Positions 1 through 64,000 of a DNA stretch of 64,000 bases are shown piece after piece. A model generated the notes under the pieces. It saw only the letters and a list, made by a program, of their open reading frames with translations. It had not been told where the DNA came from and searched no databases. The stretch lies in the IMG/VR virus record IMGVR_UViG_3300009177_000028, positions 140,388-204,387 of that record. One strand, given 5' to 3'. A program made the position numbers and the translations under genes. How positions within the stretch are numbered: position 1 is the first letter of the stretch; every line of letters begins with the position of its first letter.

Positions 1-119
1 TCGGTTCCTCGTGTAGGTAAAAAAGACTCTGCTAGGGTCCGTAGGTGGGCAACTGGTGCAAACTTAAAAGTAGGTAATTCAGACATTTTTCCTCGAATAT
101 AATGGGCTAAAGTAATTGT

Positions 120-716
120 TTGTCTTTATCTGTCAAGGGTATAAAATCTCATATAATTATGTTCTTCCCGCCAGCAATTATTTTCATTAACTCTGATCCG
201 CTAGACATTACACCTGATGGCTATTTCGTTGACGGCTATTCTGTTAATCCTGATGGGTATATTAATGATCTAACTAGAAATACCTTAGAAACTCAGTTAT
301 TCATTACTGAGACAATCACATTAAAAGAGTTTAATGGAAGAGTTTCTGTTGATCCTAATTATCCTTTTGCGGTTCATGCTCAGGGCTTGAGGGTAATGGT
401 AATTTTGCCAGATTTTCGCGATTACACCAACCGACAGTTGGCGGACCTAGTGCTCTTCTATAGCCACGGTATGGTGACTGTTGAAAAAAATAGATATGGA
501 CCACCCGGTCTTACGCTCCCAATTATAAGACTTAATATTTTCGATCTGTTGCGAGATGTTGGATCTAAATATGTTGTTATCCTACCCATTACTGCTACCA
601 AACCACCACGTAGTTTAGGGGGTATTGTAGTTGATGAATTAGCAGATAGTAGTGGAGTCCATGACCCAAATCCGGATAATGAATATAATAACCCAGATTT
701 TATTAATCGAAAGTAA
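120..716 (+). CDS. hypothetical protein; possible degenerate RecA/DnaB-like C-terminal segment
   Basis: 198-aa ORF; LADLVLFY...VTVEKNRYGPPG resembles the DnaB/RadA C-terminal KNRxG motif, but no Walker A is visible. Confidence 0.45.
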   Translation: MSLSVKGIKSHIIMFFPPAIIFINSDPLDITPDGYFVDGYSVNPDGYINDLTRNTLETQLFITETITLKEFNGRVSVDPNYPFAVHAQGLRVMVILPDFRDYTNRQLADLVLFYSHGMVTVEKNRYGPPGLTLPIIRLNIFDLLRDVGSKYVVILPITATKPPRSLGGIVVDELADSSGVHDPNPDNEYNNPDFINRK

Positions 717-763
717 AAACCGGGCATAATGGTGTATAATTTGTAGTCTTTTTAATAGGTGCC

Positions 764-1321
764 ATGATGAGTAAATACGATAAGTTAATTAAGAAGGTCG
801 AAGTTTTCGAAAAACTAGCAGTTTACGGCGATCGTTCTAACTTTTTAAAGGCTCTTGCCCAAGAAGTTACCCCTACTGTAGGTGGAACGCCAGAAGCCGA
901 TGCATATTTAGCACAATTTCCTCAGAATTCATCTGCACCACCTGCACCAGCTAAACCACAATTGCCATCAATCCCACTAGATGTCCAAGAAATGTTAAGC
1001 AAAATTGTCACCGTTGAAGGTGTCGGATTACCTTTGCAAAATGACGGACAAATTGGTTCAAAAACTAAGCAAGCATTAGATGCTTTTAGAAAAAAGTTTA
1101 ATGTTCCGGGAAACTTTAGCGATCAAGATACCTTTGGTGTAATTAAAAACACCTATAACAGAGATCCAGATAGATACGGTAAACTTTCTACCCCAGGTAA
1201 AGCGCAACCAAAAGCAGCACCAGCTCCAGCTCAACCTCAAGTGCGCGATTTAGATGATGCCTACAAGGCTCAACAAGAGTATTATAAAAAGCAGAGTATT
1301 CCACCAGGTGTTAAAGGATAA
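764..1321 (+). CDS. peptidoglycan-binding-domain (PG_binding_1-like) protein
   Basis: DVQEML...LQNDGQIGSKTKQALDAFRKKFNV fits the DGxxGxxTxxAL pattern; Pro/Ala/Gln-rich linkers. Confidence 0.6.
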   Translation: MMSKYDKLIKKVEVFEKLAVYGDRSNFLKALAQEVTPTVGGTPEADAYLAQFPQNSSAPPAPAKPQLPSIPLDVQEMLSKIVTVEGVGLPLQNDGQIGSKTKQALDAFRKKFNVPGNFSDQDTFGVIKNTYNRDPDRYGKLSTPGKAQPKAAPAPAQPQVRDLDDAYKAQQEYYKKQSIPPGVKG

Positions 1322-1400
1322 CTAAGATAGGATCCCTATCTGAGTTTGAAAGTTCGGATAGAACGCAGGAACTCGACCGATTCTTAACTTAAAATTTCTT

Positions 1401-1436
1401 GGCGGTGAATTTCATGGATTCACCGCCTTTATTTTT
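1401..1436 (+). terminator. intrinsic terminator
   Basis: GGCGGTGAAT-7 nt loop-ATTCACCGCC followed by TTTATTTTT. Confidence 0.85.
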
Positions 1437-1499
1437 GGCCTTAGCGAACTCCTTCTCGACAAAAGAATGGGGGATCATATAGGGGGATCAGTTATATTG

Positions 1500-2183
1500 A
1501 TGATCATGCGCCCCCAAACATTTGATCAGCTATTCCGATTCAGATCCCATTGTCTATGTGGATCTGAACTATCTACATTCTTTCCATATGGATCAAAGCT
1601 AAGAGACGATTATACATTCGTTAATTCTGTCGGTAGTCATCACATTGATGAGACTAGTAGTAAAGTAGTCTTCCTGTGCAACCTAACCGCCAATACCTCT
1701 CCCTATGGGCGAGTAGATTTCATGATGGAATGTTATGTTTCATCTCCTACTTTTAAATTGACGGCGACTAAAGAGTCCAAGAATATAATGTCCGCAGAAG
1801 ATTTCGTGAAGATTCATTTCACGGAGGATATTCAACAGGCGCAATGTATTACTTTAAAACGTATATGCTCTAAGGGAAACCTATGTGATTATCATTATGG
1901 TCTTTCCACCCAGCCCATTCTTTTTGATTTCAAGAGGAAAGAAATTAAACCAATTGATCTGGCTGAAGAATCATTTAGGATCAAGAATGATAAAGGTCTT
2001 GGATTCTACTTTAGAACCAATTTCACTGACGGGACAACTACCATTACCTACACTTCCCCGCATTCAGCCTTCGTAATTGGGACGCAGGAATCTATACAAA
2101 TGAAATCCGAAAAATTCCTCAAGTACCCGCTGAACCGAGAATTTTTATTAAATAAGGTTAAAACATTGCTCCTGTTTTCTTGA
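1500..2183 (+). CDS. Zn-ribbon/FS-tail family member 1 (long form)
   Basis: HCLCGSEL near N-terminus; ends LNKVKTLLLFS-TGA; track start 1467, ATG 1500 preferred. Confidence 0.85.
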   Translation: MIMRPQTFDQLFRFRSHCLCGSELSTFFPYGSKLRDDYTFVNSVGSHHIDETSSKVVFLCNLTANTSPYGRVDFMMECYVSSPTFKLTATKESKNIMSAEDFVKIHFTEDIQQAQCITLKRICSKGNLCDYHYGLSTQPILFDFKRKEIKPIDLAEESFRIKNDKGLGFYFRTNFTDGTTTITYTSPHSAFVIGTQESIQMKSEKFLKYPLNREFLLNKVKTLLLFS

Positions 2184-2224
2184 CCGCCCGTGGTTATACT
2201 ATTTGGGCAGAGGTAAAAGTAACC

Positions 2225-3064
2225 ATGAAACGTCTCGGACCTATTTTATTCATTTCTGCGGTAGTATGTGTATCGTGTACACACGAAGATAATAAGAAGC
2301 TTTCTCCCACGGAAGATGTGCTCCGGCCATCCCTACCGCCAACAAGCTCGGTTGGACTTCCCCAAACCGCCCCTACAGTAGACGCCGCCCCAGCAGGTAA
2401 ATGCCCGGCAGATATGGTGGAAGTGGAGGGTGATTTCTGTCCTAACGTAGATCAAACCTGTATTAAGGTTGATAAGAGTATTCACAACGTTAACGGCTAT
2501 GCTAAGTGTGATGAATTTGCCCCCACCAAATGCTTATCGAAGCAACGAGTCCATATGCATTTTTGTATGGATCGTTATGAATGGCCAAATAAAAAAGAGG
2601 CCCGCCCATTGGTTATGCTAACCTGGAATGATATGAAACGTGAATGTGGGCAGATTGGTAAGAGAATCTGTGTAGATCATGAGTGGTCTCTGGCGTGTGA
2701 AGGGCCTGAAATTCTTCCCTATCCGTATGGGTTGGTGCGAGACGCCACCGCCTGTAATATCGACCATCCGCAAAAGCCTGATGCCAATATCAATAACATG
2801 AGCAAAGAGAATGTGGAATATCTATGGCAGGGCGTTTCTTCTGGTTCCATGGAAAGATGCGTTTCACCTTATGGCGTCCATGATATGACCGGGAACGTAG
2901 ACGAAAGCGTAGTCAATTCTGAGGGCAATCCATATCACAGCGCTGAGATGGGCGGTCATTGGGTAAAAGGTGCCCGCAATAGGTGCCGCCCCAAAACAAC
3001 CATTCATAATGAAGACTTTGCCTTTTATGAAATCGGCGGCCGTTGCTGCAAAGATATCAAATGA
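2225..3064 (+). CDS. formylglycine-generating-enzyme (FGE-sulfatase/SUMF1-EgtB-PvdO fold) lipoprotein
   Basis: lipobox VVCVSC; CPADMVEV, FCMDRYEWPN, EWSLACEG, PYPYG, SPYGVHDMTGNVDE, GGRCC motifs; Cys-rich style typical of myxobacterial members. Confidence 0.85.
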   Translation: MKRLGPILFISAVVCVSCTHEDNKKLSPTEDVLRPSLPPTSSVGLPQTAPTVDAAPAGKCPADMVEVEGDFCPNVDQTCIKVDKSIHNVNGYAKCDEFAPTKCLSKQRVHMHFCMDRYEWPNKKEARPLVMLTWNDMKRECGQIGKRICVDHEWSLACEGPEILPYPYGLVRDATACNIDHPQKPDANINNMSKENVEYLWQGVSSGSMERCVSPYGVHDMTGNVDESVVNSEGNPYHSAEMGGHWVKGARNRCRPKTTIHNEDFAFYEIGGRCCKDIK

Positions 3065-3708
3065 ACCTAACAGAGTTTGTGGAGTATAGGGAACAATGCC
3101 CTATTTGTGATTCCAAACTCCACTTCATTTTTCATTCTAAAAAGTGGCAAAGCATGCGATATGAAGATGATCGCTTACTTGTAATTTTTCGCATGGACTC
3201 CATTAAAAAGCACCAGCAAGACTATAAGGTAGGCTACTCATTTGGAATGAAAGATAATTCTTGGTATGTAGAGTTCTTTTCTAAAGATCAAAAGAGGTTT
3301 GAAGAAGAATCTCCAGAGCACCTGCGTAATAGGTTTAAAGAATTAGATAAGAACTTAAAATACTACCGATTTTACAAGTACTGTACATCTTGTTGTCGTT
3401 ATAATTACTCTTCTAATACCTTTATGTTAAATCAGAAAACTGGCCATATAGACAATTTATGCTTGGGTAACGAGTATTTTGGATTGTCACTTCCATTGGA
3501 GGATGGTAGGTACCGCATCTGTAAATTAAATAATGACTACATATTAAATATGAGTTCAATCTCTTTCTCTAAGGAAAAGAGTAACGTGTGGGCTAGGGCA
3601 GACTCATCAACGAATGAGATGAGTTTTATTCAGATTCCAAGTCTGATTAAGTTTACTACTCATGATGAAACCATTGCCCGAATTAATAAGCTAATGGTCT
3701 TCTCTTAA
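3061..3708 (+). CDS. Zn-ribbon/FS-tail family member 2 (long form)
   Basis: CPIC and CTSCC; ends IARINKLMVFS-TAA; ATGA overlap at 3061-3064. Confidence 0.85.
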   Translation: MNLTEFVEYREQCPICDSKLHFIFHSKKWQSMRYEDDRLLVIFRMDSIKKHQQDYKVGYSFGMKDNSWYVEFFSKDQKRFEEESPEHLRNRFKELDKNLKYYRFYKYCTSCCRYNYSSNTFMLNQKTGHIDNLCLGNEYFGLSLPLEDGRYRICKLNNDYILNMSSISFSKEKSNVWARADSSTNEMSFIQIPSLIKFTTHDETIARINKLMVFS

Positions 3709-4235
3709 AGGAAAGCGCCCATCTTTTTAATGGCTTGCATCCATCTAATAATGTCTACCACAGTATCTACTGGAACATTTTGGGCAGAGCTAGAAATGCC
3801 GTTATCAAACCATTGAAGCCACTTTCTACCAAAGAATCTATTATCTTTAGACCAATCCATTCGGAAATCCATGTTGCAAGGATTACCTGATGGAGTTTTG
3901 TATTTCTTCTCCCAGACCTCAATGTCCATGGTAAGGTCTACGCCTTTCCCAAATTTATCTGGATAGCCATGGTATCTTTCAATCTTAATTAGGAAGTCAC
4001 CCACCTTTATATTCATGCACTTATATAATGCCTCTTGGATGCTGTCTTTCCTGCATTTGGTTACATCCACTACCCCATGATGGTTATGTATTCTAATCTT
4101 TTCTTTGGCAGGTGGGTCAGCCCAGATCCAGGCTTCATCCGGTGGGTTTAAAGGCTCATCCTCATCCGAGTCGTATTGCTGATCGGTTAACTCCTCTAAA
4201 AGTTTGAGGTATTCTTCTTTAGAAATGGAAGTCAT
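3705..4235 (-). CDS. hypothetical protein, paralogue of 8298-8732
   Basis: shares I.EAL.K, D.RF...W and DII...(K)..FL with 8298-8732; tail-to-tail TTAA overlap. Confidence 0.8.
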   Translation of the reverse strand: MTSISKEEYLKLLEELTDQQYDSDEDEPLNPPDEAWIWADPPAKEKIRIHNHHGVVDVTKCRKDSIQEALYKCMNIKVGDFLIKIERYHGYPDKFGKGVDLTMDIEVWEKKYKTPSGNPCNMDFRMDWSKDNRFFGRKWLQWFDNGISSSAQNVPVDTVVDIIRWMQAIKKMGAFL

Positions 4236-4283
4236 GGCTTATTATTAAATATAACCGGTTATTAATAAATTTGTATTTAATAC

Positions 4284-4940
4284 ATGGACGCTAACAAGTT
4301 ACTTAAAAGGGCCATTTACTTTCATTCATTGGCCACTTCTAGCGAAGAGATGCCAGACAATTCTAAGGACTTGAAAACTATTCTCAAGAATATAGAAGGT
4401 CTGGAAAACTACAACTCTCGCAAGGAATATGCAGAAAAGAACCTAAAGCATTTGTCTTCAAGCTCTTCTCGTATCGTCTATTCTACCAGTAAAGATACTA
4501 TTATTAAGTTAGCTAAGAATGATAAAGGTATTGCTCAGAATAAAGCTGAGTGCAACCCTAAGATGAAGTCTAAGTTTTTGAACGAAGTAATCGGTCATGC
4601 CACCAATTATTCTTGGATGGAGACCCATTATTTGGATAAGATCACGGCCAAGGAATTTAATGAGATGACTGGGCTTGATTTTGATGATTTTGGAGAAAGT
4701 ATCCGTTATGGTTTAAAAAATGTTTCCGGCAACACTGACAAAGAAAAGCCAGCTAACTTCGACAAAGTGTCGGAATCGGAAATATATAAGGAGATGTTTA
4801 GGATCGGTAAAGAGTTCAAGCTAATGCCAGGTGACTTAGCAAGAATCTCTTCTTGGGGGACTAAAGATGGCCGCCCAGTTCTTATCGATGCTGGTCTTAC
4901 CAAAGACGTATTCTCCGAGTATTATGAATCTTCCTCATGA
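4284..4940 (+). CDS. protein-kinase-like fold protein
   Basis: SSSSRIVY (degenerate Gly loop), IIKLAKN..GIAQNKAE (Lys/Glu), GDLARISSWG, RPVLIDAG. Confidence 0.6.
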   Translation: MDANKLLKRAIYFHSLATSSEEMPDNSKDLKTILKNIEGLENYNSRKEYAEKNLKHLSSSSSRIVYSTSKDTIIKLAKNDKGIAQNKAECNPKMKSKFLNEVIGHATNYSWMETHYLDKITAKEFNEMTGLDFDDFGESIRYGLKNVSGNTDKEKPANFDKVSESEIYKEMFRIGKEFKLMPGDLARISSWGTKDGRPVLIDAGLTKDVFSEYYESSS

Positions 4941-5536
4941 TTAAATTTTCTTCTTTCAAAGAAGCCATTAACTACCAGCCCGTATGTCCGTTATGTCGTA
5001 GCCAACTACACATTAACGATAGAGATTTGGCCGCTGACTATGGCTTCGAATACCGTGGCGATAAACGTGAGAGAATCTCTTTCTTCGTTAACCGACGAGA
5101 AGATGATACTCTAACTATTGATCCGGAAACTGATGAAGTTGAACTACTTTATGCTAACAGAATGCCACCCAGTATTCCTAATTACAACAGTCCAACACAT
5201 TACACTAACCCTCCAAAAGCATACAATGGAAGATTTCTTCACGCTCTAACTATTGATTGTAAGAGCTGCTGTCAATATGGTTTTACTCTACAACTTCATT
5301 TTGATTTGACAGAACAAAAGTTAGCTTCTGCCTTTCTAAATTCTGAAACCGTAAATATTACGGAATGTGAAATGGTACATGAAATCAAGAATATTTATGC
5401 TACCGAAAAGACTCACTATACTTATTTCCCAAGGGACGGTAGCTGCAAGCAAACCACTCTCCCTTTGATTGCTTTAGACTTATCTAATCCATTAGAGACG
5501 GTGGCGCGCATTCGTAAGCTATTAATTTTTTCATGA
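4937..5536 (+). CDS. Zn-ribbon/FS-tail family member 3 (long form)
   Basis: CPLC, CKSCC; ends VARIRKLLIFS-TGA. Confidence 0.85.
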   Translation: MIKFSSFKEAINYQPVCPLCRSQLHINDRDLAADYGFEYRGDKRERISFFVNRREDDTLTIDPETDEVELLYANRMPPSIPNYNSPTHYTNPPKAYNGRFLHALTIDCKSCCQYGFTLQLHFDLTEQKLASAFLNSETVNITECEMVHEIKNIYATEKTHYTYFPRDGSCKQTTLPLIALDLSNPLETVARIRKLLIFS

Positions 5537-6240
5537 GCCTTTCTGAGTTTTTAACATTTAGTCAGCAGTGTCCCATTTGCGGCGAGTCCCTAAACTTGTA
5601 CATGCAATGGATTAATTTTACTTGTTTTAAGGCTACTTTACTGGAACCAAATCTTTATCAATTTGATCCCTTCCTCCGAAATAATATGGTTTTACAACAG
5701 GTGGAGGACGATGATTATATGCTTTTGAAGAACAATGGGGACACCATAGAAACCCAAATGTCCTCCAGCAAGATTCTCCAAGAGGCCAAGAAATACCACA
5801 TATACTTCTTTTATCTTTGCAATCCATTAGGGTTCCAAAAGAAGAAATATGGAGACTATCAAATTAACCTATATAAAGGATGTTACTATCGAGATAGCGC
5901 CATTATGGAATTTCAAAGGAATGAAGACCAAGATAATAAATCTTGGAAATTAACATACCTAGATAAAGATCATAAACATTTATCTAATAAATGTGAATCA
6001 TTCAGTTTTAAACGTACTCTTAATAATATAGAAAGGGTTTATATGCTAGACCTAAACTATGATCAAAAGGTTACTACCATATGGCACTATTCTGTTACGG
6101 AAGAAGAAAAGAAGATTGAGTCATTCGAGCCCAAGATATTTGAAAAGAAGATGCCTCTACTTAAAAATAGACCTAGATTAGGATTAGAAGATAGGGACAA
6201 ACTAATAGATAGATTTGATTCCTGGATTATTATGTCATGA
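5533..6240 (+). CDS. Zn-ribbon/FS-tail family member 4 (long form)
   Basis: CPIC; ends [14 protein letters not shown]. Confidence 0.8.
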   Translation: MSLSEFLTFSQQCPICGESLNLYMQWINFTCFKATLLEPNLYQFDPFLRNNMVLQQVEDDDYMLLKNNGDTIETQMSSSKILQEAKKYHIYFFYLCNPLGFQKKKYGDYQINLYKGCYYRDSAIMEFQRNEDQDNKSWKLTYLDKDHKHLSNKCESFSFKRTLNNIERVYMLDLNYDQKVTTIWHYSVTEEEKKIESFEPKIFEKKMPLLKNRPRLGLEDRDKLIDRFDSWIIMS

Positions 6241-6632
6241 GTAAAATTGTACTTTGTCCCGATCACTATTATAATTGTCCCATTTGTGGGAAGCCCTGCG
6301 ATGTGGTAGAGCAGGAAGGGTTTAATTTACAAATTAGGTTGCAAGGCTCATGCCAGGTATTTTATTGCTACAACCCACTTGTCACAGACCCTTTGCATTA
6401 TTATAGTCACATAGTGGAGAAAACCAATCCTAACAAGCTAGCCTTCCATGAGTTCTCCTTAAACCTAGGGAATAAAAGCGTATTATTCTCCAACAACTTT
6501 CTGATTCAGAAGAGCTTAATTAAGAATAACAAAGACTCTAAGCCTCTCGAATTGGGTTTTGTTATCATGCCAGATTTTCCAAACCTTGATTCTCTGAAGA
6601 AAAAAGTTAGAACTGCCATTACATTTTCATGA
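6237..6632 (+). CDS. Zn-ribbon/FS-tail family member 5
   Basis: CPIC; ends [19 protein letters not shown]. Confidence 0.85.
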
Positions 6633-7726
6633 AAACGATACTTCAACTGGTTGAATCCTGTCAGGATAAAGTAAAAATCCTGGAAGAGATGATTCCTGTC
6701 AAAAAACATCAGAATAGACTGGCCGAGCTTGACGAACGAGTCTCGATGGACGGAGATCTATGGAATGATCCAAGAGCCGCTGCCGCCCTTATGAAAGAAA
6801 GGCAAAAGCTATCAGACCTTCTAGAGACTATGAAGTACTTCCATGATCAGTCTGAATTCTACTCTGAATGCTGGAAGGTCATGCCTAATGAAATGGATGA
6901 AATGGTCCCGGCCATGTCCCTGTTAGAAGCGACCATGGATAGCTTTGAGTTTAAACAGATGCTCAAAGACCCAGTAGATGACAGTGCCGCCATTGTATCT
7001 ATCAACGCAGGCGCAGGCGGCCTTGAGGCAGCCAATTGGGTAACCATGCTACTCCGCATGTACTCCCGTTATGCAGATTCTTATAAATTCAAGGTGGAGC
7101 TTCTAGATATGAAGCCTTCCGAAGAACATAGCGCCATCTGTACAGACTCAGTTTCCATTAGGGTAGAAGGCCCATATGCCTACGGGTTTCTAAAGGGTGA
7201 GGCTGGCGTTCATAGGTTGATTCGTAACTCTCCATTCAATGCTGGGGATGCCCGCCATACTTCCTTTGCGGCAGTAGCCGTCACGCCCGACATTGAAGAC
7301 ACTATTGATATCGTCATTAATGAAAAAGATATAGAAATCACCACCATGAGAGCCTCTGGAGCTGGTGGACAGAATGTCAACAAGGTTGAAAGCGCAGTCC
7401 GTTTGAAGCACTTACCAACCGGCATAGTTATCAACTCTCGTTCTGAGCGAGACCAGCATACCAATCGTCGTTTAGCCATGAAGATGTTAAAGGCTAAGCT
7501 ATATGATTTAGAGATGCGCAAGAAGATGTCCGAGAAGGAAAAATATCTGATGAGCATGTCGGATAACGCTTTCGGAAACCAAATGCGTACCTATACTTTG
7601 ACCCCCTATCAGCTTGTCAAGGACGAAAGAACCGACCATCAAGTAAGGGACGCCGACAGCGTCCTAGATGGTGATATCCAAGGGTTCCTTATCTCTTATT
7701 TGCGTTTTAGAGATAAACTATTATAA
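6629..7726 (+). CDS. prfB: peptide chain release factor 2 (no programmed frameshift)
   Basis: 365 aa; [24 protein letters not shown] (SPF = RF2 specificity motif), [22 protein letters not shown] (GGQ). Confidence 0.96.
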
Positions 7727-7727
7727 T

Positions 7728-8303
7728 ATGAAGAAGTTTACTGTCAAGGATTTTATCGCTTACAACAACCCTTGCTTTAGCTGCGGCGAAAGAATATCTT
7801 TTAAAATTGGAATCATTGAAAACACAATAGATGGCATGGCCCATTTAAGGCCCACAGTCGCTCCCGAACATACTGTGGTTGATTTAAAGATTACCTATAA
7901 TAGTAGTTTACAGTTATGGATATTCCATAAGTCTAATAAGATTATCTCATCCAATAATAAAGAATTAACCACCTTCTTATCTAAGAACAATATATTTCTA
8001 CATAGCAGATGTGATAAATGCTATACCAACGTTCAGAGTCAATTCTTAGAGTTTAACCTAGATAAGGGGTTCATTAAACCCGTAGGTATTAGCGAAGAAA
8101 TGATTATCATTACGGATGACAATAATATGTACCACGTGAACTCTTCATTCATAGAAGAGCGAACTAGTGTGGTGGTCGACCGCTTGGATAAAGCAACGCC
8201 AGTCTCCCCGATTAAATTTGAATTACCTCTCTTGCCCATGTATAAGTTCAAGGACAAAGAGCATTTTCTTAATAAGATGAAGACTTATGTTCTGTTCTCA
8301 TAA
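7728..8303 (+). CDS. Zn-ribbon/FS-tail family member 6 (long form)
   Basis: CFSC, CDKC; ends FLNKMKTYVLFS-TAA; ATG 7728 just after the RF2 stop. Confidence 0.85.
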   Translation: MKKFTVKDFIAYNNPCFSCGERISFKIGIIENTIDGMAHLRPTVAPEHTVVDLKITYNSSLQLWIFHKSNKIISSNNKELTTFLSKNNIFLHSRCDKCYTNVQSQFLEFNLDKGFIKPVGISEEMIIITDDNNMYHVNSSFIEERTSVVVDRLDKATPVSPIKFELPLLPMYKFKDKEHFLNKMKTYVLFS

Positions 8304-8732
8304 GAACATTTTCAAGTTATTCAATCTCTTAACATACATAATAATATCAATTAGATTCTTAATTCTTAGATTATAGTCTTTGTTTAGTTCAGTCCAGTAT
8401 TGATTCTTAAACCTCTTGTCATTACAGAGGTTGATATTGTAAATGGAACTGCCTGAACGGGAGCGCTCATAAATAGCTACACGGAAGCGGCCGTATTCTT
8501 TAAGACGCTCTCTGTCTTTAGATGAATCAAGCGAGGAAAACAGCAAGCGAATTTGATACATACCAACCATGATGTCGTTCTCGACTAAGGTGTATGTAGT
8601 GGAATCTGGTAATTGAACTAACTCTCGGACTTCGGCCTTGCGGAGGGCTTCCTTGATTTTGTTCTTGGAAATCTTCTCTTTACTAAAGTCTAGAATGGTT
8701 CTGAATTCTTGCTTGCCTTTAATTAAACTCAT
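8298..8732 (-). CDS. hypothetical protein, paralogue of 3705-4235
   Basis: ends LIDIIMYVKRLNNLKMFL; convergent stop overlap with member 6. Confidence 0.8.
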   Translation of the reverse strand: MSLIKGKQEFRTILDFSKEKISKNKIKEALRKAEVRELVQLPDSTTYTLVENDIMVGMYQIRLLFSSLDSSKDRERLKEYGRFRVAIYERSRSGSSIYNINLCNDKRFKNQYWTELNKDYNLRIKNLIDIIMYVKRLNNLKMFL

Positions 8733-9025
8733 CTCTTTAATTCGTATCCTCCGAGGAGATGCTCGTTGTCATCTATGACCTTAATGACATCCTCGGTTAG
8801 CTCATCATCACGATAGTAGCCATAGATGGCCCCACCTAAACCTAATGCAGCTTTATGTACTTTTTCACCATACAAAAAGTACATCCCGATACCAAGTTTA
8901 TCACAATCAAGTATCTCAAAATGGTACCCGATGTCTGACTTAAAAACACGAAGAGTGAAGCGCGTATCGATAGATTTATTTAGAACAATTTCAGTTTTCA
9001 TGTAGAGGTATATATCATGGATCAC
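8729..9025 (-). CDS. hypothetical protein
   Basis: 98-aa ORF with ATGA overlap into 8298-8732. Confidence 0.7.
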   Translation of the reverse strand: MIHDIYLYMKTEIVLNKSIDTRFTLRVFKSDIGYHFEILDCDKLGIGMYFLYGEKVHKAALGLGGAIYGYYRDDELTEDVIKVIDDNEHLLGGYELKR

Positions 9026-9346
9026 TTGTGCCCCATTTGCCAGCGAAAGCTAACTGCGGAAGATGAAAGGAATGAAATTACCGATTATCATTGCTTTCCT
9101 CCGCCCAACGATCATCACTTTAGTAAGCGTATAAAGAACGATCAAGTTCAGAAGATTAAAATTCGTCTTAGCCCAGACGGCAATAAGCTATACCTCAAGA
9201 TTAACTTCGATGAGGGTTACTCTCAAGTCTGGACTAGGCCCGATGATGAGTCATCTAGGATTAAGATCAATCATGTCTTTGAGCCCGACCTTAGTGACCT
9301 AAACGCCCTTCAACAGAAGCTCCGTACCTACCTAATCTTCTCATGA
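9017..9346 (+). CDS. Zn-ribbon/FS-tail family member 7
   Basis: CPIC; ends LQQKLRTYLIFS-TGA. Confidence 0.88.
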   Translation: MDHLCPICQRKLTAEDERNEITDYHCFPPPNDHHFSKRIKNDQVQKIKIRLSPDGNKLYLKINFDEGYSQVWTRPDDESSRIKINHVFEPDLSDLNALQQKLRTYLIFS

Positions 9347-9699
9347 AAGCACCGACCCATTGTCCCAAATGTGGGGACGCTTTAGTTAATGATTTCTATG
9401 AACGGAAATCGCGCAATATCATAATCAAACGTTGTAAAACTCGCCCTGATCATCAATTCCAATGCGTAGTAGGTGAGAATGATACTGACATGCACAGTGC
9501 CACCGTTGCCGTTTCTGTCAATCCTTTGATTAGAGTGGCTTGGCGATTTGACGAGAAGACCTTAGCAGTAGCTAAGGGAACTATAGAAGAAATGATAAAG
9601 AGAGGGGATGATGAAGAATTTTTACCCTTCTTTATGCCAAACTTTAAAGATTATAATAAGCTAATTAAGAAACTCAGAACATATATTACTTTCTCATGA
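9343..9699 (+). CDS. Zn-ribbon/FS-tail family member 8
   Basis: CPKC; ends LIKKLRTYITFS-TGA. Confidence 0.88.
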   Translation: MKAPTHCPKCGDALVNDFYERKSRNIIIKRCKTRPDHQFQCVVGENDTDMHSATVAVSVNPLIRVAWRFDEKTLAVAKGTIEEMIKRGDDEEFLPFFMPNFKDYNKLIKKLRTYITFS

Positions 9700-10112
9700 C
9701 CCCTATGTTTATCTCCATGGCTTGCGGCTTCTGTCGTAAGCCTCTCGAATTTCAAGAGAGGCACTCTGGAGATACTCATTTTGATCTCTATATCTGTCGA
9801 GACTGTCAGGCCCCGAAACATCAAACCCTTTACCGACAACTATATAATAAACAAGGGTTTGTTTTATTATGTGATTATGTTAGAATTGATGAATGGTTTA
9901 TTACAAGATACTATCGCCCTACCTCTAAAGGATCCAAAAGTAACTATTCCATTATTTTTAAAGAAGCGATAGGCATCATAGATGGGTCCGTAGACATGGA
10001 GCCCATCTCTCTTAATAAGCCGGTTTGTGAGGTGGACTGTATTTTAGATTTGCCGCTTAATGATATCGAATTACTGAAGCATAAACTAAGCATTTGGACT
10101 ACTTTTTCCTAA
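9696..10112 (+). CDS. Zn-ribbon/FS-tail family member 9
   Basis: CGFC, CRDC; ends LKHKLSIWTTFS-TAA. Confidence 0.88.
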   Translation: MTPMFISMACGFCRKPLEFQERHSGDTHFDLYICRDCQAPKHQTLYRQLYNKQGFVLLCDYVRIDEWFITRYYRPTSKGSKSNYSIIFKEAIGIIDGSVDMEPISLNKPVCEVDCILDLPLNDIELLKHKLSIWTTFS

Positions 10113-10128
10113 ATTAATTAGTGAGCGT

Positions 10129-10500
10129 TTGCGCAGGGTTATATACGAGTATATGGACGATACTCTGCACTGCCCTATTTGCGGCAATAAAATGCGCACG
10201 GTGAACATAAAGCAACTATATGAAAGAACAGGGAATTGGGCGGAACGCACCTGCAATGGAATGAATCATTCTCTGCAAGTGGTTGCCACTCCAAAAGGGA
10301 AGGTTGATTTACTTAAACTGTCACTCAATCCTAAATACTCAAAATTTTTAGAAATTGATTTTGTCAATCAAAAATGTCGCATTATCTGTATGAAAGATAG
10401 TAAGCCAGATTATATTGACATAGCTAAGATGATTGAGCCAGACTTTCCGGATCTGGTTAAGCTAAAGGAAAGAGTGCTGCTATATGTTACCTTCTCATGA
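10129..10500 (+). CDS. Zn-ribbon/FS-tail family member 10
   Basis: CPIC; ends PDFPDLVKLKERVLLYVTFS-TGA; alternative start ATG 10153. Confidence 0.85.
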   Translation: MRRVIYEYMDDTLHCPICGNKMRTVNIKQLYERTGNWAERTCNGMNHSLQVVATPKGKVDLLKLSLNPKYSKFLEIDFVNQKCRIICMKDSKPDYIDIAKMIEPDFPDLVKLKERVLLYVTFS

Positions 10501-10832
10501 AAACACCATGTCCATTTTGTCGTTCTGAACTTGAAGAGTTTAAAGATAAATTCATTACCACCCATGCCTGTTATGATTCTGCCTGCATCAACGATGATAT
10601 GCCAAGGTATAAGGAAATCTACGAAAACACTTCCGAGTCGTTAATAGAACGATACTTCATGATGGGCGGATACTATATCCAAGTAAGCTATAAGAACAAT
10701 TGGACAGTTATTTCTAGATTAGAAGCATGTCTCCTTTTTGATTCAGTCCAAATACCTACCGCCCTTAAAGTAGATTTAACCAATCCATTAGATATTCTCA
10801 ATAAAGTTAAACTTTTTATGATATTTTCATGA
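10497..10832 (+). CDS. Zn-ribbon/FS-tail family member 11
   Basis: CPFC; ends ILNKVKLFMIFS-TGA. Confidence 0.88.
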   Translation: MKTPCPFCRSELEEFKDKFITTHACYDSACINDDMPRYKEIYENTSESLIERYFMMGGYYIQVSYKNNWTVISRLEACLLFDSVQIPTALKVDLTNPLDILNKVKLFMIFS

Positions 10833-11194
10833 ATGATTATATATTTTGTCCATTTTGCGGAGGCGTTGAATGGATAACCGATAAATCGGGTTATGCGGGA
10901 AATGGACGATTAGAGTCTCATAAGTGTAAAGACTGTAAGAAATTTACTTATGTTAATCATTTTGAAAAAACTACTTCGCCAGGTGGACTAGAGCATTTTA
11001 GAAAAAGTAGATTCTCGATTGATGCTAGAATTGATCCTTATCAAGTAACAGTCTTTTATCATAAAGACTCAACCCAATTTAGGGACATTCACTCTGGATA
11101 CGTTATTTTAGTATTAAAGCAAGCAGTTACATTTAATTGGTATAAAAACGAAGAGCTAGTAGATAAAATTAAGAAGTATGTGGTGTTCTCGTGA
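10829..11194 (+). CDS. Zn-ribbon/FS-tail family member 12
   Basis: CPFC, CKDC; ends LVDKIKKYVVFS-TGA. Confidence 0.88.
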   Translation: MNDYIFCPFCGGVEWITDKSGYAGNGRLESHKCKDCKKFTYVNHFEKTTSPGGLEHFRKSRFSIDARIDPYQVTVFYHKDSTQFRDIHSGYVILVLKQAVTFNWYKNEELVDKIKKYVVFS

Positions 11195-11577
11195 TTTGGC
11201 AATATAAAGACTGTCCACTTTGTGGCTGCGAAATGAAGGTAGTACAAGGGGATCCCAACGAGCCTTTGTATCTAATGAGGTGTCCCACCCAACTAGAGCT
11301 GCCCCAAAAGACCTACTTCACCCTATCAGAAGGTGGACTTATCTTAAACGAAATCATGACTCATTTCGAACTAGAGTTTCAGAATCATAAACCAATCTAT
11401 CAAGTAGTTAGAATCTATCCATTTGCTATTAAATCTTATGATGATGTCTCTAATATTTACAGATATGATGCTAGGATGAATTCTAGATTCATTGCCGAGA
11501 CTCCATATATAAATCTCCCTTGGAACGATAAAGAAAAGATAATCAAGAAACTCTCAACCTATACAGTATTCTCATGA
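11191..11577 (+). CDS. Zn-ribbon/FS-tail family member 13
   Basis: CPLC; ends IIKKLSTYTVFS-TGA; GTGA overlap. Confidence 0.88.
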   Translation: MIWQYKDCPLCGCEMKVVQGDPNEPLYLMRCPTQLELPQKTYFTLSEGGLILNEIMTHFELEFQNHKPIYQVVRIYPFAIKSYDDVSNIYRYDARMNSRFIAETPYINLPWNDKEKIIKKLSTYTVFS

Positions 11578-11975
11578 CGCTACCCTGCCCCGTTTGCCAC
11601 GAAATTATGCAAACAACCGAAACCACTAATCTTATCATGTGCCCAAGGCGCAAGATCCATGTCCCATCTCTTAAACAAGACATAGAGACGGTTCATGCCA
11701 TCTACCATTTGAATTCAGAGAATAAGCCCATCCTAAAGGTCATCGAAGTTCTTCCATATACTTTTGAGATTCATGATAATCCTAAGGGCCTTAAACAAAC
11801 CAGAATAATTAAAACCATTAAATGGAATGACCGTAAATCATCTAGAACTACTAGGCTCAGGACAACCTCTCTGGAACGAGAGAACCTAATTACCGTTCCA
11901 GGAACAGTTAATTGCCAATGGGATGACCCCAAGCAAGTCCAAGAACGTGTCAACATGTATATGTTATTCTCATGA
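11574..11975 (+). CDS. Zn-ribbon/FS-tail family member 14
   Basis: CPVC; ends VQERVNMYMLFS-TGA. Confidence 0.88.
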   Translation: MTLPCPVCHEIMQTTETTNLIMCPRRKIHVPSLKQDIETVHAIYHLNSENKPILKVIEVLPYTFEIHDNPKGLKQTRIIKTIKWNDRKSSRTTRLRTTSLERENLITVPGTVNCQWDDPKQVQERVNMYMLFS

Positions 11976-12343
11976 TATTCTCTACCGATCGTTGTCCATT
12001 ATGCAACCAGAAACTCAAATTAGAAATAATTGACGGTTCCTCGGGTAAGGTCGCCTTTCTCTACTACTGCGAGAAAAGAGAAATAACTCGTAATGAAAGC
12101 AATACAAGTTCCGTTGCAGTCCGACACTACGAGAATAGATCTTATCAAGGCGGAGAATTATCCTTTATGATTATTCCGCCTTTTGAATTGATGCATTCTC
12201 AAGCTAAGAAGTTAACTTCTGTTCGTGCGGCAAGTCCGTATCAACCCAAGAAAATTATTTTTGAAGTGCCCCTGCTTGACTTAGACTATTCCAAGACACA
12301 CCTTGTAATCGATAAAATCAAATTACTTACCCTATTCTCATGA
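11972..12343 (+). CDS. Zn-ribbon/FS-tail family member 15
   Basis: CPLC; ends VIDKIKLLTLFS-TGA. Confidence 0.88.
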   Translation: MIFSTDRCPLCNQKLKLEIIDGSSGKVAFLYYCEKREITRNESNTSSVAVRHYENRSYQGGELSFMIIPPFELMHSQAKKLTSVRAASPYQPKKIIFEVPLLDLDYSKTHLVIDKIKLLTLFS

Positions 12344-12687
12344 ATAATTTTGCCATCGATTTCTGCCCCCTGTGTGACAAACCCCTACGGTTACGCCGTG
12401 TCTCCAAGGTCAATATCTATGATTGCCCCACCACTTACGAAGCCGTAACTGCCAATGGCATTAAGCAAAGAAGCCATTATGAGGTAGAGTGTGATGATGG
12501 CCAATGCATTCAACACGTCTATGTCTTACCCTGGAGTATTGATACTTTCGACAAGTATAATAAGTCCCGAGTTCATAAACTACACAATGGGCACCGCTGG
12601 AAGTTTGTAGTAGAATTACCGCCCATTCATCCAGACAAAGAAGATAAGCTTAAAGAGAGAATTAATCTACTGGTGGCGTATCTATGA
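12340..12687 (+). CDS. Zn-ribbon/FS-tail family member 16
   Basis: CPLC; ends LKERINLLVAYL-TGA. Confidence 0.85.
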   Translation: MNNFAIDFCPLCDKPLRLRRVSKVNIYDCPTTYEAVTANGIKQRSHYEVECDDGQCIQHVYVLPWSIDTFDKYNKSRVHKLHNGHRWKFVVELPPIHPDKEDKLKERINLLVAYL

Positions 12688-13088
12688 CTGAAGAACAAGA
12701 GTTTCAAAACTACCACCTACCAAAACCATGTAAGTTTTGTTCTCAGCCGGCCGGCTATGCACCCATTGATGCGCAGTCCGAAACTAATCGTCTCTGCGTT
12801 TATTTCTGCCATACTTGTAATGCTGAGTATGTCTATTTTAGAGATAATAAGATTATCAGTGAATCACTCTATACCGGCATTAATAATAGAGTTTATCGAT
12901 ATACCATTGCTTATGGCGATATTGGGCAAATTTGGTATGTGGAAAAGCCTGGTATCCCTGGTGCAGTCGTCAACAAGGGGATGAAGTTGCTGAAGAGTTT
13001 CAACCCCGGCAAAAACTGTGATACGACTCCTATCCTAACTCCCCAAAATGTAAATGAGAAGCTAAGAACATGGCTGGTCTTTCTTTGA
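12684..13088 (+). CDS. Zn-ribbon/FS-tail family member 17
   Basis: CKFC, CHTC; ends TPQNVNEKLRTWLVFL-TGA. Confidence 0.85.
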   Translation: MTEEQEFQNYHLPKPCKFCSQPAGYAPIDAQSETNRLCVYFCHTCNAEYVYFRDNKIISESLYTGINNRVYRYTIAYGDIGQIWYVEKPGIPGAVVNKGMKLLKSFNPGKNCDTTPILTPQNVNEKLRTWLVFL

Positions 13089-13480
13089 GATGTCATCTTT
13101 GTAACGCCGAGCTTCGCCCCAACAATTATGCTGATTGGGAAATTAGGAATAGAAAGCAAATTACCTACGCCTGTCCTCCAAGCCATCCTCCCCATGCCGC
13201 GATTGAAATGATCCATCCAGATCTTGAGATCAATTACTATAGCTTCCTCTTCCAAATTAAAGACCAACACTATAAACTGTGTTCCCGTGGCTACTCTATT
13301 ATTAGAGAAGCAGATTTCCCCATTACAGTACTTTATAAAGTAACCGTTGCAAAACAGGGACATACAGAGCACCAGATTCTTAGGATTCCTAGATTTTATC
13401 CTCTTGAATTGGCGCAGAGTTTCAATATTCACTGCCAAACAGTTTATCAAAAAATCAAACCACTAATAGTATTCTCATGA
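13085..13480 (+). CDS. Zn-ribbon/FS-tail family member 18
   Basis: TTG start in TTGA overlap; CHLC; ends VYQKIKPLIVFS-TGA. Confidence 0.85.
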   Translation: MRCHLCNAELRPNNYADWEIRNRKQITYACPPSHPPHAAIEMIHPDLEINYYSFLFQIKDQHYKLCSRGYSIIREADFPITVLYKVTVAKQGHTEHQILRIPRFYPLELAQSFNIHCQTVYQKIKPLIVFS

Positions 13481-13896
13481 AGCACTTCCAAACCAGAACC
13501 TGCCCGCTATGCAGCAAGAAGCTCAAACTGGGAGACGAAGACTCCCTCCATGACTTCTACTGCGAGGACTTCTACCTTAGAGGATACGGGATGAATGAGT
13601 TTTTCCTGCTGCTAGACGATGCCACTTCCGTCAGCAGTAGGCGCCGTACCCACATAAAGGAGCCCCATTACTCTATTGATGTAACGGAAGGAAAATACCG
13701 ACAGAGCACTATTATTCCTCCGTACTGGATTATCAGTACCGAGGAAGATAACAAGTCTCGCATCTATAAATTTGGACAAGAGATTAGCCTTCCATCAGAA
13801 CAAACTCTTCTGATGGAAGTCCCCCTAATTGTCCCCAGCGACTATCTTCCTGAACAATTCGCTAAGAAGATTAAGAACCTAGTCATCTTTACATGA
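13477..13896 (+). CDS. Zn-ribbon/FS-tail family member 19
   Basis: CPLC; ends FAKKIKNLVIFT-TGA. Confidence 0.85.
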   Translation: MKHFQTRTCPLCSKKLKLGDEDSLHDFYCEDFYLRGYGMNEFFLLLDDATSVSSRRRTHIKEPHYSIDVTEGKYRQSTIIPPYWIISTEEDNKSRIYKFGQEISLPSEQTLLMEVPLIVPSDYLPEQFAKKIKNLVIFT

Positions 13897-14236
13897 AGTG
13901 TCTCAGAAGCTCTTGGAGCCCTGCTATATCGAATGGCTTCTTGAGGTAGGTACCTGGTTTGAATTCCTTGTCGAGATCGGCAGAGGCACTCATAACCACG
14001 ATGGGGGTAGAGTTCAGTCCCGCCTTCTTGGCGGCCACTAGAAACTCTCGTCCGCTCATGATGGACATCATCAGGTCAAGCAGGACCAAGCGGGGATGGT
14101 GGTCTTGGAGCCAGTTCAGGGCGTCTTGGCCGTTGTTGCAGGAGGCCATTTCCCACCCACTGTCCTCTAGGACAAAGCCCAGCACTTCTCGGAGGTCGAG
14201 GTCGTCATCCACAACCAGCACTTGAGGTTTATCCAC
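13889..14236 (-). CDS. stand-alone response regulator receiver (CheY-like)
   Basis: VLVVDDD, LVLLDLMM (phospho-Asp), IVVMSA, LKKPF; GTG start 14236 after SD-like AAGG. Confidence 0.92.
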   Translation of the reverse strand: MDKPQVLVVDDDLDLREVLGFVLEDSGWEMASCNNGQDALNWLQDHHPRLVLLDLMMSIMSGREFLVAAKKAGLNSTPIVVMSASADLDKEFKPGTYLKKPFDIAGLQELLRHFM

Positions 14237-14241
14237 AACTT

Positions 14242-15396
14242 CTACCTTTCTTCCAAAACGCCGCTCATGGGCAGGCACAACCTGAAAACAGACCCAGGCC
14301 CATTAGGTGGGTCGTGAATCTCGATCCGCCCGCCAAGGCTCTTGGCGGCCTCTCCGGCGAGCCAAAGGCCAATCCCCATCCCGGCGTACTGGTCACCCGA
14401 GACGGCTCGCTCGAACCTCTGGAAAATGCGCTTGCGGTCTTTCTCAGGCACACCAATGCCATAGTCCCTCACATCGACCACAACCCAGCCGTCTACATGA
14501 GCTACATTGATATCAACAGGTTTTCCACAACCATATTTCATCGCGTTGTTGACCAGATTGGTCATAATCTGCTCAACCTTACTGACATCCCAAGTGCCGC
14601 GAATGCGCACTTTTGGCAAGTCAAGGCGAATCTCAATTCCCTGCCGTTTTGCCAAATCGTCATTCCTGAGCACAGTCTCTCGGATGACCTCACACACATC
14701 CGCATCTTGGAACGTCACTTGCGTGGGACTGGAGCGCCGTGAGACCTCTAGCAGGTCGCGTACAAGAGCGTTGAGCTTTTGTCCAGACCTCTCCACCGCT
14801 CCCAACCTCCTCAGAATCTCTGCCCTTGACAGCTCTTCCTTTGTCAATTTCTGCACCAAGTTCTGCGATGTCAAAAGAATACTAGAGATTGGCGTTTTCA
14901 ACTCATGAGCTGCCACTGAGATAAAGTCCTCTCTGATACTAATTGCCTGCTTGAGCTGCTCTCGATATTGAGATAGCTCAGTTATATCAACAAAGGAGAC
15001 GATTCCTTTGCCATCCTTCCCATGAGCTGGAGGGAGAAGCGCACCCTGACAGAGAAAGGTTCGCTTGTTGCCGGTCTCGGCGCAGGTCCAGTTAATCTCA
15101 TAGGCGGTAAAGGTCTCACCTCGGGCCACCCGTCTGGAGGGGTAGTCCCTTTCGGCAATTTGACTCCCATCGTTCTCGAAAAGCCCGCCCCGCCATCTTG
15201 CCTCATAGAGGCGAAAGGCTTCCGCATTCTCTTCGATACCGGCCGGCTCCACCTCTGGAACGACGTATTTGAGCGCGGTAGCGTTCGCATACAAGATCCG
15301 TGCCGTGTCCAGCTCGACTACAATAACTGCACTGGGAAGCGTATTCAGTAGCGCTTCCATCCACTTACGATGAGCCTGCTCTTCGAGTGTTATCAT
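14242..15396 (-). CDS. PAS-domain sensor histidine kinase
   Basis: PAS-like LNTLPSAVIVVE..ILYAN; H-box AHELKTP; N-box NLVNNAMKY; G1 DYGIG; F-box IFQRF; G2 GMGIGL; GC higher than flanks. Confidence 0.93.
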   Translation of the reverse strand: MITLEEQAHRKWMEALLNTLPSAVIVVELDTARILYANATALKYVVPEVEPAGIEENAEAFRLYEARWRGGLFENDGSQIAERDYPSRRVARGETFTAYEINWTCAETGNKRTFLCQGALLPPAHGKDGKGIVSFVDITELSQYREQLKQAISIREDFISVAAHELKTPISSILLTSQNLVQKLTKEELSRAEILRRLGAVERSGQKLNALVRDLLEVSRRSSPTQVTFQDADVCEVIRETVLRNDDLAKRQGIEIRLDLPKVRIRGTWDVSKVEQIMTNLVNNAMKYGCGKPVDINVAHVDGWVVVDVRDYGIGVPEKDRKRIFQRFERAVSGDQYAGMGIGLWLAGEAAKSLGGRIEIHDPPNGPGSVFRLCLPMSGVLEER

Positions 15397-15528
15397 GCGG
15401 TACCCCTCAGAGACTGTATGACCATGTCTCAGCAAGACGCAAGCACAATCGCCCAGCAAAAATCATGCCATGTTGCCTTTTGCCCCACCTGTGGTTAATT
15501 TTCCATCAGGAACTGGAATCTGAATTTT

Positions 15529-15942
15529 ATGAACTGCCCACTCTGCCAAACACCGCTTTCTATTGATGCTAGCGATGTGTATAAAGATCATCCAACTTAT
15601 AAATGTCCCATTCAAGTTAGTGGAGACGAATATACTCATTCCACTCATTACATCAAATACTTTTCGGCAGATTGGACCTACTCCCATTACAGAGAAGAGG
15701 CTGTCCTCCCACCCTACCGATTGATTAATTATTATAATTTTCGACAGGGCAAGAGTGATTACTCTGCTATCCAGGAGTATAAGTTTGTCAAGCATGCCCT
15801 CCAAAAGAATGGTCAGGTCAAGCGCTTCCCTTGCTTCGACCGATATAAGTTTCAAACGTTGATGCGCTTCGATCAATGCCTCTCCATCCCAGATAGTGAA
15901 CACTTCGTCAATCGAATCAAAACCCTCTTGGTCTTCTCATGA
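15529..15942 (+). CDS. Zn-ribbon/FS-tail family member 20
   Basis: CPLC; ends FVNRIKTLLVFS-TGA. Confidence 0.88.
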   Translation: MNCPLCQTPLSIDASDVYKDHPTYKCPIQVSGDEYTHSTHYIKYFSADWTYSHYREEAVLPPYRLINYYNFRQGKSDYSAIQEYKFVKHALQKNGQVKRFPCFDRYKFQTLMRFDQCLSIPDSEHFVNRIKTLLVFS

Positions 15943-16298
15943 GAACTTGTCCATTATGTAATAAAACTCTAATTAAGCAATCGGCCCAAGATGCTTGTGG
16001 GTACCAAGAGGATTGGTATTGTCCCGATGAGCTTCGTTTGGCCTCGGGACGTAAAGTCAATCACTATCGAGAATATCCTGAATTAGGATACACCGATATA
16101 TACTTACCGCCCTACCGCATCCGCAATCAAGATGGTCAATCCAAAATTGGTTATCTCTCCCAGTACAAAACTAAACGAAGAGTTCGTACTACTAGAGGGA
16201 AATACTATTTCAAAACCATCATCACCTGCCCACAACTCCACCCAGATACCGAAGAGAAACTTCTTAATAGAGTTAAACTCCTCCTATTAATATCATGA
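15939..16298 (+). CDS. Zn-ribbon/FS-tail family member 21
   Basis: CPLC; ends LLNRVKLLLLIS-TGA. Confidence 0.85.
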   Translation: MRTCPLCNKTLIKQSAQDACGYQEDWYCPDELRLASGRKVNHYREYPELGYTDIYLPPYRIRNQDGQSKIGYLSQYKTKRRVRTTRGKYYFKTIITCPQLHPDTEEKLLNRVKLLLLIS

Positions 16299-16675
16299 TG
16301 AATGGATTCAATCAATATCTTTGCGACTTTTGCCAGCAACCTTGCAGACGATCCACTGGAGCTAAAGAGTATGGGAAACATGCCCGATGGCAACGCTGCC
16401 TCTCATGCAAAGTCTCCTACGCCATTAGCCTAACAGGGCAAGTCAAATGCCGAATCTTTCGAGGCCCTGGAGAGGATGAATTCTATCAACTTAGAATCAA
16501 TTACAAAGAGAATATTTCTACCATCTGCTTCCTTAAAAAGGATAGTTGGATGTATAACAACCGCAAACAAACTACTTATAACTCAACCCAAATAGTTACC
16601 TTGGATCATTGCATTAAAGATATCTCGCCCCAAAATGTCCAAGATAAAATCAAATTGTATATTCTATTCTCATGA
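16295..16675 (+). CDS. Zn-ribbon/FS-tail family member 22
   Basis: CDFC, CLSC; ends SPQNVQDKIKLYILFS-TGA. Confidence 0.88.
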   Translation: MMNGFNQYLCDFCQQPCRRSTGAKEYGKHARWQRCLSCKVSYAISLTGQVKCRIFRGPGEDEFYQLRINYKENISTICFLKKDSWMYNNRKQTTYNSTQIVTLDHCIKDISPQNVQDKIKLYILFS

Positions 16676-17034
16676 TTAAATGTCATTTCTGCCAACGAAC
16701 TTGCCGTAAGGTGGTTCCCAATCAAAAAGAATTTGATCGCACTCCCTACTGGCGCTGCGATTATCATGGCTCAACCGTTGTTAGACAATATTACATCTCC
16801 GTTCAAGCGGAACCACTTTGCCTATCTCATATTGGTTTGATTACCTATTATAAAGATCTTCAATATGGAGCCTATCTTTTCTTTGATGAAGCTCACTTCC
16901 CCCATAAATTTAGAATCGATAAGATTAATCCATATCCACGGACCACTCAAACCGTTATGACCCTGGACTTCCATCCAGATATCACACCGGAAAATGTCCA
17001 GCAGAAACTCCCGACCTATATTATGTTCTCATGA
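16672..17034 (+). CDS. Zn-ribbon/FS-tail family member 23
   Basis: CHFC, CDYH; ends TPENVQQKLPTYIMFS-TGA. Confidence 0.88.
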   Translation: MIKCHFCQRTCRKVVPNQKEFDRTPYWRCDYHGSTVVRQYYISVQAEPLCLSHIGLITYYKDLQYGAYLFFDEAHFPHKFRIDKINPYPRTTQTVMTLDFHPDITPENVQQKLPTYIMFS

Positions 17035-17369
17035 ATTACTATTGCCTCTTCTGCGATCAACGATGCAAGAAAACTCACCCGGAAGCCTCCTGGTGGAAAT
17101 GCAGGCCATGCAAGGTCTCCTTCCATGATGATGACAATGGCCTTTGGAAAATTTCTTTCTCCGTCAACAAACCAGATGCCCTTTATACCTTGGACTTGCT
17201 CCTCAATGAAAATAAAACCGAGCTGTATGTCCTGGGCAGAGATCCCGTTCCCTCCATTATCGATTCCATTATGAATGGAAAGCTAACCATCTCCCTCCCC
17301 TCCATTATGCAAAATGTTAATCCCAATAACGTGGCGGATAAAGTAAAAACATTATTGGTCTTCTCCTGA
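17031..17369 (+). CDS. Zn-ribbon/FS-tail family member 24
   Basis: CLFC, CRPC; ends NPNNVADKVKTLLVFS-TGA. Confidence 0.88.
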   Translation: MNYYCLFCDQRCKKTHPEASWWKCRPCKVSFHDDDNGLWKISFSVNKPDALYTLDLLLNENKTELYVLGRDPVPSIIDSIMNGKLTISLPSIMQNVNPNNVADKVKTLLVFS

Positions 17370-17415
17370 AATTTGCCACGACACAAAGTTTCATTCGATC
17401 CGCCCCATTTCGCGC

Positions 17416-17778
17416 ATGCACCTCAAAACCATTAGCTGCCAACAACGCTGGAGATACTACTGCCCCTTCTGCGACCAAGATATCACCCCGCCCGATGGCT
17501 ACACCATCAGCAGCTTCATCCAATGCCAATTCTGCCCCGTCACCACCAACTTGATCGTCAATGGCTCCATTTCCAATCCCAATATCGCCTATATCCAATT
17601 CCAGCAAGACCAGTTCATGATCGAACTCAATCAGGATGACCAAACCACGGCCCTCTTTGCCGGTCCCGTCAATGCTAGGCTTTCCCAAATGCTCAAGCTA
17701 AGCTACCTGGTCCCCGTCAATCCAAACAATTTCCACAATTGGCTAAGCAAGCTGCTCAACCTAAAAGCTTTCTCTTAA
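17416..17778 (+). CDS. Zn-ribbon/FS-tail family member 25
   Basis: CPFC, CQFC; ends NPNNFHNWLSKLLNLKAFS-TAA. Confidence 0.85.
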   Translation: MHLKTISCQQRWRYYCPFCDQDITPPDGYTISSFIQCQFCPVTTNLIVNGSISNPNIAYIQFQQDQFMIELNQDDQTTALFAGPVNARLSQMLKLSYLVPVNPNNFHNWLSKLLNLKAFS

Positions 17779-18419
17779 GGCTCTCGATTATAAACCGAAT
17801 CCCCATAAATGCAATAATTCAAATTGCCCATCGGTAAATGCTGATAAACCGCCACTCGCCTCAATGCCTCATAATCCACGCACCTGGCCTCCGCCCAATT
17901 AAACATCGGCTGCATCAAATAGACATCATCATGCTGCGCTCCCAGCAAATGTCCCATCTCATGCAAAGCAATCCCCGTCACCCACTGATTGTACATGCGG
18001 TCGCGAATCATCCACATGCGGTTGCCGCCAATCTCATTGGCCCAAGCTAATGTATACGACTTGCCATGCTTGGTCTTGTCTAACTCCGTTACCATGGAAT
18101 TGCTGCTGTCCGTCTTCATGACCAACCAGCAATTGCCCAATAAACATTGCTTGATAATCTCCGGCTCCATATCAAATCGATAATTAACAACCCGCAACTT
18201 AACATACCCGTTCAAGGCGTAATTCCATTGAGTAATCGCATCGTCAATGGCAAGCTTATCCGCCTCTCCAAAGTTCTTATCCATGTAAATGGAAATAACC
18301 TTCAACGGAACGGGTGAATATCCACCCGCGTTAATATAATGAAACGGCTCCAGCCCTCGATGAGCAAAACATCCAACCGCTAAATACACTGCTAGTAAGA
18401 TTACTAAAAGTCGTTTCAT
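17775..18419 (-). CDS. secreted/lipoprotein metzincin Zn-metalloprotease (matrixin-like)
   Basis: signal/lipobox LAVYLAVGC; HEMGHLLGAQH (HExxHxxGxxH) plus Met-turn YLMQP. Confidence 0.88.
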   Translation of the reverse strand: MKRLLVILLAVYLAVGCFAHRGLEPFHYINAGGYSPVPLKVISIYMDKNFGEADKLAIDDAITQWNYALNGYVKLRVVNYRFDMEPEIIKQCLLGNCWLVMKTDSSNSMVTELDKTKHGKSYTLAWANEIGGNRMWMIRDRMYNQWVTGIALHEMGHLLGAQHDDVYLMQPMFNWAEARCVDYEALRRVAVYQHLPMGNLNYCIYGDSVYNREP

Positions 18420-18431
18420 AAACCATCTCCC

Positions 18432-19196
18432 TTACTTCTTAGATAAATCAGGAGCTGGCTCGTGATACTCTTTCACCATCTTCTTAACTGAATCCAAATG
18501 AACATAATAGTTCATAAATGGAACTCTAGTTAACCTGGAACAAATTCCAACTAGGTTTCCAGAGCTATCAAAAACTCCACCACCAGAATTGCCAAACCAA
18601 ATAGTTGCATTAACCTGAACTACCTTGCCAATTCCTGAACTCTCGTCTCCACGATAAGCAGAAACAGTTCCCTCAGCATGCGTGTAATACATTCCCTTAG
18701 GATGTCCGACAGAATAAACATGCTCTCCCAATGCTGGCATCTCGCTGGCAAATCCAACTGCCTCGTGCTCTGGTAATCCACCAACGTCTGCTTTAATCAA
18801 TGCCAAATCATGATCCGCATCAAAGGCAACTACCTTGGCCTTGTGAATAGCAGCAGGATCATCCATCACTTCCTTGACTTCCTTGCTAGTTACATAGTAA
18901 GTCTTCTCTCCAACTGGATCCGCTCCCTCTTCACGAGCTACACAGTGTCCTGCCGTAACAATCTCGTCTTGGCTAATCCAAACTCCTGTGCAGTGCGGAC
19001 GAATATCCACGCTGGCATTATCAATCTCCCCATTCTCATCCTTGTGAAGAGTGACCTTAAAATGAACTAAAGCTACCGTGCTCTCTCCAATATGCGCATG
19101 TAACGCATCTGGACTCTTCACCGGTGTCTTAAGTGATGAACCACAACCTACTAAGCCTAACACCATCGCTAGTGTAATTACCAATAAACGTTTCAT
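18432..19196 (-). CDS. trypsin-like (S1) serine protease lipoprotein
   Basis: lipobox LGLVGC; triad motifs VTAGHC, HDLALI, GNSGGG. Confidence 0.92.
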   Translation of the reverse strand: MKRLLVITLAMVLGLVGCGSSLKTPVKSPDALHAHIGESTVALVHFKVTLHKDENGEIDNASVDIRPHCTGVWISQDEIVTAGHCVAREEGADPVGEKTYYVTSKEVKEVMDDPAAIHKAKVVAFDADHDLALIKADVGGLPEHEAVGFASEMPALGEHVYSVGHPKGMYYTHAEGTVSAYRGDESSGIGKVVQVNATIWFGNSGGGVFDSSGNLVGICSRLTRVPFMNYYVHLDSVKKMVKEYHEPAPDLSKK

Positions 19197-19309
19197 GCAG
19201 TACGTCCTAAATTTTCAAAAGACTCCCCAATCGAAGCCCAATTAAGAAAAATACCAGATTATCCCCAATTGTTTCCAATATTTCACAAAACTAAGACAGA
19301 TGTAATTTA

Positions 19310-19852
19310 TTAGATTATAGATTGAATCACTTGGTGTAAACAACCCACTGCCTTGGTTCCCCTAATAATAATCCCGGCATGGTAATCATAATCCCCTTGG
19401 TCATTGTAATCATGCCAGCATTCCAATAACTCCCCTGCCCCCATTACCCTGTACATCCCAGCCACGGATGGATCCATTAAATAAACTAATCCATTCTTAA
19501 TTCCTACCAAAACTACATAGTGCCCATCATCCCAAACCTCAGACATCTTAGTCTCTGCCGTATAACTACCCCACGCCTGAATACTCAAGATAACCGTATA
19601 TCCCTCAGCCGTTAATCCCTGTAACTCCTCCAGAGTCATATTAGATTTACTGTAGGCAGTTAATCCATAGTTCCTAGCCCCTGCTATCAATCCTTCCCCT
19701 GAGGTTCCTTCATCGGTGGTCCCCAGTAAATCGTATAGCTCTGGCTCTCGGCCATCCCAAACGCCCCAATAGTATAAACAACTGGCTAAACTAGCTGCCC
19801 CACAACTGTAGTCATAGGCTTGGCGGACTATAGGTAAATAGATTAAGCTCAT
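19310..19852 (-). CDS. C39-like cysteine peptidase (stand-alone)
   Basis: RQAYDYSCGAA (Q-x5-C), GHYVVL, LMDP. Confidence 0.88.
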   Translation of the reverse strand: MSLIYLPIVRQAYDYSCGAASLASCLYYWGVWDGREPELYDLLGTTDEGTSGEGLIAGARNYGLTAYSKSNMTLEELQGLTAEGYTVILSIQAWGSYTAETKMSEVWDDGHYVVLVGIKNGLVYLMDPSVAGMYRVMGAGELLECWHDYNDQGDYDYHAGIIIRGTKAVGCLHQVIQSII

Positions 19853-20230
19853 TTAGATTACTTCCTTTGAGTGGTTGGGGCGCGGTTAGCGCCCTCTCTT
19901 ATGCCAGTCTATCCCGTTAGGTATGGGGTGATTATATCTGTATTGCTACATAGGGTCACATATGGCAACGTATGGTCATATATGGTCATTAATTAGATCT
20001 TTTATAATGGTATAAGATGCTTATTACTTTTAATAAGTGGGAAATGGTGGGATGGGGTGGCATTTTATGGGAAAGTAATATATATTTTATCGTATTGGTC
20101 GTTTTGGTAATGTATATGTTAGTTGGAGATGGCCCACAGGCTGTGTGATTTGGTGTTTGACCCCTGTTTGGGAGGCGCCATCCCACCCCGCACGACAGTC
20201 TCCCACCTTTTTCGGGCGGCTCCAATGTAG

Positions 20231-20265
20231 GTGGTATGAGTTATGCAATATGCAATCATGCCAAC
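20231..20265 (+). promoter_or_regulatory. repeated sigma54-type element, copy 1
   Basis: TGG-TATGAGTTAT-GC (GG-N10-GC) then AATATGCAATCATGCCAAC. Confidence 0.65.
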
Positions 20266-20380
20266 TACATCGTAATCAATGTAGGATAATCTCTTTTATT
20301 TATCTATACTGTGTGATGAATACTTTTTATTATTATCATTCATCACATGTAGTATATTTTTATTTATTAGAGGAATGTGG

Positions 20381-20415
20381 TTGGTATGCCGTTTGCAATA
20401 TGCAATCATGCCAAC
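20381..20415 (+). promoter_or_regulatory. repeated sigma54-type element, copy 2
   Basis: TTGG-TATGCCGTTT-GC; 26-bp perfect direct repeat with copy 1 (20244-20269 / 20394-20419). Confidence 0.65.
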
Positions 20416-20458
20416 TACAGGTAGGATAAGCAGCAGAAAGCCCCTGAAACCTGGGCGG

Positions 20459-20493
20459 TTGGCATGAAACCTGCAATTAGCAAGCGTGCCAAC
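20459..20493 (+). promoter_or_regulatory. repeated sigma54-type element, copy 3
   Basis: TTGG-CATGAAACCT-GC then AATTAGCAAGCGTGCCAAC. Confidence 0.7.
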
Positions 20494-20560
20494 TACCTGG
20501 GCGGGGCGAGTAGGAGGTCCACCTACCCCAAGCGGGCGCCTCTCTCGTGTGTCGAGCATG

Positions 20561-20644
20561 CCGCGCAACGGCCGATCGTGGCGCGCTAGTGGCGCGGTAG
20601 CGCAAGGATCGGCCGCTAGTGGCGCGGTACCGCGCAACGGCCGA
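20561..20644. repeat. GC-rich A-B-B-A direct repeat block
   Basis: CCGCGCAACGGCCGA at 20561 and 20630; CGCTAGTGGCGCGGTA at 20584 and 20614. Confidence 0.75.
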
Positions 20645-20915
20645 AAGCGCACTAGAAGAGCGCCTAGCGCGACCCTAGCCTATGACACCAAGATCATACC
20701 CCGGATGTAGTCAAAGGTCATGAGCTGTCGTTCAATGTTGCTCGAAAAAGGCTAATGGTTTCGTAGGGTAGACCTACATTATCCGCCAAAACTTTCGGAA
20801 TTCGTCATGGTAGTTTCTTTTCCTACATCGCAATTAGTTGCTGAATTCCGACCAACCAGGACACAAAGATCATTGTGGGATAAGATGCTACACCAATGAT
20901 ATCATATAGTTACAG

Positions 20916-20933
20916 TTGGCACCGACCCTGCAA
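20916..20933 (+). promoter_or_regulatory. sigma54-type promoter
   Basis: TTGGCACCGACCCTGCAA, GG-N10-GC, upstream of boxA and the long plus-strand gene run. Confidence 0.6.
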
Positions 20934-21032
20934 TGACCCCTAGACGCAACGGGAACGGATGAGAGCAGGGGTCACGCGGGCGGATCGCCCGCGCAGCCTG
21001 ACAGCGCACATGGTGCGCGCTGTCGCTCGATG

Positions 21033-21044
21033 TGGTCTTTGACA
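21033..21044 (+). promoter_or_regulatory. rrn-type boxA antitermination element
   Basis: TGGTCTTTGACA, 10/12 to E. coli boxA TGCTCTTTAACA. Confidence 0.5.
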
Positions 21045-21577
21045 ATCTAAACGTCTCACACGGGCGCCTCATGTGCGCCTACAGCGCGCGCCTAGCGCGT
21101 GTGCCTCCTACCTACGGTAAGGGACAGTGTGCGATAGCGGCGACCATATAGGTCCGCTCCTACCGCGTCCCACAATCACCGAGTAGCGCACACAACCGAA
21201 GCCACTGTGGGTTACATGCGGAAGATGTGTGGGCCAGGTGACCCGTCCTACATTCACTCCACACGGGAGACGATGTAGGCTACCCTCACCTAGTGTACGA
21301 ATCCCGAGGAGGGATAAACCGTAGGTAGGGCAATGTCCTGCTAGAGCCGACAATGTAGGCCGCGGTGAGGCGGTATGAGTCCGCAGCGTACGAATCAAGA
21401 GACTAAACGACTATGTGGGAGGGACGCCTAGAGTGTCCTTCCCCCGTAGCGTAAAGCCTACAAGGTAAGTAACTCTCTCCAAGTCTACGGTATTGGAGTA
21501 GGAGAGAACACCTTGTGAGCTTTACGCTGCGATCATCGCAGAGTGTCCCACAACAGCAGACAACAGGAGCCAACATC

Positions 21578-22150
21578 ATGAGCCAGACCACCAGCAACGA
21601 CAGCGCCGTCAAGTCGACCACCATCTCCTCCGATGTGGAGGAGCGTCTCACCGCCACCTTCAAGACCCTTCACCATCTCGTCTCCACCCACATGGTGAGT
21701 GCGGGTGCGAAGCTCACCTTCATGTCGGAGTTCGAGAAGTGTGGGATGGAGGACTACAAGGAGGTCGCGCATGCGGCACGGAAGCTGCTCGGCGCCAAGC
21801 GTCAGGAAAAGTGGGAGAACCGCATCAAGGGGATCCGTGCGGGGATCCAGGGTGTGGTCGACACCTACATGAACCGCAAACGTGCGGCCAAGGCGCAGTT
21901 CGACGCACTCCCGGAGGAGTTGCGCGCAGAAGGTGTGACCTTCAACCCCAACGTCTCCATCCCGGTGAAGGAGCTTGTGGGATGCTTCCCGCAGGGTGCG
22001 ACCCAGGAGCAGATCCTCCGAGACCTGAAGGATCTCTCCTACAACGTCATCCAGAATGCGGAAAAGGCGTACCTCATCCGCGTTGCCTTCGTTGCCGACA
22101 AGGTGGCAGACGAGGCGCCCAAGTCGGAGAAGACCGCCAAGGCGGCCTGA
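21578..22150 (+). CDS. hypothetical protein (first gene of the GC-rich run)
   Basis: AGGAG SD; strongly GC3-biased codons; ends KTAKAA. Confidence 0.85.
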   Translation: MSQTTSNDSAVKSTTISSDVEERLTATFKTLHHLVSTHMVSAGAKLTFMSEFEKCGMEDYKEVAHAARKLLGAKRQEKWENRIKGIRAGIQGVVDTYMNRKRAAKAQFDALPEELRAEGVTFNPNVSIPVKELVGCFPQGATQEQILRDLKDLSYNVIQNAEKAYLIRVAFVADKVADEAPKSEKTAKAA

Positions 22151-22173
22151 GCGCGCAGCGTTCCGCTGAGTCT

Positions 22174-22227
22174 CCTACATCCTGCTCCCAACTGCTCCCA
22201 TGTGGGGTGGTTGGGGGCAGTCGTAGG
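22174..22227 (+). ncRNA. intergenic hairpin family copy H1
   Basis: CCTAC-ATC-CTGCTCCCAAC...GTTGGGGGCAG-TC-GTAGG. Confidence 0.7.
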
Positions 22228-22252
22228 CGAGTCAACCACCAAGGAGGTTCAT

Positions 22253-22474
22253 GTGTTCCATACTCAGCCCAAGACCTACAAGAAGGTCTCTCTCCTCCAC
22301 AAGAACTACTTCGACCTACTCTGCGGCTCCAATGGCTACAGTAGGGAAGAGTACGACATCTGCGAGAAGGAAGACAATCTGGGGTTTCCTGTCTACACCG
22401 TGGACGTGTGGTCGCAAAGGTGCGACGACATGATGCAACGTGTGTTCAGCGAAGCCAACGGCTACAAGCGCTGA
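22253..22474 (+). CDS. hypothetical protein
   Basis: AAGGAGG SD then GTG 22253. Confidence 0.75.
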   Translation: MFHTQPKTYKKVSLLHKNYFDLLCGSNGYSREEYDICEKEDNLGFPVYTVDVWSQRCDDMMQRVFSEANGYKR

Positions 22475-22478
22475 TCTA

Positions 22479-22521
22479 CCTACACCATGCTCCCGAGGGT
22501 TACTTCGGGGGCATGAGTAGG
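22479..22521 (+). ncRNA. intergenic hairpin family copy H2
   Basis: CCTAC-ACC-ATGCTCCCGA...TCGGGGGCAT-GA-GTAGG (compensatory ATGC/GCAT). Confidence 0.72.
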
Positions 22522-22533
22522 AGGACCAGACAC

Positions 22534-22932
22534 ATGTACAAGTACGACGGACACTCCTTCAACATGTGCGAGGAGTGGTCGCAATGCCCACAACATCGAA
22601 CGGAGACCCACATGAAGGACAAGCTCGCTCAAGCGCCCGACCAGGTGCGACAGTTCGTACACGCTCTCATCTCCAACGCCAAAGAGGTGGAAGGGTGGGA
22701 AGTGTGCGACATGGAGGATGGCAAGTGCTTCGCTGACACCATAGCCCACATCGAGCACAAGGAAGACGGAAGGTGGGTGGTGTGCGACAACTACGAACGG
22801 TTCTTCTCTCTCATCTACACCTACACGGTGGCAGGCGAGTGGACCGTGCGCCGCATGTATGGCGAAGGTGGGGAGATGCCCTACAGCTTCGCCAAGTGTA
22901 TGGCGGATGCCTCCATCATGTTCACTGGCTGA
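22534..22932 (+). CDS. hypothetical protein
   Basis: AGGAGG SD; fills the space between H2 and H3. Confidence 0.75.
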   Translation: MYKYDGHSFNMCEEWSQCPQHRTETHMKDKLAQAPDQVRQFVHALISNAKEVEGWEVCDMEDGKCFADTIAHIEHKEDGRWVVCDNYERFFSLIYTYTVAGEWTVRRMYGEGGEMPYSFAKCMADASIMFTG

Positions 22933-22936
22933 TCCA

Positions 22937-22978
22937 CCTACGTCATGCCCTCATGTGTGTACATGGGGGCATTGGTAG
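22937..22978 (+). ncRNA. intergenic hairpin family copy H3
   Basis: CCTAC-GTC-ATGCCCTCATG...CATGGGGGCAT-TG-GTAG. Confidence 0.7.
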
Positions 22979-23019
22979 TGGGATTAGGCTCACTAACACC
23001 AAACAAGGGAGAATGTAAG

Positions 23020-23199
23020 ATGATCAAGTTCATTGTGGTTGTTCTGGCGTGCATCGGGGCATTCTTCGGTCTGGCGATTCTGTCGGGTCATGTCCCCCAG
23101 ATCTCCCACACCGCCTTCAACATCAGCACCTTTCAGGTCACGTGGTTGATGCTGGGCGTGTGTGCGACCGGGTTCGTCTCCTACAAGGTGTGCAAGTAA
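23020..23199 (+). CDS. small two-TM membrane protein, paralogue of 38068-38253
   Basis: MIKF...H.P...AF....WL..G.C...F..YK..K shared. Confidence 0.75.
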   Translation: MIKFIVVVLACIGAFFGLAILSGHVPQISHTAFNISTFQVTWLMLGVCATGFVSYKVCK

Positions 23200-23253
23200 A
23201 GGGTGCTGTAAGCGCCTAACGTACACATAACGTTACTCCAATCGAGGAAAACA

Positions 23254-23300
23254 GCGGCATATAGGCGCCTAGGTGGGTTCGACTCCCACATGCCGCCCTA
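23254..23300 (+). ncRNA. tRNA-like minihelix (acceptor stem plus T-arm)
   Basis: GCGGCAT/ATGCCGC 7-bp stem, TAGG-CG-CCTA mini-hairpin, GTGGG-TTCGACT-CCCAC T-arm. Confidence 0.5.
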
Positions 23301-23324
23301 AGTCATACATCAGCGGAGGATGTC

Positions 23325-23531
23325 ATGGTCAAGGTTACCAAGTGCCCCAATGTGGGTGATGCGGTCAAGATCGTCAAAGGCAAGAGGTCGGGTGATGTAG
23401 GCATCATCAAGCGATGTGCCTCGGTGTGGGGAGAGGACCGACTCAAGTGGTCGTCCTTCCTACTCGACATCAATGGTGAGGAAGTGTGGGTGCGTACGCA
23501 CCATGTGGAGAAACTGGAGAACGCGGCCTGA
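23325..23531 (+). CDS. KOW/SH3-like small protein
   Basis: VGDAVKIVKGKRSGDVGII KOW-like motif; ends ENAA. Confidence 0.6.
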   Translation: MVKVTKCPNVGDAVKIVKGKRSGDVGIIKRCASVWGEDRLKWSSFLLDINGEEVWVRTHHVEKLENAA

Positions 23532-23533
23532 CA

Positions 23534-23574
23534 CCCACACCCTGCTCCTAAGTAATCCTTGGGGGCAGAAGTGG
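23534..23574 (+). ncRNA. intergenic hairpin family copy H4
   Basis: CCCAC-ACC-CTGCTCC...GGGGGCAG-AA-GTGG (compensatory CCAC/GTGG). Confidence 0.7.
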
Positions 23575-23608
23575 TTGGCACGCTTGCATATAGCACAACG
23601 TATGCCAA
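23574..23608 (-). promoter_or_regulatory. repeated sigma54-type element, copy 4 (antisense)
   Basis: minus strand TTGG-CATACGTTGT-GC then TATATGCAAGCGTGCCAAC. Confidence 0.65.
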
Positions 23609-23620
23609 AGGAGGATTCCC

Positions 23621-24145
23621 ATGAAGATCAAGAGCCAGCGCACCACGACCTACACCGAGACCTACTCCCTCACCTTCGAGTACATCGGCTCCAATGGGAG
23701 CGGGTGTGCGTTCGACTGCGACAAGGAGGGAAAGGTCGACCTGACCAAGCTGCACCCGTGTGCGATTCTGACCTACACCGAAGCCAAGTTCGGACAGGTC
23801 ACCCGACGTGAGAACGTGCAGTACCGTGTGGGTGCAGATGGGGAATACGAGCCCATCCCCGGCACGGGTGAGATGGTCACCCGAGAGGTGAGCAAGGGTG
23901 AGGTCATCACCTACATCAACCGCCAGATCGTTCCTGCGGTGGGAGAGTGTGATTGTTGTGGGAGGGATGTCCACCTCTACGGTTTCACCAACACATGTGA
24001 GTGTGGGGCCGACTACAACATGTCGGGTCAGATGCTCGCTCCTCGTGAACAGTGGGGAGAGGAGACAGGTGAGACAGCCGCCGACATCCTCTCCTTCGAC
24101 TCCTACGATCGGGAGCCCATGGGCACCGATGAAGGATGGTTCTGA
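23621..24145 (+). CDS. hypothetical Cys-rich protein
   Basis: GGAGG SD; CDCC..C.C cluster. Confidence 0.8.
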   Translation: MKIKSQRTTTYTETYSLTFEYIGSNGSGCAFDCDKEGKVDLTKLHPCAILTYTEAKFGQVTRRENVQYRVGADGEYEPIPGTGEMVTREVSKGEVITYINRQIVPAVGECDCCGRDVHLYGFTNTCECGADYNMSGQMLAPREQWGEETGETAADILSFDSYDREPMGTDEGWF

Positions 24146-24161
24146 CAAAGTAGGAGTGCCG

Positions 24162-24203
24162 CCTACACCCTGCCTTCATGTGCAAGCATGAGGGTAGAAG
24201 TAG
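24162..24203 (+). ncRNA. intergenic hairpin family copy H5
   Basis: CCTAC-ACC-CTGCCTTCATG...CATGAGGGTAG-AA-GTAG (two G-U pairs on plus strand). Confidence 0.72.
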
Positions 24204-24237
24204 TTGGCATGCTTGCATGTAGCAGATTGTATGCCAA
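24203..24237 (-). promoter_or_regulatory. repeated sigma54-type element, copy 5 (antisense)
   Basis: minus strand TTGG-CATACAATCT-GC then TACATGCAAGCATGCCAAC. Confidence 0.65.
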
Positions 24238-24269
24238 TCGACCCCAAACACCCAAGGTAGGAGAGTGTC

Positions 24270-24830
24270 ATGAACTTCACGACCAAACCGGATACGTTCG
24301 TTCTCGTGGTGGCGGCCCTGTCGGATAAGCTGGTCCAGAAGGAGAACGAGTGTGTGGAGCTGCGAGACCACATCGCCTCCGACCATGCCAGCATGGACGA
24401 CATGCAGCGCACCATCACCGACCTGCGGGTCCAGTGTGAGCGACTGCAAGACAAGGCGGATGATGTGGACTACTTCCGCACTCGCTATCAGGACATGTCC
24501 CACAAGCTGGAGAACTACGAACACCTCCGCTCACAGAATGCCGAACTGTGGGAGCAGGTGCGAGTCCTGAAGATGGAGAACCACAAGCTCCGCTACGGTG
24601 GGCAGACTCCCGAGGAGACGGCCAACAACTACATGCTCTCCCAGGGGAGGCAGGTGTGGGAGCGTGGCAACAAGATTCAGTGCATCAAGGAGGTGCGAGA
24701 GGTGAGTGGATGGGGGCTGAAGGAAACCAAGGATTGGTGCGAAGCCTACATCGCCCGCCTGGATAACGAAAAGGAGGAGAGCGGCCCCGGTACCAAGCGC
24801 TCCTCCGGCAACGTAGCCAAAACTGGCTGA
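24270..24830 (+). CDS. coiled-coil protein with ribosomal bL12 (L7/L12) C-terminal-domain-like motif
   Basis: heptad-rich region then NKIQCIKEVREVSGWGLKETKDWCE. Confidence 0.65.
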   Translation: MNFTTKPDTFVLVVAALSDKLVQKENECVELRDHIASDHASMDDMQRTITDLRVQCERLQDKADDVDYFRTRYQDMSHKLENYEHLRSQNAELWEQVRVLKMENHKLRYGGQTPEETANNYMLSQGRQVWERGNKIQCIKEVREVSGWGLKETKDWCEAYIARLDNEKEESGPGTKRSSGNVAKTG

Positions 24831-24834
24831 CGCA

Positions 24835-24876
24835 CCTACACCCTGCCTCTATGTGTGAACATGGGGGCAGGAGTAG
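24835..24876 (+). ncRNA. intergenic hairpin family copy H6
   Basis: CCTAC-ACC-CTGCCTCTATG...CATGGGGGCAG-GA-GTAG. Confidence 0.72.
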
Positions 24877-24911
24877 CTGATTCAGACACAACACATGAAA
24901 GGAGAGAGGTC

Positions 24912-25037
24912 ATGAAGGTTCACAAGTCGCAGCGTGTGTTCCAAGAGGAGAAGAAGTATCCGGGTGTGGGTGCCCTCATCTGCGTCGGCTCTGGTCTCCT
25001 CTTTTGGGGGAGCTTGGCCTACCTCTTCGTTCACTGA
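24912..25037 (+). CDS. small membrane protein
   Basis: GAGG SD; C-terminal hydrophobic helix. Confidence 0.55.
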   Translation: MKVHKSQRVFQEEKKYPGVGALICVGSGLLFWGSLAYLFVH

Positions 25038-25057
25038 GGGAGTAGTGGGTCCAAGGG

Positions 25058-25092
25058 GTTGGCATGCTTGCATAGTGCAACATCCATGCCAC
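25058..25092 (-). promoter_or_regulatory. repeated sigma54-type element, copy 6 (antisense)
   Basis: minus strand GTGG-CATGGATGTT-GCA, canonical TTGCA -12 box. Confidence 0.7.
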
Positions 25093-25237
25093 AGCAGGCA
25101 TGTCGCCCCTACACCTACCTCAGAATACCTTCACCTATAATTCTTGTTGCACCTAACTTGAAACGTGCTAACTTATAATCTCGCCATTCTCGCAAGCCAA
25201 GGCCAAAACCTACATCGGCCCCATTAGGAGATAAGTC

Positions 25238-26131
25238 ATGAACGTGTATGAGATTGTCACCGAACGGATCATTGCAGCCCTGGAAAAGGGTGTCGTACCT
25301 TGGCGCATGCCCTGGCGTACCCAAGGTGGGAGCGGTCTCCCCAAGAACCTACAGAGTGGGAAGGAGTACCGAGGTGTCAACATCTTCCTACTGGGTGCGC
25401 AGGGGTACGCCTCTCCCTGGTGGGTTACCTACAAGCAGTGTACGGCCCGAGGTGGGCAGGTGCGCAAAGGTGAGAAGGGCACCCCGGTCATCTTCTGGAA
25501 GGTAGGAGATCATAAGACCAAGGTGGGCAAGAGTGGGAAACCGGAGAAGATGTTTATCCTCCGGTACTACACTGTCTTCAATGTCGCCCAGTGTGATGGG
25601 CTGGACTACCCCAAGGAGGCGGTGGTGGAAGCTCCCACCTTCGACCCCATCGAGCAATGCGAGAAGATCGTTCTCGCCTACAAGACCCTACCCAAGATTG
25701 AGCACGGAGGTGGGCGAGCCTGCTACTCCCCCTCCTTCGACAAGGTGATGATGCCGGAAAAGGAGAGCTTTGGTAAGAGGGAGGAATACTACTCCACACT
25801 CTTCCACGAGCTTACCCACAGCACCGGACATGAGAGCAGGTTGAACCGGGATGGGATCATGAATCCCATTCGGTTTGCCTCACATGACTACAGCTTTGAG
25901 GAGCTGGTAGCAGAATGTGGGGCGGCCTTTCTCTGCGCACATGCGGGTATCTTGGATACCACGCTGGACAACTCGGCCGCCTACATCTCCCACTGGGTGA
26001 GCAAGCTGAAGAGTGAGCCAAGGTGGATTGTGGAAGCCTCAAGTAAGGCAGCTAAGGCGGCTGACTACATCATGGGAGACCTGGTCAAAAAGGAGTCAGA
26101 GTCGGAGGAGTCAAGCGAGGAAGCCGCTTGA
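25238..26131 (+). CDS. ardC: ArdC-family ssDNA-binding antirestriction protein with zincin-like domain
   Basis: GVVPWRMPW, YRGVN, TYKQ..GGQVRKGEKG, YTVFNVAQ, TLFHELTHSTGH..RLNR, YSFEELVAE. Confidence 0.93.
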   Translation: MNVYEIVTERIIAALEKGVVPWRMPWRTQGGSGLPKNLQSGKEYRGVNIFLLGAQGYASPWWVTYKQCTARGGQVRKGEKGTPVIFWKVGDHKTKVGKSGKPEKMFILRYYTVFNVAQCDGLDYPKEAVVEAPTFDPIEQCEKIVLAYKTLPKIEHGGGRACYSPSFDKVMMPEKESFGKREEYYSTLFHELTHSTGHESRLNRDGIMNPIRFASHDYSFEELVAECGAAFLCAHAGILDTTLDNSAAYISHWVSKLKSEPRWIVEASSKAAKAADYIMGDLVKKESESEESSEEAA

Positions 26132-26218
26132 ACCGACATGTCAGGGACTGGGCTGGCCTACTCGGCTGGCTCAGTCTATTATCCTACATCCTCACACACA
26201 AGCCCTGAAAGGACGACC

Positions 26219-26638
26219 ATGAACGACAAGAGACCCTGGAATGAGGGAGGGGAGGAGAAGCCATATAGTGTCTCACTGTGGATACAGGATCCCTCCGACA
26301 TGAGTGACAATGACACATGTATGGCCGGGGAAGACTTCGCCACCGAAAAGGAAGCGCGAATGTGTCTGGCCGACATGAACGCACACTTCAATGACAGGTT
26401 CTACAAGGACGTACCTTATGTCCTGTTGGACGGCCCGAACGACCTACACGAGGTGACAGTGCGCACCCAAGCCCTCAAGCGGATGCAACGTGAGAGGGAG
26501 TGCGAGGACAGGGCGGCAAGGTCGGAGATGGCCATGCAAGCTGGGATGGGTATGGGCATTCATGCCTACAACGACATGATGGGATACGACTCTGAAGAGT
26601 ACGACCCTGACCTACACGGATACCTGCACGAAGACTGA
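26219..26638 (+). CDS. hypothetical protein
   Basis: AAAGGA SD; acidic. Confidence 0.75.
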   Translation: MNDKRPWNEGGEEKPYSVSLWIQDPSDMSDNDTCMAGEDFATEKEARMCLADMNAHFNDRFYKDVPYVLLDGPNDLHEVTVRTQALKRMQRERECEDRAARSEMAMQAGMGMGIHAYNDMMGYDSEEYDPDLHGYLHED

Positions 26639-26667
26639 GCAACCACAACAACCCGAAAGGTACGACC

Positions 26668-26886
26668 ATGAGCGACAACAACGGCAACAAGAGCGAAGGT
26701 AGCATCAAGACCGACAAGCGGAAGCAGTCTCTCTACTTTCCGGAGAGCATGCTCCAAGAGATCAAGGAGGAGGCGGCTCGGCTGGATCGTAGTCTGTCGT
26801 GGGTGGTTCAGCGTGCATGGAAGCTGGCACGCACCGAAGTCAAGAATCTGCCCAGCGTCTCCGACATCGAGACGGAGGACGAGTAA
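26668..26886 (+). CDS. MXAN_4361/MXAN_4362-family (TIGR04563-like) ribbon-helix-helix small protein
   Basis: DKRKQSLYFPESMLQEIKEEAARLDRSLSWVVQRAWKLAR matches the myxobacterial family as recalled. Confidence 0.88.
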   Translation: MSDNNGNKSEGSIKTDKRKQSLYFPESMLQEIKEEAARLDRSLSWVVQRAWKLARTEVKNLPSVSDIETEDE

Positions 26887-26894
26887 TCGTACCA

Positions 26895-26936
26895 CCTACA
26901 CCCTGCCCATTAGTGAGAGCTAGTGGGCAGGAGTAG
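26895..26936 (+). ncRNA. intergenic hairpin family copy H7
   Basis: CCTAC-ACC-CTGCCCATTAG...CTAGTGGGCAG-GA-GTAG. Confidence 0.72.
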
Positions 26937-26970
26937 TTGGCATGCTTGCATGTTGCACATCTCATGCCAC
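26936..26970 (-). promoter_or_regulatory. repeated sigma54-type element, copy 7 (antisense)
   Basis: minus strand GTGG-CATGAGATGT-GC then AACATGCAAGCATGCCAAC. Confidence 0.65.
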
Positions 26971-27004
26971 GGGGCGCCAGGCCCACACTCACCCACAATT
27001 CAGC

Positions 27005-27022
27005 GTGGCACATGACTTGCAT
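27005..27022 (+). promoter_or_regulatory. sigma54-type promoter (sense)
   Basis: GTGGCACATGACTTGCAT, canonical TGGCAC-N5-TTGC. Confidence 0.65.
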
Positions 27023-27079
27023 GTAATTGCATGGTCAATCAAAAGTGCTACAATTGATCAAAAGGAAAAGGAGGTTATC

Positions 27080-27313
27080 ATGTTTGGTATGAACAAGGCG
27101 CACATTGACACCGTCTATCAGCGAGAGGACGACATGTCCGACCTGATGCGCCGATGTCGGATGGCCCTCGACATGGGAGCCTCCAAGGAAGAAGTTCACG
27201 ACATCTGCATCCAAGCGGGTCAAAGTGAGGAACAAGCCTACTTGACCTACATCGCAGCCAAGCTGCTCACACGTGACGAAGCGTGCGAGACTGGCGCCCG
27301 AAAGGTGGCCTGA
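27080..27313 (+). CDS. hypothetical protein
   Basis: AAGGAGG SD, ATG 27080. Confidence 0.75.
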   Translation: MFGMNKAHIDTVYQREDDMSDLMRRCRMALDMGASKEEVHDICIQAGQSEEQAYLTYIAAKLLTRDEACETGARKVA

Positions 27314-27314
27314 C

Positions 27315-27791
27315 ATGTACTCCAAAGAGATCAAAGGTAGTTGGTTCGGCGTGACCATTCCCGAATGGTTGCGAGCCTTCGACTGTCGGTCCAGCGAGGA
27401 CGATATCGCACCTCGTACTCCCTGGGGCTCCTATCTCTGGTCAAGTGAGAGAGCTGCCGTGGACCTGGGCCTGCGTGCGGAAGGTGTCTACAACGACACT
27501 ACGCCCGTGGGCTGCTCCACCTACATCGATGCTCGTACGGCTCCTGAGTCGGAGTTGAAACGACAGGTGGAGAATATGGTGGCAGAGGCGACCAGACTTC
27601 GGGAGGAGTACCTAGAAGGGAAGAAGTTTCCCGATACTGAGGGACAAGGTGGGAGTTGTCTCTACATGCCGGTGGCTGTCTGCCTGAGTAACTTCGGGTG
27701 GTCGGTCCTGGCAGATCGGACCCAAGGAATCGTTCGCCGGTTTGGCTACAATGCCACACCCAAACGTACCAAGAAAGGAAGTGTGCGATGA
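27315..27791 (+). CDS. hypothetical protein
   Basis: abuts previous stop; ATGA overlap to next. Confidence 0.75.
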   Translation: MYSKEIKGSWFGVTIPEWLRAFDCRSSEDDIAPRTPWGSYLWSSERAAVDLGLRAEGVYNDTTPVGCSTYIDARTAPESELKRQVENMVAEATRLREEYLEGKKFPDTEGQGGSCLYMPVAVCLSNFGWSVLADRTQGIVRRFGYNATPKRTKKGSVR

Positions 27792-28390
27792 GCAAGTACA
27801 AGGGTGACGGGGCGTTGGAGCAGATCAACCCCGAGCGACTTACCTTGGGGTGTGTGGTGCGCATGCCCTACGGAAGTGGGGAAGTGCCTGCCTTTGGTGA
27901 CAGTGTCATCATCGGTATCCACGTCTCCTACTCTTCCAAGCGAACGAGTAAGGAGCGGTGCGATAAGCGCCACTACGAGACTCTCGCACAAGCTCTTACC
28001 CAAGCGCAGGATGGCGACTTCGTGGTGGTGAGTCTGGCTCGCCCCTACGTGTACGCCAACAACCCCTTCGTCTCTACACCGGGCTGGCTGGTCGGGTGCG
28101 AGAAGTACGAGGTGATGGGAGACCGCATCATCGACACCCACAAGGTGGTGGTTCAGAGCACGGGTGAGTATGCCACCTACAACATCAAACCTGCGCTCCA
28201 TTCGTGGGAGGTGGTGGTTGGCAACATCGGGAGCGTCTATCGCGACTTGTCGGAGAGCGCGGCCCGAGCCACCTACAAGGTGTACGTAGAGAACAGCAAG
28301 TGGCAGGGTGGACGTGCCAGTGGGGAAAGCGTCACTCTCTTCTGCGATGGTGAGATTGTGGAGGAGCATGTGGGGACGGTGGAAGGATGA
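27788..28390 (+). CDS. hypothetical protein
   Basis: coupled ORF, coding-like GC3. Confidence 0.75.
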   Translation: MSKYKGDGALEQINPERLTLGCVVRMPYGSGEVPAFGDSVIIGIHVSYSSKRTSKERCDKRHYETLAQALTQAQDGDFVVVSLARPYVYANNPFVSTPGWLVGCEKYEVMGDRIIDTHKVVVQSTGEYATYNIKPALHSWEVVVGNIGSVYRDLSESAARATYKVYVENSKWQGGRASGESVTLFCDGEIVEEHVGTVEG

Positions 28391-28629
28391 TTACATACCT
28401 CGACCCCAAACAAGTCATTGCCAAGCGCCAGACCACTCCTCCCCACAACCGGAGTCGCAGTGGGTATGGCAACAAGCTGCCTACATCCTGGGAGCTTCAA
28501 CTACAGGACAAGCGGTGGAGGCGGGTGTACGTGATTCAGTGGAGCAACGCTGGATCCGCCTACATCCTGGTCAAAGGTGAGAAGTTGTTCCTGGGTTCCT
28601 ACGAACCCTCCTATGAAGGGAAGGTGTGA
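28387..28629 (+). CDS. conserved phage-type hypothetical protein
   Basis: GYGNKLPT...RRVY..WSNAGSAY motif recalled from phage hypotheticals. Confidence 0.7.
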   Translation: MITYLDPKQVIAKRQTTPPHNRSRSGYGNKLPTSWELQLQDKRWRRVYVIQWSNAGSAYILVKGEKLFLGSYEPSYEGKV

Positions 28630-28630
28630 G

Positions 28631-29011
28631 ATGGGCTGGGATAAAGCATGCGGAGATGAGCAGTGTGAGGGATGTGACGCCACCCTGGAGGAAGGGGAGG
28701 ACATGTATGTCCAAGGGGACAGCGTGTACTGCGAAGGGTGCAACGAGGACCGCTTGGATGACGAAGCGGGTGAATGGGATGAATTGGACTACATGGACCG
28801 TGAAGGTGACTATCCCATCGATGGGGTAGGATTCGCGGACCCTGGTGGTCACTCGGCCCTACGTGCAGCTACACCCAACAACCCAAGGGACTGCGATTGT
28901 CCTACCTGTGGGGCGGAGGACGTTCTGACCCGCATCGACCGTCAACGTGGGTATCAGTGCGACAGGTGCGCTGATCGGGCGGAAGGTCGGAGCGGGTACG
29001 GAGACTACTGA
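28631..29011 (+). CDS. Zn-finger acidic protein
   Basis: several CxxC pairs (CEGC, CPTC, CDRC). Confidence 0.75.
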   Translation: MGWDKACGDEQCEGCDATLEEGEDMYVQGDSVYCEGCNEDRLDDEAGEWDELDYMDREGDYPIDGVGFADPGGHSALRAATPNNPRDCDCPTCGAEDVLTRIDRQRGYQCDRCADRAEGRSGYGDY

Positions 29012-29012
29012 C

Positions 29013-29330
29013 ATGAAGACACTGGTGCTGGTGGAGGATGATCTGATGCTTGCTAGCACCTTCATTCGGGTGTTGGGCAAAACTCACAACATCCTCCACT
29101 TCCTGACAGTCAAGGATGCCAGAGCACATCTGGCCTTGAATCCCACACCTGATGTCCTCCTCCTGGATCGTCAGGTGGGGTATGACAATGGGTGGGCGTT
29201 GCGGGAGGAGGTGGGTACGGGTGTCAGGGTGGTCCTGATGACGGGCGCTCCTCCCCAAGGCAATTCACTTACCTTCTTCCACAAGGGAGTAGATAACATA
29301 CAAAAACTTATCAGTATGGTAGAAGGCTAA
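29013..29330 (+). CDS. stand-alone receiver domain protein
   Basis: LVLVEDD, VLLLD, VLMTG, FHKG. Confidence 0.8.
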   Translation: MKTLVLVEDDLMLASTFIRVLGKTHNILHFLTVKDARAHLALNPTPDVLLLDRQVGYDNGWALREEVGTGVRVVLMTGAPPQGNSLTFFHKGVDNIQKLISMVEG

Positions 29331-29334
29331 ACTT

Positions 29335-29377
29335 CCTACACCCTGCCTATTAGAATTATCTAGTGGGCAGAAGTAGG
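29335..29377 (+). ncRNA. intergenic hairpin family copy H8
   Basis: CCTAC-ACC-CTGCCTATTAG...CTAGTGGGCAG-AA-GTAGG. Confidence 0.72.
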
Positions 29378-29421
29378 GGGATTCATCCTGAATCTTCTGA
29401 GACAAGGAAAGAGGAGAGCGC

Positions 29422-29976
29422 ATGAATAAGTTGGTGTATGCGGTAGTGGTTGCCTTGGCAGCGGTGGTGGGATGTGCAGCTCCGGTGGGAGACAAGTCGG
29501 AGCAGGTGGGACAGGTCAGTCAGGCGCTGGTTACCTTCGACCCTGCGACAGGGACGGGGTTTGTGGGGAAAGGTGATATCCAGCTTCCCTTCGGGTGGAA
29601 CAATGCCACCTTGCAGGCCAATGCAAGTTCGCTCACCTTCACCTACCAGAGCAGCGCCACCTACGAGGCGGTGTGCGAGTGGACCACCGGTGAAGGGACT
29701 CGTGGTCAACGGACCCACGATGTCACACACACCAAGACCAGTGTGGTCAACGACACCATCTCCTACGATGCTCGCACCCACAAGCAGGTGGACGGATTCT
29801 TCCTGACAGGGTACGGCAGTGTGACCGAAGGTGGGGAACCTGTTCCCGAGGTAGGAGGACCCTGCCCTGGCAACCCTGGAACGGATGGGGTGTGGGTCAG
29901 TGTGGTCCTGCTCAACTCCACGGGTGGGGGCTTGTGGGTGACCAACGCAGCGGGTGGGACGGCTCAGCTTCTGTAG
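29422..29976 (+). CDS. lipoprotein of unknown function
   Basis: lipobox LAAVVGC; FDPATGTGFVGKGDIQLPFGWNN motif recalled from bacterial secreted hypotheticals. Confidence 0.8.
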   Translation: MNKLVYAVVVALAAVVGCAAPVGDKSEQVGQVSQALVTFDPATGTGFVGKGDIQLPFGWNNATLQANASSLTFTYQSSATYEAVCEWTTGEGTRGQRTHDVTHTKTSVVNDTISYDARTHKQVDGFFLTGYGSVTEGGEPVPEVGGPCPGNPGTDGVWVSVVLLNSTGGGLWVTNAAGGTAQLL

Positions 29977-29984
29977 AGATACTT

Positions 29985-30058
29985 TCTACATCCTGCCGAT
30001 TATTCGTCTGGCTGATAAACTCGGTTTATTCGTCTGGCAGATAGTCGGCAGTAGTAGG
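29985..30058 (+). ncRNA. intergenic hairpin family copy H9 (extended)
   Basis: TCTAC-ATC-CTGCCGATTAT...ATAGTCGGCAG-TA-GTAGG; loop holds TATTCGTCTGGC twice (30001, 30027). Confidence 0.68.
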
Positions 30059-30304
30059 AGGTGTGTCATGTAATCGGCTAACTAACTTGTTTACCCGATA
30101 GTGTGGGAAACCCTGAGAGTGTGTCGCGACATTCAAGACATGGTGTATTGAATGGGCGCATGTGAGAATCCACGATACCCCAAGAGCTTTTGACGACAAT
30201 GTAGTTCTAAGTCTTCTATTACTCGCCTATAACCGAAACCTGCCGAAAGGGTGGGGAGTAGGTTATGGGCGCACATAGAGGGATTAGAAAGGAAAGGCAA
30301 GACC

Positions 30305-30769
30305 ATGCACGACATCAACGGCAAACCACTTCACATCGGCTCGGACATCTACTCTTCCCTACATGGACTCTGCAAGATCGTCGGTGTGCGAGAGGAGCAC
30401 AATCCCGACCAGGGAGGAGCTTGCATCGAGGTAAACTCCTACACTCGGGGTGGAGGTATCATCCTTCGCACTCACGAGCACAAGGTGACCAAGGTGCGTA
30501 CTTGGAAGGAGATGGCGGATGAATCCCTACGGGTGCAGGATGCCTGCAACCTGTCGGGAGTGGTCCACGCTTTCTCTACCATCATCACCGAGGTGCGCAC
30601 ACGGTTGGACAGTGAGGGCCAGGGTGGGACGGACAACGTCAACAACCATCCTGTCTGTCGTCTCTTCTCCGACAAGATTGCTTCCCTGACGGGTACGCAA
30701 TTCTGCAACGATGACGCACACCAAAACTTCTCCGATGCCTACAAGTGGGCACACGAGCAGAGCAAGTGA
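30305..30769 (+). CDS. hypothetical protein
   Basis: SD-like GGAAAGG; GTGA overlap to next. Confidence 0.75.
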   Translation: MHDINGKPLHIGSDIYSSLHGLCKIVGVREEHNPDQGGACIEVNSYTRGGGIILRTHEHKVTKVRTWKEMADESLRVQDACNLSGVVHAFSTIITEVRTRLDSEGQGGTDNVNNHPVCRLFSDKIASLTGTQFCNDDAHQNFSDAYKWAHEQSK

Positions 30770-30981
30770 GCAAGAAGCCTACTTACTCCCTGGTGAAGGG
30801 AGATGTCTTCATCGGGTCTGACTTGCAAGCCTGGACGGTGGACGAAGTGGTCAAACCGGAGGGCTGGAACACACTTCCGCAGATTGGGGAAAAGCCCAAG
30901 GTGTGGGAGGTGAGAGCACATCGGGGCCAAGCCAATCGGCGCTTCTACTACCACGGCACACGTTTGGTGGAAGTCAAGTAG
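30766..30981 (+). CDS. hypothetical protein
   Basis: GTGA overlap. Confidence 0.65.
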   Translation: MSKKPTYSLVKGDVFIGSDLQAWTVDEVVKPEGWNTLPQIGEKPKVWEVRAHRGQANRRFYYHGTRLVEVK

Positions 30982-31127
30982 TTACGCGCACTTAGGTGAG
31001 ACATTATCGGTATGGCGATAAGAATATCGCTATAGCGATAAAAAGTCTGTAACCACTTGGAACTACAGGGGAATGCGCGAACTAGGGCGCGAGAGTCGGA
31101 GGTGTAGGGCGGGCTGGGCCTGGGGTG

Positions 31128-31162
31128 GTTGGCATGTTTGCATGTAGCAAAAAGGGTGCCAC
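31128..31162 (-). promoter_or_regulatory. repeated sigma54-type element, copy 8 (antisense)
   Basis: minus strand GTGGCACCCTTTTTGCT, canonical TGGCAC-N5-TTGC. Confidence 0.7.
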
Positions 31163-31375
31163 CTGCCGCTGGAGCTTCTGGGAGGCGCACCCGCACCTAC
31201 CTTCTGCTTCAATTCTTTTGCAATTGAGCGTTTCTTAGTGGCGCATGTGAAAGCGCGCTCCCATAATGAATGGCCAGCGCAAACAAACGAATGAGAGGGG
31301 TGGGACAATGAAGCTGGGAATCTGACAACGGCAATTCAACCTGCAACCTCAACCTACAGAGAAGGATAATCAACC

Positions 31376-31705
31376 ATGGCAATGCGAGCAATCAACGAAG
31401 TTCACGACAGCGCAATCATCCGACAGTTGGTCACGATGGACGAGATGGACCTCTTCATGTCCACCTTCGACCAGACTGTCACGGTAGGTGAGCATCCACT
31501 AACCTTCTCGGGATGGGCAATCAAGAATGAAGTGCAGGTGATGCAGTGTGCGTCCGAGTGCGACATCGCCTTGGGGCTGCTGGCGCTGTCTCCCATCTTT
31601 CAGCACAAGGACTACGCGGATGACGCCTTGTACGAGGTGGGATGTCTGATGCACGGTAGCGAAGAAGAATACATCAACTTCTTGATGTTGATCAGCAATC
31701 GCTGA
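31376..31705 (+). CDS. hypothetical protein
   Basis: GAAGGA SD. Confidence 0.75.
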   Translation: MAMRAINEVHDSAIIRQLVTMDEMDLFMSTFDQTVTVGEHPLTFSGWAIKNEVQVMQCASECDIALGLLALSPIFQHKDYADDALYEVGCLMHGSEEEYINFLMLISNR

Positions 31706-31709
31706 TTGT

Positions 31710-31754
31710 CCTACACCCTGCCCATAACTGGAAACGGTTGTGGGCATGAGTAGG
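31710..31754 (+). ncRNA. intergenic hairpin family copy H10
   Basis: CCTAC-ACC-CTGCCCATAAC...GTTGTGGGCAT-GA-GTAGG. Confidence 0.7.
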
Positions 31755-31782
31755 CGAATCAACGCCAACAACGGAGGATGTC

Positions 31783-32376
31783 ATGTTGAATCAAAAGAAC
31801 CAAACATGCCACATGAAGCACTTCTGTGAGCGTGAGTCGTTCAATCGGAAGCGCCGGTTGTACACCGATGGGAGCTACCGTGAGTCAAGGTACGAGGTGT
31901 GGGATCCTTACTACCGGGGTGGTCCTGACGAGGTACCCGATGAGGTGCTGGTGTACGAGGCCGAATCCAAAGAGGAGTGTGAGGCTTACATGGCCACGCA
32001 GGGTAAGGCATTGGAGCTTCGGGAGAACGGTGTGTGTCAGGTGTGCGACCTGTACGAGAAGCGTCAGGCGCACCTTCGGGATGGACGTGTGGATCCCTTC
32101 TACCTGGTGGTTTCAGGTACGAGTCGCCACTACGGTGGACCCGAAGAGGGTGGATGGTGGTACAACTGGACGGAGATTCTGGAGGTGCGCCGAGCGTTCA
32201 CCTTTCAGGAGGGACTCCGACAAGCTCGTGAGTTGAGAGATAAGTACCCACAACCTAAGTACGACATCTACTCGTGCGCCAACGATGGTGAGCCCAATAC
32301 GGAGATTACCCTCTGTTACGGGGAAGCGGATCCACGTTGGCCACATGAGAGTACAGAAAGGCCAAGGTACGAGTGA
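31783..32376 (+). CDS. conserved phage-type hypothetical protein
   Basis: YGGPEEGGWWY motif recalled from phage hypotheticals. Confidence 0.75.
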   Translation: MLNQKNQTCHMKHFCERESFNRKRRLYTDGSYRESRYEVWDPYYRGGPDEVPDEVLVYEAESKEECEAYMATQGKALELRENGVCQVCDLYEKRQAHLRDGRVDPFYLVVSGTSRHYGGPEEGGWWYNWTEILEVRRAFTFQEGLRQARELRDKYPQPKYDIYSCANDGEPNTEITLCYGEADPRWPHESTERPRYE

Positions 32377-32600
32377 TGGAAGTCCAGGTGGAGAAAGAGC
32401 ACATGGTGGCGGAGCTGGTGGGTAACTTCGATGATGTCACCTGCGTGGTGGTACATTGTCAGGACTACGACCACTTTCGCCGACTTCCGCAGGTGGTCTC
32501 CTACCAGGGAATCCTGTGTGGGAAAACGGGGTGGAACTCGGATACCAACCGAGCCCACTATCAAAGCAACGCATCGCTGGTCAAAGTGGAGAGGAGGTAG
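32373..32600 (+). CDS. hypothetical protein
   Basis: GTGA overlap. Confidence 0.65.
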   Translation: MMEVQVEKEHMVAELVGNFDDVTCVVVHCQDYDHFRRLPQVVSYQGILCGKTGWNSDTNRAHYQSNASLVKVERR

Positions 32601-32604
32601 GACA

Positions 32605-32805
32605 ATGGCGGTCAAGGTATCGGACTTGAAGGATCAGATAGGTGTGGGTGGCCCTCACCCTATCCTCTACTGTCGGTGTTGTGGGGGAGAGTATTCGGCC
32701 AACAAAGGCGATTACTTTCTCCTACCTCCTGACGAAGTGATGACTTGTTGTGAGCAAGAGTTGGTGCTTGTCACCAAACGTGTGGTGTATCAAGAGACAA
32801 GCTGA
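32605..32805 (+). CDS. small Cys-containing protein
   Basis: GGAGG SD; CRCC and CC. Confidence 0.65.
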   Translation: MAVKVSDLKDQIGVGGPHPILYCRCCGGEYSANKGDYFLLPPDEVMTCCEQELVLVTKRVVYQETS

Positions 32806-33221
32806 TGGGAGTTGCTGCACACACCATCCTCATTGTTGAGGATAACAACGACATTCGGCTTCTTTTCACCGCAGTGTTCACCTTATGTGGGATGAATGTT
32901 CTTGCCACCCGCACACTTAGGGATGCATGTCGGGCATTCGAGGCAGGTGTTCAGATTGACGCCATTATGGTAGATTACACATTACCGGATGGTGTAGGTC
33001 CCAACATCTTGACCCTTCTGGGCGACAAGTTGCCTAAGGTGCGAGTGTTGGTAACTGGACACGATATCACACATCCTGGTTTCAGTGAATGCTTCACCAA
33101 ACCAGTAGACATGGGCCTACTTTGTAGGTCGGTTCGTTCAGGATTGGAGAAGGTATACCATGCAACTAGCGAAGCAAGTGGAACATGCGGGCAAGTCGGT
33201 CAAGGTGTTCTACGACCCTGA
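32805..33221 (+). CDS. stand-alone receiver domain protein
   Basis: ILIVEDN, IMVDYTLPDG, VLVTG, FTKPV. Confidence 0.88.
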   Translation: MGVAAHTILIVEDNNDIRLLFTAVFTLCGMNVLATRTLRDACRAFEAGVQIDAIMVDYTLPDGVGPNILTLLGDKLPKVRVLVTGHDITHPGFSECFTKPVDMGLLCRSVRSGLEKVYHATSEASGTCGQVGQGVLRP

Positions 33222-33777
33222 TCCGCTCAACCCGCGCAAGGAGTGGGACAACGGCACCATCATGCTTCATTGGCATCCGAGGTACGACCTTGGAGACAAG
33301 AAGGTGGAGCGGTGCACGGCGGATGAGGTGCGAGAGGAGTACCAGGACAGGGGTGACCCGGTCCTCTGTATTCTCCCTCTTTACCTGTACGACCATTCGG
33401 GTCTGAGTGTCAGCACGGGTGGCTTCTCCTGTCGGTTCGACTCGGGCCAGGTGGGATGGGTCATCATCACTCAGTCCAAGAAGGAGGAGATGGGATTCCC
33501 CGATAACTACACTACGGAGATGTACGAGGAAGTCATCAAACAGGATGTCAAGACCTACGATGACTACCTGACCGGACAGGTGTTCGGATACGAGGTGGAG
33601 GGGCGAGATGGTGACACCCTGGACTCCTGTTGGGGTTTCGTGGGTGACATGGAGGATTGCCTCTCCGAAGGTAAGAGTGCAGCCGAAGGGTGCGAGGATC
33701 CTGCGGTTGCTCGGGAGGTGGAGGAGCTACAGGCACGGGCCACCTACGCTGGTGTGGGTGGAAAGGAGGAGTCATGA
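33160..33777 (+). CDS. conserved hypothetical protein of mobile elements
   Basis: NPRKEWDN, LPLYLYDHSG, FDSGQVGW, DSCWGF motifs recalled from phage/ICE proteins. Confidence 0.75.
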   Translation: MQLAKQVEHAGKSVKVFYDPDPLNPRKEWDNGTIMLHWHPRYDLGDKKVERCTADEVREEYQDRGDPVLCILPLYLYDHSGLSVSTGGFSCRFDSGQVGWVIITQSKKEEMGFPDNYTTEMYEEVIKQDVKTYDDYLTGQVFGYEVEGRDGDTLDSCWGFVGDMEDCLSEGKSAAEGCEDPAVAREVEELQARATYAGVGGKEES

Positions 33778-34028
33778 GAGAGTTTCGTTGCACACGTATC
33801 ACCCCATTCGGCCACCCCTACAACACCAACGCCCCGGCCTACATGGACACCTCGGCTCGCCAAGGCCACTACGTCCACGCACGGGATGAGGTGGAGGCTT
33901 ACAACAAGATGGCAAAGGAGTTTCCGGAAGACATTGAAGGCAAACCTCTGACGGAAACCTTCACGGTCGAATTCGTCAAGGATGTTACGGCCTGGTATGC
34001 TCCAAAGGAAAAGAAGGTGGGACCATGA
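33774..34028 (+). CDS. hypothetical protein
   Basis: ATGA overlaps on both sides. Confidence 0.7.
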   Translation: MREFRCTRITPFGHPYNTNAPAYMDTSARQGHYVHARDEVEAYNKMAKEFPEDIEGKPLTETFTVEFVKDVTAWYAPKEKKVGP

Positions 34029-34312
34029 ACGACAACAAGCGTTTTCGTAATTCCGAATCGCGCAACCTGATGGCGTTCGTGCTCGCACTCGACCCCACCA
34101 TGCGAGATACTCTCCGACAGTTGCTTCGCATGGGGGCGTACAACATCCGGCACGACCACATGTACGTGCTCAACAAGGAGACTGGGAAGTATGACTACCT
34201 CCCGGATCCTACTGCGTGGAATGCCGACCTGGACGCCTTTGGTGGGAAGAACAACATGGGTGTCACCATGTTGCGCACACGTCAGGGCGAGTGGTTTCTC
34301 AACGGCTGCTGA
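34025..34312 (+). CDS. hypothetical protein
   Basis: ATGA overlap. Confidence 0.7.
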   Translation: MNDNKRFRNSESRNLMAFVLALDPTMRDTLRQLLRMGAYNIRHDHMYVLNKETGKYDYLPDPTAWNADLDAFGGKNNMGVTMLRTRQGEWFLNGC

Positions 34313-34323
34313 AAGGAGCACAC

Positions 34324-34506
34324 ATGCTGGTCATTCAGGTTCTTTGGTCGGATGGTTTCATTCATAACGAGTGGAACACCGACAAGGAAGATGAAAAGGC
34401 AATTCAGGAGGCGCGCGATCACCTTCAGGATCCTACCTTCGAGGGTGACTACATGCGCATCATCACGAGCGATGGTGAGCTGGTGTGGGATAGTCGGAAC
34501 CAGTAA
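34324..34506 (+). CDS. hypothetical protein
   Basis: AAAGGAG SD. Confidence 0.65.
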   Translation: MLVIQVLWSDGFIHNEWNTDKEDEKAIQEARDHLQDPTFEGDYMRIITSDGELVWDSRNQ

Positions 34507-34663
34507 ACGTTACTCTCTGCGGAGAAGAAAGGCACGGTGGGACAACGTATACATATCAGATATAATCCAAAACGCACAGCCAAAACTAAAACTTCGTAGT
34601 ATATTGGGAGACAATGTCAGATAGGATAATATCCTGTCGTAGTGTGTAAAAGGGGTAAGACTA

Positions 34664-35062
34664 ATGTATACTGTTATGATCGTGGAAGATGACGATGATC
34701 AAATAGTCCTACTGTCGGGTCTCATATCCTCCTTTGGATACCGTGTTCTGACCGCTCGTTCCAAAAAAGAAGCTATGTCTATCATTGACTCACATGTCAA
34801 GATAGATGTTCTCTTTACCGACTTCATGCTCGGAGATGGGACGGGAGGTGAGATTCTGGCCGAGATGCGGGAACGTCTCCCACGTATCATGACCATCCTT
34901 TACACTGGTGTAACCAAGTTTCCTCCCAGTCTCAGTGGTGGGTTTGATGACTACCTAACCAAACCTGTCAATACAAGTGACCTTCGCTGCACCATTGCAT
35001 CCTGCTTAGAGGTGCGCACGCAGCGACAGAGTGATGTGAAGAAGAGTGAACGAGCAGCCTGA
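34664..35062 (+). CDS. stand-alone receiver domain protein
   Basis: VMIVEDDDD, LFTDFMLGDG, ILYTG, LTKPV; ends ERAA. Confidence 0.9.
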   Translation: MYTVMIVEDDDDQIVLLSGLISSFGYRVLTARSKKEAMSIIDSHVKIDVLFTDFMLGDGTGGEILAEMRERLPRIMTILYTGVTKFPPSLSGGFDDYLTKPVNTSDLRCTIASCLEVRTQRQSDVKKSERAA

Positions 35063-35078
35063 AAGGAAGGATACGACC

Positions 35079-35261
35079 ATGAATTCAGTTACCATCAAAC
35101 CGAGCAACAAGCGTTCCTTTCGTCTTACCATGCTGAATCCGCGCACCAAGGATCGTTTCACCTGCACGGTGGAAGGATTCACCAAGGTGGATGCGGAGAG
35201 GCGAGCACGTAAGCAGGCTCCCAACTTTTCGGTATGTGTGGAAGTTCAGGAGGCAGCTTGA
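35079..35261 (+). CDS. hypothetical protein
   Basis: GGAAGGA SD; ends QEAA. Confidence 0.65.
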   Translation: MNSVTIKPSNKRSFRLTMLNPRTKDRFTCTVEGFTKVDAERRARKQAPNFSVCVEVQEAA

Positions 35262-35578
35262 ACAAGAAACTAATTGTGTTGATTGGTAGGCGCTGGTTCC
35301 AAAAGGGACCGGGTAATACCTACCACGACACGGAGATCATTGCTCAGGGTTTCAAAGGCGGAATCCTCCACCATCGAACCACCATGGATTACGGGTATGG
35401 AGATACCTACATCCAAACAGGTGCTCGCTGGTTGGAGGATCAAGGTGTGCTCAAGTTGGAGCGTTACTCCAATGGAGCAGTGGAGCCGCTCTGGCGCTAC
35501 TGTCAGGACCACGGCATCAAACTGATTACTTCAGTGGTGGATGTGGGTTCCAGAAAGGAATTGAAGGAAGATGCCTAG
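35258..35578 (+). CDS. hypothetical protein
   Basis: TTGA overlap; GRRWFQK..GNTYH. Confidence 0.7.
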   Translation: MNKKLIVLIGRRWFQKGPGNTYHDTEIIAQGFKGGILHHRTTMDYGYGDTYIQTGARWLEDQGVLKLERYSNGAVEPLWRYCQDHGIKLITSVVDVGSRKELKEDA

Positions 35579-35747
35579 CTTCATATATCGGCCCGGACCT
35601 TACAGAGGTCCCTGGCCAGTGGAACCGTGCGCCTTCTGCGATGAGCCAACCACCTGTAAGAGCAGGTGTGGGAAGTTCTTTCATTGCAGTGTCTGTCAGT
35701 TCAACAAGGTCGACAAGCGAACAAGGAAAGTGAAGGTAGCAGCATGA
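35571..35747 (+). CDS. small Zn-finger protein (not in ORF track)
   Basis: 58 aa read by hand: CAFC..C..C..HCSVC; ends KVAA; ATGA overlap to 35744. Confidence 0.6.
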   Translation: MPSFIYRPGPYRGPWPVEPCAFCDEPTTCKSRCGKFFHCSVCQFNKVDKRTRKVKVAA

Positions 35748-35965
35748 CTCCCAAGCGCGCACAAGAGATTATCCAGGCTGCTTACGACCGCTGCACCTGT
35801 GGTCCCTGGTGTGACCAGTTGGACAAGGTGATGACGGATCAGGAAAGGAAGGAAGTCAACCAGGTGTGGGATACCATGCCAGGTGATACCAACTTCGTGG
35901 ATGCCATCTACCGCATTGCTCGTACAGACGCGCCCAACTGGGCCATCAAGACAGGACGTGAATGA
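35744..35965 (+). CDS. hypothetical protein
   Basis: ATGA overlap. Confidence 0.65.
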   Translation: MTPKRAQEIIQAAYDRCTCGPWCDQLDKVMTDQERKEVNQVWDTMPGDTNFVDAIYRIARTDAPNWAIKTGRE

Positions 35966-36032
35966 AAGTACACACAATCAAGGGAAACATCACACACTGG
36001 GAAGAAGATCCTTATCGGGAAAGGAGGCATAA

Positions 36033-36416
36033 TTGACTACTCCAAACACAAACATCACTAAAGGTACGCTCATGGTGGTTGATGATGATGCAGATAACCT
36101 GGAGCTAATGGAGTTTTCCTTGCTCCATCAGGGTTACGAAGTCATCAAAGCAGCTTCCATGTGCGAGGCCGTGGAAACGTTCCGCAGCAGTCCGTACCCT
36201 ATCCGTGCTCTGATTACCGACTATTGGTTGGGAGACGGGACTGGAGCAGAGCTGGTCACACACCTAGGGGAGAGTGCTCCTAGTGTGAGGATTCTGGTCA
36301 GCGGAAGTTCAGAGATTCGTACCAATAGGACGTTTGATGCTTTTCTGGTCAAACCTGTCCTACCTAATAGGCTTCAGGAGATTCTAGCGGATCTCCTTCA
36401 TGAGAGGGCGGTGTAG
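36033..36416 (+). CDS. stand-alone receiver domain protein
   Basis: LMVVDDD, LITDYWLGDG, ILVSG, LVKPV. Confidence 0.9.
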   Translation: MTTPNTNITKGTLMVVDDDADNLELMEFSLLHQGYEVIKAASMCEAVETFRSSPYPIRALITDYWLGDGTGAELVTHLGESAPSVRILVSGSSEIRTNRTFDAFLVKPVLPNRLQEILADLLHERAV

Positions 36417-36417
36417 T

Positions 36418-36612
36418 ATGTCGGCTTCTCAATTCGCAATTCAGTGTGTTCAACTCGCACAAGAAAGGATCAAGAAGATACTGTCAGACCAAACCATCAA
36501 AGTTCCAACGGATGTGCGCAAGTCTTTGATGGATTCTTTCGATGACCTACATCGGGCCGATGTGTGCCTAAACATGAGAAAGGAGGATCACAATGAGGCA
36601 AAAGGGACCTAA
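36418..36612 (+). CDS. hypothetical protein
   Basis: abuts previous stop. Confidence 0.55.
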   Translation: MSASQFAIQCVQLAQERIKKILSDQTIKVPTDVRKSLMDSFDDLHRADVCLNMRKEDHNEAKGT

Positions 36613-37099
36613 GTTCTTCGTTTCCCGACAGAATTACTGGGGGATGTGTGAGGGAGATGGAACTATCGTAGAGGTCGCCCAAGGTGGTAGTGACTACGCC
36701 AACCCCGACATGCTCGGGGTTAGGTGGGCTCACCTGGGAGAGGGTAAGGAATTCTCGGATCCTCGGGAAGCGGTCGATGCTGCTATCGCTATCTGCGAAG
36801 AGTGGAAAAAGACCGACCCCAACGCTCATGTGGCGATGGGTAGCACCATGGGTTTCACCATGTACTTCGAGTGGGAGGAGTACGATAGCCTACGCCAGAA
36901 GGCGGAGGAGTTGTACCAGAAGCTCCCGAAGTGCGATGAGTGTGGCGGCCTGATGGGTGATGAGACATTCACCCACGACTACGCACTTGGTACTGACGAG
37001 AAGTTCTGCCGGGAATACTGTGCGGAAGAGAACTACCGCAAGATCGTCATCCAAGACCAGGAAGACGCACAAGAGGAGGAAGGTGATGAAGAATCCTAA
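36593..37099 (+). CDS. hypothetical protein with C-terminal Zn finger
   Basis: CDEC...FCREYC; acidic tail. Confidence 0.75.
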   Translation: MRQKGPKFFVSRQNYWGMCEGDGTIVEVAQGGSDYANPDMLGVRWAHLGEGKEFSDPREAVDAAIAICEEWKKTDPNAHVAMGSTMGFTMYFEWEEYDSLRQKAEELYQKLPKCDECGGLMGDETFTHDYALGTDEKFCREYCAEENYRKIVIQDQEDAQEEEGDEES

Positions 37100-37505
37100 A
37101 TTGCAGGAGGAGCTAACCAAACTCCTCAACTTGTCGGAGAGGGACCGCAACGATAAGCTCCGGCTTATCGAAGGTGAGCATCTTCTCGACTTGTTGGATG
37201 AGGAACGACATAAGTTCATGGACTCCAACAAGGGTTTCATGAATGCCATGTGCGATGAGCTGGTCGTACGTGGCATCTATCCCTCCAATGAAGGCAAGAT
37301 CAACACCATCTACCAGATGGTGAGTGGTTGGGGTGCACGGTGGCATGTGTGGTCGGGACCGTTCAACTGTCAGTTTTGCGGGACTGACCTGCGAGACCAG
37401 AAGGCGGGACCTCCCTTCAAACGTGAGATTGGCATCTACGATAGGGGACGTGACCGCACGGTTGCCTACCAATGCCCCGACTGTAAAAAGGAGTGGCCAA
37501 GATGA
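37086..37505 (+). CDS. hypothetical protein with Zn ribbon
   Basis: CQFC...CPDC. Confidence 0.7.
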   Translation: MKNPKLQEELTKLLNLSERDRNDKLRLIEGEHLLDLLDEERHKFMDSNKGFMNAMCDELVVRGIYPSNEGKINTIYQMVSGWGARWHVWSGPFNCQFCGTDLRDQKAGPPFKREIGIYDRGRDRTVAYQCPDCKKEWPR

Positions 37506-37662
37506 ATCATCTCACCTCTATTCGTCGAGCCTTCACCCAACTTCAGAAAGCCTACGATGTGGTCCAAAAGGAAGGGCGTAAGGCGGAGGCTATCCAACTG
37601 GTCCAATCTGCGGAACAGTATGTAGCTATGGCCAAGCATGTTCTTACCTCCGAAGAGGGTAA

Positions 37663-37989
37663 GTGAACATGCGTAAGGTGGAGCGTCTCAAGAGTGAAGC
37701 TCGGGAAGCTGCCCACAAAAGGGGACATCAACTCAAACCGTTTCTGAGAGACCCACTCAAGGATACCTCTCGGAAAGTCTACTCCACTGTCTGTCTCAAT
37801 TGCGAGATGGGAGTGGTGGTAAACGATAGGCCGGCACCCAACGACATTGACATCAGTGGTGAGGCGGTGGCGCTCAACTGCAAGCGGGATGTTTCCAAGC
37901 TGCGCACTTCCTGTGTGCTGTGTGGAAACGAGATGGAAGGAAAGCGCCGGTGTCCCCTCTGTGGGGCACCGGAGGGAATCAAAGGATAA
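37663..37989 (+). CDS. Zn-finger hypothetical protein
   Basis: CLNC, CVLC, CPLC. Confidence 0.7.
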   Translation: MNMRKVERLKSEAREAAHKRGHQLKPFLRDPLKDTSRKVYSTVCLNCEMGVVVNDRPAPNDIDISGEAVALNCKRDVSKLRTSCVLCGNEMEGKRRCPLCGAPEGIKG

Positions 37990-38067
37990 GTCTTCCACGA
38001 ATTGCTCATAAGCATATTCGCTTATGGGCAAGGGTGGTGGAATTACCCACTAGAAAGGAAGTTGAAT

Positions 38068-38253
38068 ATGATCAAGTTCGCATTCGCCTTGTTTGTTCTT
38101 GGGTGTGTTTTCATGTGCGGGAGTCGTCTTCTGGATCACTGGTTTCCCAGCTTGGCTCAGAAGGTAGCATTCGAGACACCACTCGGCCCCATCAACTGGC
38201 TACTCATCGGGACATGTACGCTCTGTTTCGGAGCTTACAAGATGATGAAGTAG
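38068..38253 (+). CDS. small two-TM membrane protein, paralogue of 23020-23199
   Basis: MIKF start, WLLIGTC..F..YKMMK end. Confidence 0.75.
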   Translation: MIKFAFALFVLGCVFMCGSRLLDHWFPSLAQKVAFETPLGPINWLLIGTCTLCFGAYKMMK

Positions 38254-38382
38254 GATGTTTCAGACATCTACTACATCCTTACAGTTGTGCATTCATTCCG
38301 ATGTGGGAATCGCGCGTCAGCGCAGGGGTAACCACACCGTGAGGCGCTGGGTTCAATCTCAAGCCATGTAAGAGGTTCTACT

Positions 38383-38733
38383 ATGGGCGTCCAAGTTGAA
38401 TTGAATTGGTGTAACGTAGCGGTTGACATGCCCAACATGGGGCCTGGAGCCGACCGTGCGGGATGGTGGGTGGAATACTTAGAAGAGCTTACATTCCTAG
38501 GTAAGTACGAAGCAATCTTACAATACCTGGCATATGCCAAACGTAGTCGTGCACTTGAAATCATCAATAAAGCGCATGAGCAAGTCAAACGTGCGCGAGT
38601 TGAGGACAATAGATCCAAGTCTGGTGTACAGAAAGCGGTTACTAGGGCAACTCTACCGGGCCCTAAGAAGACTTCACTTCCTACCAAGTCGGAGCCTTAC
38701 TTCTATACCAAGACGAACACCGGTACCAAGTAG
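38383..38733 (+). CDS. hypothetical protein
   Basis: GAGG SD. Confidence 0.65.
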   Translation: MGVQVELNWCNVAVDMPNMGPGADRAGWWVEYLEELTFLGKYEAILQYLAYAKRSRALEIINKAHEQVKRARVEDNRSKSGVQKAVTRATLPGPKKTSLPTKSEPYFYTKTNTGTK

Positions 38734-38746
38734 AAAGGAACGAGTC

Positions 38747-39004
38747 ATGAGGTGGAACGCATACATCAATAGACGACTGAAGAATGGGGATATCGAGACC
38801 TCCAAAGAGGTATTCGAGCTTCCGAATACGACCAGGGCCGATGGGCGCTTTGCCACCCTTCATGCTTCCAAGACCTACAACATGAACGAAGATGCGATTC
38901 TGTGCATTCCCGGTTGCACCATCGCATGCTCAGGTGAGAATCATACTCCTGAGTGTGATGAGAAGTATCATCCTTCTGCCCCCATCATTACCAAAGCTCG
39001 CTGA
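38747..39004 (+). CDS. hypothetical protein
   Basis: AAAGGA SD. Confidence 0.65.
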   Translation: MRWNAYINRRLKNGDIETSKEVFELPNTTRADGRFATLHASKTYNMNEDAILCIPGCTIACSGENHTPECDEKYHPSAPIITKAR

Positions 39005-39017
39005 AAGGAAATACATC

Positions 39018-39473
39018 ATGTCCAATCGACACGGAATCGACTTGATTCGTTACGCGGTTCACATGCTGGACCACTGTAATGAAAGTTTCAATCAGCGCTT
39101 TCATCGGGCGGAGGACTTGCTCAAGATTGCAAACGCATGTCAGCAGTCCAAGTGGGACTTCTACCCCGATCAGTGGGACGAGCAGCAGATTCAGGAGTGC
39201 CTGCTTTTCGGGCGTACACCTGATTGGGCAGAACGACAGGATGGGAAAATCTATCCTGTCTACCTGCATGATGGTCCAAAGGAGTTTCAGGTGGGAATTA
39301 CCTGGACCATGACGGCAACTGTCCCCATCCGCGCACACAACCTGGACGAAGCTCTCGATTGGGCGGAAGGTGATATGCCACTTCCGAACAATGGTGAGTA
39401 TCTGGATGACTCTTTCGAGATTGACCAGGATACCACCAATGAGATGAATGCTGGCGAAAAGGAAGAAGGATGA
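39018..39473 (+). CDS. hypothetical protein
   Basis: AAAGGA SD; acidic. Confidence 0.7.
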   Translation: MSNRHGIDLIRYAVHMLDHCNESFNQRFHRAEDLLKIANACQQSKWDFYPDQWDEQQIQECLLFGRTPDWAERQDGKIYPVYLHDGPKEFQVGITWTMTATVPIRAHNLDEALDWAEGDMPLPNNGEYLDDSFEIDQDTTNEMNAGEKEEG

Positions 39474-39870
39474 GTTGGTAGACTACATTGTCGACCGAGA
39501 TGAGCTAGCCAGGCGCTTTCAGGAAAGCACACGCCTATCAGAGGATAGGGTAAAGACGATTCGAGAAAGGGAAGCCCTACTGCGCGAATTGGGTAGGGTA
39601 TGTGACCGCACAAGGTCTCTCATTGGTTCCCTGGATAAGGTATCTGCAAAGGAGGTGATTGAAAGTAATCGCACAATCAACCACGCCTTTCAGATTGCAA
39701 CCAAAAGGCCCGAAAACTGCGTAATGAAAACGTGCAGTTGTGGGCGAGTCATCGCACCATCTGAGTGGTTTCAACTCAACCTGGTTGGTTATCAGTCGAC
39801 CCAATCTATTGGAGGAGAACTGCGCAACTGTAGTTGTCAATCTACCCTCCTTGTCATTACTAAAAGGTAA
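39448..39870 (+). CDS. hypothetical protein with C-terminal Cys motif
   Basis: KTCSCG...ELRNCSCQSTL; start uncertain. Confidence 0.6.
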   Translation: MLAKRKKDELVDYIVDRDELARRFQESTRLSEDRVKTIREREALLRELGRVCDRTRSLIGSLDKVSAKEVIESNRTINHAFQIATKRPENCVMKTCSCGRVIAPSEWFQLNLVGYQSTQSIGGELRNCSCQSTLLVITKR

Positions 39871-39876
39871 AAAGGT

Positions 39877-39906
39877 AATTGACTTTGCACCAAGTCAATT
39901 CATAAT
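39877..39906 (+). promoter_or_regulatory. sigma70-type promoter overlapped by a palindromic operator
   Basis: TTGACT-16 nt-CATAAT; AATTGACTT-6 nt-AAGTCAATT perfect inverted repeat. Confidence 0.65.
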
Positions 39907-39925
39907 TAGGTGAAGGGAGCCGAAC

Positions 39926-41308
39926 ATGGACAACGAAACTCGCGTTTTCAAGATTCCTTCCGATAACTTGGGAGTCCTGGAAGAGAAGTTCAAAAAGCTT
40001 GCTCGGCGAGCCAAGAAGCTCAACCTTCCTGCACCTACCTTCACCGAGATCAAGGTGGAGCGTATTCAAAAGAAGAACCCCCATACCGACATGGTGGAGC
40101 GTACGTACCTCCTTCACCACATTACGGTCGACTCTGGTTGTGCAGTTGTGAAGGTTCAGGGTTGGACCTTCATTGCTACCATTCAGCACACCGAAGAAGG
40201 GAACATCATCCGCAAGGTGGGGAGGGCGGAGATCCCGGTGCAGTATCGTACTGTCACCAACTTGTGTGAGCACTGTAATACCAACCGCTATCGCAAGGAT
40301 ACCTACATCCTTTCCCATGAGGATGGTTCCTACAAGCAGGTTGGTCGTAACTGCTTGGCTGACTTTTTCGGACATGATGCTCTCATGTACGCCGAGCGCG
40401 CCCAGTACCTGACGGACCTGGACGCACTTGGTGAGAGCATGGAAGACGAGATGGGATTCGGGGGTGGAGGTGGTCCGTCCTACGAGCCTCTGGAGACATA
40501 CCTGGGATATGTCGCCGAGTGTATCAAGCTGGACGGCTGGATGAGCCGAGGTAAGGCGCGCGAGCTGAACATGGAGGGATGTGCGACCTGCGAGATTGCG
40601 CAGAAGCACCTACATCCTCGGCTTGCTGGGCCTCACTTCAAGCCGATGTTTTCCTCACCTTCTCCCGAGTCTTTCCAGGTGGGAGAGGCTGCCATCGAGT
40701 GGGCGGCTGACATCGAAGGTGAGGAAATTCCCGACTACCTCCACAACATTCGCACCATTGCCCGCAGGTGTGTTTACGAGGGACGCGACATGGGCCTTGC
40801 GGCCAGCATTGTTGCCGCGTATCAACGACACCTCAGTACCCTTCGGTGGAAGGAGCTTCAGGCCAAGCGTGCGGAAATTGCCCAGCATGTGGGCAATGTG
40901 GGAGATCGTGTGCGCATGAAGGTAATGGTGGAGAAGGTGGTTCAATGTGATAGCCAGTGGGGCACTTCACACCTTCATATCATGTCGGATGACAACGGCA
41001 ACGTTTTCATCTGGTTTGCTTCTTCGGGCGCGCATGAGACGGGGAGCGAGATCATCCTGAAGGGGACCATCAAAAAGCACGATGTGCGAGATGGTGTCAA
41101 GCAGAATGTTTTGACCCGCTGTGAGGAAGTGGAATTGAAAACCTACTTCGTTATGGTGGATGATACCAAGTACACCTTCCAAGCTGAAAAGGAGTTGGAG
41201 GTGCGCAAGCTCCTGCGTGAGAAGTTGGGCGTAGCGAAGCTGCCCAAGGGTACGCGCATCATCGAAGATGTCCCGCAGGTGGTGTCGGAAGAAAGGGTGG
41301 CGGTGTAA
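39926..41308 (+). CDS. conserved phage-type protein, Zn motif plus C-terminal OB-fold-like region
   Basis: CEHC..R.R...QVGRNCLADF; HVGNVGDRV...GTIKKH...KQNVLTRC. Confidence 0.7.
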   Translation: MDNETRVFKIPSDNLGVLEEKFKKLARRAKKLNLPAPTFTEIKVERIQKKNPHTDMVERTYLLHHITVDSGCAVVKVQGWTFIATIQHTEEGNIIRKVGRAEIPVQYRTVTNLCEHCNTNRYRKDTYILSHEDGSYKQVGRNCLADFFGHDALMYAERAQYLTDLDALGESMEDEMGFGGGGGPSYEPLETYLGYVAECIKLDGWMSRGKARELNMEGCATCEIAQKHLHPRLAGPHFKPMFSSPSPESFQVGEAAIEWAADIEGEEIPDYLHNIRTIARRCVYEGRDMGLAASIVAAYQRHLSTLRWKELQAKRAEIAQHVGNVGDRVRMKVMVEKVVQCDSQWGTSHLHIMSDDNGNVFIWFASSGAHETGSEIILKGTIKKHDVRDGVKQNVLTRCEEVELKTYFVMVDDTKYTFQAEKELEVRKLLREKLGVAKLPKGTRIIEDVPQVVSEERVAV

Positions 41309-41502
41309 TGAAATTGGAGTTGCGAGACCCGGGTATGCATCCACTCACATTGGATGTAATTACTTTTGACGATGTGGTAATGAATCTTCGTAAATATAAC
41401 ACGGACTTCACTACCGCTTTTCTTTCAAGAGACGGAGTTGTATTCATGAATGCTCGGCGTCAGGTGGGCGACCGCACCTGGAACATTAGGCTCACAACAT
41501 AG
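41308..41502 (+). CDS. hypothetical protein
   Basis: TAATG overlap. Confidence 0.6.
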   Translation: MKLELRDPGMHPLTLDVITFDDVVMNLRKYNTDFTTAFLSRDGVVFMNARRQVGDRTWNIRLTT

Positions 41503-41511
41503 CGGGGTGTA

Positions 41512-41724
41512 ATGAATCACAATCAGATTCAGGAGATTGCGACCAAGTATGATCTTGGTCGCGTTCACTTTCAATACAACATCGCTCAGAATACGGGGCG
41601 AGAGTTTGAAGTAGGATATGTGACGGTGGATGGTAGGAGGGAGTTGTTCTGTAAACGACAACCCAATACCAATCCCGACCAATTCTATCTCTGTAATGAA
41701 TTCCGCAAACTGGAGGAGGCGTGA
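41512..41724 (+). CDS. hypothetical protein
   Basis: tiles the operon. Confidence 0.6.
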   Translation: MNHNQIQEIATKYDLGRVHFQYNIAQNTGREFEVGYVTVDGRRELFCKRQPNTNPDQFYLCNEFRKLEEA

Positions 41725-42116
41725 CTATGGATAAGCTGGAGTGGGGAATCAACCCCGAGGGTGAGAAGGCCATTGCTTACGGCGCACGAGCTATCTACAA
41801 TGGGCCGGGCACGTTGGATCTCCTCTGGGATCGTCAGTGCATGGTGGGTGGGGAGCCGGGGCAACGTGAGGAATTCTGTAAGTTCCTCAATGAGTACGGC
41901 ATACCTGCAATCAAGGATCTCACCAAGAAGGAGTTTCTGCGCGGAAGTGAGGACCGACAGTTGCATACCCAGCTTCACGGCTGGCATATCACGGTGAGCC
42001 CGAAAGGTTCCTGTGGATATCTCTACATCGGTGTCTTTCCTGTGGATAACGGAGACCCGAACTACATTCCCGCACCTGTCCCTTCTCCCAAGGTGAAGTC
42101 CAGCAAACGAAGGTAG
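41721..42116 (+). CDS. hypothetical protein
   Basis: GTGA overlap; SPKGSCGYLY. Confidence 0.7.
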   Translation: MTMDKLEWGINPEGEKAIAYGARAIYNGPGTLDLLWDRQCMVGGEPGQREEFCKFLNEYGIPAIKDLTKKEFLRGSEDRQLHTQLHGWHITVSPKGSCGYLYIGVFPVDNGDPNYIPAPVPSPKVKSSKRR

Positions 42117-42122
42117 GTAGAT

Positions 42123-42503
42123 ATGGAAGTAGGAACCAGCCGTACCGATGGTGTGGTTGTAATCACAAGGTTCACCGAGTATTACCTTGTGGAATGTTCC
42201 ATGTGCCACTGGAGACAATCTTACGAGTCGGCACATACGGCTGGTTGGTTGGCATTCTGCCATAACCGCAACTTCCGTAAAGAGGGCTGTGGAAGCAGGA
42301 GAACGATCATGATTGGTGTCTACGATGTGAGTGAGGCTGACGAAGCGGCGTCCGACAAGGAAACCGCCCTGCGCAATCTTCGGTCGCAGGTGGAGAGAGG
42401 TGAGACTCCCGCCATCATCGACATGTACGAGCGCGCAGCGTGGCAGTGTGGGGCCACGGTGGCAGAGACGGAGGCCACTATCAAGAAGGGTAGGGTCAAG
42501 TAA
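42123..42503 (+). CDS. hypothetical protein
   Basis: CSMC..H motif. Confidence 0.65.
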   Translation: MEVGTSRTDGVVVITRFTEYYLVECSMCHWRQSYESAHTAGWLAFCHNRNFRKEGCGSRRTIMIGVYDVSEADEAASDKETALRNLRSQVERGETPAIIDMYERAAWQCGATVAETEATIKKGRVK

Positions 42504-42694
42504 CTCACTATCAGGCCCTTAGACTCCGAATGGGAGATAAGGTGCGCCTAAGACTGCGAGGCCAGGTTTCTGTAGTAGAGGTGACACATATCGCACATGA
42601 TGTATTGATCAAAGTGGTCTACATTAGTGTGGTTGCGAATGATGGGATGTCGTACCATAGCATCCCACATCACAAGTTTGAAAAGGAGTGAGTA

Positions 42695-42880
42695 ATGAAA
42701 TTCACACTGACAATCGAATTGGGCAACGAGGCCATGCGCACTCGGGGCCACCTGGCCGCCAAACTGAAAGAGGTGGCCAAAGATGTTCTCAGCTCGCCGG
42801 CCACTGTCAAGAACGAAGGTCGGAAACTTCGTGACATCAACGGCAACACTGTCGGTGAATGGAAGTTCGAGGAGGATTGA
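42695..42880 (+). CDS. conserved small phage-type protein
   Basis: AAGGAG SD; LRDINGNTVGEW motif. Confidence 0.7.
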   Translation: MKFTLTIELGNEAMRTRGHLAAKLKEVAKDVLSSPATVKNEGRKLRDINGNTVGEWKFEED

Positions 42881-42883
42881 CCC

Positions 42884-43111
42884 ATGAGTGAAAACCACTT
42901 TGGATTCCAAGTTCCCAACTTGGATGACACTACGTGTAATCCGAAAGAGTACCTGGATACGGCAAGTGTGCTGGAGAATCTCTCCAAGTACCTTCGTCAC
43001 AAGGCAGCGGCTCAGATTGCGCGCAAGCGTGGGAACATGACCACTGCCATCATGAACGACCAGAAGTGCGATGCTCTCTTCAAGAAGTTGCCCGATTGGG
43101 CTAGGTGGTGA
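42884..43111 (+). CDS. hypothetical protein
   Basis: ends LPDWARW. Confidence 0.65.
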   Translation: MSENHFGFQVPNLDDTTCNPKEYLDTASVLENLSKYLRHKAAAQIARKRGNMTTAIMNDQKCDALFKKLPDWARW

Positions 43112-43114
43112 ATC

Positions 43115-43612
43115 ATGCTACAAATGAGTATTCGTAATGTTGCACATCAGATTGTGCAGCATGAGCTACTCGGGAAGGGTCGAGAGAAGGAAGGTCTCTA
43201 CCTCAACTTCGACCTGCGCATGAGTCACCACACCGACCGTGGGTCCTACGACCAGAGCAGAGGTCTGCACCTTCTGTACTACGTTCACCCACACGGCACC
43301 TACGTCACTGTCTTTGCCAGCGTGACCAAATCACCTTTCGCTACCCTTCGTGATGTCAAGGAATGGAAGCACGAATGCACGCATGATTCGTGCTGGCGAG
43401 ACATCAACACCTTTTCGCAGGTGTACTTCGATATGGCGGAATGCATCAACTCTGCTCTTCAGAAAAACAAGTTGGATGCTATCGCACCAAAGGATATGCA
43501 CGAGTACAACAGCTTTGGTCGGAGCGGTTTGTACGAGTGGGTACCTGTCGAGGTGACCAAGGATCCGGAAGACGACCGCAACTATCGCAGGTTGGTCAAG
43601 GTACTCCGATGA
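43115..43612 (+). CDS. hypothetical protein
   Basis: tiles the operon. Confidence 0.7.
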   Translation: MLQMSIRNVAHQIVQHELLGKGREKEGLYLNFDLRMSHHTDRGSYDQSRGLHLLYYVHPHGTYVTVFASVTKSPFATLRDVKEWKHECTHDSCWRDINTFSQVYFDMAECINSALQKNKLDAIAPKDMHEYNSFGRSGLYEWVPVEVTKDPEDDRNYRRLVKVLR

Positions 43613-43908
43613 CCCCACAAGAAATGCGCACACTGTCGTACAAGTGTGGTCAGATGGGATACCGCAACTTGGCGATGTACTGGTCAGAAAAAGCGTCAGA
43701 GAAGGAGATTGCAATGAATCAGATGCGATTGTGCGATGCGGGCATTCGGGAGCAAGAGTGGGCGCAAAAGCTCATCAACGAAAAGCAGCTTCCTTCCGAC
43801 ATCTCCTACAAAGACTTCCTGGATCACGGTGTGTATGATGCTCGGACCGATGAGGTCATGCTCACTATCAAGGGTGTGTGCCTCAAGTTCAAAGTAGAAC
43901 GAGGATGA
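43609..43908 (+). CDS. hypothetical protein
   Basis: ATGA overlap. Confidence 0.65.
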   Translation: MTPQEMRTLSYKCGQMGYRNLAMYWSEKASEKEIAMNQMRLCDAGIREQEWAQKLINEKQLPSDISYKDFLDHGVYDARTDEVMLTIKGVCLKFKVERG

Positions 43909-43978
43909 ACTAAAAAACTCTGTATAGCAAATCGCCTTGGTAACGTCTCGGTAACCAAAGGGATATAAGGTGATTCAT

Positions 43979-44287
43979 ATGAAGACAGGTCTGGTTTGTG
44001 TTGCCTTGTTGGTTTCGGGGGTTGCGTGTTCGACATCCACCGAGGAGTCGGATAGTGCAATTGGAAGTGAGTCAAGCGCATACACAACTTTCGGATATTG
44101 TGAGGTCAATTCAACCACGAACACTCTCACTGGGCGATGTCGAGGCGGACTTTCTTACTGTTGTGCCAATCCAGTCTCTACCTGCACAGCAGGAGCGGTG
44201 GCTGGGGGAGTATCGTACTTCTACTCCTCTATGTGTGGGGTGGTGGCGTACGACAATACCGTGCACTGTACCGAATGGTGTAGATAA
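43979..44287 (+). CDS. Cys-rich lipoprotein
   Basis: lipobox LVSGVAC; eight Cys in the mature region. Confidence 0.75.
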   Translation: MKTGLVCVALLVSGVACSTSTEESDSAIGSESSAYTTFGYCEVNSTTNTLTGRCRGGLSYCCANPVSTCTAGAVAGGVSYFYSSMCGVVAYDNTVHCTEWCR

Positions 44288-44301
44288 GAAGTTGTAGGTA
44301 G

Positions 44302-44340
44302 GAAGGGGCCGCTAGGGATCATTCTAGCGGCCCCTTCTCT
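44302..44340 (+). terminator. strong hairpin, probable terminator
   Basis: GAAGGGGCCGCTAG-8 nt-CTAGCGGCCCCTTC; weak pyrimidine tail. Confidence 0.6.
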
Positions 44341-44367
44341 CTGCCAACCAAAAGAGAGGAGTAAGAC

Positions 44368-44820
44368 ATGCTGGTCAACTTGAACGGTTCGTACGATAAG
44401 CTCCTTCAACACCTTCAGACGGGTCTCTATCTGGTCAAAGATATGATGGCCCAGCACATCATCTTCATGGAGGAAAAAGGCTGGTACGAATTCGATCATG
44501 AGTGGCCGGAATTCCAGGGAGATGTTGACTCACGTTTGAAGTCACTTCGGGAGAGGTTCGATAAAGGAATCTACTTCAACGACTTTGGTTCCTGCGACTC
44601 ACCCGAGCAGTTTCTTTCCCACCATTACGGGAAAGTTTTGCAGGAATCGGAACACCGATACTGCGTTTTCTTTACACCGATGTCCAAGGAAGATCATCCT
44701 GGTTATCGGTGGCACAAGAATGGTCCTTACATTGGTGCAAAAGAGCAGCAGTGTGAGCACTTCGGTGATGAGCCGGAGATTGACCACATCTACCAATTCC
44801 ACATCTACCGAAAGAGATAA
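44368..44820 (+). CDS. hypothetical protein
   Basis: GAGGAG SD; GYRWHKNGPYIG. Confidence 0.75.
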   Translation: MLVNLNGSYDKLLQHLQTGLYLVKDMMAQHIIFMEEKGWYEFDHEWPEFQGDVDSRLKSLRERFDKGIYFNDFGSCDSPEQFLSHHYGKVLQESEHRYCVFFTPMSKEDHPGYRWHKNGPYIGAKEQQCEHFGDEPEIDHIYQFHIYRKR

Positions 44821-44821
44821 C

Positions 44822-45010
44822 ATGTCTATTCACATTATCATCAATGGGGCGCGCAAGGTGGAGCGTGAGCGCGACTCCGGCAAAAAGGAATGGTGGGTCA
44901 TGCACCCATCCAACGATTCCATTCTCGCCTACTGTGATTCCGAAGAAGAGGCCGATAAGGTTATCTCCTCTTTCAATGAAGTATCTTCAGCTCTATCAGG
45001 GCAGAGGTGA
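44822..45010 (+). CDS. hypothetical protein
   Basis: abuts previous stop. Confidence 0.6.
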   Translation: MSIHIIINGARKVERERDSGKKEWWVMHPSNDSILAYCDSEEEADKVISSFNEVSSALSGQR

Positions 45011-45139
45011 GTACAGTTCTCTTCATGTGATTCTGGGTGTCCACATCCAGGACAGCAGGTACAATCCTCTTCATATTGATCACATGAGTTACAGATTGGG
45101 ATTCTCGGAATATCCACCATCACACCTGTAGGTTTTGAG

Positions 45140-45424
45140 ATGAACTTCAAAAACGTTCAAGATTTTTTCAAGAGCTGGGGCATGTATCCAAGTGGGGAGG
45201 ATACAGACGACTACAGCCCCGATGTCATCGAACAGGGCATCAATCGCGGTTGCTACTTCAAACTGATTGAGGAGGCCAAGCGAGCAAACGGTGATTCGTT
45301 TGCGCAGTTCTGCTCACGTCAGATTGACGCCACGGATGATGCCTTCTACCTGACCGCCGATTCTTGGGGCGAGCTGGAGGACGCTTGGGCGGAATGGACG
45401 ATGCACAACGCGGTAGGCGTCTGA
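45140..45424 (+). CDS. acidic hypothetical protein
   Basis: 94-aa ORF. Confidence 0.65.
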   Translation: MNFKNVQDFFKSWGMYPSGEDTDDYSPDVIEQGINRGCYFKLIEEAKRANGDSFAQFCSRQIDATDDAFYLTADSWGELEDAWAEWTMHNAVGV

Positions 45425-45455
45425 TCGACCAAGACTGATTCATCCAACTTTTAGC

Positions 45456-45483
45456 TTGACTCATTCAATCCAAGAATTATAAT
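45456..45483 (+). promoter_or_regulatory. sigma70-type promoter
   Basis: TTGACT-16 nt-TATAAT. Confidence 0.7.
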
Positions 45484-45632
45484 TGAGGTCATCCCCGTAG
45501 CGGAGGATCCACTCTACTACCAGAACCCTATAAATTCCTCAGTAATTCCGGATAATTACCGGAAGTGTTTCTCGACAAACGAATGAGGGATCTATGGGAG
45601 AAGTAAGTATATAGAGGATCAGGAGGAGCATC

Positions 45633-45815
45633 ATGAGTGTCAAGGTGGGTGATAAGTACCCCTGGAACAACAAGGGTGCTATTCTTCAGGTGGTGGAAGT
45701 AAAAGGTCGGAAGGTAAAGTTCGAGGTGTTTGGAGCTGTTCCCTTGTATGGGAGCATGAGACTTCAGGACTTTACCGAGAAGTACCTCAGCAGAAAAGTA
45801 CGAAAAGCAGCATGA
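45633..45815 (+). CDS. small SH3-like hypothetical protein
   Basis: GGAGGAG SD; ends RKAA. Confidence 0.65.
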   Translation: MSVKVGDKYPWNNKGAILQVVEVKGRKVKFEVFGAVPLYGSMRLQDFTEKYLSRKVRKAA

Positions 45816-46018
45816 AGTGGCCAGCTCAATTCATTCTGGAATTACGTTGGCCCCGAGATATCCCAGTGTGGTGGGATTGGCGGCAGAGGTGGGGAGTGGA
45901 CACACATCAGGTCGAGCAAGGGAATTGGCCTGATGGTTCCCCTATGAGCCCCGCCACCACACGTATTCACTGGTGGGTTTGGACCCTAATCATCATCTGG
46001 AAAACGAGAAAGTCATGA
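45812..46018 (+). CDS. Trp-rich small protein
   Basis: ATGA overlaps. Confidence 0.55.
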   Translation: MKWPAQFILELRWPRDIPVWWDWRQRWGVDTHQVEQGNWPDGSPMSPATTRIHWWVWTLIIIWKTRKS

Positions 46019-46356
46019 ACCGAAAAGAAGTTGAGAATCTCCGTCTCCGAAAGTCGGATGATCTGGTCAAGCTGGCGGCTGACTTGGGATACGACTCCGC
46101 CCCTCAGCAGCTCCAATGTAACAATGGGGCACACGTCTCCGGACTTCTCAACTTCTTTGACGACAATCCTGGTGCCATGGAAGTTCTTCAGGAGTGGATT
46201 CTGGAGAACTACGGCCTAGGTGAGGATGTCGAGGACGAAGAGGAAGAGAGTGAAGAGGGTTACATTCACGACAGCATGGAAGAATGTGCGGTCGCAGGTG
46301 ACCATCTCAAATCATGTGATGATGACGGTTACTGCAACAACTGTGGTTTCCAGTGA
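46015..46356 (+). CDS. acidic hypothetical protein
   Basis: ATGA overlap; C..H..C..C..C tail. Confidence 0.7.
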   Translation: MNRKEVENLRLRKSDDLVKLAADLGYDSAPQQLQCNNGAHVSGLLNFFDDNPGAMEVLQEWILENYGLGEDVEDEEEESEEGYIHDSMEECAVAGDHLKSCDDDGYCNNCGFQ

Positions 46357-46367
46357 AGGAGGATGTC

Positions 46368-46643
46368 ATGGACTTCAACAAGTTTCCGTTCAAGAAGACG
46401 TTTCCGCACACGGGTAGTGACTTCTCCGCCACCCACGCAGCAGAGAGTTGGCTGAAGGAAAATGGATTCAGCCTGGGGACCATGTGTTCTCCCGAGCCGC
46501 GAGCCATCATGAAGGGAGAAGTGTTCCTGCCGAAGTGGCATCACTTCTCGACCAAGGATCATGCATCCTTCGATGGGGTTGCGACGGCTACCAACTGGCG
46601 CACGGGTGACGTAACGGTCTACCTCAAGGCCGAGCCAGTGTGA
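46368..46643 (+). CDS. conserved hypothetical protein
   Basis: GGAGG SD; AAESWLKENGFSLG.M..PRAI. Confidence 0.7.
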   Translation: MDFNKFPFKKTFPHTGSDFSATHAAESWLKENGFSLGTMCSPEPRAIMKGEVFLPKWHHFSTKDHASFDGVATATNWRTGDVTVYLKAEPV

Positions 46644-46737
46644 TATGCTTACCGTCCGCCAGCACTACGTCCTACGTACGGTATCGCTAGCGGTAATCCT
46701 CCTACTTTGGATTACCTGCAAGTAAAGGAGAACTCAA

Positions 46738-47007
46738 ATGTGCAATGGTGAGAGCTGTCGTATCGAGAAGGGGAATGAAGGTCCCACTCTCAATCACGTC
46801 TACAACAACCTACTCCAACGCTGGGGTGCTAATGGCACCGATGCTTCCCCCGAGTGTGAGGATTGCGGATGCGACCTCACAGGTAAGGAAGTGTACGAGA
46901 CCAGCACCAACTGGTTGTGCGCCGAGTGCAAGGAAAAGGATGACGAGACCTACCACGAGCCAATCTGGCAGGAAGACTTCTACGCAGGTCGGTACGTGGC
47001 CAGGTGA
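46738..47007 (+). CDS. Zn-finger small protein
   Basis: CEDC, CAEC. Confidence 0.65.
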   Translation: MCNGESCRIEKGNEGPTLNHVYNNLLQRWGANGTDASPECEDCGCDLTGKEVYETSTNWLCAECKEKDDETYHEPIWQEDFYAGRYVAR

Positions 47008-47008
47008 A

Positions 47009-47377
47009 TCACTCCTGGTCTTTCTCGATGGTATGACAGACGGTTACACGTCGCATTGAGACATCGCTCAGGCGCAGGTTACTTCCCTGGTGGATGGCGA
47101 AGTTCTTCAGGATGTGTGCCTTGACCGTCTTCTGCATTTCTTCGTAGGTACTTGGAGTTACATTGAATCCATGTAGGACGAAGTGAATCAAAGCCTCCAT
47201 ATCCATTGAGTCGCAATCGAATCGCCGGAAGATACCGAGGATCGTTTCCTGAATTCGGTGGTTCTCAAACGTACTGATGGATACAGTAGGGCGCCTGGTG
47301 GGACGCAGCATGTTGCTGTAGGATGAGGCAAACGGAAGAGTCTTGGGCTTGGTCATCGCAGAGACATAATAGCGCAT
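47009..47377 (-). CDS. antisense gene, paralogue of 52534-52845
   Basis: IQ...G.F....DM.A.IHF....F.V...Y......K.H...NF...GS..R....MRR shared. Confidence 0.8.
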   Translation of the reverse strand: MRYYVSAMTKPKTLPFASSYSNMLRPTRRPTVSISTFENHRIQETILGIFRRFDCDSMDMEALIHFVLHGFNVTPSTYEEMQKTVKAHILKNFAIHQGSNLRLSDVSMRRVTVCHTIEKDQE

Positions 47378-47650
47378 GAGCCGCCTGTTTGGGAAGTAAA
47401 ATCGGCAGCGACCTCAGCTATTGAACGTGGGATAAGTTATCCACATTGGGGAAAGGAAGGTTGCAATAATGAAACGGTCGGAGATTCCCGGATTCATAAG
47501 TGAAATGAACGCAATGTTTGCGCAGCAGATGTCGGCTCTTCCGGTCAAGAAGAAGGCACTGGAGGACATGAAGGCAGGATTCAGCGATGGTGTGCGAATA
47601 TGCATCCATATGCTCCAAGAAAAGGGACACCTGAAAGTGGAGGAATGACC

Positions 47651-48067
47651 ATGAAACACATCTCTCTCGTGAGCGTCTTCTTACTTGCCTGTAGCAGCGC
47701 TACCTACGTCTACCCCAACCCCAACTCTACCGAGAATGGGGTAGACGGTGGTTCCAAGTCGGATGACAGTGGAGATCCAACCATCTCCGGGAAGGATGTG
47801 AGTCAAACGGATTCTTCTACCACCAACACCGACACTGGTTCACCTGTCAACACGCCCGACTCGTCAACCACACCTGATACCACACCGGATACTGGTGTCG
47901 GAAACGCACCCGATGCTGGGAGTAGTTGTGTGCGTCAATCCAACCTGGACTACCAGTGTGGCGGAGCTGGGCCCAAGAACTACCTATGCAGTACCAGCAT
48001 GCCACCTGGTCAAGGGTGCAACTTGTACGAGCACTCGGTCAACGGGTATGTTTACTGCTGTCCGTGA
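47651..48067 (+). CDS. lipoprotein with Ser/Thr linker and Cys-rich C-terminal domain
   Basis: lipobox VFLLAC; CVRQ..C..C..C..YCCP. Confidence 0.8.
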   Translation: MKHISLVSVFLLACSSATYVYPNPNSTENGVDGGSKSDDSGDPTISGKDVSQTDSSTTNTDTGSPVNTPDSSTTPDTTPDTGVGNAPDAGSSCVRQSNLDYQCGGAGPKNYLCSTSMPPGQGCNLYEHSVNGYVYCCP

Positions 48068-48073
48068 GGCACC

Positions 48074-48313
48074 ATGAACAACTTTCTGGCACGCTGGTCT
48101 GAAGCATACGACAAGCTGAAGAAGTGCACATCACCCATCTCTGCCTTCACCAAGGCATTCGAGATGACAGCCAAGAATCCTACGGATGCTTCTGCACATC
48201 GGGAAGCTCTGTTGGATGTGTGCGTGGAAAAGGGCTGGATGGCCTCCAAGCACGCAGGTCCAACCACAACTCAAGTTCTGACAATGGAGGAGAAAGATGT
48301 TCGACAAGGGTGA
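48074..48313 (+). CDS. hypothetical protein
   Basis: GAGG SD. Confidence 0.6.
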   Translation: MNNFLARWSEAYDKLKKCTSPISAFTKAFEMTAKNPTDASAHREALLDVCVEKGWMASKHAGPTTTQVLTMEEKDVRQG

Positions 48314-48497
48314 TCGTGTGATGACTCCGGGTGGGGCGGGTACTGTCGTCTACAAGCGCATGGCCCCGCCCGACTTTTTCGAGGTGGATGTCTACAGTGT
48401 GTGCTTGGACACCCGCAAGGCGGAGACGGAGAAGCCTCCTTTCCCGAGCTACAGTGGAACCATCTACAAGGCCGAGATGGTCAAGCCGGAGAAGTGA
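48297..48497 (+). CDS. SH3-like small protein, paralogue of 49284-49475
   Basis: KGDRV.TPGG.G....RM.PP...V..L...YSGTIY.A..VK shared. Confidence 0.75.
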   Translation: MFDKGDRVMTPGGAGTVVYKRMAPPDFFEVDVYSVCLDTRKAETEKPPFPSYSGTIYKAEMVKPEK

Positions 48498-48792
48498 ATG
48501 TGGTTTCACTTCCGCAAGCGTGACCTACTTTGGATGATGGTGAAATCCATATTCACCAATCCAACTACAACCAAGGAAATCCAATGTCCGAGTTGCAAAA
48601 AGAAGTTCAACATCTCGAATTAGTGGATGGGGATGGAAAGGTGGCAGCGGTCATGACCAAAGCATCACCTCTCCCTATCTGCTGTGACCCAGGCAGACAT
48701 TGCGCACATCATGGAGGAGACCCCTTCTTTTGCTGCAAGTGCGCCGCTGAATTCAGCTACGCAGATGTCGTGGAAAAGAAAGGAAAGTTCAC

Positions 48793-49287
48793 ATGAGTAG
48801 GAAACTCCCGTTGGAGATTCAACGAAACTACACCATCATCGACCGGAAGCAAGCGTGGGAGTTGAAGTGTATTGTTTGCAATGAACGATATCAGCTCAAC
48901 AAGCCCACCAAGGGAGAGGATGTTCACGGTGGAAACATCCTTCACCTTCTGGATCATGCGGCCTCACATCCGCTCCCGCAGGAGGACGGTGAGCCTACGT
49001 TGGATGAGGTGGAGGTCATCCCATCTCCTCCCATCTCGCAGGTTTCACTATCTCCCACCAATCACAATTCCAGCGCTCCTACACTGAAGTATCCCAATAC
49101 TTACATGGTGGAGATGACTGCCAATATCACCAAAGTTTCTGCATTCCGAGATCCCACCTTCGAGGACTATCGGAAGGTTCAGAAGGTGAATGACACTCAA
49201 TACAGAGTGGTCGTTCGTGCAGCTAACGGCAAACATGCCCAGTTGATGGGAACGAGGCTCATCCAAAAAGCTTTGGATGCAAAATGA
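48793..49287 (+). CDS. hypothetical protein with Zn finger
   Basis: CIVC...HLLDHAASH. Confidence 0.65.
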   Translation: MSRKLPLEIQRNYTIIDRKQAWELKCIVCNERYQLNKPTKGEDVHGGNILHLLDHAASHPLPQEDGEPTLDEVEVIPSPPISQVSLSPTNHNSSAPTLKYPNTYMVEMTANITKVSAFRDPTFEDYRKVQKVNDTQYRVVVRAANGKHAQLMGTRLIQKALDAK

Positions 49288-49475
49288 TCTTTGGAAAAGG
49301 AGACCGTGTATTGACACCTGGAGGTGAAGGTGATATCATCTTCAGACGGATGAAACCGCCACGCAAAGTGGAGGTTCAATCTTACTGTGTCAAACTGTAT
49401 TCCAAAGCAAAGAATCCAGTTTATTCAGGAACCATCTACCCGGCAAAGGACGTAAAGTCCACCAACGAGGAGTAA
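49284..49475 (+). CDS. SH3-like small protein, paralogue of 48297-48497
   Basis: see paralogue; ATGA overlap. Confidence 0.75.
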   Translation: MIFGKGDRVLTPGGEGDIIFRRMKPPRKVEVQSYCVKLYSKAKNPVYSGTIYPAKDVKSTNEE

Positions 49476-49479
49476 GACA

Positions 49480-49839
49480 ATGTATTGTTCCAATGCAGCA
49501 CTGACCACCCACAACTACAGTGTGATTCGTGAGCTGACCCAGGAGGTTCCCGTGTTCAAGAGCATGTCGCAGCTTCGGGCTCGCAATAAGAAGATTGGCC
49601 ACATCTTCTTCTCTCGTGCTACCATGAAGCAGTGGAACAGCAAAATCGAGACGACTCTCTACAAAGGACGATTCTTCATCATGTCGGAGCAGGGACGTGA
49701 GCAGAACGCCAAGCGGAAGTTCAAGATTTGGGAGGCTCTTCAATCGGGGGAGGTTGTCAGTCTCGGTCAGGGCATCGCTTACCCCGACCTGGATACAGCC
49801 AAGGAAGCTCTCCGTGCCATCCTGAAGATGTACAAGTGA
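49480..49839 (+). CDS. conserved phage-type hypothetical protein
   Basis: HIFFSRATMKQWNSKIE..GRFFIMSEQ motif. Confidence 0.7.
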   Translation: MYCSNAALTTHNYSVIRELTQEVPVFKSMSQLRARNKKIGHIFFSRATMKQWNSKIETTLYKGRFFIMSEQGREQNAKRKFKIWEALQSGEVVSLGQGIAYPDLDTAKEALRAILKMYK

Positions 49840-50577
49840 GTGCCAGCAATCGCAAGGTAATGGCAAAGCCGAAAAAGGATGACCTACCTACACGGTTATA
49901 CTTCTTTGCCATCCGACACCAAGGTGATTCGTACGCAGCCGAAGTGTTGATGTCGTTTTGCCGAGGAGATTGTTTACATCTTGCCGATGAAACGGATAGG
50001 TGTGAGTTGTGCGGCACCAAGAGGGTGAGGAATTGAGCGAGCTAATCACTATTGTCTGTTCGTTAGTGGCGGTGGGAGGTATCGTCCTGTTTGCGAAACT
50101 CACCCTCACTCGCCCCAAACGAAAAGAAGATAGGTGGTTCGAGGTTGATTCCGCACAAGTTACACATGCGCACCGGAAAGCGAAAGAGAAAAAGCGATGA
50201 ACCAAAAACCGGAATTGGTTCCACACTGGGTCATCTTCTACTACGATGATGGTACGTGGTGGACCAGTGGCCCATATGCCGATAAGTTGGTAGCAGATGA
50301 CTTCTACGATTCCTGTACCGGCGTTCGGCTTCACGTTTACAAGCGGAAGGTAATGCTTCCCCTAATCAAGGAAAACAAGAGATGAAGACATACACTGAAG
50401 CAGAGGTGGATGCCATGACCGACTGCACCTGTGATGGTGCGTTGGAGCATGACAACCAAGGACAGCTCGTCATCTACACCGGCATCTTTCGGTGGAATGA
50501 TGGGACCTTTCATGACGAGCCGGATCCCAGCATGAATGACGAGGACGAAGATTCGTAAAAGAAAACGTCAATTGTAA

Positions 50578-50606
50578 TTGACAAGAAACCAATTGAGTGA
50601 TAGAGT
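50578..50606 (+). promoter_or_regulatory. sigma70-type promoter
   Basis: TTGACA-17 nt-TAGAGT with upstream TG. Confidence 0.65.
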
Positions 50607-50626
50607 TTGAATTGAAAGGGAGAATC

Positions 50627-50971
50627 ATGAAACACATCAATGCATTGTTTTCGTTCTCGGTAATGGCGGCTTCTCTGGTGGCAGCGGGCGGTAGCTATCT
50701 GATGCTGACCACTCCAATCAAGGCGGAGACTGCCAGGGTGGAGGCGCCCCATGCGCCTCCGGCCCCCATTCCTTCCGTGGAGGTTCCGCCTCCGGATCCG
50801 ATGATCCTGTCCGAGGTGGTCATTGCGGCCCCAAAGAATACGGTCAAGCCTGCACCGATTCGTGCTAAGGTGGCCCTCCCCAAACCGCCCACCCCCAAGC
50901 AGTTCCTCTGTGAGGAAAACTGGCAGGACAGTGCCATTGGAGGACGTTACAAGCGGTGTGATTGGAAGTAA
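50627..50971 (+). CDS. membrane-anchored Pro-rich protein
   Basis: N-terminal TM helix, Pro-rich stalk, C-terminal Cys pair. Confidence 0.7.
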   Translation: MKHINALFSFSVMAASLVAAGGSYLMLTTPIKAETARVEAPHAPPAPIPSVEVPPPDPMILSEVVIAAPKNTVKPAPIRAKVALPKPPTPKQFLCEENWQDSAIGGRYKRCDWK

Positions 50972-50982
50972 GGAGCAAGCCA

Positions 50983-51204
50983 ATGGCTGGCGCTACAAGA
51001 CATACCTACAAGCAAGAGTTGATCAAACAGATTACGCAGAGTTTCCGACGTTCCAGCTTGGTAGCTGTGCCGGAGTCATGCCTGCGAGATATGTCTACAT
51101 CTTCCCTTGCTGCATTCCAGGAGTGGTTGGAGCCTCTCCTCCGGGATAATCCATCTCTCACTCCAGCTTCACATAGGTTACCAAGTAAGAAAGGTAGGGA
51201 TTGA
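50983..51204 (+). CDS. hypothetical protein
   Basis: AAGGAG SD. Confidence 0.6.
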   Translation: MAGATRHTYKQELIKQITQSFRRSSLVAVPESCLRDMSTSSLAAFQEWLEPLLRDNPSLTPASHRLPSKKGRD

Positions 51205-51208
51205 ACGA

Positions 51209-51544
51209 ATGGACCGCGTAAATTTGGGAGAGCGTCTGCAACAGTGGCATTCATCGATGCACGATCCGGTTTATGCGGTCGGTTCGTTCTACTTTGCCGA
51301 CCAGGTGTATCCGAAGAAAGAGATTGTGGAGCATTGTATTCGCAATCTCAAAGAGGATATCCGGGACAAGAAAAAGATGCTGAAGGGCATCAAGGTTCGT
51401 CGCTACAACAGCTTCTACGGTAAGTGGATTGACGACCAGAAAAAGTTCGCTGGCTACACCAACGCACAATTGCGAACTGACATCAAAGACCTGGAAGACA
51501 TCGTGAAGGAAGTGGAGTGGTTCCTCCGGGAAGACTACAAGTAA
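51209..51544 (+). CDS. hypothetical protein
   Basis: WHSSMHDPVYAVGS motif. Confidence 0.65.
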   Translation: MDRVNLGERLQQWHSSMHDPVYAVGSFYFADQVYPKKEIVEHCIRNLKEDIRDKKKMLKGIKVRRYNSFYGKWIDDQKKFAGYTNAQLRTDIKDLEDIVKEVEWFLREDYK

Positions 51545-51714
51545 ATGTTGCTCGTCAAGATGACATTGAAGCAGGCCGAGATGTTGGGAATCGTCAAGTG
51601 TAAGCACTGCGGCTACCCACCCAACAACCACTTCACACACGGTAAAAAAGTGTGTGCTCATGCTCCATGTCCTGGTTATGAGCACTCTATCGTCTTACCA
51701 AAGGAGAACCACAA

Positions 51715-52026
51715 GTGAATCAGAAAGAACGTGAGAAGCGCTTGGCTTATGCTCGGAATCAATTCGAGATATCCAAGCTCCATGCAATGATGGCTTTTGC
51801 CGAGGCTACCACGGGAGTTGCCACCATGCGCGACACTGCGCAGGGAAGGGAGCCTACCGAAGAGGAAAGGGCCAAGGGAGTGACCATTGGTTGGAGACCT
51901 CATACCGACCAAGAGAAGATCAAGAACTCTCTGATGGTCATGCAGCGCCACATTCAATTCATGTCAGAACTGAACGACACCATCCACAAACTGATGAGTG
52001 ATGAGAATGAAAACGACGGCACATGA
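51715..52026 (+). CDS. hypothetical protein
   Basis: AAGGAG SD, GTG start. Confidence 0.7.
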   Translation: MNQKEREKRLAYARNQFEISKLHAMMAFAEATTGVATMRDTAQGREPTEEERAKGVTIGWRPHTDQEKIKNSLMVMQRHIQFMSELNDTIHKLMSDENENDGT

Positions 52027-52231
52027 GATCATCTCCAAGCTCAACTGCATGACAGAGCAGGAGCGAGAGCGAGTCCTTTGCGAATTGCTCAATCACTTCT
52101 GCGTGGCCTGTGGGCGAGCTGGAGACTGGCGAGAAGAGACCTGCGACTGTGATCCTTCCGAGGTTCGAGAGCAGGAGCCCGAAGCTATCCAATTGTGGCT
52201 GGTTTATCGGGGAGAGGAGAAGGCTGCCTAA
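51998..52231 (+). CDS. hypothetical protein
   Basis: FCVACG..CDC; ends EKAA. Confidence 0.6.
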   Translation: MMRMKTTAHEIISKLNCMTEQERERVLCELLNHFCVACGRAGDWREETCDCDPSEVREQEPEAIQLWLVYRGEEKAA

Positions 52232-52411
52232 TGGGATTCTTCGATTGGATTGCGAGTCTGTTCGAGCCTCCCCCGAGGTACAAACCACCTGGACGAGTCT
52301 GCCGGCAATGCGGCCGATCCTACCCACATTCGGATCAAGCTCGAATCTGTGAGGATTGGGACAAGGTGTTGGGGAAGGGGAGGCACGAGGCGGGGTGACC
52401 CGCCCGGTGTA

Positions 52412-52446
52412 GGTGGCATGCTTGCAATTAGCAATTTATAGACCGT
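52412..52446 (-). promoter_or_regulatory. repeated sigma54-type element, copy 9 (antisense)
   Basis: minus strand CGG-TCTATAAATT-GC then TAATTGCAAGCATGCCAC; -24 box degenerate, spacing kept. Confidence 0.55.
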
Positions 52447-52456
52447 GGGCCCAAAG

Positions 52457-52486
52457 TTCGGGGCGGCCGAAAACAACCGCCCCGAA
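52457..52486. terminator. GC-rich hairpin, probable terminator of 52534-52845
   Basis: TTCGGGGCGG-10 nt-CCGCCCCGAA. Confidence 0.55.
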
Positions 52487-52533
52487 ACTCTGCTTGCATC
52501 TTTCTTGGTGTGTGTTACACTAGCAATTGAACA

Positions 52534-52845
52534 TCACTTCTTTGGAGATCGTTTCTGAGGGTCTGTATAAAAAACCACCGACCTTCTCATTACCAATTCA
52601 CCTACCCTACACATACTTCCATGCCGAGTATCGAAGTTGCGGATGAGGTGCTGTTTGAGCGCTTGATATACCACCAGGTAGTTGTAAGCGTTCACCTCGA
52701 ATGAGGCCATGGCGAAGTGGATGATGGCATCCATATCGTGTGGGCCAAACCCATACTTCTTGAAGACGCCTACAAGGGCTCTCTGAATGTGTTCGTCATC
52801 CATGTTCGGAAACGAAGCGCCCGGAATAGTCGGCATTGTTGCCAC
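52534..52845 (-). CDS. antisense gene, paralogue of 47009-47377
   Basis: see paralogue. Confidence 0.8.
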   Translation of the reverse strand: MATMPTIPGASFPNMDDEHIQRALVGVFKKYGFGPHDMDAIIHFAMASFEVNAYNYLVVYQALKQHLIRNFDTRHGSMCRVGELVMRRSVVFYTDPQKRSPKK

Positions 52846-52878
52846 ACTTATTGACCTTTCACTACAGAAGGAGGGAGC

Positions 52879-53274
52879 GTGAATATTGCTGAGTTAGCTG
52901 CGCACATTGATGAGCTGTGCGACAAGCATGAGATTGAGGTATACGGTCACACTCGTGGCGGTCGCGCCTACAAGGCAAGCCGCCAGATCCACATTCGTCC
53001 CGTCAAAACCCACATCACCTACTTCATCGCCTTGCATGAGATAGGCCACGTGGTTCATCCCCCTGCGGGGAACGGGCTACCTAGGCTGGAGAAAGAGTAC
53101 CACGCTTGGGACTGGGCGATAGCTAATGCGCTCATTGATCCCAGTGATGTGGTTATGCAGCGCATCCGTAAATACCTTTCCTCCTATCTCGCCAAGGCAC
53201 GGCGTTCGCCTCGTATGAAGTTGCCTGACACGACCCACCCCTTTTGGGATATGGTGGGAGAGAGACCGAGATAA
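52879..53274 (+). CDS. small zincin-like (HExxH) protein
   Basis: IALHEIGH and downstream EYHAW. Confidence 0.65.
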   Translation: MNIAELAAHIDELCDKHEIEVYGHTRGGRAYKASRQIHIRPVKTHITYFIALHEIGHVVHPPAGNGLPRLEKEYHAWDWAIANALIDPSDVVMQRIRKYLSSYLAKARRSPRMKLPDTTHPFWDMVGERPR

Positions 53275-53278
53275 CCAC

Positions 53279-53830
53279 ATGGGCTACTACACTGCCGTCC
53301 TGTTCTCCCACAACTGGTTCGCCAACGAGGGAACCTACACCATCACACGTGAGGTGCAGACCTGCGATTTGAAGGTCATTTTTGAGTATCTCACTTCCGA
53401 AGGGAAAGTCAAGAAGCGGCAGGTCGATACGATTCTCTTGCTGAAGAACGGAAAACACTCACCTGAGGTGGTTGATGTATGGTCATCCAAGGCAGGGAGT
53501 TTCAACGAATTGTGGAGAACAGCAGTGTCTGATATTTCACTACACATTCAGAAAAACATGACGCCTGATGAGAGGAAGCTCTTCATCATCAACTTCTGCG
53601 GACACAACCCACATTATCGTGGCGCACATGTCGCTGACATTTTGGAGATTCTGTATGACACCGACTCTCATGTGGAGAAAACGGATGCCATGTACGAAGC
53701 TCACAAGGCCGACATTGACCAGTATCAGCGGGGGCTGTATTCGATGTGTGTTTTTGTCGCCCTCTATCTCGGGAAGGGCACCGAATGGGAGACCATCAGC
53801 GGTCTCATGCAACGTTTCAATACAAAATAG
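53279..53830 (+). CDS. hypothetical protein
   Basis: 183-aa ORF; may hold two domains. Confidence 0.65.
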   Translation: MGYYTAVLFSHNWFANEGTYTITREVQTCDLKVIFEYLTSEGKVKKRQVDTILLLKNGKHSPEVVDVWSSKAGSFNELWRTAVSDISLHIQKNMTPDERKLFIINFCGHNPHYRGAHVADILEILYDTDSHVEKTDAMYEAHKADIDQYQRGLYSMCVFVALYLGKGTEWETISGLMQRFNTK

Positions 53831-53880
53831 GGCAGTACCACACCAGTGTGATACCGCCCCACCTTGTGCCGGAGAAAGAG

Positions 53881-54396
53881 CTAGCGGCGCCCGAAACGAG
53901 CGTTGAGCTGCTCAACCCATTTTGCCATCAATTCGCCGTCTGTCAACCCACGGTTCTCCTTGAACCTTCTGTCGGGCTTGCCTTCGATGGTGACGTGCAT
54001 GTCACCGATGACCCCACCTGTCCGAGCCCTGCTTTCATCGCTGACCTCTTGCACCGGGGGCGGAAGATCACGCTGCCCCTTGAAACGGCGGTCTGGATAG
54101 CCGCTCTTGGTGAGAGGCCCCGCTCCCTGGACGTTTTGAGAGGGACGACCAGAGGGGCGGCCGGAGGGCCGTCCAGAGCCAGGGCGAGGCTGCTGCGTGT
54201 CGGTGTTGTCGATGATCTCTACCTCTCGGTCATCATCGTACATCCGACCAGTAGGTGGGACGCTGACTCCAACGCGCTGAGCAGGTGCGAACCCACCCCG
54301 CTGTTGAACGTTCTGGTAGGGGTTAGTGCGATGATCAGGGGGTGCGTTCGACTGACCAATCTGCGACACCGGAATAGATTGTGCTGACCTTGCCAT
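53881..54396 (-). CDS. low-complexity protein with two GxPDRRFK repeats
   Basis: LTKSGYPDRRFKGQR and VTIEGKPDRRFKENR; GRPS x3; AAAGGAG SD. Confidence 0.75.
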   Translation of the reverse strand: MARSAQSIPVSQIGQSNAPPDHRTNPYQNVQQRGGFAPAQRVGVSVPPTGRMYDDDREVEIIDNTDTQQPRPGSGRPSGRPSGRPSQNVQGAGPLTKSGYPDRRFKGQRDLPPPVQEVSDESRARTGGVIGDMHVTIEGKPDRRFKENRGLTDGELMAKWVEQLNARFGRR

Positions 54397-54750
54397 GGTG
54401 TGGTTGTCTCCTTTCAACCATCATAAGTCTGCAATCTTAGATTCCAAGATGCAAGGTACTTTTTACTATGACGGATGAGGTCGCCTTCTACCTACGTGTA
54501 ATGAAGGGTTTTTCCGCCCCATGGCGATGATGATTCTTTTTCTGTAGTGTTCATTACAACAAAACTCTACCATACAAATGATGTAGGTTCCTGTGGGACG
54601 CTTCTCCATAATGAGGCACTCTCTCCACACATTGTCGCAGAGAAAAAACCCTTTCAGATTCAGGCCCCAATCAACCCCCATGTGCATTGTTGGAAGATTA
54701 CATTTTCATACTTGAGCTGTCAACTGCGTTTTTTCTCCACACATTATCCA

Positions 54751-54795
54751 CTGGCATACATCTTGCTAGTGGGTAAGATTGGCATAAACTTTGCA
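54751..54795 (+). promoter_or_regulatory. two tandem sigma54-type promoters
   Basis: CTGGCATACATCTTGCT (54751) and TTGGCATAAACTTTGCA (54779), both GG-N10-GC with TTGC. Confidence 0.7.
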
Positions 54796-54854
54796 TCGCT
54801 GAATTTAGTTGCAGGTGATTGCTTAGTGTGATATTACCAAAGATTGGGAGATCA

Positions 54855-56435
54855 ATGCAGCCGATTGATGGTTATTCTAAACCGCTGCTGGACGTGGCTA
54901 ATCCGTTGGACCAATTGGTTGATGTGGCTGAGAAGCATCTCGCCCAAGAACCTACATTGTTCCAGAAGGCGGGTGAGCTAGTATGTATCCTGAAAGACCA
55001 CAATGGTCGTTTAGCTCTCAAACCTACCAAGTCATCCATCATCCGATATCTATTGAGTCGGGTGATTACTTGGTGCAATGAAGGCGAGAGGATCCATCCT
55101 CCTACTTCAGTTGCCAAGTGTTTGGTGGACAAAAGTGGTTGGCAGAATGTCCGCAAGCTGCGGTCTCTCACCACCTTTCCGCCCATTGGAGCTAATGGAT
55201 CCATCAATACTACAGAGGGATATCATCCTGATACTTACGTCTACTTTACAGGCGAAGTAGACTGTAAGATTCCGGATCATCCTACTCAGCAGGATGCTAA
55301 GCGAGCTGTCAGTATTCTTACTGACATTGTATGTGATTTCCCTTTTGCAGAAGAGGGGCATCGTTCGGCTTGGTTGGCCGGTCTCCTTTCTCCACTCTCC
55401 CGTTTTGCTCACGATGGGAATACTCCCATGGTGGTAGTTCAGGCTAATGGTCCGAGGGTAGGTAAAACCAGTCTCGTCAAGATCATCTCCTATATCCTGA
55501 CAGGTGATGAGTGTCCAGTTGTTACTCATACCAAGAATGAGGATGAAACCAGAAAGAGGATTTTGTCCTACCTGAGGATTGGTAGGAGCATGGTTCTGGT
55601 GGATAACGTAGTCGGTGAATATGGTGGAGCTGCCATCAACGCCATGGCTACCAGTCGTCAGTGGGAGGATCGTGTCCTAGGTCATTCTAAGGTTCTACAA
55701 GTACAGAATGATACTACATGGTTCATCACTGGTAACAATATCCTACTGGCCCCCGATACAGCGGAACGGTGTTTGAATATCCGACTTCGTTGTTTGGATG
55801 AGAAACCACATCTTCGTACAGGATTCAAGTATCCTGATTTGTGGAATGTGGTAAGAGAGCGTCGAGCCGAATTGCTCAGTTCCGCACTCATCATTCTCAA
55901 AGCCTACATTATGGCAGGGATGCCGGATCAGAAGTTGCCCAAGTGGGGAAGCTTTGAGCAGTGGTCCAAACTGGTTCGTGGAGCCCTAGTGTGGGCTGGA
56001 GCAGTTGATCCTGCTACCACTAGGCAAGAGTTGGAGATGGAGTCTGATGTAGGCAGATACACTGCCAATGGAATCATCGAAGGATGGTTGCAATTGCAGC
56101 AGATGGTGGGAGCTAAAGATGGGCTTACCACTCGTGAAGCCTATGATTTTATCTCACAAGGTTTGATGGTACCTTCATTGCGAGATGCGTTGGAGGAGAT
56201 TGCGGGCGGTGTAGGGAAACTCCCTAATGCTCATACCATTGGAAGACATCTGCGGGAGATCAAAGACCGTAACTTCAATGGTAAGTGTCTTCGGTGTGTG
56301 CCGAATGATAAGACGGGACATCGTTGGTATGTTGCTGATCTTGGTGGTTCGGGGACAGGGGGACAGGGGGGACAGGATTCGGCCCGAAAAACTAACGGGC
56401 TCAATGGCCATACCAATGGCACGAATCATGCTTGA
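54855..56435 (+). CDS. P-loop ATPase, primase-associated/SF3-like helicase type
   Basis: Walker A GPRVGKT; VLVDNV; RVLGHS; ITGNN; D..RC..IRL; no recognisable primase domain. Confidence 0.65.
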   Translation: MQPIDGYSKPLLDVANPLDQLVDVAEKHLAQEPTLFQKAGELVCILKDHNGRLALKPTKSSIIRYLLSRVITWCNEGERIHPPTSVAKCLVDKSGWQNVRKLRSLTTFPPIGANGSINTTEGYHPDTYVYFTGEVDCKIPDHPTQQDAKRAVSILTDIVCDFPFAEEGHRSAWLAGLLSPLSRFAHDGNTPMVVVQANGPRVGKTSLVKIISYILTGDECPVVTHTKNEDETRKRILSYLRIGRSMVLVDNVVGEYGGAAINAMATSRQWEDRVLGHSKVLQVQNDTTWFITGNNILLAPDTAERCLNIRLRCLDEKPHLRTGFKYPDLWNVVRERRAELLSSALIILKAYIMAGMPDQKLPKWGSFEQWSKLVRGALVWAGAVDPATTRQELEMESDVGRYTANGIIEGWLQLQQMVGAKDGLTTREAYDFISQGLMVPSLRDALEEIAGGVGKLPNAHTIGRHLREIKDRNFNGKCLRCVPNDKTGHRWYVADLGGSGTGGQGGQDSARKTNGLNGHTNGTNHA

Positions 56436-56529
56436 TCTGTTTGGTCCATTTGACTCCATTCCAGTTGAGTGTTATTCTCGTTGGTCCTGGGCGACGTTCA
56501 TGACGCGCCATGTCATAAAGGGGGTATCA

Positions 56530-56766
56530 ATGGGTAAGGGGTTGCTGGTGGTCGGGGCTTTCCTGGTCTCTCTTGTTGCGGTGGTGTCGCCTCAGGGGCC
56601 CTACGTGGCTGCTGGGAGCGATGCGAAGGCCGATTACAGCTCGTGCCGTCGAGCCTGCGAGAAGACCTTCAGCGAGTGCATGCTGCGCTGCTCTGAATGG
56701 CCAACGGATTCTGATAGGTGCAAAGCGGACTGCCAACGTGAGTACCAGCGCTGCAATTGCAGCTAA
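56530..56766 (+). CDS. small secreted Cys-rich peptide
   Basis: signal-like N-terminus; C-x3-C-x6-C-x3-C-x9-C-x3-C-x6-C-x-C. Confidence 0.7.
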   Translation: MGKGLLVVGAFLVSLVAVVSPQGPYVAAGSDAKADYSSCRRACEKTFSECMLRCSEWPTDSDRCKADCQREYQRCNCS

Positions 56767-56776
56767 CGAATTATAC

Positions 56777-56804
56777 TTGACACTTACTGGTTCGGTGCTA
56801 CAAC
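56777..56804 (+). promoter_or_regulatory. sigma70-type promoter
   Basis: TTGACA-16 nt-TACAAC with upstream TG. Confidence 0.5.
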
Positions 56805-56849
56805 TAATAATGCCGGGGCAATTGAGCCCTAAAAGAGAGAGAGAAAGCC

Positions 56850-57212
56850 ATGATCCCGAATGCGTTTTTCCAGAAGTATGTCGTCTACGGTGCGAACGGC
56901 TCGGTCGATGTGAAGAAGTCGGTCAAGTCCTTCGAGGAAGACTTCAACGCCTGGTGTCGTGAACAGGGCGACCTGAAGCCGGCTATCCTCCAGGAGCTGA
57001 CCAACTACAAGCGGCTCGGAGAGGGGAAGCTCACCCACTTCGTCCTCCATCAGCTCAAGCTGGAGCCGACCAAGGAGAACGTGGACCGCATCCAGAATGC
57101 GCTTCAGGAGTTGCAGCGCGCTGGGAAGATCCTCTACAAGACCACGGAAAGCGGCAAGCGCCGTGGACGTGGTGCAGGTTGGGTGATCCGGGAGGATGCG
57201 CGCGCTGCCTGA
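56850..57212 (+). CDS. putative DNA-binding protein, distant paralogue of 61592-61981
   Basis: GSVDV..S....E; THFVLHQL; RGRGAGWV; ends ARAA. Confidence 0.75.
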   Translation: MIPNAFFQKYVVYGANGSVDVKKSVKSFEEDFNAWCREQGDLKPAILQELTNYKRLGEGKLTHFVLHQLKLEPTKENVDRIQNALQELQRAGKILYKTTESGKRRGRGAGWVIREDARAA

Positions 57213-57244
57213 TCCTTCCGGAGCGACCAGAGTGTAATGTGGGG

Positions 57245-57281
57245 AAAGCCCGGTCTCAGCGAAAGCTGAGCCGGGCTTTTC
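57245..57281 (+). terminator. intrinsic terminator
   Basis: AAAGCCCGG(T)CTCAGC-GAAA-GCTGAGCCGGGCTTTT. Confidence 0.85.
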
Positions 57282-57315
57282 GCTTTGGATCCAATCTCTC
57301 AGCATGTAGGGCATC

Positions 57316-58071
57316 ATGATGAAATCGGTTCTGTCATTCGGCTTGGTCTCGATTCCAGTAGAGATTCAGAATACAGTGGCCCCTAATGGAGGCATGTGCT
57401 GGCTATCTCCACAAGGTAATCGAGTATCAGTAGAGTACGTTGACAGTGTGACCGGAGAACGTCTGGTGCGCAATCAGCTCCTTCATGGAGTAGAGGTAAT
57501 CAAGGAAAAGTATGTTACCTTCACCAATGCAGAGCTAAAGGCATTGTTGGATGATAGGGGTAATACCATCCTGATTCAACAGGTAATACCAATTCGAGCA
57601 CTTTCCCTTCATGGTGTGGAAAAGTCATACTACCTGACCCCACATAAGATCCATAAACCATACCGTCTACTACATAGTTGCCTAAAGTCTTCCAACAGGG
57701 CTGCTGTAGGTAAATGGCATACGAGGGGCAAAGACCACCTTGTCTTACTTTACCCTACACCTAGCTCATTGGTCATGCTTCAGCTACACTATCAGACCGA
57801 GTTACGGGAGGTGTGCTTCAGCTTTGCCAAGGGATCCGAGCCCAATCGGCAAGAGGTCGCATTAGCGAACGAATTGCTTGACAGGCTTGCCTCAGACGGG
57901 TTAGATGTGGCGTCCTATCAGGACGAGTATGCCCAGCGCTTGCGTGCCGCAGTTGAGGCAAAACAAGCAGGGAACCCGGATCTCGCGACATTACTACGTA
58001 AGTCGCTGAAAGGCAAACATGAAGGTAGAGCTAAGGGACGCCAAAGTCGAGCTGGAGGTAGGAGAAGGTAA
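57316..58071 (+). CDS. ku: Ku (NHEJ/Gam-like) DNA end-binding protein
   Basis: LSFGLVSIPV, VDSVTGE, YVTFT..EL, EKSYYL.P, YRLL..L....AVG, LH(Y)..ELR, E..LA..L, YQDEY..RL...V.AK. Confidence 0.88.
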   Translation: MMKSVLSFGLVSIPVEIQNTVAPNGGMCWLSPQGNRVSVEYVDSVTGERLVRNQLLHGVEVIKEKYVTFTNAELKALLDDRGNTILIQQVIPIRALSLHGVEKSYYLTPHKIHKPYRLLHSCLKSSNRAAVGKWHTRGKDHLVLLYPTPSSLVMLQLHYQTELREVCFSFAKGSEPNRQEVALANELLDRLASDGLDVASYQDEYAQRLRAAVEAKQAGNPDLATLLRKSLKGKHEGRAKGRQSRAGGRRR

Positions 58072-58378
58072 ACACTTTCTCCACATCAACGGACAGAATG
58101 TCCCAATTCCGAGAGATGTAGGTGTAGCCCTCATCTTTGGAGAAGAAAAACCTCGACCTGCCCCTACCGCCCCGACCAAACCATGTCCACCTTCCAAGGC
58201 GGAGAGGAAGTACGGGTGTCAGACACCATCCGCCAGGAAGAAGCTCTCAGCATCTCTCCTCAAGTTTCACGCCAAACGTAGGCGAAAGGAAGCCGCTGAA
58301 CTGAAAAAGGGCACTCCGGCCAAGAAACATCTCAATGGGAAGTCCCACCTCAACGGTGCCGGGCTCCACATCAACTAA
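58019..58378 (+). CDS. basic hypothetical protein
   Basis: SARKKLSASLLKFHAKRRR basic helix. Confidence 0.65.
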   Translation: MKVELRDAKVELEVGEGKHFLHINGQNVPIPRDVGVALIFGEEKPRPAPTAPTKPCPPSKAERKYGCQTPSARKKLSASLLKFHAKRRRKEAAELKKGTPAKKHLNGKSHLNGAGLHIN

Positions 58379-58388
58379 GAGCAAAAAC

Positions 58389-58465
58389 CAAACGGCCCCT
58401 ACTTCGTAGGCCGATCTCACTCAGTGTGGTGAGGTTGGACCTTCGACTAGGGGCCGTTTTTATTT
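58389..58465 (+). terminator. long hairpin/terminator
   Basis: AAACGGCCCCTA...TAGGGGCCGTTTTTATTT. Confidence 0.75.
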
Positions 58466-58789
58466 GTCCTACGTATCCTACATTTCCCTACATAGTTACC
58501 CACTGTAGTCGTCAAGCAAATACCATGCCATGACGCGGTAACGCAGCCAGCTACGCAAAGAGTGCAAAGTTGCCACAATCTTGCGTACCGAGCAAAAGTG
58601 CCACAACCGTAGGCTTTACGGCTTAGCTACGATGTAGGTGTCGCAACTTTTTGCAGACTGCCACAACGGCCGAGGTCGGGCGGTAGATCGCAGTGCCCTG
58701 GTAGCTCGTGGTCTAATTGACTTGGTTTTCCGGGCAATTACGAGCTTCAATTGTACCCTGCTGGTCTCAGTGTGAATGACCTGCGAAAG

Positions 58790-58806
58790 CTGGCATGGCA
58801 TTAGCA
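58790..58806 (+). promoter_or_regulatory. sigma54-type promoter
   Basis: CTGGCATGGCATTAGCA, GG-N10-GC, about 60 nt upstream of boxA. Confidence 0.55.
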
Positions 58807-58864
58807 ATAGCTCTCATCACGTGGCAACCAGCCACAAAGCAAAAGCAGAATAGCAATTCTGCCA

Positions 58865-58883
58865 TGCTCTTTGAAAACTGAAT
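58865..58883 (+). promoter_or_regulatory. rrn-type boxA antitermination element
   Basis: TGCTCTTTGAAAACTGAAT; 10/12 to E. coli boxA and like the TCTTTGAAAACTGAA form of many rrn leaders. Confidence 0.7.
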
Positions 58884-59199
58884 CCTGACAGTCGGTTAGT
58901 TTCATACTTACCGAGTAGGTTCGAATCGTGGATCCAAAGTGCCACGGTTCGCGGGCTACGTAGCTCGGGCGCGACCTAAGTACCCTTCTGAAACAAGCAG
59001 AGTAGGAGGGCGAAAACACTAGAGAGTCGGCTGACTTGGCTTGCCAAGCGGCCCTCCCTACCGGCGCACTATCTCGAAAGATGAGCATGCACTAATACTT
59101 CTAGTCAGAGTAAAAAGCAAGTTTAGTACCGTATTAGATTACTTATCAACTACGGTACACTAAGTAGTAATTCAGTTTTCACAATGAGAGGAGTCAATC

Positions 59200-59706
59200 A
59201 TGAACGAGACCAAGCAGCAAGCGGTTGCAGTCAAGGTGGAGGATCGATTCAAGGCGCCTCGGCCGGCTTATACGGCGCCCGACAACGGGGGCGTCACAAT
59301 GCCTCAGCCGAAGGACAATCGCCCGGCCCTGAGCCTCAGGGAGCAAGCAAAGCAGAGTGGTGACGACAAGTTGGCGGCGCTCTTCGCTAAGGCAGAAGAG
59401 AATGCTCGCAAGTCGCTGGACCGAGCACAAGGTAAGGTGGTGGAGTCGAAACCCCGAGTTACCAAAAGCCGAAAGCAAAAGGAGCAAACGACCCCCATTA
59501 TTCCTGCTCAATTCAAGCCGGAAGATGTGTGTGATGATGTCACCTTCCTGAAGCGAACCATCAGCGGTGACTACCATTCCCCCGAGATGAAAGCGCTCTT
59601 CTGGGCCAACGGTGGGGAAAAGTTTCTGAAGGCCGGTCTCAGCTACGCTTCGGCTTTCTCCAATCTCCGTAGGGAAAAGCAGAACGCTATCTCCGCAAAG
59701 AAGTAA
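59200..59706 (+). CDS. hypothetical protein
   Basis: GAGGAG SD; charged. Confidence 0.75.
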   Translation: MNETKQQAVAVKVEDRFKAPRPAYTAPDNGGVTMPQPKDNRPALSLREQAKQSGDDKLAALFAKAEENARKSLDRAQGKVVESKPRVTKSRKQKEQTTPIIPAQFKPEDVCDDVTFLKRTISGDYHSPEMKALFWANGGEKFLKAGLSYASAFSNLRREKQNAISAKK

Positions 59707-59727
59707 AGAGAAGGAAAGGAATTCACA

Positions 59728-60453
59728 ATGACCACCAGCAAGATGTCCCCCAAGCGTTTCGTGTCTGCCAAGTTCTCCGGCAAGGTGAGTGCGGAGGGGT
59801 TTCTGTCGGCTCATTGGGAATTCTTGAAAGGTCAGGATTATCTGACCCACATCTTGGAGGCGTACGAAAAGAAAGAGTTGCTCCCTACTCCTACTCTCAT
59901 TGCATGTCAGCAAGCGGTCATTGACCACCTTGGGCAAGTGAGTGAGAACAAGGGGAAAGAGGAAGCTAAAAGGACTACCAGCGGAACCAAGGTGGTTCGA
60001 CGTAAGAAGAATACGCAAGAAGTGGATGCTTCAGAAGTTCCGGATTCCAATTACCTTATCACACTGATGTGCAAGGTGTATGATCGTGCAGGTGCTTGTA
60101 CGATTCAGGTTGGAACGGTGGAACACTTGAATACGGTGGAGGAAGAGAAGAACGGTTTGGTAGTTACCAAAACTGTAAAGACAAGTGAACCTGCTATTTT
60201 TGAAGCAGATACCTTCAATGTAGCTGCGCGGATTGCAGATAGACACTTGTTCAATCGTGGTGATTCGGTGTATGCAATCATCGAAAACACACAAGGGAAA
60301 CCGATTCAAACAATCGTCAATCGGGATGATGCAATCGCCCGAACCTTGGTAAAGCCGAAGGGTCCTAGTGTGAGGAACACTTCATCCGGGGGAAGTAATC
60401 TCGGATTCGGAATCAAGGCAAAGAATGATCGGTCTCACTTTTCGAGAGGATGA
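59728..60453 (+). CDS. hypothetical protein
   Basis: AAGGA SD; 241 aa. Confidence 0.75.
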   Translation: MTTSKMSPKRFVSAKFSGKVSAEGFLSAHWEFLKGQDYLTHILEAYEKKELLPTPTLIACQQAVIDHLGQVSENKGKEEAKRTTSGTKVVRRKKNTQEVDASEVPDSNYLITLMCKVYDRAGACTIQVGTVEHLNTVEEEKNGLVVTKTVKTSEPAIFEADTFNVAARIADRHLFNRGDSVYAIIENTQGKPIQTIVNRDDAIARTLVKPKGPSVRNTSSGGSNLGFGIKAKNDRSHFSRG

Positions 60454-60461
60454 ATTCAATC

Positions 60462-60623
60462 ATGAGCCAGAAGATCAAGCCTCGTCAGCAAAAGAAGCCT
60501 CGTAACTACATCGCTATGGATGCAATCCTTCACTACAAGGGTGGACCCATGCGTGACCGTAGGGAAAAGAGGACTCGAAACCCCCGCAAGAGCTGGGAGA
60601 CGGAGCAGGACAATGTCTTTTGA
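60462..60623 (+). CDS. small basic protein (not in ORF track)
   Basis: 53 aa read by hand: KKPRNYIAMDA..KGGPMRDRREKR. Confidence 0.6.
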   Translation: MSQKIKPRQQKKPRNYIAMDAILHYKGGPMRDRREKRTRNPRKSWETEQDNVF

Positions 60624-60944
60624 TATTACTGAAGTAGAGGAAGAGGTTACTGAAGTAGAAGTAGCTTCGCTTTTGTTCGGTGGTTCTTTTCACCTACTCT
60701 GGGAAGAGCAGCGTGAACGTAAGGAAAAAGAGGAGTTTTGGGCCGACCCTTGTTGGTCGGAGGAATAACCTGACATAGATGTGAGGTCAGCCATGTATCG
60801 GGTAATCAATCAAGGAAAAGTAGTAGGTAACTTTCAATTCTTTTTTGATGCATGGCTACACGCCTTTCTTGAATTACCTGTCTACTCCCGGATCAAAGGT
60901 CCGGATGGTGTGTGGACGGTCAACCCTCTAACCAACTGAGAAGT

Positions 60945-61094
60945 ATGATTACTAATCTGAATGTGCGCAAAGTCGAGAACGGATACTTTGCCGACTACTG
61001 GAAAGCGGATGAAAAAGGAAGTTCCAAGTCATATCAGCGAGTCTTCTACACATGGGAAGAGCTGTGTGACTGGCTAAAGGAGCAAGTCAAGTGA
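60945..61094 (+). CDS. small hypothetical protein
   Basis: VRKVENGY motif; GTGA overlap to next. Confidence 0.6.
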
Positions 61095-61414
61095 AGATCG
61101 AATTGTCGAGTGCGGAATTGCAGGTGCTTATGGCACCGGGTGAGCGTGCCCAGACCGAGGTAGTTCGTCTGAATGCGGAAGTTGCAAAGTTGAATACCCA
61201 ACTTGCAATGATGTCGGCGGGTCCTACAGGGACAGCAGAAGATAACAGGTATCCAGTTATCAATGCCCTGACTCATGTGTGTACGGCACTGGTCAATGGA
61301 AACAAGATCACTGCAATCAAGATTACCCGAGAGTTGACGGGTCTTGGTTTGAAGGAAGCAAAGGATGTCGTGGAAGGAAACTACACGGGTCCAGGTGTGC
61401 GGAAGACGTACTGA
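61091..61414 (+). CDS. coiled-coil plus ribosomal bL12 (L7/L12) C-terminal-domain-like protein
   Basis: [26 protein letters not shown] vs E. coli bL12 [25 protein letters not shown]. Confidence 0.8.
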
Positions 61415-61591
61415 TTCAATCAACTACATGTGAGATTACTTATCAATCATGTAGTTCTAATTATCGATTATCTTACTTGTAACTATTACAATGACAGCTT
61501 GGGTAGCATGTTGTTATCCCGGTGATCGCCAGAGTAATTCTCGGAAACAGAAACCGTCACAATTGTGACAGAAAAAACAGGAGTATACATC

Positions 61592-61981
61592 ATGAGCAAG
61601 TCCCTTTCTTTCGCCCTCGTTCTCTCGGCCGGTACCATCGACCGTGAGGCTTCTCTCAGCGCTGCCGAGGTTGCCCTCGACAAGTACATCTCGGAGCACG
61701 AGACGGAGCAGTCGACCATCTCGGATGCGGTTCACGCGGTGTTCGACCAGTACAAGGGTGCGTCTCTCACGATGCCCACGATCGGCGGCATGACGCTTCG
61801 TCAGCTCAATGCGCAGCCGGGCAACTACAAGTCGCTGGAGAAGCGCGTGCTCGACTTCGTTCGCGCCAATGCGGGTACCCGTGAGTCGGGTGCGTCGTTC
61901 AGCATCAACAAGGGTGTTGGTGGTGGCGTGCGCCGCTGGGCGGATGTTCCCGCCGAGACCCCGGCCACCGACAGCAAGTGA
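61592..61981 (+). CDS. putative DNA-binding protein, family of 56850/47009/52534
   Basis: ISDAVHAVFDQY..MP.I...L..QPGNY..L...V..FV..N; KGVGGGV. Confidence 0.75.
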   Translation: MSKSLSFALVLSAGTIDREASLSAAEVALDKYISEHETEQSTISDAVHAVFDQYKGASLTMPTIGGMTLRQLNAQPGNYKSLEKRVLDFVRANAGTRESGASFSINKGVGGGVRRWADVPAETPATDSK

Positions 61982-62324
61982 TACATAGGGGATAAGGGGA
62001 TAATTATCATAACCGGAGTTATCCCCTCCTCTATGAGCACGGTTGTTAGCTACATGTGAGATTACTAAAAGCTTCTAACTTACTTAGTAAGCCATCAATC
62101 ATGTAGCCCCGGTGTGTGTACGATAGGCAACAAGTCCTCCTCTCTCGGCATAGCTCCTCGTACACACGCCACTAATTCCATTATTGTTTTCAATAATGAA
62201 AAAGCTTGGGTAACCGCCCGGCCGACAGAAGCAAACAAGCAAACAGCTTCTTAGATAAGCAACATAAAGAGCTTCTCTCACTCGGGCGGTACCCAAGAGC
62301 CTTCTACCTTACAGGTACATAATC

Positions 62325-62858
62325 ATGTCCAATAGTGATTTCGGAAATGGTTACGACGTAAGTGAGTCCTATGAATCCTTTGTTGAGGATCTCAAAAAAG
62401 CAGGATTCAAGTATCTTAGTGAAGGTTCTTTTCGTACTGCTTACCAGCGTGGAGAAGTAGTTATCAAAGTACCAGTTACCAGTGACGGTATCCTTGATAA
62501 CATGGTTGAAGCGAAAGCTTGGAAAACTTACGGCAAACAACCCACATCGATGGGTGTACACCTGGCTCCCTGTCGTCTACTTCCGAATGGATGTTTGATG
62601 ATGGTGTTTGTCAGGAAGTGGAATCTCCTCAATAAGCCTGGGTGGGCACATCTGGTAGATGGTCAACAGGTTGGAACCTACAAGGGGCGTGCAGTTGCAT
62701 ATGACTATGCGCTGGACCTAACCGAGAGGTTTATGTGGGAGAAGGAATGGAAGAAGTTTTCTACCTTCTTCAATTCGGAAGAGTGGGCCAAGCGGCGCCC
62801 ACACATTCAAAGCTACCTTCGTACTACCAAAAAGAAGTCTTCTAGAAAAGTTGCTTAG
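62325..62858 (+). CDS. minimal protein-kinase-like protein
   Basis: YLSEGSFRTAY, VVIKVP, NMVE, LAPC, DGQQVG, AYDYA. Confidence 0.6.
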   Translation: MSNSDFGNGYDVSESYESFVEDLKKAGFKYLSEGSFRTAYQRGEVVIKVPVTSDGILDNMVEAKAWKTYGKQPTSMGVHLAPCRLLPNGCLMMVFVRKWNLLNKPGWAHLVDGQQVGTYKGRAVAYDYALDLTERFMWEKEWKKFSTFFNSEEWAKRRPHIQSYLRTTKKKSSRKVA

Positions 62859-62864
62859 GAGCAT

Positions 62865-63293
62865 ATGAGTTTACGCCATGTAAGCCAAGTACATAGTAGC
62901 GGATGTTTTACTGCATGCGTTGCTATGTTACTTGGCAAGTCGTACGAAGAGGTACATTCACTTCTCCATCCCACCTCCGATCCTCAGGACTACGATTGTC
63001 CTGGCATTCGAAGTGAGAAGGTAGATGAGGCAGCTAGCGAAAAGCTTCAGCAGCTTGGAATCAAGGTCAAGCGAGCCAAGCTTCGGCAGTTGCGTTCACT
63101 GTTGCGACACTCACGTAAGCACGCACTACTCATTATTCGGTGGGAATGGGCGCCTACTTTGTGTCATGCAATTGTCTTCGATGTAGATAGGAAAAGGTTT
63201 CTGGACCCTACAGGTCGTACATTGAAGCGTAAGATTTATGAGCGGCAGTTGGACAGTGTGTTCTACGTGGACCCTCCCAAGAAAGCCGCCTAA
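62865..63293 (+). CDS. C39-like cysteine peptidase
   Basis: SQVHSSGCFTACVAM (Q-x5-C), CHAIVF, FLDP; ends KKAA. Confidence 0.7.
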   Translation: MSLRHVSQVHSSGCFTACVAMLLGKSYEEVHSLLHPTSDPQDYDCPGIRSEKVDEAASEKLQQLGIKVKRAKLRQLRSLLRHSRKHALLIIRWEWAPTLCHAIVFDVDRKRFLDPTGRTLKRKIYERQLDSVFYVDPPKKAA

Positions 63294-63599
63294 GTGTTTC
63301 CAAACAATCAACCATCAGAAGGAATGCAGACAATGGAAAAGGATGATTTGAACAAGGTAACCAAGGAGGATCTGAGCAAAGAGATTCAGTCCAATCTCTC
63401 GGATCTGAGGGAGCATGCGCAGGGGCTTTTGGCCCTGTGTACCCAGCTTCAAACCATTGCCAACAACGGTGATGCGGCTCTCACGGCTATCAAGGAAGCC
63501 AAGGTCGTGGCGGACAACATGAAGGACGCCAAGGATGCGCTCGACAAGGTGCGCAAGGCCCTGAAGACGCGCGCGCAAGCCATTCTGAAGGACTGCTGA
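63294..63599 (+). CDS. coiled-coil hypothetical protein
   Basis: helical, Ala/Lys/Asp-rich; start may be ATG 63324 or 63333. Confidence 0.7.
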   Translation: MFPNNQPSEGMQTMEKDDLNKVTKEDLSKEIQSNLSDLREHAQGLLALCTQLQTIANNGDAALTAIKEAKVVADNMKDAKDALDKVRKALKTRAQAILKDC

Positions 63600-63730
63600 T
63601 TTCGCCCTTCTCGATCCCCTGTTGTGGTGTCAGGGGATATTGAGAACGTCTGCTGGAACGAGACCAAAAAACTGACACTTGCGGCTGTCAGCCAGTCCAA
63701 GTGTCAACCTAATTCAACGAGACTATCCCA

Positions 63731-64000
63731 ATGAAAGTACTATTGTCACTTACATTGGTGGCAATGATGGGATGCCTCAAGCCATTGCCACCTGAACCTC
63801 CTAGACCAATTGTGGTGGAGATTCGCAGACTACCTCCTACGGTAGTCAAAGGAGAGATGATTGAGGTTCTTCCGGAACCGGAGCCACCTGTACATACGTG
63901 GTTGACTGGGGAGGAACTTCAAAAGGTGTTGGAAGAACGGGCCAAGAAGCAAAGTGATTGCTGGTGCTCAGAGGGAGATCCTCTGTGCGGTTGTCTTCCG
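63731..64000 (+). CDS. Pro-rich lipoprotein (runs off the window)
   Basis: read by hand: MKVLLSLTLVAMMGC lipobox; ends CWCSEGDPLCGCLP at the window edge. Confidence 0.65.
   Translation, partial: MKVLLSLTLVAMMGCLKPLPPEPPRPIVVEIRRLPPTVVKGEMIEVLPEPEPPVHTWLTGEELQKVLEERAKKQSDCWCSEGDPLCGCLP

What the first reader, a model, noticed from the sequence alone, without database searches (positions are those of the whole stretch)
24270..61414. Two coiled-coil proteins capped with ribosomal bL12 C-terminal-domain mimics
Seen: 61091 has [24 protein letters not shown] and 24270 has KIQCIKEVREVSGWGLKETKDWCE, each after a coiled coil instead of the bL12 N-terminal dimerisation domain. Knowledge: the bL12 CTD recruits translational GTPases (EF-Tu, EF-G, IF2, RF3), and phage-encoded bL12-like genes have been reported. 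Inference: oligomeric GTPase-factor sponges or recruiters; with RF2 this suggests multi-point control of translation.
Basis: partly seen in the sequence, partly recalled or inferred. Interest (0 to 1): 0.6.

Follow-up and report, generated by a model that had tools for sequence, protein, structure and literature searches.

The report
Coiled-coil phage proteins bearing bL12 fragment
A huge soil phage encodes two related proteins that join a coiled-coil stalk to only the two factor-binding helices of ribosomal protein bL12, so they may capture the host's translation GTPases away from the ribosome; phage bL12-like genes are already known, and this is a stripped-down variant whose function is untested.

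Summary
Both genes are real (window 24270-24830, 186 aa; 61091-61414, 107 aa), with Shine-Dalgarno sites and conserved families of about 17 clusters each. Both score above Pfam's Ribosomal_L12 cut-off, but only over profile positions 8-36 of 67. Profile comparison limits homology to bL12 to 29-36 columns (end of beta1, alpha4, alpha5).

AlphaFold models show one long heptad-periodic helix, a short linker, a three-helix unit with no strands, and a disordered basic tail (GPGxKR). They are therefore not bL12 CTD folds. They keep the segments that NMR maps as the translational-GTPase contact (E. coli 66-70 and 80-85). They lack the bL12 N-terminal domain (uL10 anchor) and the beta2/alpha6 part (uL11 contact, hydrophobic core). 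The two proteins are paralogues over 78 columns.

The same short module is common in viral contigs. At least 17 otherwise unrelated viral protein families end just after alpha5. Cellular tandem and membrane-anchored versions (DUF6793-like) also exist.

Best reading, at moderate confidence: oligomeric, ribosome-detached displays of the GTPase-docking helices, acting as decoys or recruiters. Binding is untested; the one complex prediction gave no verdict. Phage bL12-domain proteins were reported in 2019, so this is a new variant of a known kind.

The parts
24270..24830 (+). Gene for P0001 (186 aa): long coiled-coil helix, three-helix unit with bL12 alpha4-alpha5, disordered basic tail
   Evidence: ORF. 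Family of 17 clusters at 42-97% identity sharing the same start. The exact protein occurs on 19 contigs from independent assemblies. AF2 mean pLDDT 84.
24259..24263 (+). Shine-Dalgarno AGGAG, 6 nt upstream of the P0001 ATG
   Evidence: Read directly from the sequence.
24288..24596 (+). P0001 residues 7-109: single ~100-residue helix with heptad periodicity (putative coiled coil); conserved N-terminal KPDTFVLVVAALSEKLVQKE
   Evidence: AF2 H7-109 with pLDDT around 90-95. a/d hydrophobic fraction 0.69 vs 0.16 (residues 7-60) and 0.50 vs 0.11 (60-109). Only generic coiled-coil Pfam hits, all below cut-off.
24609..24779 (+). P0001 residues 114-170: three-helix unit (H114-131, H135-146, H150-170)
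   Evidence: AF2. ESM Atlas structural neighbours are bacterial L7/L12-CTD/DUF6793 clusters, TM 0.64-0.65.
24666..24746 (+). P0001 residues 133-159, GNKIQCIKEVREVSGWGLKETKDWCEA: homologous to bL12 alpha4-loop-alpha5
   Evidence: Pfam PF00542 26.6 bits, profile 10-36/67. hhalign 29 columns, 97.7%.
24780..24827 (+). P0001 residues 171-186: disordered basic tail with conserved GPGTKRSS
   Evidence: pLDDT below 50. Conserved in alignment A2. Net charge +3. Aligns to the post-alpha5 loop/strand of a ~124-aa viral family, so it may be a remnant of a truncated CTD.
61091..61414 (+). Gene for P0002 (107 aa, GTG start): short coiled coil, variable linker, three-helix unit with bL12 alpha4-alpha5, short basic tail
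   Evidence: ORF. Family of ~17 clusters at 48-97% identity, all starting MK[IVL][ED]L. Exact protein on 3 further contigs. AF2 mean pLDDT 81.
61077..61082 (+). Shine-Dalgarno AAGGAG, 8 nt upstream of the P0002 GTG; the start overlaps the stop of the upstream 60-aa ORF (GTGA)
   Evidence: Read directly from the sequence.
61109..61213 (+). P0002 residues 7-41: heptad-periodic helix (about 4.5 heptads), invariant P16
   Evidence: AF2 H7-41. a/d hydrophobic fraction 0.80 vs 0.16. VIA-align matches only generic coiled-coil fragments, Z 5 or less.
61214..61234 (+). P0002 residues 42-48: variable, low-confidence linker
   Evidence: pLDDT below 50 at residues 44-47. Length- and sequence-variable columns in A1.
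61235..61372 (+). P0002 residues 49-94: three-helix unit (H49-68, H72-83, H87-94), pLDDT above 90
   Evidence: AF2. No strands.
61292..61378 (+). P0002 residues 68-96, [29 protein letters not shown]: homologous to bL12 alpha4-loop-alpha5
   Evidence: Pfam PF00542 37.5 bits, profile 8-36/67. hhalign 36 columns, 64% identity, 98.7%. [10 protein letters not shown] invariant in A1.
61379..61411 (+). P0002 residues 97-107: tail [11 protein letters not shown] (GPGx[KR][KR], shared with P0001)
   Evidence: BLASTP aligns GPGVRKT with GPGTKRS. The motif occurs in no other ORF tail of the window.
23621..24145 (+). Conserved upstream neighbour of P0001 (174 aa, Cys-rich, zinc-ribbon-like), function unknown
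   Evidence: 50% identical homologue in the same position in related record L013. Only a weak PHROG hit of unknown function.
25238..26131 (+). Conserved downstream neighbour of P0001: ArdC-like anti-restriction protein (ArdcN + zincin metallopeptidase)
   Evidence: Pfam E 4e-37 and 5e-37. Syntenic in L013 (75% identity) and in the 480 kb contig L199.

Best explanation
Shown: P0001 and P0002 are paralogous phage proteins built on one plan. Each has an N-terminal heptad-periodic helix of about 100 or 35 residues. This is followed by a small three-helix unit whose last two helices are homologous to helices alpha4 and alpha5 of the bL12 C-terminal domain. Each ends in a short disordered basic tail. 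They lack the bL12 N-terminal domain and the beta2-alpha6-beta3 half of the CTD. Inferred: the helices oligomerise into a coiled coil. The particle would then display two or more copies of the GTPase-docking helix pair on flexible tethers, like a free-floating miniature ribosomal stalk. Because it cannot dock on uL10 or uL11, it would engage the G domains of host translational GTPases (EF-Tu, EF-G, IF2, RF3, EF4) off the ribosome. Avidity would compensate for the weak single-site affinity. The likely outcome is either titration of factors away from host ribosomes (decoy) or concentration of factors where the phage needs them (recruiter). The position in an arm of small same-strand genes next to ArdC suggests a host-takeover or counter-defence role.
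For: Homology is restricted to alpha4-alpha5 and is highly significant. The retained segments coincide with the two regions (E. coli 66-70 and 80-85) that shift in NMR titrations with EF-G and EF4 and resemble the pattern for IF2, EF-Tu and RF3 (PMC3505967). The equivalents of K65, V66, I69, K70, R73, G79, L80, K81, E82, K84 and D85 are kept in both proteins. They are invariant or nearly so across families A1 and A2, while linkers and coiled coils drift. The two families share only 28% identity over 78 columns yet keep the motif. Seventeen viral families unrelated outside the motif end within 25 residues of alpha5 and keep the same charged positions. Ribosome-anchoring determinants are absent: no PF16320, and no K95, L94, L106 or L110 region. 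Coiled-coil periodicity plus a variable low-pLDDT linker parallels the dimer-hinge-CTD logic of bL12. No phage translational GTPase gene is found in the 204 kb held, so any GTPase partner would be the host's. The gene order Zn-ribbon, P0001, ArdC is conserved in two related huge-phage contigs. Another huge phage carries three separate PF00542-matching ORFs.
Against: No binding evidence exists; the one complex prediction (EF-G 1-300 with P0002 48-107) gave no verdict. Genuine CTD-factor affinity is only 0.1-0.4 mM, and here half of the domain is missing. It is not shown that the factor face stays exposed and is not covered by the extra helix. Conservation of GLKEAKD could reflect the folding needs of a tight helix-loop-helix. 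The viral census was seeded with motif patterns, so its conservation is partly ascertainment. The same module occurs in cellular tandem and membrane-anchored proteins whose gene neighbourhoods have no link to translation. Oligomerisation is inferred, not tested. All immediate neighbours except ArdC are of unknown function. No RNA run was listed.
Confidence: 0.4

Rival explanations
1. Repurposed interaction module. The three-helix unit (DUF6793-like) is a small, portable protein-protein adaptor that originated from bL12 but now binds partners unrelated to translation, such as other phage proteins or other host proteins. The conserved residues would be kept for folding of the helix-loop-helix and for that new partner.
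For: The module appears in many unrelated architectures: at N-termini, internally, at C-termini, in tandem and next to transmembrane helices, in viruses and in bacteria. The cellular neighbourhoods examined have no translation genes. The bL12 alpha/beta fold is lost. Structure searches give only generic three-helix matches, Z 5 or less.
Against: Solvent-facing charged residues that in bL12 are conserved for factor contact stay nearly invariant across families that share nothing else. A new partner would be expected to let them drift. Profile identity to genuine bL12 remains 48-64% over the motif.
Confidence: 0.3
2. Ribosome-associated stalk modifier. The proteins associate with host ribosomes and add or replace factor-recruiting heads at the GTPase-associated centre, biasing translation toward phage mRNAs, as proposed for phage bL12-domain proteins.
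For: Mizuno et al. detected a 418-aa phage protein, whose bL12 domain covers only ~16% of its length, in purified 70S fractions by mass spectrometry. They proposed interfaces for translation factors (PMC6375957). Huge-phage papers list L7/L12 among translation-hijacking genes.
Against: There is no bL12 NTD and no alignment to it, so uL10 helix-8 binding is not expected. The uL11-contact region (alpha6, K95, L106) is absent. In Mizuno et al. only one peptide was found, and tagged protein could not be used to purify ribosomes.
Confidence: 0.12
3. Nucleic-acid-binding regulators. A dimeric coiled coil presents two helix-turn-helix-like units plus basic tails to DNA or RNA. From my own recollection, not checked here, the bL12 alpha4-alpha5 pair was noted long ago to resemble a DNA-binding HTH.
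For: The layout is three helices with a tight G-x-G turn. A homeodomain cluster appears among Atlas structural neighbours (TM 0.58). The tails are basic (+3 and +2). Dimeric coiled coil plus HTH is a common regulator design. The neighbours include DNA-related ArdC and Ku.
Against: The three-helix units are not basic (net -3 and 0), and the would-be recognition helix LKEAKDVVE is acidic or neutral. There is no Pfam HTH hit. TM 0.58 over about 60 residues of a three-helix bundle is uninformative.
Confidence: 0.06
4. Decaying remnants. The genes are truncated leftovers of once complete phage bL12-like genes and have no current function.
For: P0001's tail aligns with the post-alpha5 loop/strand of a longer viral family, consistent with C-terminal truncation.
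Against: Both have intact frames, good Shine-Dalgarno sites, confident models and families of ~17 clusters at 42-97% identity. Conservation is position-specific, and the end points are conserved. The truncation itself is conserved, and P0001's position in the gene order is kept in two relatives.
Confidence: 0.03

Closest known systems
Bacterial ribosomal protein bL12 (L7/L12), C-terminal domain (Pfam PF00542; PDB 1CTF, 1DD3)
   Same: The alpha4-loop-alpha5 sequence, 48-64% profile identity over 29-36 columns. The residues that contact translational GTPases are retained. The overall logic of oligomerisation element, flexible linker and factor-binding head is the same.
   Different: No Ribosomal_L12_N domain for dimerisation and uL10 binding. 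No beta2-alpha6-beta3, hence no alpha/beta fold, no uL11 contact and no bL12 hydrophobic core. An extra preceding helix makes a three-helix unit. Oligomerisation would be by a parallel-type heptad helix, not the bL12 four-helix NTD.
Phage-encoded bL12-domain proteins (Mizuno et al. 2019, PMC6375957; listed for huge phages in PMC7162821 and PMC11748809)
   Same: Phage ORFs that match Ribosomal_L12 over only part of their length, embedded in otherwise unrelated polypeptides and found in varied genomic contexts. Their function is unresolved, and a proposed role is providing interfaces for translation factors.
   Different: Those reports treat the hits as bL12 domains. Here the match is dissected and shown to be the alpha4-alpha5 pair alone on a coiled coil. 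Two paralogues sit in one huge phage, with conserved synteny next to ArdC.
DUF6793 / bacterial 'L7/L12 C-terminal domain-containing' proteins (Pfam PF20593 overlapping PF00542)
   Same: The same three-helix unit (Atlas TM 0.64-0.65) and the same KIxAIKxxRExTGxGLKEAKDxVE motif. It occurs as a free-standing module outside the ribosome.
   Different: The cellular forms are tandem duplications or carry a C-terminal transmembrane helix and have no coiled coil. P0002 scores below the DUF6793 cut-off (18.3 vs 27 bits) and P0001 does not match. They are also uncharacterised.
Archaeal/eukaryotic P-stalk C-terminal peptide (works-like comparison only, from general knowledge)
   Same: A minimal factor-binding element displayed in several copies on flexible tethers from an oligomeric helical base, recruiting translational GTPases.
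   Different: No sequence or structural homology. It is ribosome-anchored, whereas these phage proteins lack any recognisable anchor.
ClpS
   Same: Nothing beyond the historical fold similarity of ClpS to the complete bL12 CTD.
   Different: That similarity concerns the whole alpha/beta domain, which is absent here. There is no ClpS Pfam hit.

Membership tests
Ribosomal protein bL12 (L7/L12) | N-terminal dimerisation/uL10-binding domain (Pfam PF16320 Ribosomal_L12_N) | tested here: not met
   No PF16320 hit at E up to 1. hhalign against full-length bL12 profiles aligns only the alpha4-alpha5 region.
Ribosomal protein bL12 (L7/L12) | Sequence of CTD helices alpha4-alpha5 ([24 protein letters not shown]) | tested here: met
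   PF00542 above gathering score for both. hhalign 98.7% and 97.7%. PDB phmmer best hits are L7/L12.
Ribosomal protein bL12 (L7/L12) | Complete alpha/beta CTD fold (beta1-alpha4-alpha5-beta2-alpha6-beta3, about 68 residues) | tested here: not met
   Only profile positions 8-36 of 67 match. Just 11 and 27 residues follow alpha5. AF2 models have no strands. Foldseek E is 2 or worse.
Ribosomal protein bL12 (L7/L12) | uL11-contact and core residues (K95, L94, L106, L110; cleft between alpha4 and alpha6) | tested here: not met
   The region is absent from both proteins. The residue map comes from PMC3505967.
Ribosomal protein bL12 (L7/L12) | Binds translational GTPases through residues 66-70 and 80-85 | not testable with these tools
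   The residues are conserved, but binding needs an experiment. The single complex prediction returned no verdict and is not evidence either way.
Phage-encoded bL12-domain proteins (Mizuno et al. 2019) | Encoded on a phage genome | tested here: met
   IMG/VR virus record of 204 kb. It carries a DnaB-like helicase, another helicase, RNR, a weak PhuZ-like hit and a weak virion-protein hit. Relatives lie on 203-480 kb contigs.
Phage-encoded bL12-domain proteins (Mizuno et al. 2019) | Significant Ribosomal_L12 match embedded in a non-bL12 polypeptide | tested here: met
   The paper describes partial-coverage hits in larger proteins.
Phage-encoded bL12-domain proteins (Mizuno et al. 2019) | Association with 70S ribosomes | not testable with these tools
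   Needs ribosome fractionation. It was only weakly shown for one protein in the paper.
DUF6793 (Pfam PF20593) | Score at or above the Pfam gathering cut-off (27 bits) | tested here: not met
   P0002 scores 18.3 bits (E 0.0024) and P0001 has no hit. Structural neighbours do carry DUF6793.
Coiled-coil oligomer | Heptad periodicity of hydrophobic residues in a long uninterrupted helix | tested here: met
   AF2 helices 7-109 and 7-41. a/d occupancy 0.69-0.80 vs 0.16.
Coiled-coil oligomer | Self-association (dimer or higher) | not tested
SEC-MALS or cross-linking is needed.

The most novel reading that the evidence does not exclude
The short alpha4-alpha5 unit is a widespread, portable 'translational-GTPase handle'. 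Phages, and some bacteria, would graft it onto coiled coils, membrane anchors and enzymes to capture or relocate EF-Tu, EF-G, IF2 or RF3 off the ribosome. In this huge phage, two coiled-coil versions would act as free-floating mini-stalks. One lies in a conserved block with the anti-restriction gene ArdC. They would either shut down host translation or shield elongation factors from translation-targeting abortive-infection systems.
Probability: 0.25. Interest if true: 0.75.

Novelty: new variant of a known kind. Interest (0 to 1): 0.45.

Why it matters
Annotation pipelines and surveys count these genes as 'phage ribosomal protein L7/L12', implying that phages remodel the ribosomal stalk. These two proteins, and many other viral hits, carry only the factor-docking helix pair and none of the parts that attach bL12 to the ribosome. 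This changes the question from 'do phages replace stalk proteins?' to 'do phages intercept translational GTPases in solution?'. That hypothesis can be tested directly with small, easily expressed proteins. If binding is confirmed, it would define a minimal GTPase-binding module that is useful as a tool. It would also add a new route of host-translation takeover or counter-defence. If binding is not confirmed, many 'viral bL12' annotations should be read as a repurposed three-helix adaptor.

Tried and rejected
1. Complex prediction of E. coli EF-G residues 1-300 with P0002 residues 48-107 gave no verdict (score 0.28 and 0.22, mark 0.34; controls not run). It is not evidence for or against binding.

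2. Foldseek against the PDB found nothing at E 0.001 or better. The top non-significant rows were bL12 CTDs over 20-37 columns. VIA-align against 48,161 chains gave Z 5 or less, only generic coiled coils and a designed three-helix mini-protein.

3. I tested whether P0002's N-terminus ([11 protein letters not shown]) is homologous to that of an abundant ~124-aa viral family (MIKLELSVREA). hhalign aligns only the motif region, so I rejected this.

4. I tested whether homology to bL12 extends into the hinge or NTD. phmmer stretched an alignment across the hinge, but the profile comparison does not support it.

5. My first census by HMM coverage ('117 of 143 viral ORFs have alpha4-alpha5 only') overcounts. 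The 124-aa family probably keeps a divergent beta2-alpha6-beta3. I replaced it with the tail-length criterion.

6. Neighbouring genes gave no functional clue in PHROGs or Pfam.

7. Cellular membrane-anchored modules have uninformative neighbourhoods.

8. No RNA sequencing run was listed for the P0001 region.

9. No near-identical DNA was found in the plasmid or phage collections.

10. The 480 kb ENA record could not be searched for a P0002 paralogue because it is not held.

11. A chimeric assembly as the cause of the GC break is rejected: the junction recurs in independent assemblies and in relatives.

12. The big representative-protein search and the third word-based search were not used, because no claim here rests on absence of relatives.

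Full report
**Setting.** The window is the last 64 kb of a 204,387-bp IMG/VR virus record, with a CheckV completeness estimate of 48%. The record carries a DnaB-like helicase, a second DNA helicase, a ribonucleotide reductase, a weak PhuZ-like tubulin hit, a weak virion-protein hit, and ORFs of up to 2,386 aa. Relatives lie on contigs of 203 kb and 480 kb. It is therefore a huge phage of roughly 400-480 kb from soil or rhizosphere metagenomes. Both genes of the finding lie in a compositionally distinct arm: 50-58% GC against 40% for the first ~160 kb. The junction is not an assembly artefact. It recurs in independent ENA, JGI and Logan assemblies and in two diverged relatives with syntenic genes on both sides.

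**Observation.** The ORFs 24270-24830 (P0001, 186 aa, ATG) and 61091-61414 (P0002, 107 aa, GTG) exist and contain the quoted peptides. Each has a canonical Shine-Dalgarno site: AGGAG 6 nt upstream of P0001 and AAGGAG 8 nt upstream of P0002. Each has a family of about 17 clusters at 42-97% identity that share the same start and end. The exact P0001 protein occurs on 19 contigs. These are real genes under selection.

- Pfam Ribosomal_L12 matches both above its cut-off of 25.9 bits: 37.5 bits for P0002 and 26.6 bits for P0001. The matches cover only profile positions 8-36 and 10-36 of 67.
- In the PDB, the best sequence match for P0002 and the best bL12 match for P0001 is T. maritima L7/L12, again only over alpha4-alpha5.
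- Profile-profile comparison with 22 genuine bL12 proteins gives 98.7% probability over 36 columns and 97.7% over 29 columns, and nothing elsewhere.
- The two phage families align with each other over 78 columns at 98.1% probability. That alignment covers the end of the coiled coil, the linker, a preceding helix and the motif. A shared tail motif GPGx[KR][KR] follows. They are paralogues.

**Structure.** AlphaFold2 with the family alignments gives the following.

- P0002 (mean pLDDT 81): helix 7-41, a low-confidence linker, then helices 49-68, 72-83 and 87-94 with pLDDT above 90.
- P0001 (mean pLDDT 84): helix 7-109, then helices 114-131, 135-146 and 150-170, then a disordered tail.

Neither model has a beta-strand. 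Only 11 and 27 residues follow alpha5, too few for beta2-alpha6-beta3. The long helices have clear heptad periodicity: strong hydrophobics fill 0.69-0.80 of a/d positions against 0.16 elsewhere. Foldseek and a Foldseek-independent search find no significant fold match. The only local agreement is with the alpha4-alpha5 hairpin of bL12, for example 20 residues at 0.3 Å with the bL12 fragment modelled in 8rdw, an entry that also contains EF-Tu. The ESM Atlas places the C-terminal unit next to bacterial 'L7/L12 C-terminal domain-containing / DUF6793' clusters (TM 0.64-0.65). A homeodomain cluster is also listed (TM 0.58), which shows how generic a three-helix unit is. The phrase 'C-terminal-domain mimic' does not hold, because the proteins carry a fragment of the domain on a new scaffold.

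**What the fragment is.** Zhang et al. (PMC3505967) report three relevant points.

- EF4 and EF-G perturb two regions of the E. coli CTD, residues 66-70 and 80-85. This is similar to the earlier pattern for IF2, EF-Tu and RF3. The dissociation constants are 0.1-0.4 mM.
- uL11 docks into the cleft between alpha4 and alpha6, using K95 and L106.
- The hydrophobic core includes L58, L94, L106 and L110.

Mapped onto the phage proteins, the GTPase-contact segments are present and conserved. P0002 has ITAIK and LKEAKD. P0001 has IQCIK and LKETKD. The equivalents of K65, K70, R73, G79, L80, K81, E82, K84 and D85 are kept. The uL11-contact and core-forming half is absent, and so is the uL10-binding NTD. 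Within family A1, [10 protein letters not shown] is invariant although members are only 48-69% identical overall and the linker is free to vary. Family A2 shows the same pattern.

**How common it is.** I examined 160 loci. Of 143 ORFs matching a bL12 HMM:

- 4 are full bL12;
- 19 have a complete CTD without the NTD;
- the rest are covered only around alpha4-alpha5.

Coverage alone overcounts the short form. An abundant ~124-aa family probably keeps a divergent beta2-alpha6-beta3. With a stricter criterion of at most 25 residues after alpha5, 40 proteins in 17 families unrelated outside the motif qualify, and all keep the same charged positions. Part of this conservation is ascertainment, because the loci were found with motif patterns. 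Other architectures include tandem modules, modules followed by a transmembrane helix in apparently cellular contigs, and modules next to other coiled coils. One other huge phage has three PF00542-matching ORFs. Phage bL12-domain proteins embedded in larger polypeptides were described by Mizuno et al. [quoted passage not shown] L7/L12 and RF1/RF2 are routinely listed for huge phages. I found no paper on DUF6793 or on the short module itself.

**Mechanism.** The best-supported reading is a ribosome-detached, oligomeric display of the GTPase-docking helices.

- Shown: the homology and its limits, the retained contact residues, the missing anchors, the heptad helices, the paralogy, and the conserved position of P0001 next to ArdC.
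- Inferred: oligomerisation, exposure of the factor face, binding to host EF-Tu, EF-G, IF2 or RF3, and the consequence (decoy or recruiter).

The record held encodes no GTP_EFTU-family protein and no tRNA. Only about half of the genome is present, but on this evidence the partners would be host factors. The one complex prediction gave no verdict and is not counted. I put this reading at about 0.4.

The main rival, at about 0.3, is that the unit has become a general adaptor with other partners. The cellular versions in translation-unrelated neighbourhoods support that rival. Stalk incorporation is disfavoured by the missing NTD and alpha6. DNA binding is disfavoured by the neutral-to-acidic units (net -3 and 0), although the tails are basic. 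Pseudogene decay is disfavoured by the conservation pattern.

**Comparison and novelty.** The proteins fail membership of bL12 on three defining features: the NTD, the complete CTD fold and the uL11 contact. They meet one: the alpha4-alpha5 sequence. They do belong to the loosely defined class of phage-encoded bL12-domain proteins. They resemble DUF6793 structurally but fall below its Pfam threshold. They may work like a stalk head without the stalk base. I rate this a new variant of a known kind. New here are the dissection of the match to the bare factor-binding helix pair, the coiled-coil fusion in two paralogues within one huge phage, and the recognition that this truncated form recurs in many unrelated viral proteins. 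The RF2 gene is real: PCRF plus RF-1 domains, with SPF and GGQ. It lies in the low-GC core and offers only co-occurrence, not a link.

**Verdict.** Interest is moderate (0.45). The hypothesis is concrete and cheap to test, but the general phenomenon is published and no functional evidence could be obtained here.

Noticed in passing
window 19853-21514 (junction), arm 20500-64000: There is a sharp GC break from ~40% to 50-58% inside a ~1.6 kb ORF-poor gap between divergently oriented gene blocks. The same jump, with syntenic genes on both sides, occurs in relatives at 30-75% protein identity (L013, L199) and in independent assemblies. It is therefore real and old. Why a >=44 kb arm of a huge phage keeps a different composition is unexplained.
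   Followed up: partly
window 6629-7726 (+): Full-length class-I release factor of RF2 type (PCRF + RF-1 domains, SPF at residue 201, GGQ at 246) in a single frame. No tRNA or suppressor was found in the 204 kb record.
   Followed up: partly
window 9017-17778 (+): About 19 back-to-back small ORFs (109-139 aa), most with overlapping stop/start. They fall into weakly paralogous subgroups (20-29% identity), i.e. a diverged tandem gene array. It is interrupted by a minus-strand HisKA/HATPase histidine kinase at 14242-15459. A similar array precedes the junction in the 480 kb relative L199.
   Followed up: partly
window 25238-26131, 32805-33221, 34664-35062, 57316-58071: The high-GC arm encodes an ArdC-like anti-restriction protein (ArdcN + zincin peptidase), two receiver-only response regulators and a Ku homologue, among dozens of small same-strand ORFs with no family match. 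This looks like a host-takeover or counter-defence region.
   Followed up: partly
window 18432-19196 (-) and 19310-19852 (-): A trypsin-like serine protease and a C39-family peptidase lie on the minus strand immediately before the GC junction. Both are conserved in the relatives L013 and L199.
   Followed up: no
loci L016-L092 (IMG/VR contigs of 20-240 kb): An abundant ~124-aa viral family reads MIKLELSVREA...VTITGGM..NRI.CIKAIR.HTGWGLKEAKDW...SITLKTPEAAE.LLRDL..LGCEGYLS (40 unique sequences). It appears to be a divergent complete bL12-like CTD with a novel N-terminal region and an insertion after alpha5. P0001's tail aligns to that insertion.
   Followed up: partly
proteins P0021, P0035, P0085 (loci L193-L198): Apparently cellular proteins carry one or two copies of the same short module followed by a C-terminal transmembrane helix. 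In both neighbourhoods examined, the next gene is a methyltransferase, of a different family in each. This may be coincidence.
   Followed up: partly
G002 (IMGVR_UViG_3300043411_000942, 233 kb): 67538-67657, 90178-90276, 138003-138203: Another huge-phage record carries three separate Ribosomal_L12-matching ORFs: one with a complete CTD, one P0002-like, and one zinc-ribbon protein capped by the motif. Multiple module-bearing genes per genome therefore recur.
   Followed up: no

What the first reader, a model, noticed from the sequence alone, without database searches (positions are those of the whole stretch)
26668..26886. Host-captured myxobacterial RHH-like regulator beside a sigma54 element
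Seen: 72-aa protein closely matching my recollection of the MXAN_4361/4362 (TIGR04563) family; it is followed within 150 nt by hairpin H7, an antisense element and a sense sigma54 promoter. Knowledge: that family is described as myxobacteria-restricted and of unknown function. Inference: it pins the host to Myxococcota and may mimic or poison the host regulator, or bind the repeated operator.
Basis: partly seen in the sequence, partly recalled or inferred. Interest (0 to 1): 0.6.

Follow-up and report, generated by a model that had tools for sequence, protein, structure and literature searches.

The report
Jumbo phage carries host CdbA copy
A soil jumbo phage carries its own well-conserved copy of CdbA, the c-di-GMP-binding DNA-organising protein of myxobacteria whose loss triggers host cell death, which suggests that phages manipulate this poorly understood host pathway.

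Summary
The 72-aa ORF at 26668-26886 (+) scores 112.8 bits against TIGR04563 (cut-off 65). The hairpin, the antisense sigma54-like site and the sense sigma54-like site all lie within 135 nt downstream.

MXAN_4361/4362 are CdbA/CdbB. [quoted passage not shown]

The window protein matches the CdbA crystal structure 6SBW (E 1.4e-22). It keeps all four residues needed for DNA and c-di-GMP binding. Its core (residues 14-55) equals the Polyangiaceae consensus. Its own changes lie in the C-terminal tetramerisation tail.

The gene sits on a tailed jumbo phage (204 kb, about 48% complete), at the end of a unit that starts with an ArdC-like anti-restriction gene. It is old and under purifying selection (dN/dS about 0.16). 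It is accessory, because more distant relatives of the phage lack it. Homologues occur on 15 IMG/VR viral contigs but in no GenBank phage.

Most likely it is a CdbA mimic that acts on the host nucleoid and CdbA network. This function is inferred and not shown. A link to the sigma54 element or to the repeated box is not supported, because the adjacency is absent from the closest relative.

The parts
26668..26886 (+). cdbA-like gene. It encodes a 72-aa ribbon-helix-helix protein of the CdbA/CdbB family (TIGR04563). The predicted strand lies around residues 19-24 and the helices at 26-39 and 43-60. The N-terminus (1-14) and C-terminal end are disordered.
26657..26667 (+). Translation initiation region (AAGG, a spacer, then ATG). 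The same pattern recurs in front of other genes at 26208, 30294 and 34014.
   Evidence: D6, D9, D10
25238..26131 (+). First gene of the same co-directional unit: an ArdC-like anti-restriction protein (ArdcN + MPTase-PolyVal; phrog_7245, category host takeover).
26219..26638 (+). Middle gene of the unit: an acidic 139-aa ORFan with no family hit. Its start is chosen from the shared initiation motif and from the gene calls on other contigs.
25058..25092 (+). Copy of repeated box B, 146 nt upstream of the ArdC-like gene. It is the probable 5' boundary of the unit.
26896..26936 (+). Hairpin A, directly behind the cdbA stop codon. It has no U-tract. It is the probable 3'-end, processing or stabilising element of the unit. 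It is conserved behind cdbA in relative L082 and rebuilt by paired changes in natural strains.
26936..26970 (+). Box B, a quasi-palindrome (TTGGCAT ... ATGCCAC) with inner TTGCA repeats. Its antisense half (26954-26969, - strand) has sigma54 spacing (GG-N10-GC). Its sense half is 3 bp too short.
27006..27021 (+). Sense sigma54-type -24/-12 match (TGGCAC-N5-TTGCA), 59 nt upstream of the next gene. It belongs to the downstream gene and not to cdbA.
27027..27054 (+). Alternative sigma70-like reading (TTGCAT, 16 nt, TACAAT) overlapping the same intergenic stretch.
   Evidence: read directly; the consensus scan did not list it
27080..27313 (+). Downstream gene, a 77-aa ORFan with a strong Shine-Dalgarno site. 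It is not conserved behind cdbA in L082.

Best explanation

Shown:
- It is a full family member.
- It keeps the residues that CdbA needs for both DNA and c-di-GMP binding.
- Its core is identical to the Polyangiaceae CdbA consensus.
- It lies on a tailed jumbo phage, behind an anti-restriction gene.
- It has been kept by purifying selection.

Inferred:
- It is made early in infection.
- It forms the usual intertwined dimers and tetramers, alone or mixed with host CdbA.
- It binds the same GC-rich sites on the roughly 70% GC host chromosome in preference to the 40-56% GC phage DNA.
- It thereby supplies or re-tunes CdbA activity. This would keep the nucleoid, and the responses triggered when CdbA leaves DNA (c-di-GMP rise; in some myxobacteria the CsdK/CdbS death pathway), in a state that suits the phage.
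- Its own substitutions in the tetramerisation tail (K49N, N54S, I47V, V56I in CdbA numbering) may alter the dimer-dimer geometry and hence the DNA versus c-di-GMP switching.
For: Identity:
- TIGR04563 scores 112.8 bits against a cut-off of 65.
- PDB 6SBW/6SBX CdbA matches at E 1.4e-22, about 69% identity over 55 residues.
- All four are invariant in 19 viral and 80 bacterial homologues.
- Residues 14-55 equal the Polyangiaceae consensus. F50->L is a host-lineage trait: L in 51 and I in 29 of 80 bacteria.
- The predicted helices fit the CdbA helices.

Phage context:
- The low-GC arm encodes a tail sheath, tail fibres, DnaB, helicase, RNR and PhoH.
- Relative G001 has the same two-arm architecture, so the contig is not a chimera.
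- The identical protein is on 21 contigs read from several samples.
- The locus is found in runs of at least 13 studies.
- An anti-restriction gene lies two genes upstream.

Selection:
- Window versus L082 gives dN 0.052 and dS 0.33.
- No differences are listed inside the gene in two natural populations whose flanking genes vary.

Recurrence: homologues lie on 15 IMG/VR contigs, including DTR-complete genomes of 407 and 209 kb. None of these loci shares the bacterial cdbA neighbourhood.

Co-assembly:
- CdbA and CdbB, only about 51% identical, interact in a two-hybrid assay.
- The predicted heterodimer with a Polyangiaceae CdbA gets weak support: ipSAE 0.60 in three runs, best of 3 controls 0.00. 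That mark was reached by 51 of 78 solved complexes and 2 of 108 mismatched pairs. A score of 0.60 or under was seen in only 5 of those 78 solved complexes and in all 4 mismatches that passed. The runs agree in at least 95% of contacts and the partner pLDDT is 71. The pass may reflect memory of solved CdbA.
Against: - There is no expression, binding or host data: no RNA run holds the locus.
- CdbS, the death effector, is reported as not conserved in Sorangineae, the lineage whose CdbA this copy resembles. The anti-death branch of the idea may therefore not apply to this phage's host.
- The tail changes are mild, so a neutral explanation is possible.
- Five more distant RF2-bearing megaphages lack the gene, so it is dispensable for the wider phage type.
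- The published CdbA DNA motif could not be recovered as text. Whether phage DNA carries CdbA sites was therefore not tested.
Confidence: 0.55

Rival explanations
1. Poison subunit. The phage protein co-assembles with host CdbA into defective tetramers. This strips CdbA from the chromosome, disorganises the nucleoid and blocks division, as a host-shutoff device.
For: - The dimer core is identical to the host consensus, while all phage-specific changes lie in the tail that makes the dimer-dimer contacts (tail contacts described).
- N54 is invariant in 80 of 80 bacterial homologues, and also in M. xanthus and in diverse CdbA-type genes. It is S in this phage clade.
- Viral tails in general are highly variable.
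- CdbA depletion is lethal in M. xanthus.
- The heterodimer prediction gives weak support: 0.60 against a best control of 0.00, with the calibration counts given in the main explanation.
Against: - The DNA- and ligand-binding residues are under strict conservation in all viral copies. A mere poison would not need that.
- V53 and D55 of the tail are kept, and the other changes are conservative.
- Killing by CdbA loss takes about 24 h in the published depletion experiments, which is slow for a shutoff.
Confidence: 0.17
2. The phage's own DNA-binding protein. It acts on phage DNA, either as a nucleoid-type organiser of the very large genome or as an Arc/Mnt/CopG-like repressor of phage promoters such as the repeated box B.
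For: - RHH proteins are classic phage repressors: weak hits to an Arc-like PHROG and to RHH_1.
- A repeated box lies right behind the gene, and 9 copies lie in the window.
- Jumbo phages need DNA organisation.
Against: - The DNA-reading strand (KRKQSLYF) is identical to that of host CdbA, so the specificity should be the host's.
- The host site is described as GC-rich and as a direct repeat spaced by 4 bp. Box B is a quasi-palindrome of moderate GC.
- The gene-box adjacency is absent in relative L082.
- CdbA has only minor effects on transcription in the host.
- The phage arms are 40% and 50-56% GC.
Confidence: 0.15
3. c-di-GMP sponge. An abundant early protein that soaks up c-di-GMP (CdbA Kd about 83 nM). 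This would blunt c-di-GMP-dependent host responses or c-di-GMP-signalling defence systems.
For: [quoted passage not shown]
- Phage sponges for cyclic-nucleotide immune signals are an established principle (own knowledge: Tad1, Tad2, Acb2). Bacterial TIR-STING senses c-di-GMP (own knowledge).
- In four other viral contigs cdbA lies beside a calcineurin-like phosphoesterase.
Against: - The same residues serve DNA binding, so their conservation does not single out the ligand.
- The stoichiometry is only 2 c-di-GMP per tetramer.
- No GGDEF or PilZ gene lies in the held half of the genome; EAL was not searched.
- The phosphoesterase may equally be a protein phosphatase.
Confidence: 0.08
4. RHH antitoxin of a toxin-antitoxin pair (BrnA/CopG-like), with the upstream ORF as its toxin.
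For: - There is a weak BrnA hit, E 0.0049.
- A small gene lies 30 nt upstream.
Against: - The BrnA score is 17 bits against a cut-off of 60.
- The upstream ORF has no family hit.
- In L082 the two genes are separated by other genes.
- The TIGR04563 match is overwhelming.
Confidence: 0.02

Closest known systems
CdbA (MXAN_4361) of Myxococcus xanthus; PDB 6SBW/6SBX; family TIGR04563
   Same: - About 69% identity over 55 residues and the same ribbon-helix-helix layout.
- K8, S10, R27 and R30 (DNA and c-di-GMP binding) are kept.
- Y12, P14, M17, W34, K41, A43, R44, V53 and D55 are kept.
- It is of the CdbA type (KRKQSLYFP) and not the CdbB type (KKKLTLYFP).
   Different: - It is encoded by a phage and not in the conserved chromosomal neighbourhood (cdbA, then an alpha/beta-hydrolase, an unknown gene and a YbjN/CesT-like gene).
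- It has a longer disordered N-terminus.
- Tail changes are K49N, N54S, I47V and V56I.
- Q38R, Q28L and F50L are shared with Polyangiaceae hosts.
- No biochemical data exist.
Polyangiaceae CdbA orthologues (e.g. P0025; Sorangium L058, Chondromyces L018, Byssovorax L005)
   Same: 72-79% identity over the full length. Residues 14-55 are identical to their consensus.
   Different: - Nucleotide identity is at most 82%, with dS near saturation.
- N54 is invariant in bacteria but S here.
- K49 is K in 78 of 80 bacteria but N here.
- Viral branches in the tree are many times longer than bacterial ones.
Phage-encoded homologues or antagonists of host nucleoid proteins (own knowledge: SPO1 TF1 HU-like, phage H-NS homologues, T7 gp5.5 and LUZ24 Mip against H-NS/MvaT, T4 MotB)
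   Same: The principle is the same: a phage carries or targets a host chromatin protein, often among early host-takeover genes.
   Different: The protein family is different. None of those is a ligand-regulated (c-di-GMP) ribbon-helix-helix nucleoid protein, and none is tied to a regulated-cell-death pathway.
Phage RHH repressors Arc, Mnt (P22) and plasmid CopG
   Same: The fold is the same, with tetramer-on-DNA binding. CopG is the closest structural neighbour of CdbA according to PMC7156744.
   Different: - Sequence similarity is only marginal: RHH_1 E 0.012, Arc-like PHROG E 0.24.
- Those proteins are operator-specific repressors with nM affinity. CdbA binds more than 500 sites at 0.4-4 uM.

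Membership tests
CdbA/CdbB family (TIGR04563) | HMM score above the curated cut-off over the full model | tested here: met
   112.8 bits against a cut-off of 65, profile positions 2-52 of 53. The same result comes from the genome-wide scan, where it is the only copy in the contig.
CdbA/CdbB family (TIGR04563) | Ribbon-helix-helix fold like the solved CdbA structure | tested here: met
   6SBW matches at E 1.4e-22. The AF2 model has helices at 26-39 and 43-60, which equal CdbA helices 15-28 and 32-48 after the +11 offset, with pLDDT 88-96 in the core. The strand does not form in a monomer model, as expected for this fold.
CdbA/CdbB family (TIGR04563) | [quoted passage not shown] | tested here: met
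   They correspond to K19, S21, R38 and R41, which are invariant in all 99 aligned homologues.
CdbA/CdbB family (TIGR04563) | Tetramer contacts through the C-terminal tail (F50, V53, V56, the carbonyls of A52/V53/D55, and the pocket W34/I42/I47) | tested here: inconclusive
   W45, V64 and D66 are kept. L61 (for F50) equals the Polyangiaceae state. L53, V58 and I67 are conservative changes. N54->S and K49->N depart from invariant or nearly invariant bacterial residues. The oligomeric state was not predicted or measured.
CdbA/CdbB family (TIGR04563) | [quoted passage not shown] | not testable with these tools
   This needs ITC or DRaCALA, EMSA and microscopy.
CdbA orthologue (chromosomal, essential gene) | Conserved chromosomal neighbourhood in a Myxococcota genome | tested here: not met
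   The gene lies in a phage ORFan array. None of the 15 viral loci, nor the window, shares neighbours with 82 bacterial cdbA loci. It is therefore a xenologue and not an orthologue.
sigma54-dependent promoter (site at 27006-27021) | -24 GG and -12 GC separated by 10 nt, with the consensus TGGCAC-N5-TTGCW | tested here: met
   The match is exact. There are 8 such sites in the window against 0.20 expected.
sigma54-dependent promoter (site at 27006-27021) | A cognate AAA+ activator (bEBP), and conservation of the site in relatives | tested here: not met
   There is no Sigma54_activat domain in the 204-kb contig, which is only about half of the genome. The site and the downstream gene are absent behind cdbA in L082. 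Similar sites do precede other genes there. Host activators remain possible.
Type II antitoxin (BrnA / CopG-like RHH) | Family score above the cut-off and a conserved adjacent toxin gene | tested here: not met
   BrnA scores 17 bits against a cut-off of 60. The upstream ORF has no family and is not adjacent in L082.

The most novel reading that the evidence does not exclude
The host CdbA/CsdK/CdbS regulated-cell-death circuit, whose purpose its discoverers call an open question, is a guard that senses loss of CdbA from the chromosome during phage attack. Jumbo myxophages carry their own CdbA as an antidote or decoy that keeps the circuit silent, possibly through a tail-modified version that responds differently to c-di-GMP. 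That would make phage cdbA a new kind of anti-defence gene and would give the pathway a function.
Probability: 0.15. Interest if true: 0.8.

Novelty: new member of a known kind. Interest (0 to 1): 0.5.

Why it matters
CdbA is the only known ribbon-helix-helix nucleoid protein regulated by c-di-GMP. Its essentiality comes from a cell-death pathway whose biological role is unresolved (PMC10313047).

Several unrelated large phages keep a CdbA copy under purifying selection, and here it sits next to an anti-restriction gene. This is the first hint that phages have a stake in that pathway, and it gives a direct experimental handle: express the phage copy in the existing M. xanthus depletion strains.

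The gene is also a useful host marker. It assigns an uncultured phage of about 0.4-0.5 Mb, found in soils, rhizospheres and groundwater, to Myxococcota. Very few phages are known for that group.

Neither the GenBank phage collection nor the searched literature reports a phage-borne CdbA.

Tried and rejected
- **Assembly chimera** (40% GC arm joined to a 50-56% GC arm): rejected. Relative G001 carries a 70%-identical virion protein and the cdbA region at the same spacing, about 137 kb against 140 kb. Independent contigs also span part of the junction.
- **Recent capture from a sampled host:** rejected. Nucleotide identity is at most 82% and dS is 0.7-1.8.
- **Host DNA mis-called as viral:** rejected for this contig, which has a tail sheath, tail fibres and a replication module. 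It is unlikely for the other viral loci, which share no bacterial cdbA neighbours. Three of them are nevertheless flagged "provirus".
- **Toxin-antitoxin reading:** rejected (see rival explanations).
- **Scan of phage DNA for the CdbA binding motif:** not possible. The motif is given only in a figure. The text and supplements list only yes/no calls and flanking primers.
- **Expression evidence:** none. No RNA run holds the locus, and the laid runs were contigs only.
- **Family tree for a donor:** unresolved. It has 73 columns and most forks are open. It gives only a weak viral subclade (support 80) inside a Polyangiaceae-type cluster (support 88).
- **Other pathway parts on the phage:** no Sigma54_activat, GGDEF or PilZ domain in the held 204 kb.
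- **Host assignment from a second gene:** the search with the RF2-like protein returned only unnamed metagenomic proteins.
- **480-kb ENA contig carrying a related RF2:** could not be searched because the record is not held.
- **Canonical sigma70 promoters and intrinsic terminators:** not enriched in 20-32 kb.

Full report
**Observation.** The window holds an ORF at 26668-26886 (+) of 72 aa. It matches NCBIfam TIGR04563 at E 4.6e-33, 112.8 bits against a curated cut-off of 65, over nearly the whole model. Pfam sees only marginal RHH_1 and DUF6364 signals, and PHROGs sees nothing useful.

Three elements follow the stop codon:
- A strong hairpin lies at 26896-26936.
- A 35-nt box at 26936-26970 carries a sigma54-spaced GG-N10-GC on its antisense half.
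- An exact sense match to TGGCAC-N5-TTGCA lies at 27006-27021, 59 nt before the next gene.

All these elements are far above chance.

**What the family is.** A full-text search for the locus tags shows that MXAN_4361 and MXAN_4362 are CdbA and CdbB. According to PMC7156744:
- It binds more than 500 chromosomal sites with moderate specificity. The site is a GC-rich direct repeat spaced by 4 bp.
- It bends DNA.
- It binds c-di-GMP (Kd about 83 nM, one per two monomers) and DNA mutually exclusively.
- The K8A/S10A and R27A/R30A variants lose both activities and are inactive in vivo.
- Homologues were not found outside Myxococcales.

PMC10313047 adds that lethality on CdbA loss is executed by the PilZ protein CdbS, which two PilZ-DnaK chaperones stabilise. 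Heat, and possibly c-di-GMP, triggers the same route. The purpose of this regulated-cell-death system "remains an open question". CdbS is reported as not conserved in Sorangineae. "Function unknown" is therefore out of date.

**How good a CdbA is this?** The protein hits the CdbA crystal structures 6SBW/6SBX at E 1.4e-22, with window residue = CdbA residue + 11.
- K19, S21, R38 and R41 correspond to the four functionally proven residues. They are invariant in 19 viral and 80 bacterial homologues.
- Residues 14-55 are identical to the consensus of the closest bacterial homologues, which are Polyangiaceae.
- The apparent loss of the tetramer-centre F50 is a host-lineage trait: L or I in all 80 bacteria.
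- The protein is of the CdbA type and not the CdbB type.
- The changes specific to this phage and its close strains all lie in the C-terminal tail that makes the dimer-dimer contacts.
  - K49N: K in 78 of 80 bacteria.
  - N54S: N in 80 of 80 bacteria, and also in M. xanthus and in diverse CdbA-type genes.
  - I47V and V56I.
- An AlphaFold model gives the two helices where CdbA has them, with disordered ends.

**Where it sits.** The window is the last 64 kb of a 204,387-bp IMG/VR contig that CheckV rates as 48% complete.
- The contig has two compositional arms: about 40% GC for 1-155 kb and 50-56% GC for 160-204 kb.
- The low-GC arm encodes a tail sheath, tail fibres, a virion protein, helicases, DnaB, ribonucleotide reductase, PhoH and a weak PhuZ-like tubulin.
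- The high-GC arm is a long array of small + strand ORFans.
- The junction is not an assembly artefact. A diverged relative from another sample (G001, 202.6 kb) has a 70%-identical virion protein and the cdbA region at the same distance.
- The identical CdbA is on 21 contigs read from several samples.
- The locus occurs in soil, rhizosphere and groundwater runs of at least 13 studies.

cdbA is the last of three co-directional genes. The order is box B at 25058, then an ArdC-like anti-restriction gene (phrog_7245, E 7.8e-80, category host takeover), then an acidic 139-aa ORFan, then cdbA, then hairpin A.

**Evolution.**
- The best 80 genome hits are all Myxococcota, mostly Polyangiaceae.
- The family is present in 118 of 301 sampled genomes of that phylum, usually in 1-2 copies, and in none of 14 control genomes.
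- In bacteria the gene has a conserved chromosomal neighbourhood. That neighbourhood is absent from all viral loci.
- The phage gene is not a recent capture: at most 82% nucleotide identity and dS 0.7-1.8 against bacteria.
- It is under purifying selection within the phage lineage: window versus L082 gives dN 0.052 and dS 0.33.
- Two natural populations show no listed change inside the gene, while the flanks vary.
- The tree is poorly resolved. It groups the window with its strains, L082 and L083 inside the Polyangiaceae-type cluster, and viral branches are long.
- Homologues occur on 15 IMG/VR contigs in several sequence lineages. These include DTR-complete genomes of 407 and 209 kb.
- No GenBank phage record has one.
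- Five more distant relatives of this phage lack the gene. They were identified through a shared RF2-like gene and include complete genomes of 447 and 452 kb.
- cdbA is therefore an accessory gene that has been gained repeatedly or kept selectively, presumably by phages of Myxococcota.

**The neighbouring elements.** Hairpin A is a family of 8 copies with 16 pairs, 6 of them with compensatory changes. Paired changes rebuild it in natural strains. It is kept right behind cdbA in L082. It lacks a U-tract, so it is a 3'-end, processing or stabilising element and not a textbook terminator.

Box B is a quasi-palindrome found in 9 copies, always oriented with the downstream gene. In this phage only its antisense half has sigma54 spacing. 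In L082 the homologous 35-nt element is correctly spaced in the sense orientation in front of several genes.

Sigma54-type sites are strongly enriched, but the held half of the genome has no activator gene. Behind cdbA, L082 has neither box B nor the sense site, and a different gene follows. The closeness of cdbA to the "sigma54 element" is therefore a matter of gene order in this one phage. It is not evidence of a functional pair.

**Mechanism.** The shown facts are the identity, the intact binding residues, a core identical to the host consensus, the phage context next to an anti-restriction gene, the purifying selection and the recurrence in phages.

From these I infer that the protein is made early and forms CdbA-type dimers and tetramers, alone or mixed with host CdbA. 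Three things bear on that inference:
- CdbA and CdbB, at only about 51% identity, already interact.
- The predicted heterodimer with a Polyangiaceae CdbA has weak support: 0.60 against a best control of 0.00.
  - The mark was reached by 51 of 78 solved complexes and 2 of 108 mismatched pairs.
  - A score of 0.60 or under was seen in only 5 of those 78 solved complexes and in all 4 mismatches that passed.
  - The runs agree in at least 95% of contacts and the partner pLDDT is 71.
  - The pass may come from memory of solved CdbA.
- The DNA-reading strand is the host's and the published site is GC-rich. The preferred substrate should therefore be the host chromosome and not the 40-56% GC phage DNA.

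I therefore favour a CdbA mimic that supplies or re-tunes CdbA activity during infection (confidence 0.55 for the whole statement; about 0.95 for the identity alone). The rivals are:
- a poison subunit acting through the altered tail (0.17);
- a DNA-binding protein for the phage's own genome or box B (0.15);
- a c-di-GMP sponge (0.08);
- an antitoxin (0.02).

**Novelty and score.** The protein is a new member of a known, characterised family in a new setting. Phage-borne copies of host chromatin proteins are a known theme, but a phage-borne CdbA has not been reported in the literature searched. It bears directly on an open question about a c-di-GMP-linked cell-death pathway. Interest 0.5.

**Limits.** There is no host link beyond this gene, no expression data and no biochemistry. 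Half of the phage genome is missing. The CdbA DNA motif could not be scanned.

Noticed in passing
window 6629-7726 (+): The phage encodes a class-I release factor of RF2 type (PCRF + RF-1 domains, E 3e-45 and 5e-37). Its closest relatives (64-88% identity) sit on metagenomic and viral contigs of about 430-490 kb, which suggests a clade of megaphages that carry their own RF2. Whether this goes with stop-codon recoding was not examined.
   Followed up: partly
window 13904-15470 (-); 32826-33113, 34673-34993, 36072-36386 (+): The phage encodes two-component parts. A PAS-HisKA-HATPase_c histidine kinase (14242-15459) has a sigma54-type site right at its 5' end (15455-15470) and a stand-alone receiver just downstream (13904-14221). 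Three more stand-alone CheY-like receivers lie in the ORFan array.
   Followed up: partly
whole contig; switch at about window 14000-20000: There is a sharp two-arm composition: about 40% GC for 155 kb of structural and replication genes, against 50-56% GC for the 44-kb ORFan arm. The architecture is conserved in relative G001, so it is real. The cause is unknown.
   Followed up: partly
window 20224-20497, 23574, 24203, 25058, 26936, 31128, 52412; L082 169, 405, 1439, 2333, 3647: Repeated box B is a quasi-palindrome holding two opposed sigma54-like halves. In this phage a 3-bp shorter left half leaves only the antisense half correctly spaced, whereas in L082 the sense half is correct. It could be a sigma54 promoter, an operator or an RNA element. 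Sigma54-type sites are 17 against 1 expected in the window, and no activator gene was found.
   Followed up: partly
window 22479, 22937, 23533, 24162, 24835, 26895, 29335, 31710 (each about 42 nt): Hairpin A family between cistrons, with compensatory stem changes and no U-tract. Together with box B it resembles the intercistronic processing sites of phage early transcripts (own knowledge: the T7 RNase III sites).
   Followed up: partly
contig C1 76927-78288 (outside the window; L114 17928-19286): A weak match to PhuZ-type phage tubulin (phrog_4733, E 1.1e-7). If real, this jumbo phage may position its DNA with a tubulin spindle. No search for a phage-nucleus shell protein was made.
   Followed up: no
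L083 5015-5812, L084 5163-5960, L086 4672-5445, L091 5157-5912 (all - strand): In four other viral contigs the cdbA homologue lies head-to-head with a calcineurin-like metallophosphoesterase (Metallophos, E 1e-12 to 2.5e-19). It could be a protein phosphatase or a nucleotide phosphodiesterase. This is a recurrent partner that the window phage lacks.
   Followed up: partly
window 18432-19196 and 19310-19852 (-): A trypsin-like serine protease and a C39-type peptidase lie side by side on the minus strand, at the edge of the divergent control region that holds three box B copies.
   Followed up: no
window 25238-26131 (+): An ArdC-like anti-restriction protein with an ArdcN domain plus an MPTase-PolyVal metallopeptidase domain. 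It is 76% identical in relative L082.
   Followed up: partly
P0005, P0007 (proteins): Some metagenomic proteins of 115-117 aa contain two CdbA-like modules in tandem in one chain (single-chain pseudo-dimers).
   Followed up: no

What the first reader, a model, noticed from the sequence alone, without database searches (positions are those of the whole stretch)
58389..59190. Second regulatory island: isolated half-sites, sigma54 promoter, boxA and a ~300-nt structured leader
Seen: 800 nt without a credible ORF; TGCCACAA at 58571, 58599 and 58659, the first two in GCA-N4-TGCCA context, and another GCA-N4-TGCCA at 58853-58864. This is the invariant arm of the nine-copy element occurring alone, upstream and downstream of the 58790 promoter. 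After boxA come stacked stems (GAATCGTGG/CCACGGTTC; GTAGGAGGG/CCCTCCCTAC). Inference: the half-site is an independent protein-binding motif (enhancer or operator), and this island mirrors 20.2-21.6 kb.
Basis: partly seen in the sequence, partly recalled or inferred. Interest (0 to 1): 0.6.

Follow-up and report, generated by a model that had tools for sequence, protein, structure and literature searches.

The report
Phage sigma-54 promoter with structured boxA leader
This gene-free 800-base stretch of a large soil phage is a conserved control region: a sigma-54-type promoter drives a roughly 380-base folded leader RNA that carries an rRNA-style boxA antitermination signal ahead of the next block of genes. 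The leader matches no catalogued RNA family.

Summary
The window is the last 64 kb of a 204-kb IMG/VR phage record. The island sits in its GC-rich, one-directional part, which consists mostly of genes without database matches.

Relatives of the downstream 168-aa gene (37-59% protein identity) all keep an ORF-free island of about 800-1000 nt. They conserve:
- a sigma-54-spaced promoter, TGGCA[TC]G-N5-NGCA, at 58791-58806;
- a covarying hairpin followed by a boxA-like GCTCTTTGAAAAC at 58866-58878;
- in eight of the nine distinct relatives whose contig reaches that far, a multi-helix leader. It is 80-83% identical in DNA where the protein is only 52-59% identical.

Covariation supports the fold (0 of 500 shuffles reach it).

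Two of the three TGCCACAA sites hold their position (about -220 and -192) in close relatives. The third does not. The "half-site" at 58853 is simply one arm of an RNA hairpin.

The 20.2-21.6 kb island has the same layout but no detectable homology.

Best reading: an enhancer-dependent sigma-54 promoter followed by a Nus/boxA processive-antitermination leader that contains a new structured RNA domain. No Rfam family matches. Transcription, the host and the activator were not tested.

The parts
58390..58465 (+). Intrinsic terminator of the upstream Ku-containing operon. It is a long hairpin (58390-58459) overlapping a T-run, and a U-rich tract on the other side makes it look bidirectional.
   Evidence: Local fold gives -45.8 kcal/mol. 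The T-run is conserved in relatives.
58466..58495 (+). Conserved block with three CCTAC repeats spaced 9-10 nt apart, immediately after the terminator.
   Evidence: 88-89% identical to L024/L025/L026; alignment.
58515..58530 (-). Sigma-54-spaced motif TGGCATGGTATTTGCT on the minus strand. Relatives carry a forward-oriented equivalent at this place.
   Evidence: relatives.
58564..58578 (+). Site 1, GCAAAGTTGCCACAA. It lies at -219 from the -24 element and is conserved in position in close relatives.
58592..58606 (+). Site 2, GCAAAAGTGCCACAA, 28 nt after site 1. It is conserved in position in close relatives.
58630..58656 (+). The most widely conserved upstream block, containing a T-tract (…GTGTCGCAACTTTTTGCAG). 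It is a candidate bend, IHF-like or activator site about 140 nt before the -24 element.
   Evidence: Alignment; visible in L035, L038 and L029. The function is inferred.
58651..58666 (+). Site 3, TTGCAGACTGCCACAA. It is not conserved in relatives.
58791..58806 (+). Sigma-54-type promoter TGGCATG-N5-AGCA with GG and GC 12 nt apart. The inferred start is near 58817.
   Evidence: TGGCA[TC]G-N5-NGCA stands at the orthologous place in eight distinct relatives, with a variable spacer; L028 has TGGCACA there.
58817..59199 (+). Inferred leader RNA of about 383 nt.
   Evidence: Fold z = -5.6. The covariance model hits relatives at E 1e-11 to 1e-93. Covariation. G-U pairs outnumber A-C pairs 49 to 13 on the plus strand.
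58845..58862 (+). Hairpin P1, boxB-like, 3 nt before boxA.
   Evidence: Four of 5 pairs show changes on both sides; per-sequence folds.
58866..58878 (+). boxA-like GCTCTTTGAAAAC.
   Evidence: Conserved as GGTCTTTGAAAAC, GCTCTCTGACAAT, GTTCATTGACAAT and GCTCTATGACAAT in relatives. Unstructured in local folds. Matches 10 of 11 positions of GYTCTTTAANA (PMC5725501).
58892..58914 (+). Helix P2.
   Evidence: 5 pairs with changes on both sides.
58923..58950 (+).
   Evidence: A 9-13 bp stem forms at this place in all 8 distinct sequences, each with a different sequence.
58952..58967 (+). Helix P4.
   Evidence: 100% of cells paired and 3 pairs with changes on both sides.
58971..59067 (+). Junction domain. 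It has a closing helix, P5 (58983-58990 with 59003-59010) and P6/P7 (59020-59060), joined by nearly invariant single-stranded segments.
   Evidence: This is the best-conserved DNA in the island.
59126..59158 (+). Optional hairpin GTACCGTA…TACGGTAC. It is present in the window, L035 and L038 and absent in L024, L025 and L034.
59188..59202 (+). Shine-Dalgarno GAGGAG and the ATG (59200) of the 168-aa gene (59200-59706).

Best explanation
The island is the control region for the next rightward transcription unit, which starts at the 168-aa gene at 59200.

Proposed sequence of events:
1. The upstream operon ends at a strong hairpin terminator.
2. A conserved upstream region follows: a CCTAC block, two position-conserved GCCACAA sites and a T-tract block. 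I infer that it binds an activator or bending protein.
3. Host sigma-54 RNA polymerase starts near 58817 from the -24/-12 promoter at 58791-58806.
4. The nascent leader first forms hairpin P1 and then exposes a single-stranded boxA. This is the boxB-boxA order of rRNA operons.
5. I infer that NusB/NusE and partner proteins load there and make the polymerase resistant to termination across the long downstream unit.
6. The following conserved multi-helix domain of about 200 nt (58890-59070) belongs to the same leader. Its role is unknown. It may be an extra protein or polymerase binding platform, a processing site, or a regulatory switch.

Shown here: conservation of the promoter motif, of boxA and of the RNA fold. 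Inferred: sigma-54 use, the start site, Nus loading, and the role of the upstream sites.
For: - An ORF-free island of about 800-1000 nt is retained upstream of homologues with 37-59% identity.
- TGGCA[TC]G-N5-NGCA stands at the same place with a variable spacer in eight distinct relatives; L028 has TGGCACA there.
- The same motif type, TGGCA-N7-TGC[AT], occurs 12 times in the 44-kb GC-rich part against about 0.9 simulated. Plus-strand copies precede gene starts. A tandem pair ahead of the primase-like gene is conserved in L024.
- boxA follows the promoter by 51-108 nt in the window and 8 of the 9 relatives scanned.
- It is preceded by a covarying hairpin and is unstructured in local folds.
- Leader DNA is 80-83% identical where the protein is 52-59% identical.
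- On the leader alignment, 80% of cells pair, 20 pairs change on both sides, and 0 of 500 shuffles reach the score. Slid controls score far lower.
- G-U pairs favour the plus strand.
- Only the two long-leader islands carry boxA-like motifs.
Against: - No RNA data: no RNA run could be listed, so the start site and transcription itself are untested.
- The host is unknown.
- No sigma-54 DNA-binding domain or activator AAA+ domain is encoded in the held 48% of the phage.
- The window's -12 element is AGCA rather than TGCA.
- boxA differs from the gammaproteobacterial consensus at one position.
- The upstream sites lie further from the promoter (-130 to -290) than many known enhancers, and only two are conserved.
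- The large conserved domain is not needed by any known boxA system, so antitermination may not be its purpose.
- The covariation alignment was fitted by a model built on the same structure, which biases the pair counts.
Confidence: 0.55

Rival explanations
1. The folded domain is a cis-regulatory sensor that controls expression of the 168-aa gene. It could be a riboswitch, a protein-binding autoregulatory leader or a thermosensor. In this reading boxA is incidental or secondary.
For: The domain has nearly invariant single-stranded joining segments between covarying helices, which is typical of ligand- or protein-binding RNAs. An anti-SD-like CCCTCC and an SD-like AGGAGG lie inside the domain.
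Against: The alternative helix shows no covariation and cannot form in L035/L038. No Rfam riboswitch matches even at E<=10. boxA is conserved more widely than the domain itself: it is present in L041 and L028, where the model finds no domain. No terminator or sequestered SD is conserved.
Confidence: 0.2
2. The TGGCA-N7-TGC motifs are not host sigma-54 promoters. They would be recognition sites for a phage-specific factor, such as its own polymerase or sigma, or a repressor or operator protein. The nine-copy element and the half-sites would then be variants of the same operator.
For: The nine-copy element pairs a properly spaced half with a half 3 nt shorter, and it occurs in both orientations relative to the genes. 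In 23-31 kb the properly spaced half points against the genes. No activator or sigma-54 gene is found in the held part. The window carries the upstream motif inverted relative to relatives.
Against: At promoters ahead of genes, conservation is exactly the sigma-54 pattern: GG and GC fixed 12 nt apart with a free spacer. About half the phage is missing, and a host activator could serve.
Confidence: 0.15
3. The island is a DNA-level element in which the GCCACAA repeats act as iterons: a replication origin, a partition site or a packaging site.
For: There are three direct repeats within 96 nt. The island lies next to Ku and a primase/polymerase-like gene.
Against: Only two repeats are conserved. 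There is no conserved AT-rich unwinding region; 58700-58790 is the least conserved part. The best-conserved part covaries as a single strand with G-U pairs, which a duplex DNA site would not show.
Confidence: 0.05

Closest known systems
rRNA-operon antitermination leader (boxB-boxA-boxC; NusB/NusE/NusA/NusG/SuhB complex)
   Same: A hairpin is followed within a few nucleotides by a single-stranded boxA close to the consensus, early in a long leader at the head of a long transcription unit. The element order matches that given in PMC10250234, and the consensus comes from PMC5725501.
   Different: It is phage-borne and ahead of protein genes. It is driven by a sigma-54-type promoter rather than a sigma-70 promoter. 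It is followed by a conserved folded domain of about 200 nt with no rRNA counterpart. No boxC was recognised.
Lambda nut sites (boxA + boxB with N protein) and HK022 put RNA
   Same: These are phage leader RNA elements that make host polymerase resistant to terminators across long early operons.
   Different: The order is hairpin then boxA, whereas in nut it is boxA then boxB. No N-like protein was identified. The folded domain is far larger than put. No Rfam family matched at E<=10.
Sigma-54 promoters with upstream enhancer and bending site (for example the glnAp2 and pspA types)
   Same: The -24 GG and -12 GC elements are at the canonical spacing. Conserved repeated sites and a T-tract block lie 130-250 nt upstream.
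   Different: No activator was identified. Sigma-54 use by phages is rare; Pseudomonas phage YuA is a reported case (bioRxiv 10.1101/2023.10.13.562163). Here at least 12 such motifs populate one 44-kb phage region.

Membership tests
Sigma-54-dependent promoter | TGGCAC-N5-TTGCW-like sequence with GG and GC 12 nt apart | tested here: met
   58791-58806 is TGGCATGGCATTAGCA. The -12 element is AGCA in the window and TGCA, CGCA or AGCA in relatives.
Sigma-54-dependent promoter | -24 and -12 elements conserved at fixed spacing with a free spacer in orthologous positions | tested here: met
   Eight distinct relatives show this; L028 has TGGCACA at the same place. The same is seen for the tandem pair at 54752/54780 against L024.
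Sigma-54-dependent promoter | Upstream enhancer bound by an AAA+ activator | tested here: inconclusive
   Conserved upstream blocks exist. No PF00158 domain is found in the held 48% of the phage. The host is unknown.
Sigma-54-dependent promoter | Transcription start about 12 nt after the GC, dependent on rpoN | not testable with these tools
   No RNA run could be listed.
boxA / Nus-factor antitermination site | Match to the boxA consensus (GYTCTTTAANA in gammaproteobacteria) | tested here: met
   GCTCTTTGAAA matches 10 of 11 positions. Variants are conserved in eight relatives.
boxA / Nus-factor antitermination site | Single-stranded, early in the transcript, with an adjacent hairpin (boxB) | tested here: met
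   boxA begins about 50 nt after the inferred start. Local folds give 0 to -4 kcal/mol. Hairpin P1 ends 3 nt upstream and covaries.
boxA / Nus-factor antitermination site | Binding by NusB/NusE and read-through of downstream terminators | not testable with these tools
   This needs biochemistry or reporters.
Any Rfam family (riboswitches, put, EAR, 6S, ribozymes and others) | Covariance-model match | tested here: not met
   No hit at gathering thresholds in the whole window. Only two chance-level hits at E<=10 in 58380-59260, both on the terminator.
Same RNA family as the 20.9-21.6 kb leader | Detectable sequence or structure homology | tested here: not met
   Model R1 finds one copy in the window and one in the 204-kb record. 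BLAST finds only short shared words.

The most novel reading that the evidence does not exclude
A group of large soil phages runs a whole early, host-takeover genome region on host sigma-54. They head their long transcription units with a previously undescribed class of structured leader RNA of about 300 nt. This leader would combine an rRNA-type boxB-boxA module with a new folded domain that reprograms the polymerase or senses a signal. The TGGCA-N4-TGC half-sites and the nine-copy palindromes would serve as binding sites for a dedicated, still unidentified activator.
Probability: 0.3. Interest if true: 0.75.

Novelty: new variant of a known kind. Interest (0 to 1): 0.6.

Why it matters
Phage takeover of host transcription is known mainly through sigma-70 promoters, phage polymerases and lambda-type antitermination.

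Here a conserved sigma-54-type promoter is coupled to an rRNA-style boxA leader, and at least a dozen similar promoters populate the same region. If the reading is right, the phage lineage depends on the enhancer-gated sigma factor and on the host Nus machinery.

The leader is also a well-supported candidate for a new structured RNA family. It is more conserved than the neighbouring proteins, it covaries, and it has no Rfam match.

All the predictions can be tested directly with standard promoter, Nus-binding and read-through assays.

Tried and rejected
- **Public phage and viral collections.** Near-identity search of public phage genomes found nothing. IMG/VR scans with the 168-aa protein, Ku, a profile of the homologues and two DNA patterns also found nothing.
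- **Nine-copy motif in species genomes.** The scan returned only scattered single chance hits.
- **Rfam.** No hit at gathering thresholds and nothing meaningful at permissive thresholds.
- **Antisense 95-aa ORF as a gene.** Rejected. Amino-acid identity is below DNA identity, and no homologue exists in distant relatives.
- **CCTAC(A) enrichment as a signal.** Inside genes it is mostly xCC-TAC-Axx codons.
- **Homology between the two islands.** Rejected.
- **Refined covariance model with extra helices.** Helix P3 was therefore judged from per-sequence folds. re-used eight short sub-sequences printed.
- **Host inference by boxA pattern.** A search of five genomes was uninformative. The MAGs that hold L024 and L029 are not in the genome set.
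- **First gene of the first island.** It has no relatives beyond its own cluster, so that island could not be compared.
- **Function of the 168-aa protein.** Pfam, PHROGs and the Atlas gave nothing.
- **RNA evidence.** No run could be listed.

Full report
**Context**

The window is the last 64 kb of a 204,387-bp IMG/VR virus record that CheckV rates as 48% complete. The first ~160 kb has 38-43% GC and encodes very large proteins that mostly lack Pfam matches, which looks like a jumbo-phage structural region. From window position ~20.1 kb to the end, GC jumps to 0.49-0.56.

That GC-rich part carries almost only plus-strand small genes, and most have no family. The exceptions are ArdC (25238-26131), Ku (57316-58071) and a primase/polymerase-like 538-aa protein. 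The island at 58389-59190 lies between the Ku operon and a 168-aa gene of unknown function (59200-59706).

**Checking the observation**

- TGCCACAA occurs three times in the window, all inside 96 nt. Its total count is ordinary, but the clustering is not.
- GCA-N4-TGCCA is enriched in the window, 16 found against 2.4 expected. Most copies belong to the nine-copy quasi-palindrome TTGGCAYGCTTGCAT-NN-WGCA-N6-RTGCCA.
- The island has no credible ORF. The 95-aa antisense frame is open in close relatives, but its amino-acid identity (51-67%) is below the DNA identity (80-83%). It has no counterpart in more distant relatives.

**Relatives**

The 168-aa protein has 15 homologues (37-59% identity) in soil and other metagenomes. 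Fetching their contigs gave nine distinct island sequences (L024, L025, L027, L028, L029, L034, L035, L038, L041), together with near-identical copies of several of these. A DNA pattern search added L033, which holds only the island.

Wherever the contig reaches far enough, there is a gene-free gap of about 800-1000 nt upstream. The stretch 58844-59125 is 80-83% identical to L024, L025, L026 and L034, although the adjacent protein is only 52-59% identical. Selection on the DNA or RNA itself therefore exceeds selection on the neighbouring gene.

**Promoter**

TGGCA[TC]G-N5-NGCA stands at the same place in the window and eight distinct relatives; L028 has TGGCACA there. GG and GC are 12 nt apart and the spacer sequence is free. 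This is the conservation pattern expected of a sigma-54 -24/-12 promoter.

The motif type is a feature of the whole GC-rich region.
- TGGCA-N7-TGC[AT] occurs 12 times in 44 kb (simulated mean 0.9, maximum 4). The rate is 0.27 per kb against 0.05 per kb in the left 160 kb.
- Plus-strand copies sit ahead of gene starts. One at 27006 precedes an SD and ATG at 27081.
- A tandem pair at 54752/54780 lies ahead of the primase-like gene, and L024 conserves it with different spacers.

The canonical geometry puts the start near 58817, giving a leader of about 383 nt. This is inference, because no RNA run could be listed. No sigma-54 DNA-binding domain or AAA+ activator domain is encoded in the held half of the genome.

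**Leader**

Three nucleotides after a covarying hairpin (P1, 58845-58862) lies GCTCTTTGAAAAC. Relatives have GGTCTTTGAAAAC, GCTCTCTGACAAT, GTTCATTGACAAT or GCTCTATGACAAT, always 51-108 nt after the promoter. The segment is unstructured in every local fold.

It matches 10 of 11 positions of the gammaproteobacterial boxA consensus GYTCTTTAANA (PMC5725501). The hairpin-then-boxA order is that of rRNA operon leaders (PMC10250234).

A covariance model built from six sequences finds the leader in all closer relatives (E 1e-51 to 1e-93) and in L029/L030 (E about 1e-11). It finds only one copy in the phage record.

On the resulting alignment:
- 80% of cells pair, against 71% in shuffles;
- 20 pairs change on both sides;
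- the covariation score is 0.28 against 0.15, and 0 of 500 shuffles reach it;
- slid controls score 0.04-0.14.

Helices P1, P2, P4, the closing helix and P6/P7 carry the signal. P3 was out of register in that alignment. In per-sequence folds it is a 9-13 bp stem in all eight distinct sequences, each with a different sequence.

G-U pairs (49) outnumber A-C pairs (13), which favours the plus strand as the folded strand. Both measures lean towards the model that fitted the alignment. No Rfam family matches.

GAATCGTGG/CCACGGTTC is P3 and is well supported. GTAGGAGGG/CCCTCCCTAC can form in the window and in close relatives (78% of cells), but it has no compensatory change and does not exceed shuffles. 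Its 3' arm instead pairs with 59020-59026 in a helix that covaries. It might be an alternative conformer, but nothing here shows that.

**Upstream half**

Four blocks are conserved:
- the terminator T-run;
- a CCTAC-repeat block (58466-58495);
- a block holding sites 1 and 2 (58554-58606);
- a T-tract block (58630-58656).

Sites 1 and 2 keep their distance from the promoter (about -220 and -192) and their 28-nt spacing in L024, L025 and L034. The conserved core there is GCYACAA. Site 3 is not conserved. The T-tract block is recognisable even in L035, L038 and L029.

Relatives also carry a forward sigma-54-type motif directly after the terminator. It is a perfect match in L035, L038 and L029. 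The window has one on the opposite strand at that position (58530 to 58515).

The GCA-N4-TGCCA at 58853 is the 3' arm of P1 and varies in sequence among relatives, so it is not a DNA half-site. Overall, an upstream protein-binding region is plausible, but the specific half-site idea is only partly borne out.

**Comparison with the first island**

The stretch 20.2-21.6 kb holds:
- three nine-copy elements;
- a sigma-54-type motif at 20917;
- a hairpin followed by GGTCTTTGACAAT at about 21033;
- a long leader that folds with z = -6.0.

The layout matches the second island. Neither BLAST nor the covariance model detects homology between the two. The first gene downstream of that island has no relatives, so its island could not be compared. 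Only these two long-leader islands carry boxA-like motifs. Short-leader promoters at 27006 and 54780 do not.

**Interpretation**

The best-supported reading is an enhancer-dependent sigma-54 promoter that drives a leader whose early part is an rRNA-type boxB-boxA module, which would set up processive antitermination for a long unit. A new conserved folded domain of unknown role follows.

My confidence in each step:

| Step | Confidence |
|---|---|
| A conserved plus-strand structured RNA is present | about 0.9 |
| The promoter is of sigma-54 type | about 0.7 |
| boxA acts through Nus factors | about 0.5 |
| The upstream sites bind an activator | about 0.35 |

Rival readings are:
- a sensor or autoregulatory leader;
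- a phage-specific factor reading the TGGCA motifs;
- a DNA-level origin or partition site.

**Caveats**

- The host is unknown and half the phage genome is missing.
- The abrupt GC change could reflect mosaicism. An independent contig (L023) confirms the island region itself.
- All functional steps are inferred from sequence.

Noticed in passing
window 20232-20497, 23571-23608, 24200-24237, 25055-25092, 26933-26970, 31125-31162, 52409-52440: The nine-copy quasi-palindrome pairs a sigma-54-spaced half (TGGCAT-N6-TGC) with a half 3 nt shorter. The three copies at 20.2-20.5 kb point the properly spaced half rightward. The copies at 23-31 kb point it against the genes and sit 14-60 nt before start codons. 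At 26.9 kb one lies 37 nt upstream of a perfect plus-strand sigma-54-type motif (27006). Its function is unresolved.
   Followed up: partly
window 54752-54795; L024 1563-1610: Two tandem sigma-54-type motifs lie 28 nt apart ahead of the primase/polymerase-like gene, whose true ATG is near 54857. L024 conserves them with different spacer sequences.
   Followed up: partly
window 13889-15470 (minus strand): The phage encodes a histidine kinase (PAS, HisKA, HATPase) and a stand-alone receiver-domain protein. A sigma-54-type motif lies at 15470 to 15455. The kinase gene sits next to the primase-like gene in relative L024.
   Followed up: partly
window 58385-58530 (minus strand): The inverted sigma-54-type motif at 58530 to 58515 could start a leftward transcript of about 120 nt. 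It would carry three GUAGG motifs and end at the hairpin at 58390-58459, which has U-rich tracts on both sides. This is a possible small RNA. GAGUAGG also recurs twice in the leader and three times in the first island.
   Followed up: no
window 22479-31735: A family of intergenic hairpins of the form CCTACACCCTGCC…GGGCAGGAGTAG follows stop codons and has no T-run. They often sit directly before a nine-copy element. They may be terminators or processing sites that a boxA-modified polymerase would need to pass.
   Followed up: no
window ~19.9-20.2 kb: GC changes abruptly from about 0.40-0.44 to 0.54. An intermediate patch of about 0.50 at 14-16 kb holds the kinase. This looks like a mosaic genome, or less likely an assembly join.
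   Followed up: partly
window 20773-31710: CCTACA occurs about 4 times per kb on the plus strand. Inside genes it is mostly xCC-TAC-Axx (18 of 24 in that frame), so it reflects codon usage rather than a signal.
   Followed up: yes
window 6629-7726: The phage encodes a class-I release-factor-like protein with PCRF and RF-1 domains.
   Followed up: no
window 9017-17778: There is a long tandem run of plus-strand ORFs of about 110-140 aa, often with overlapping stop and start codons. This may be a paralogous array. It was not examined.
   Followed up: no
window 17775-19852 (minus strand): Three peptidase-like genes lie just left of the GC jump: metallopeptidase-like, trypsin-like and C39-like.
   Followed up: no
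L041 244-706: A distant relative has four tandem plus-strand sigma-54-type motifs within 450 nt upstream of its boxA-like leader.
   Followed up: no
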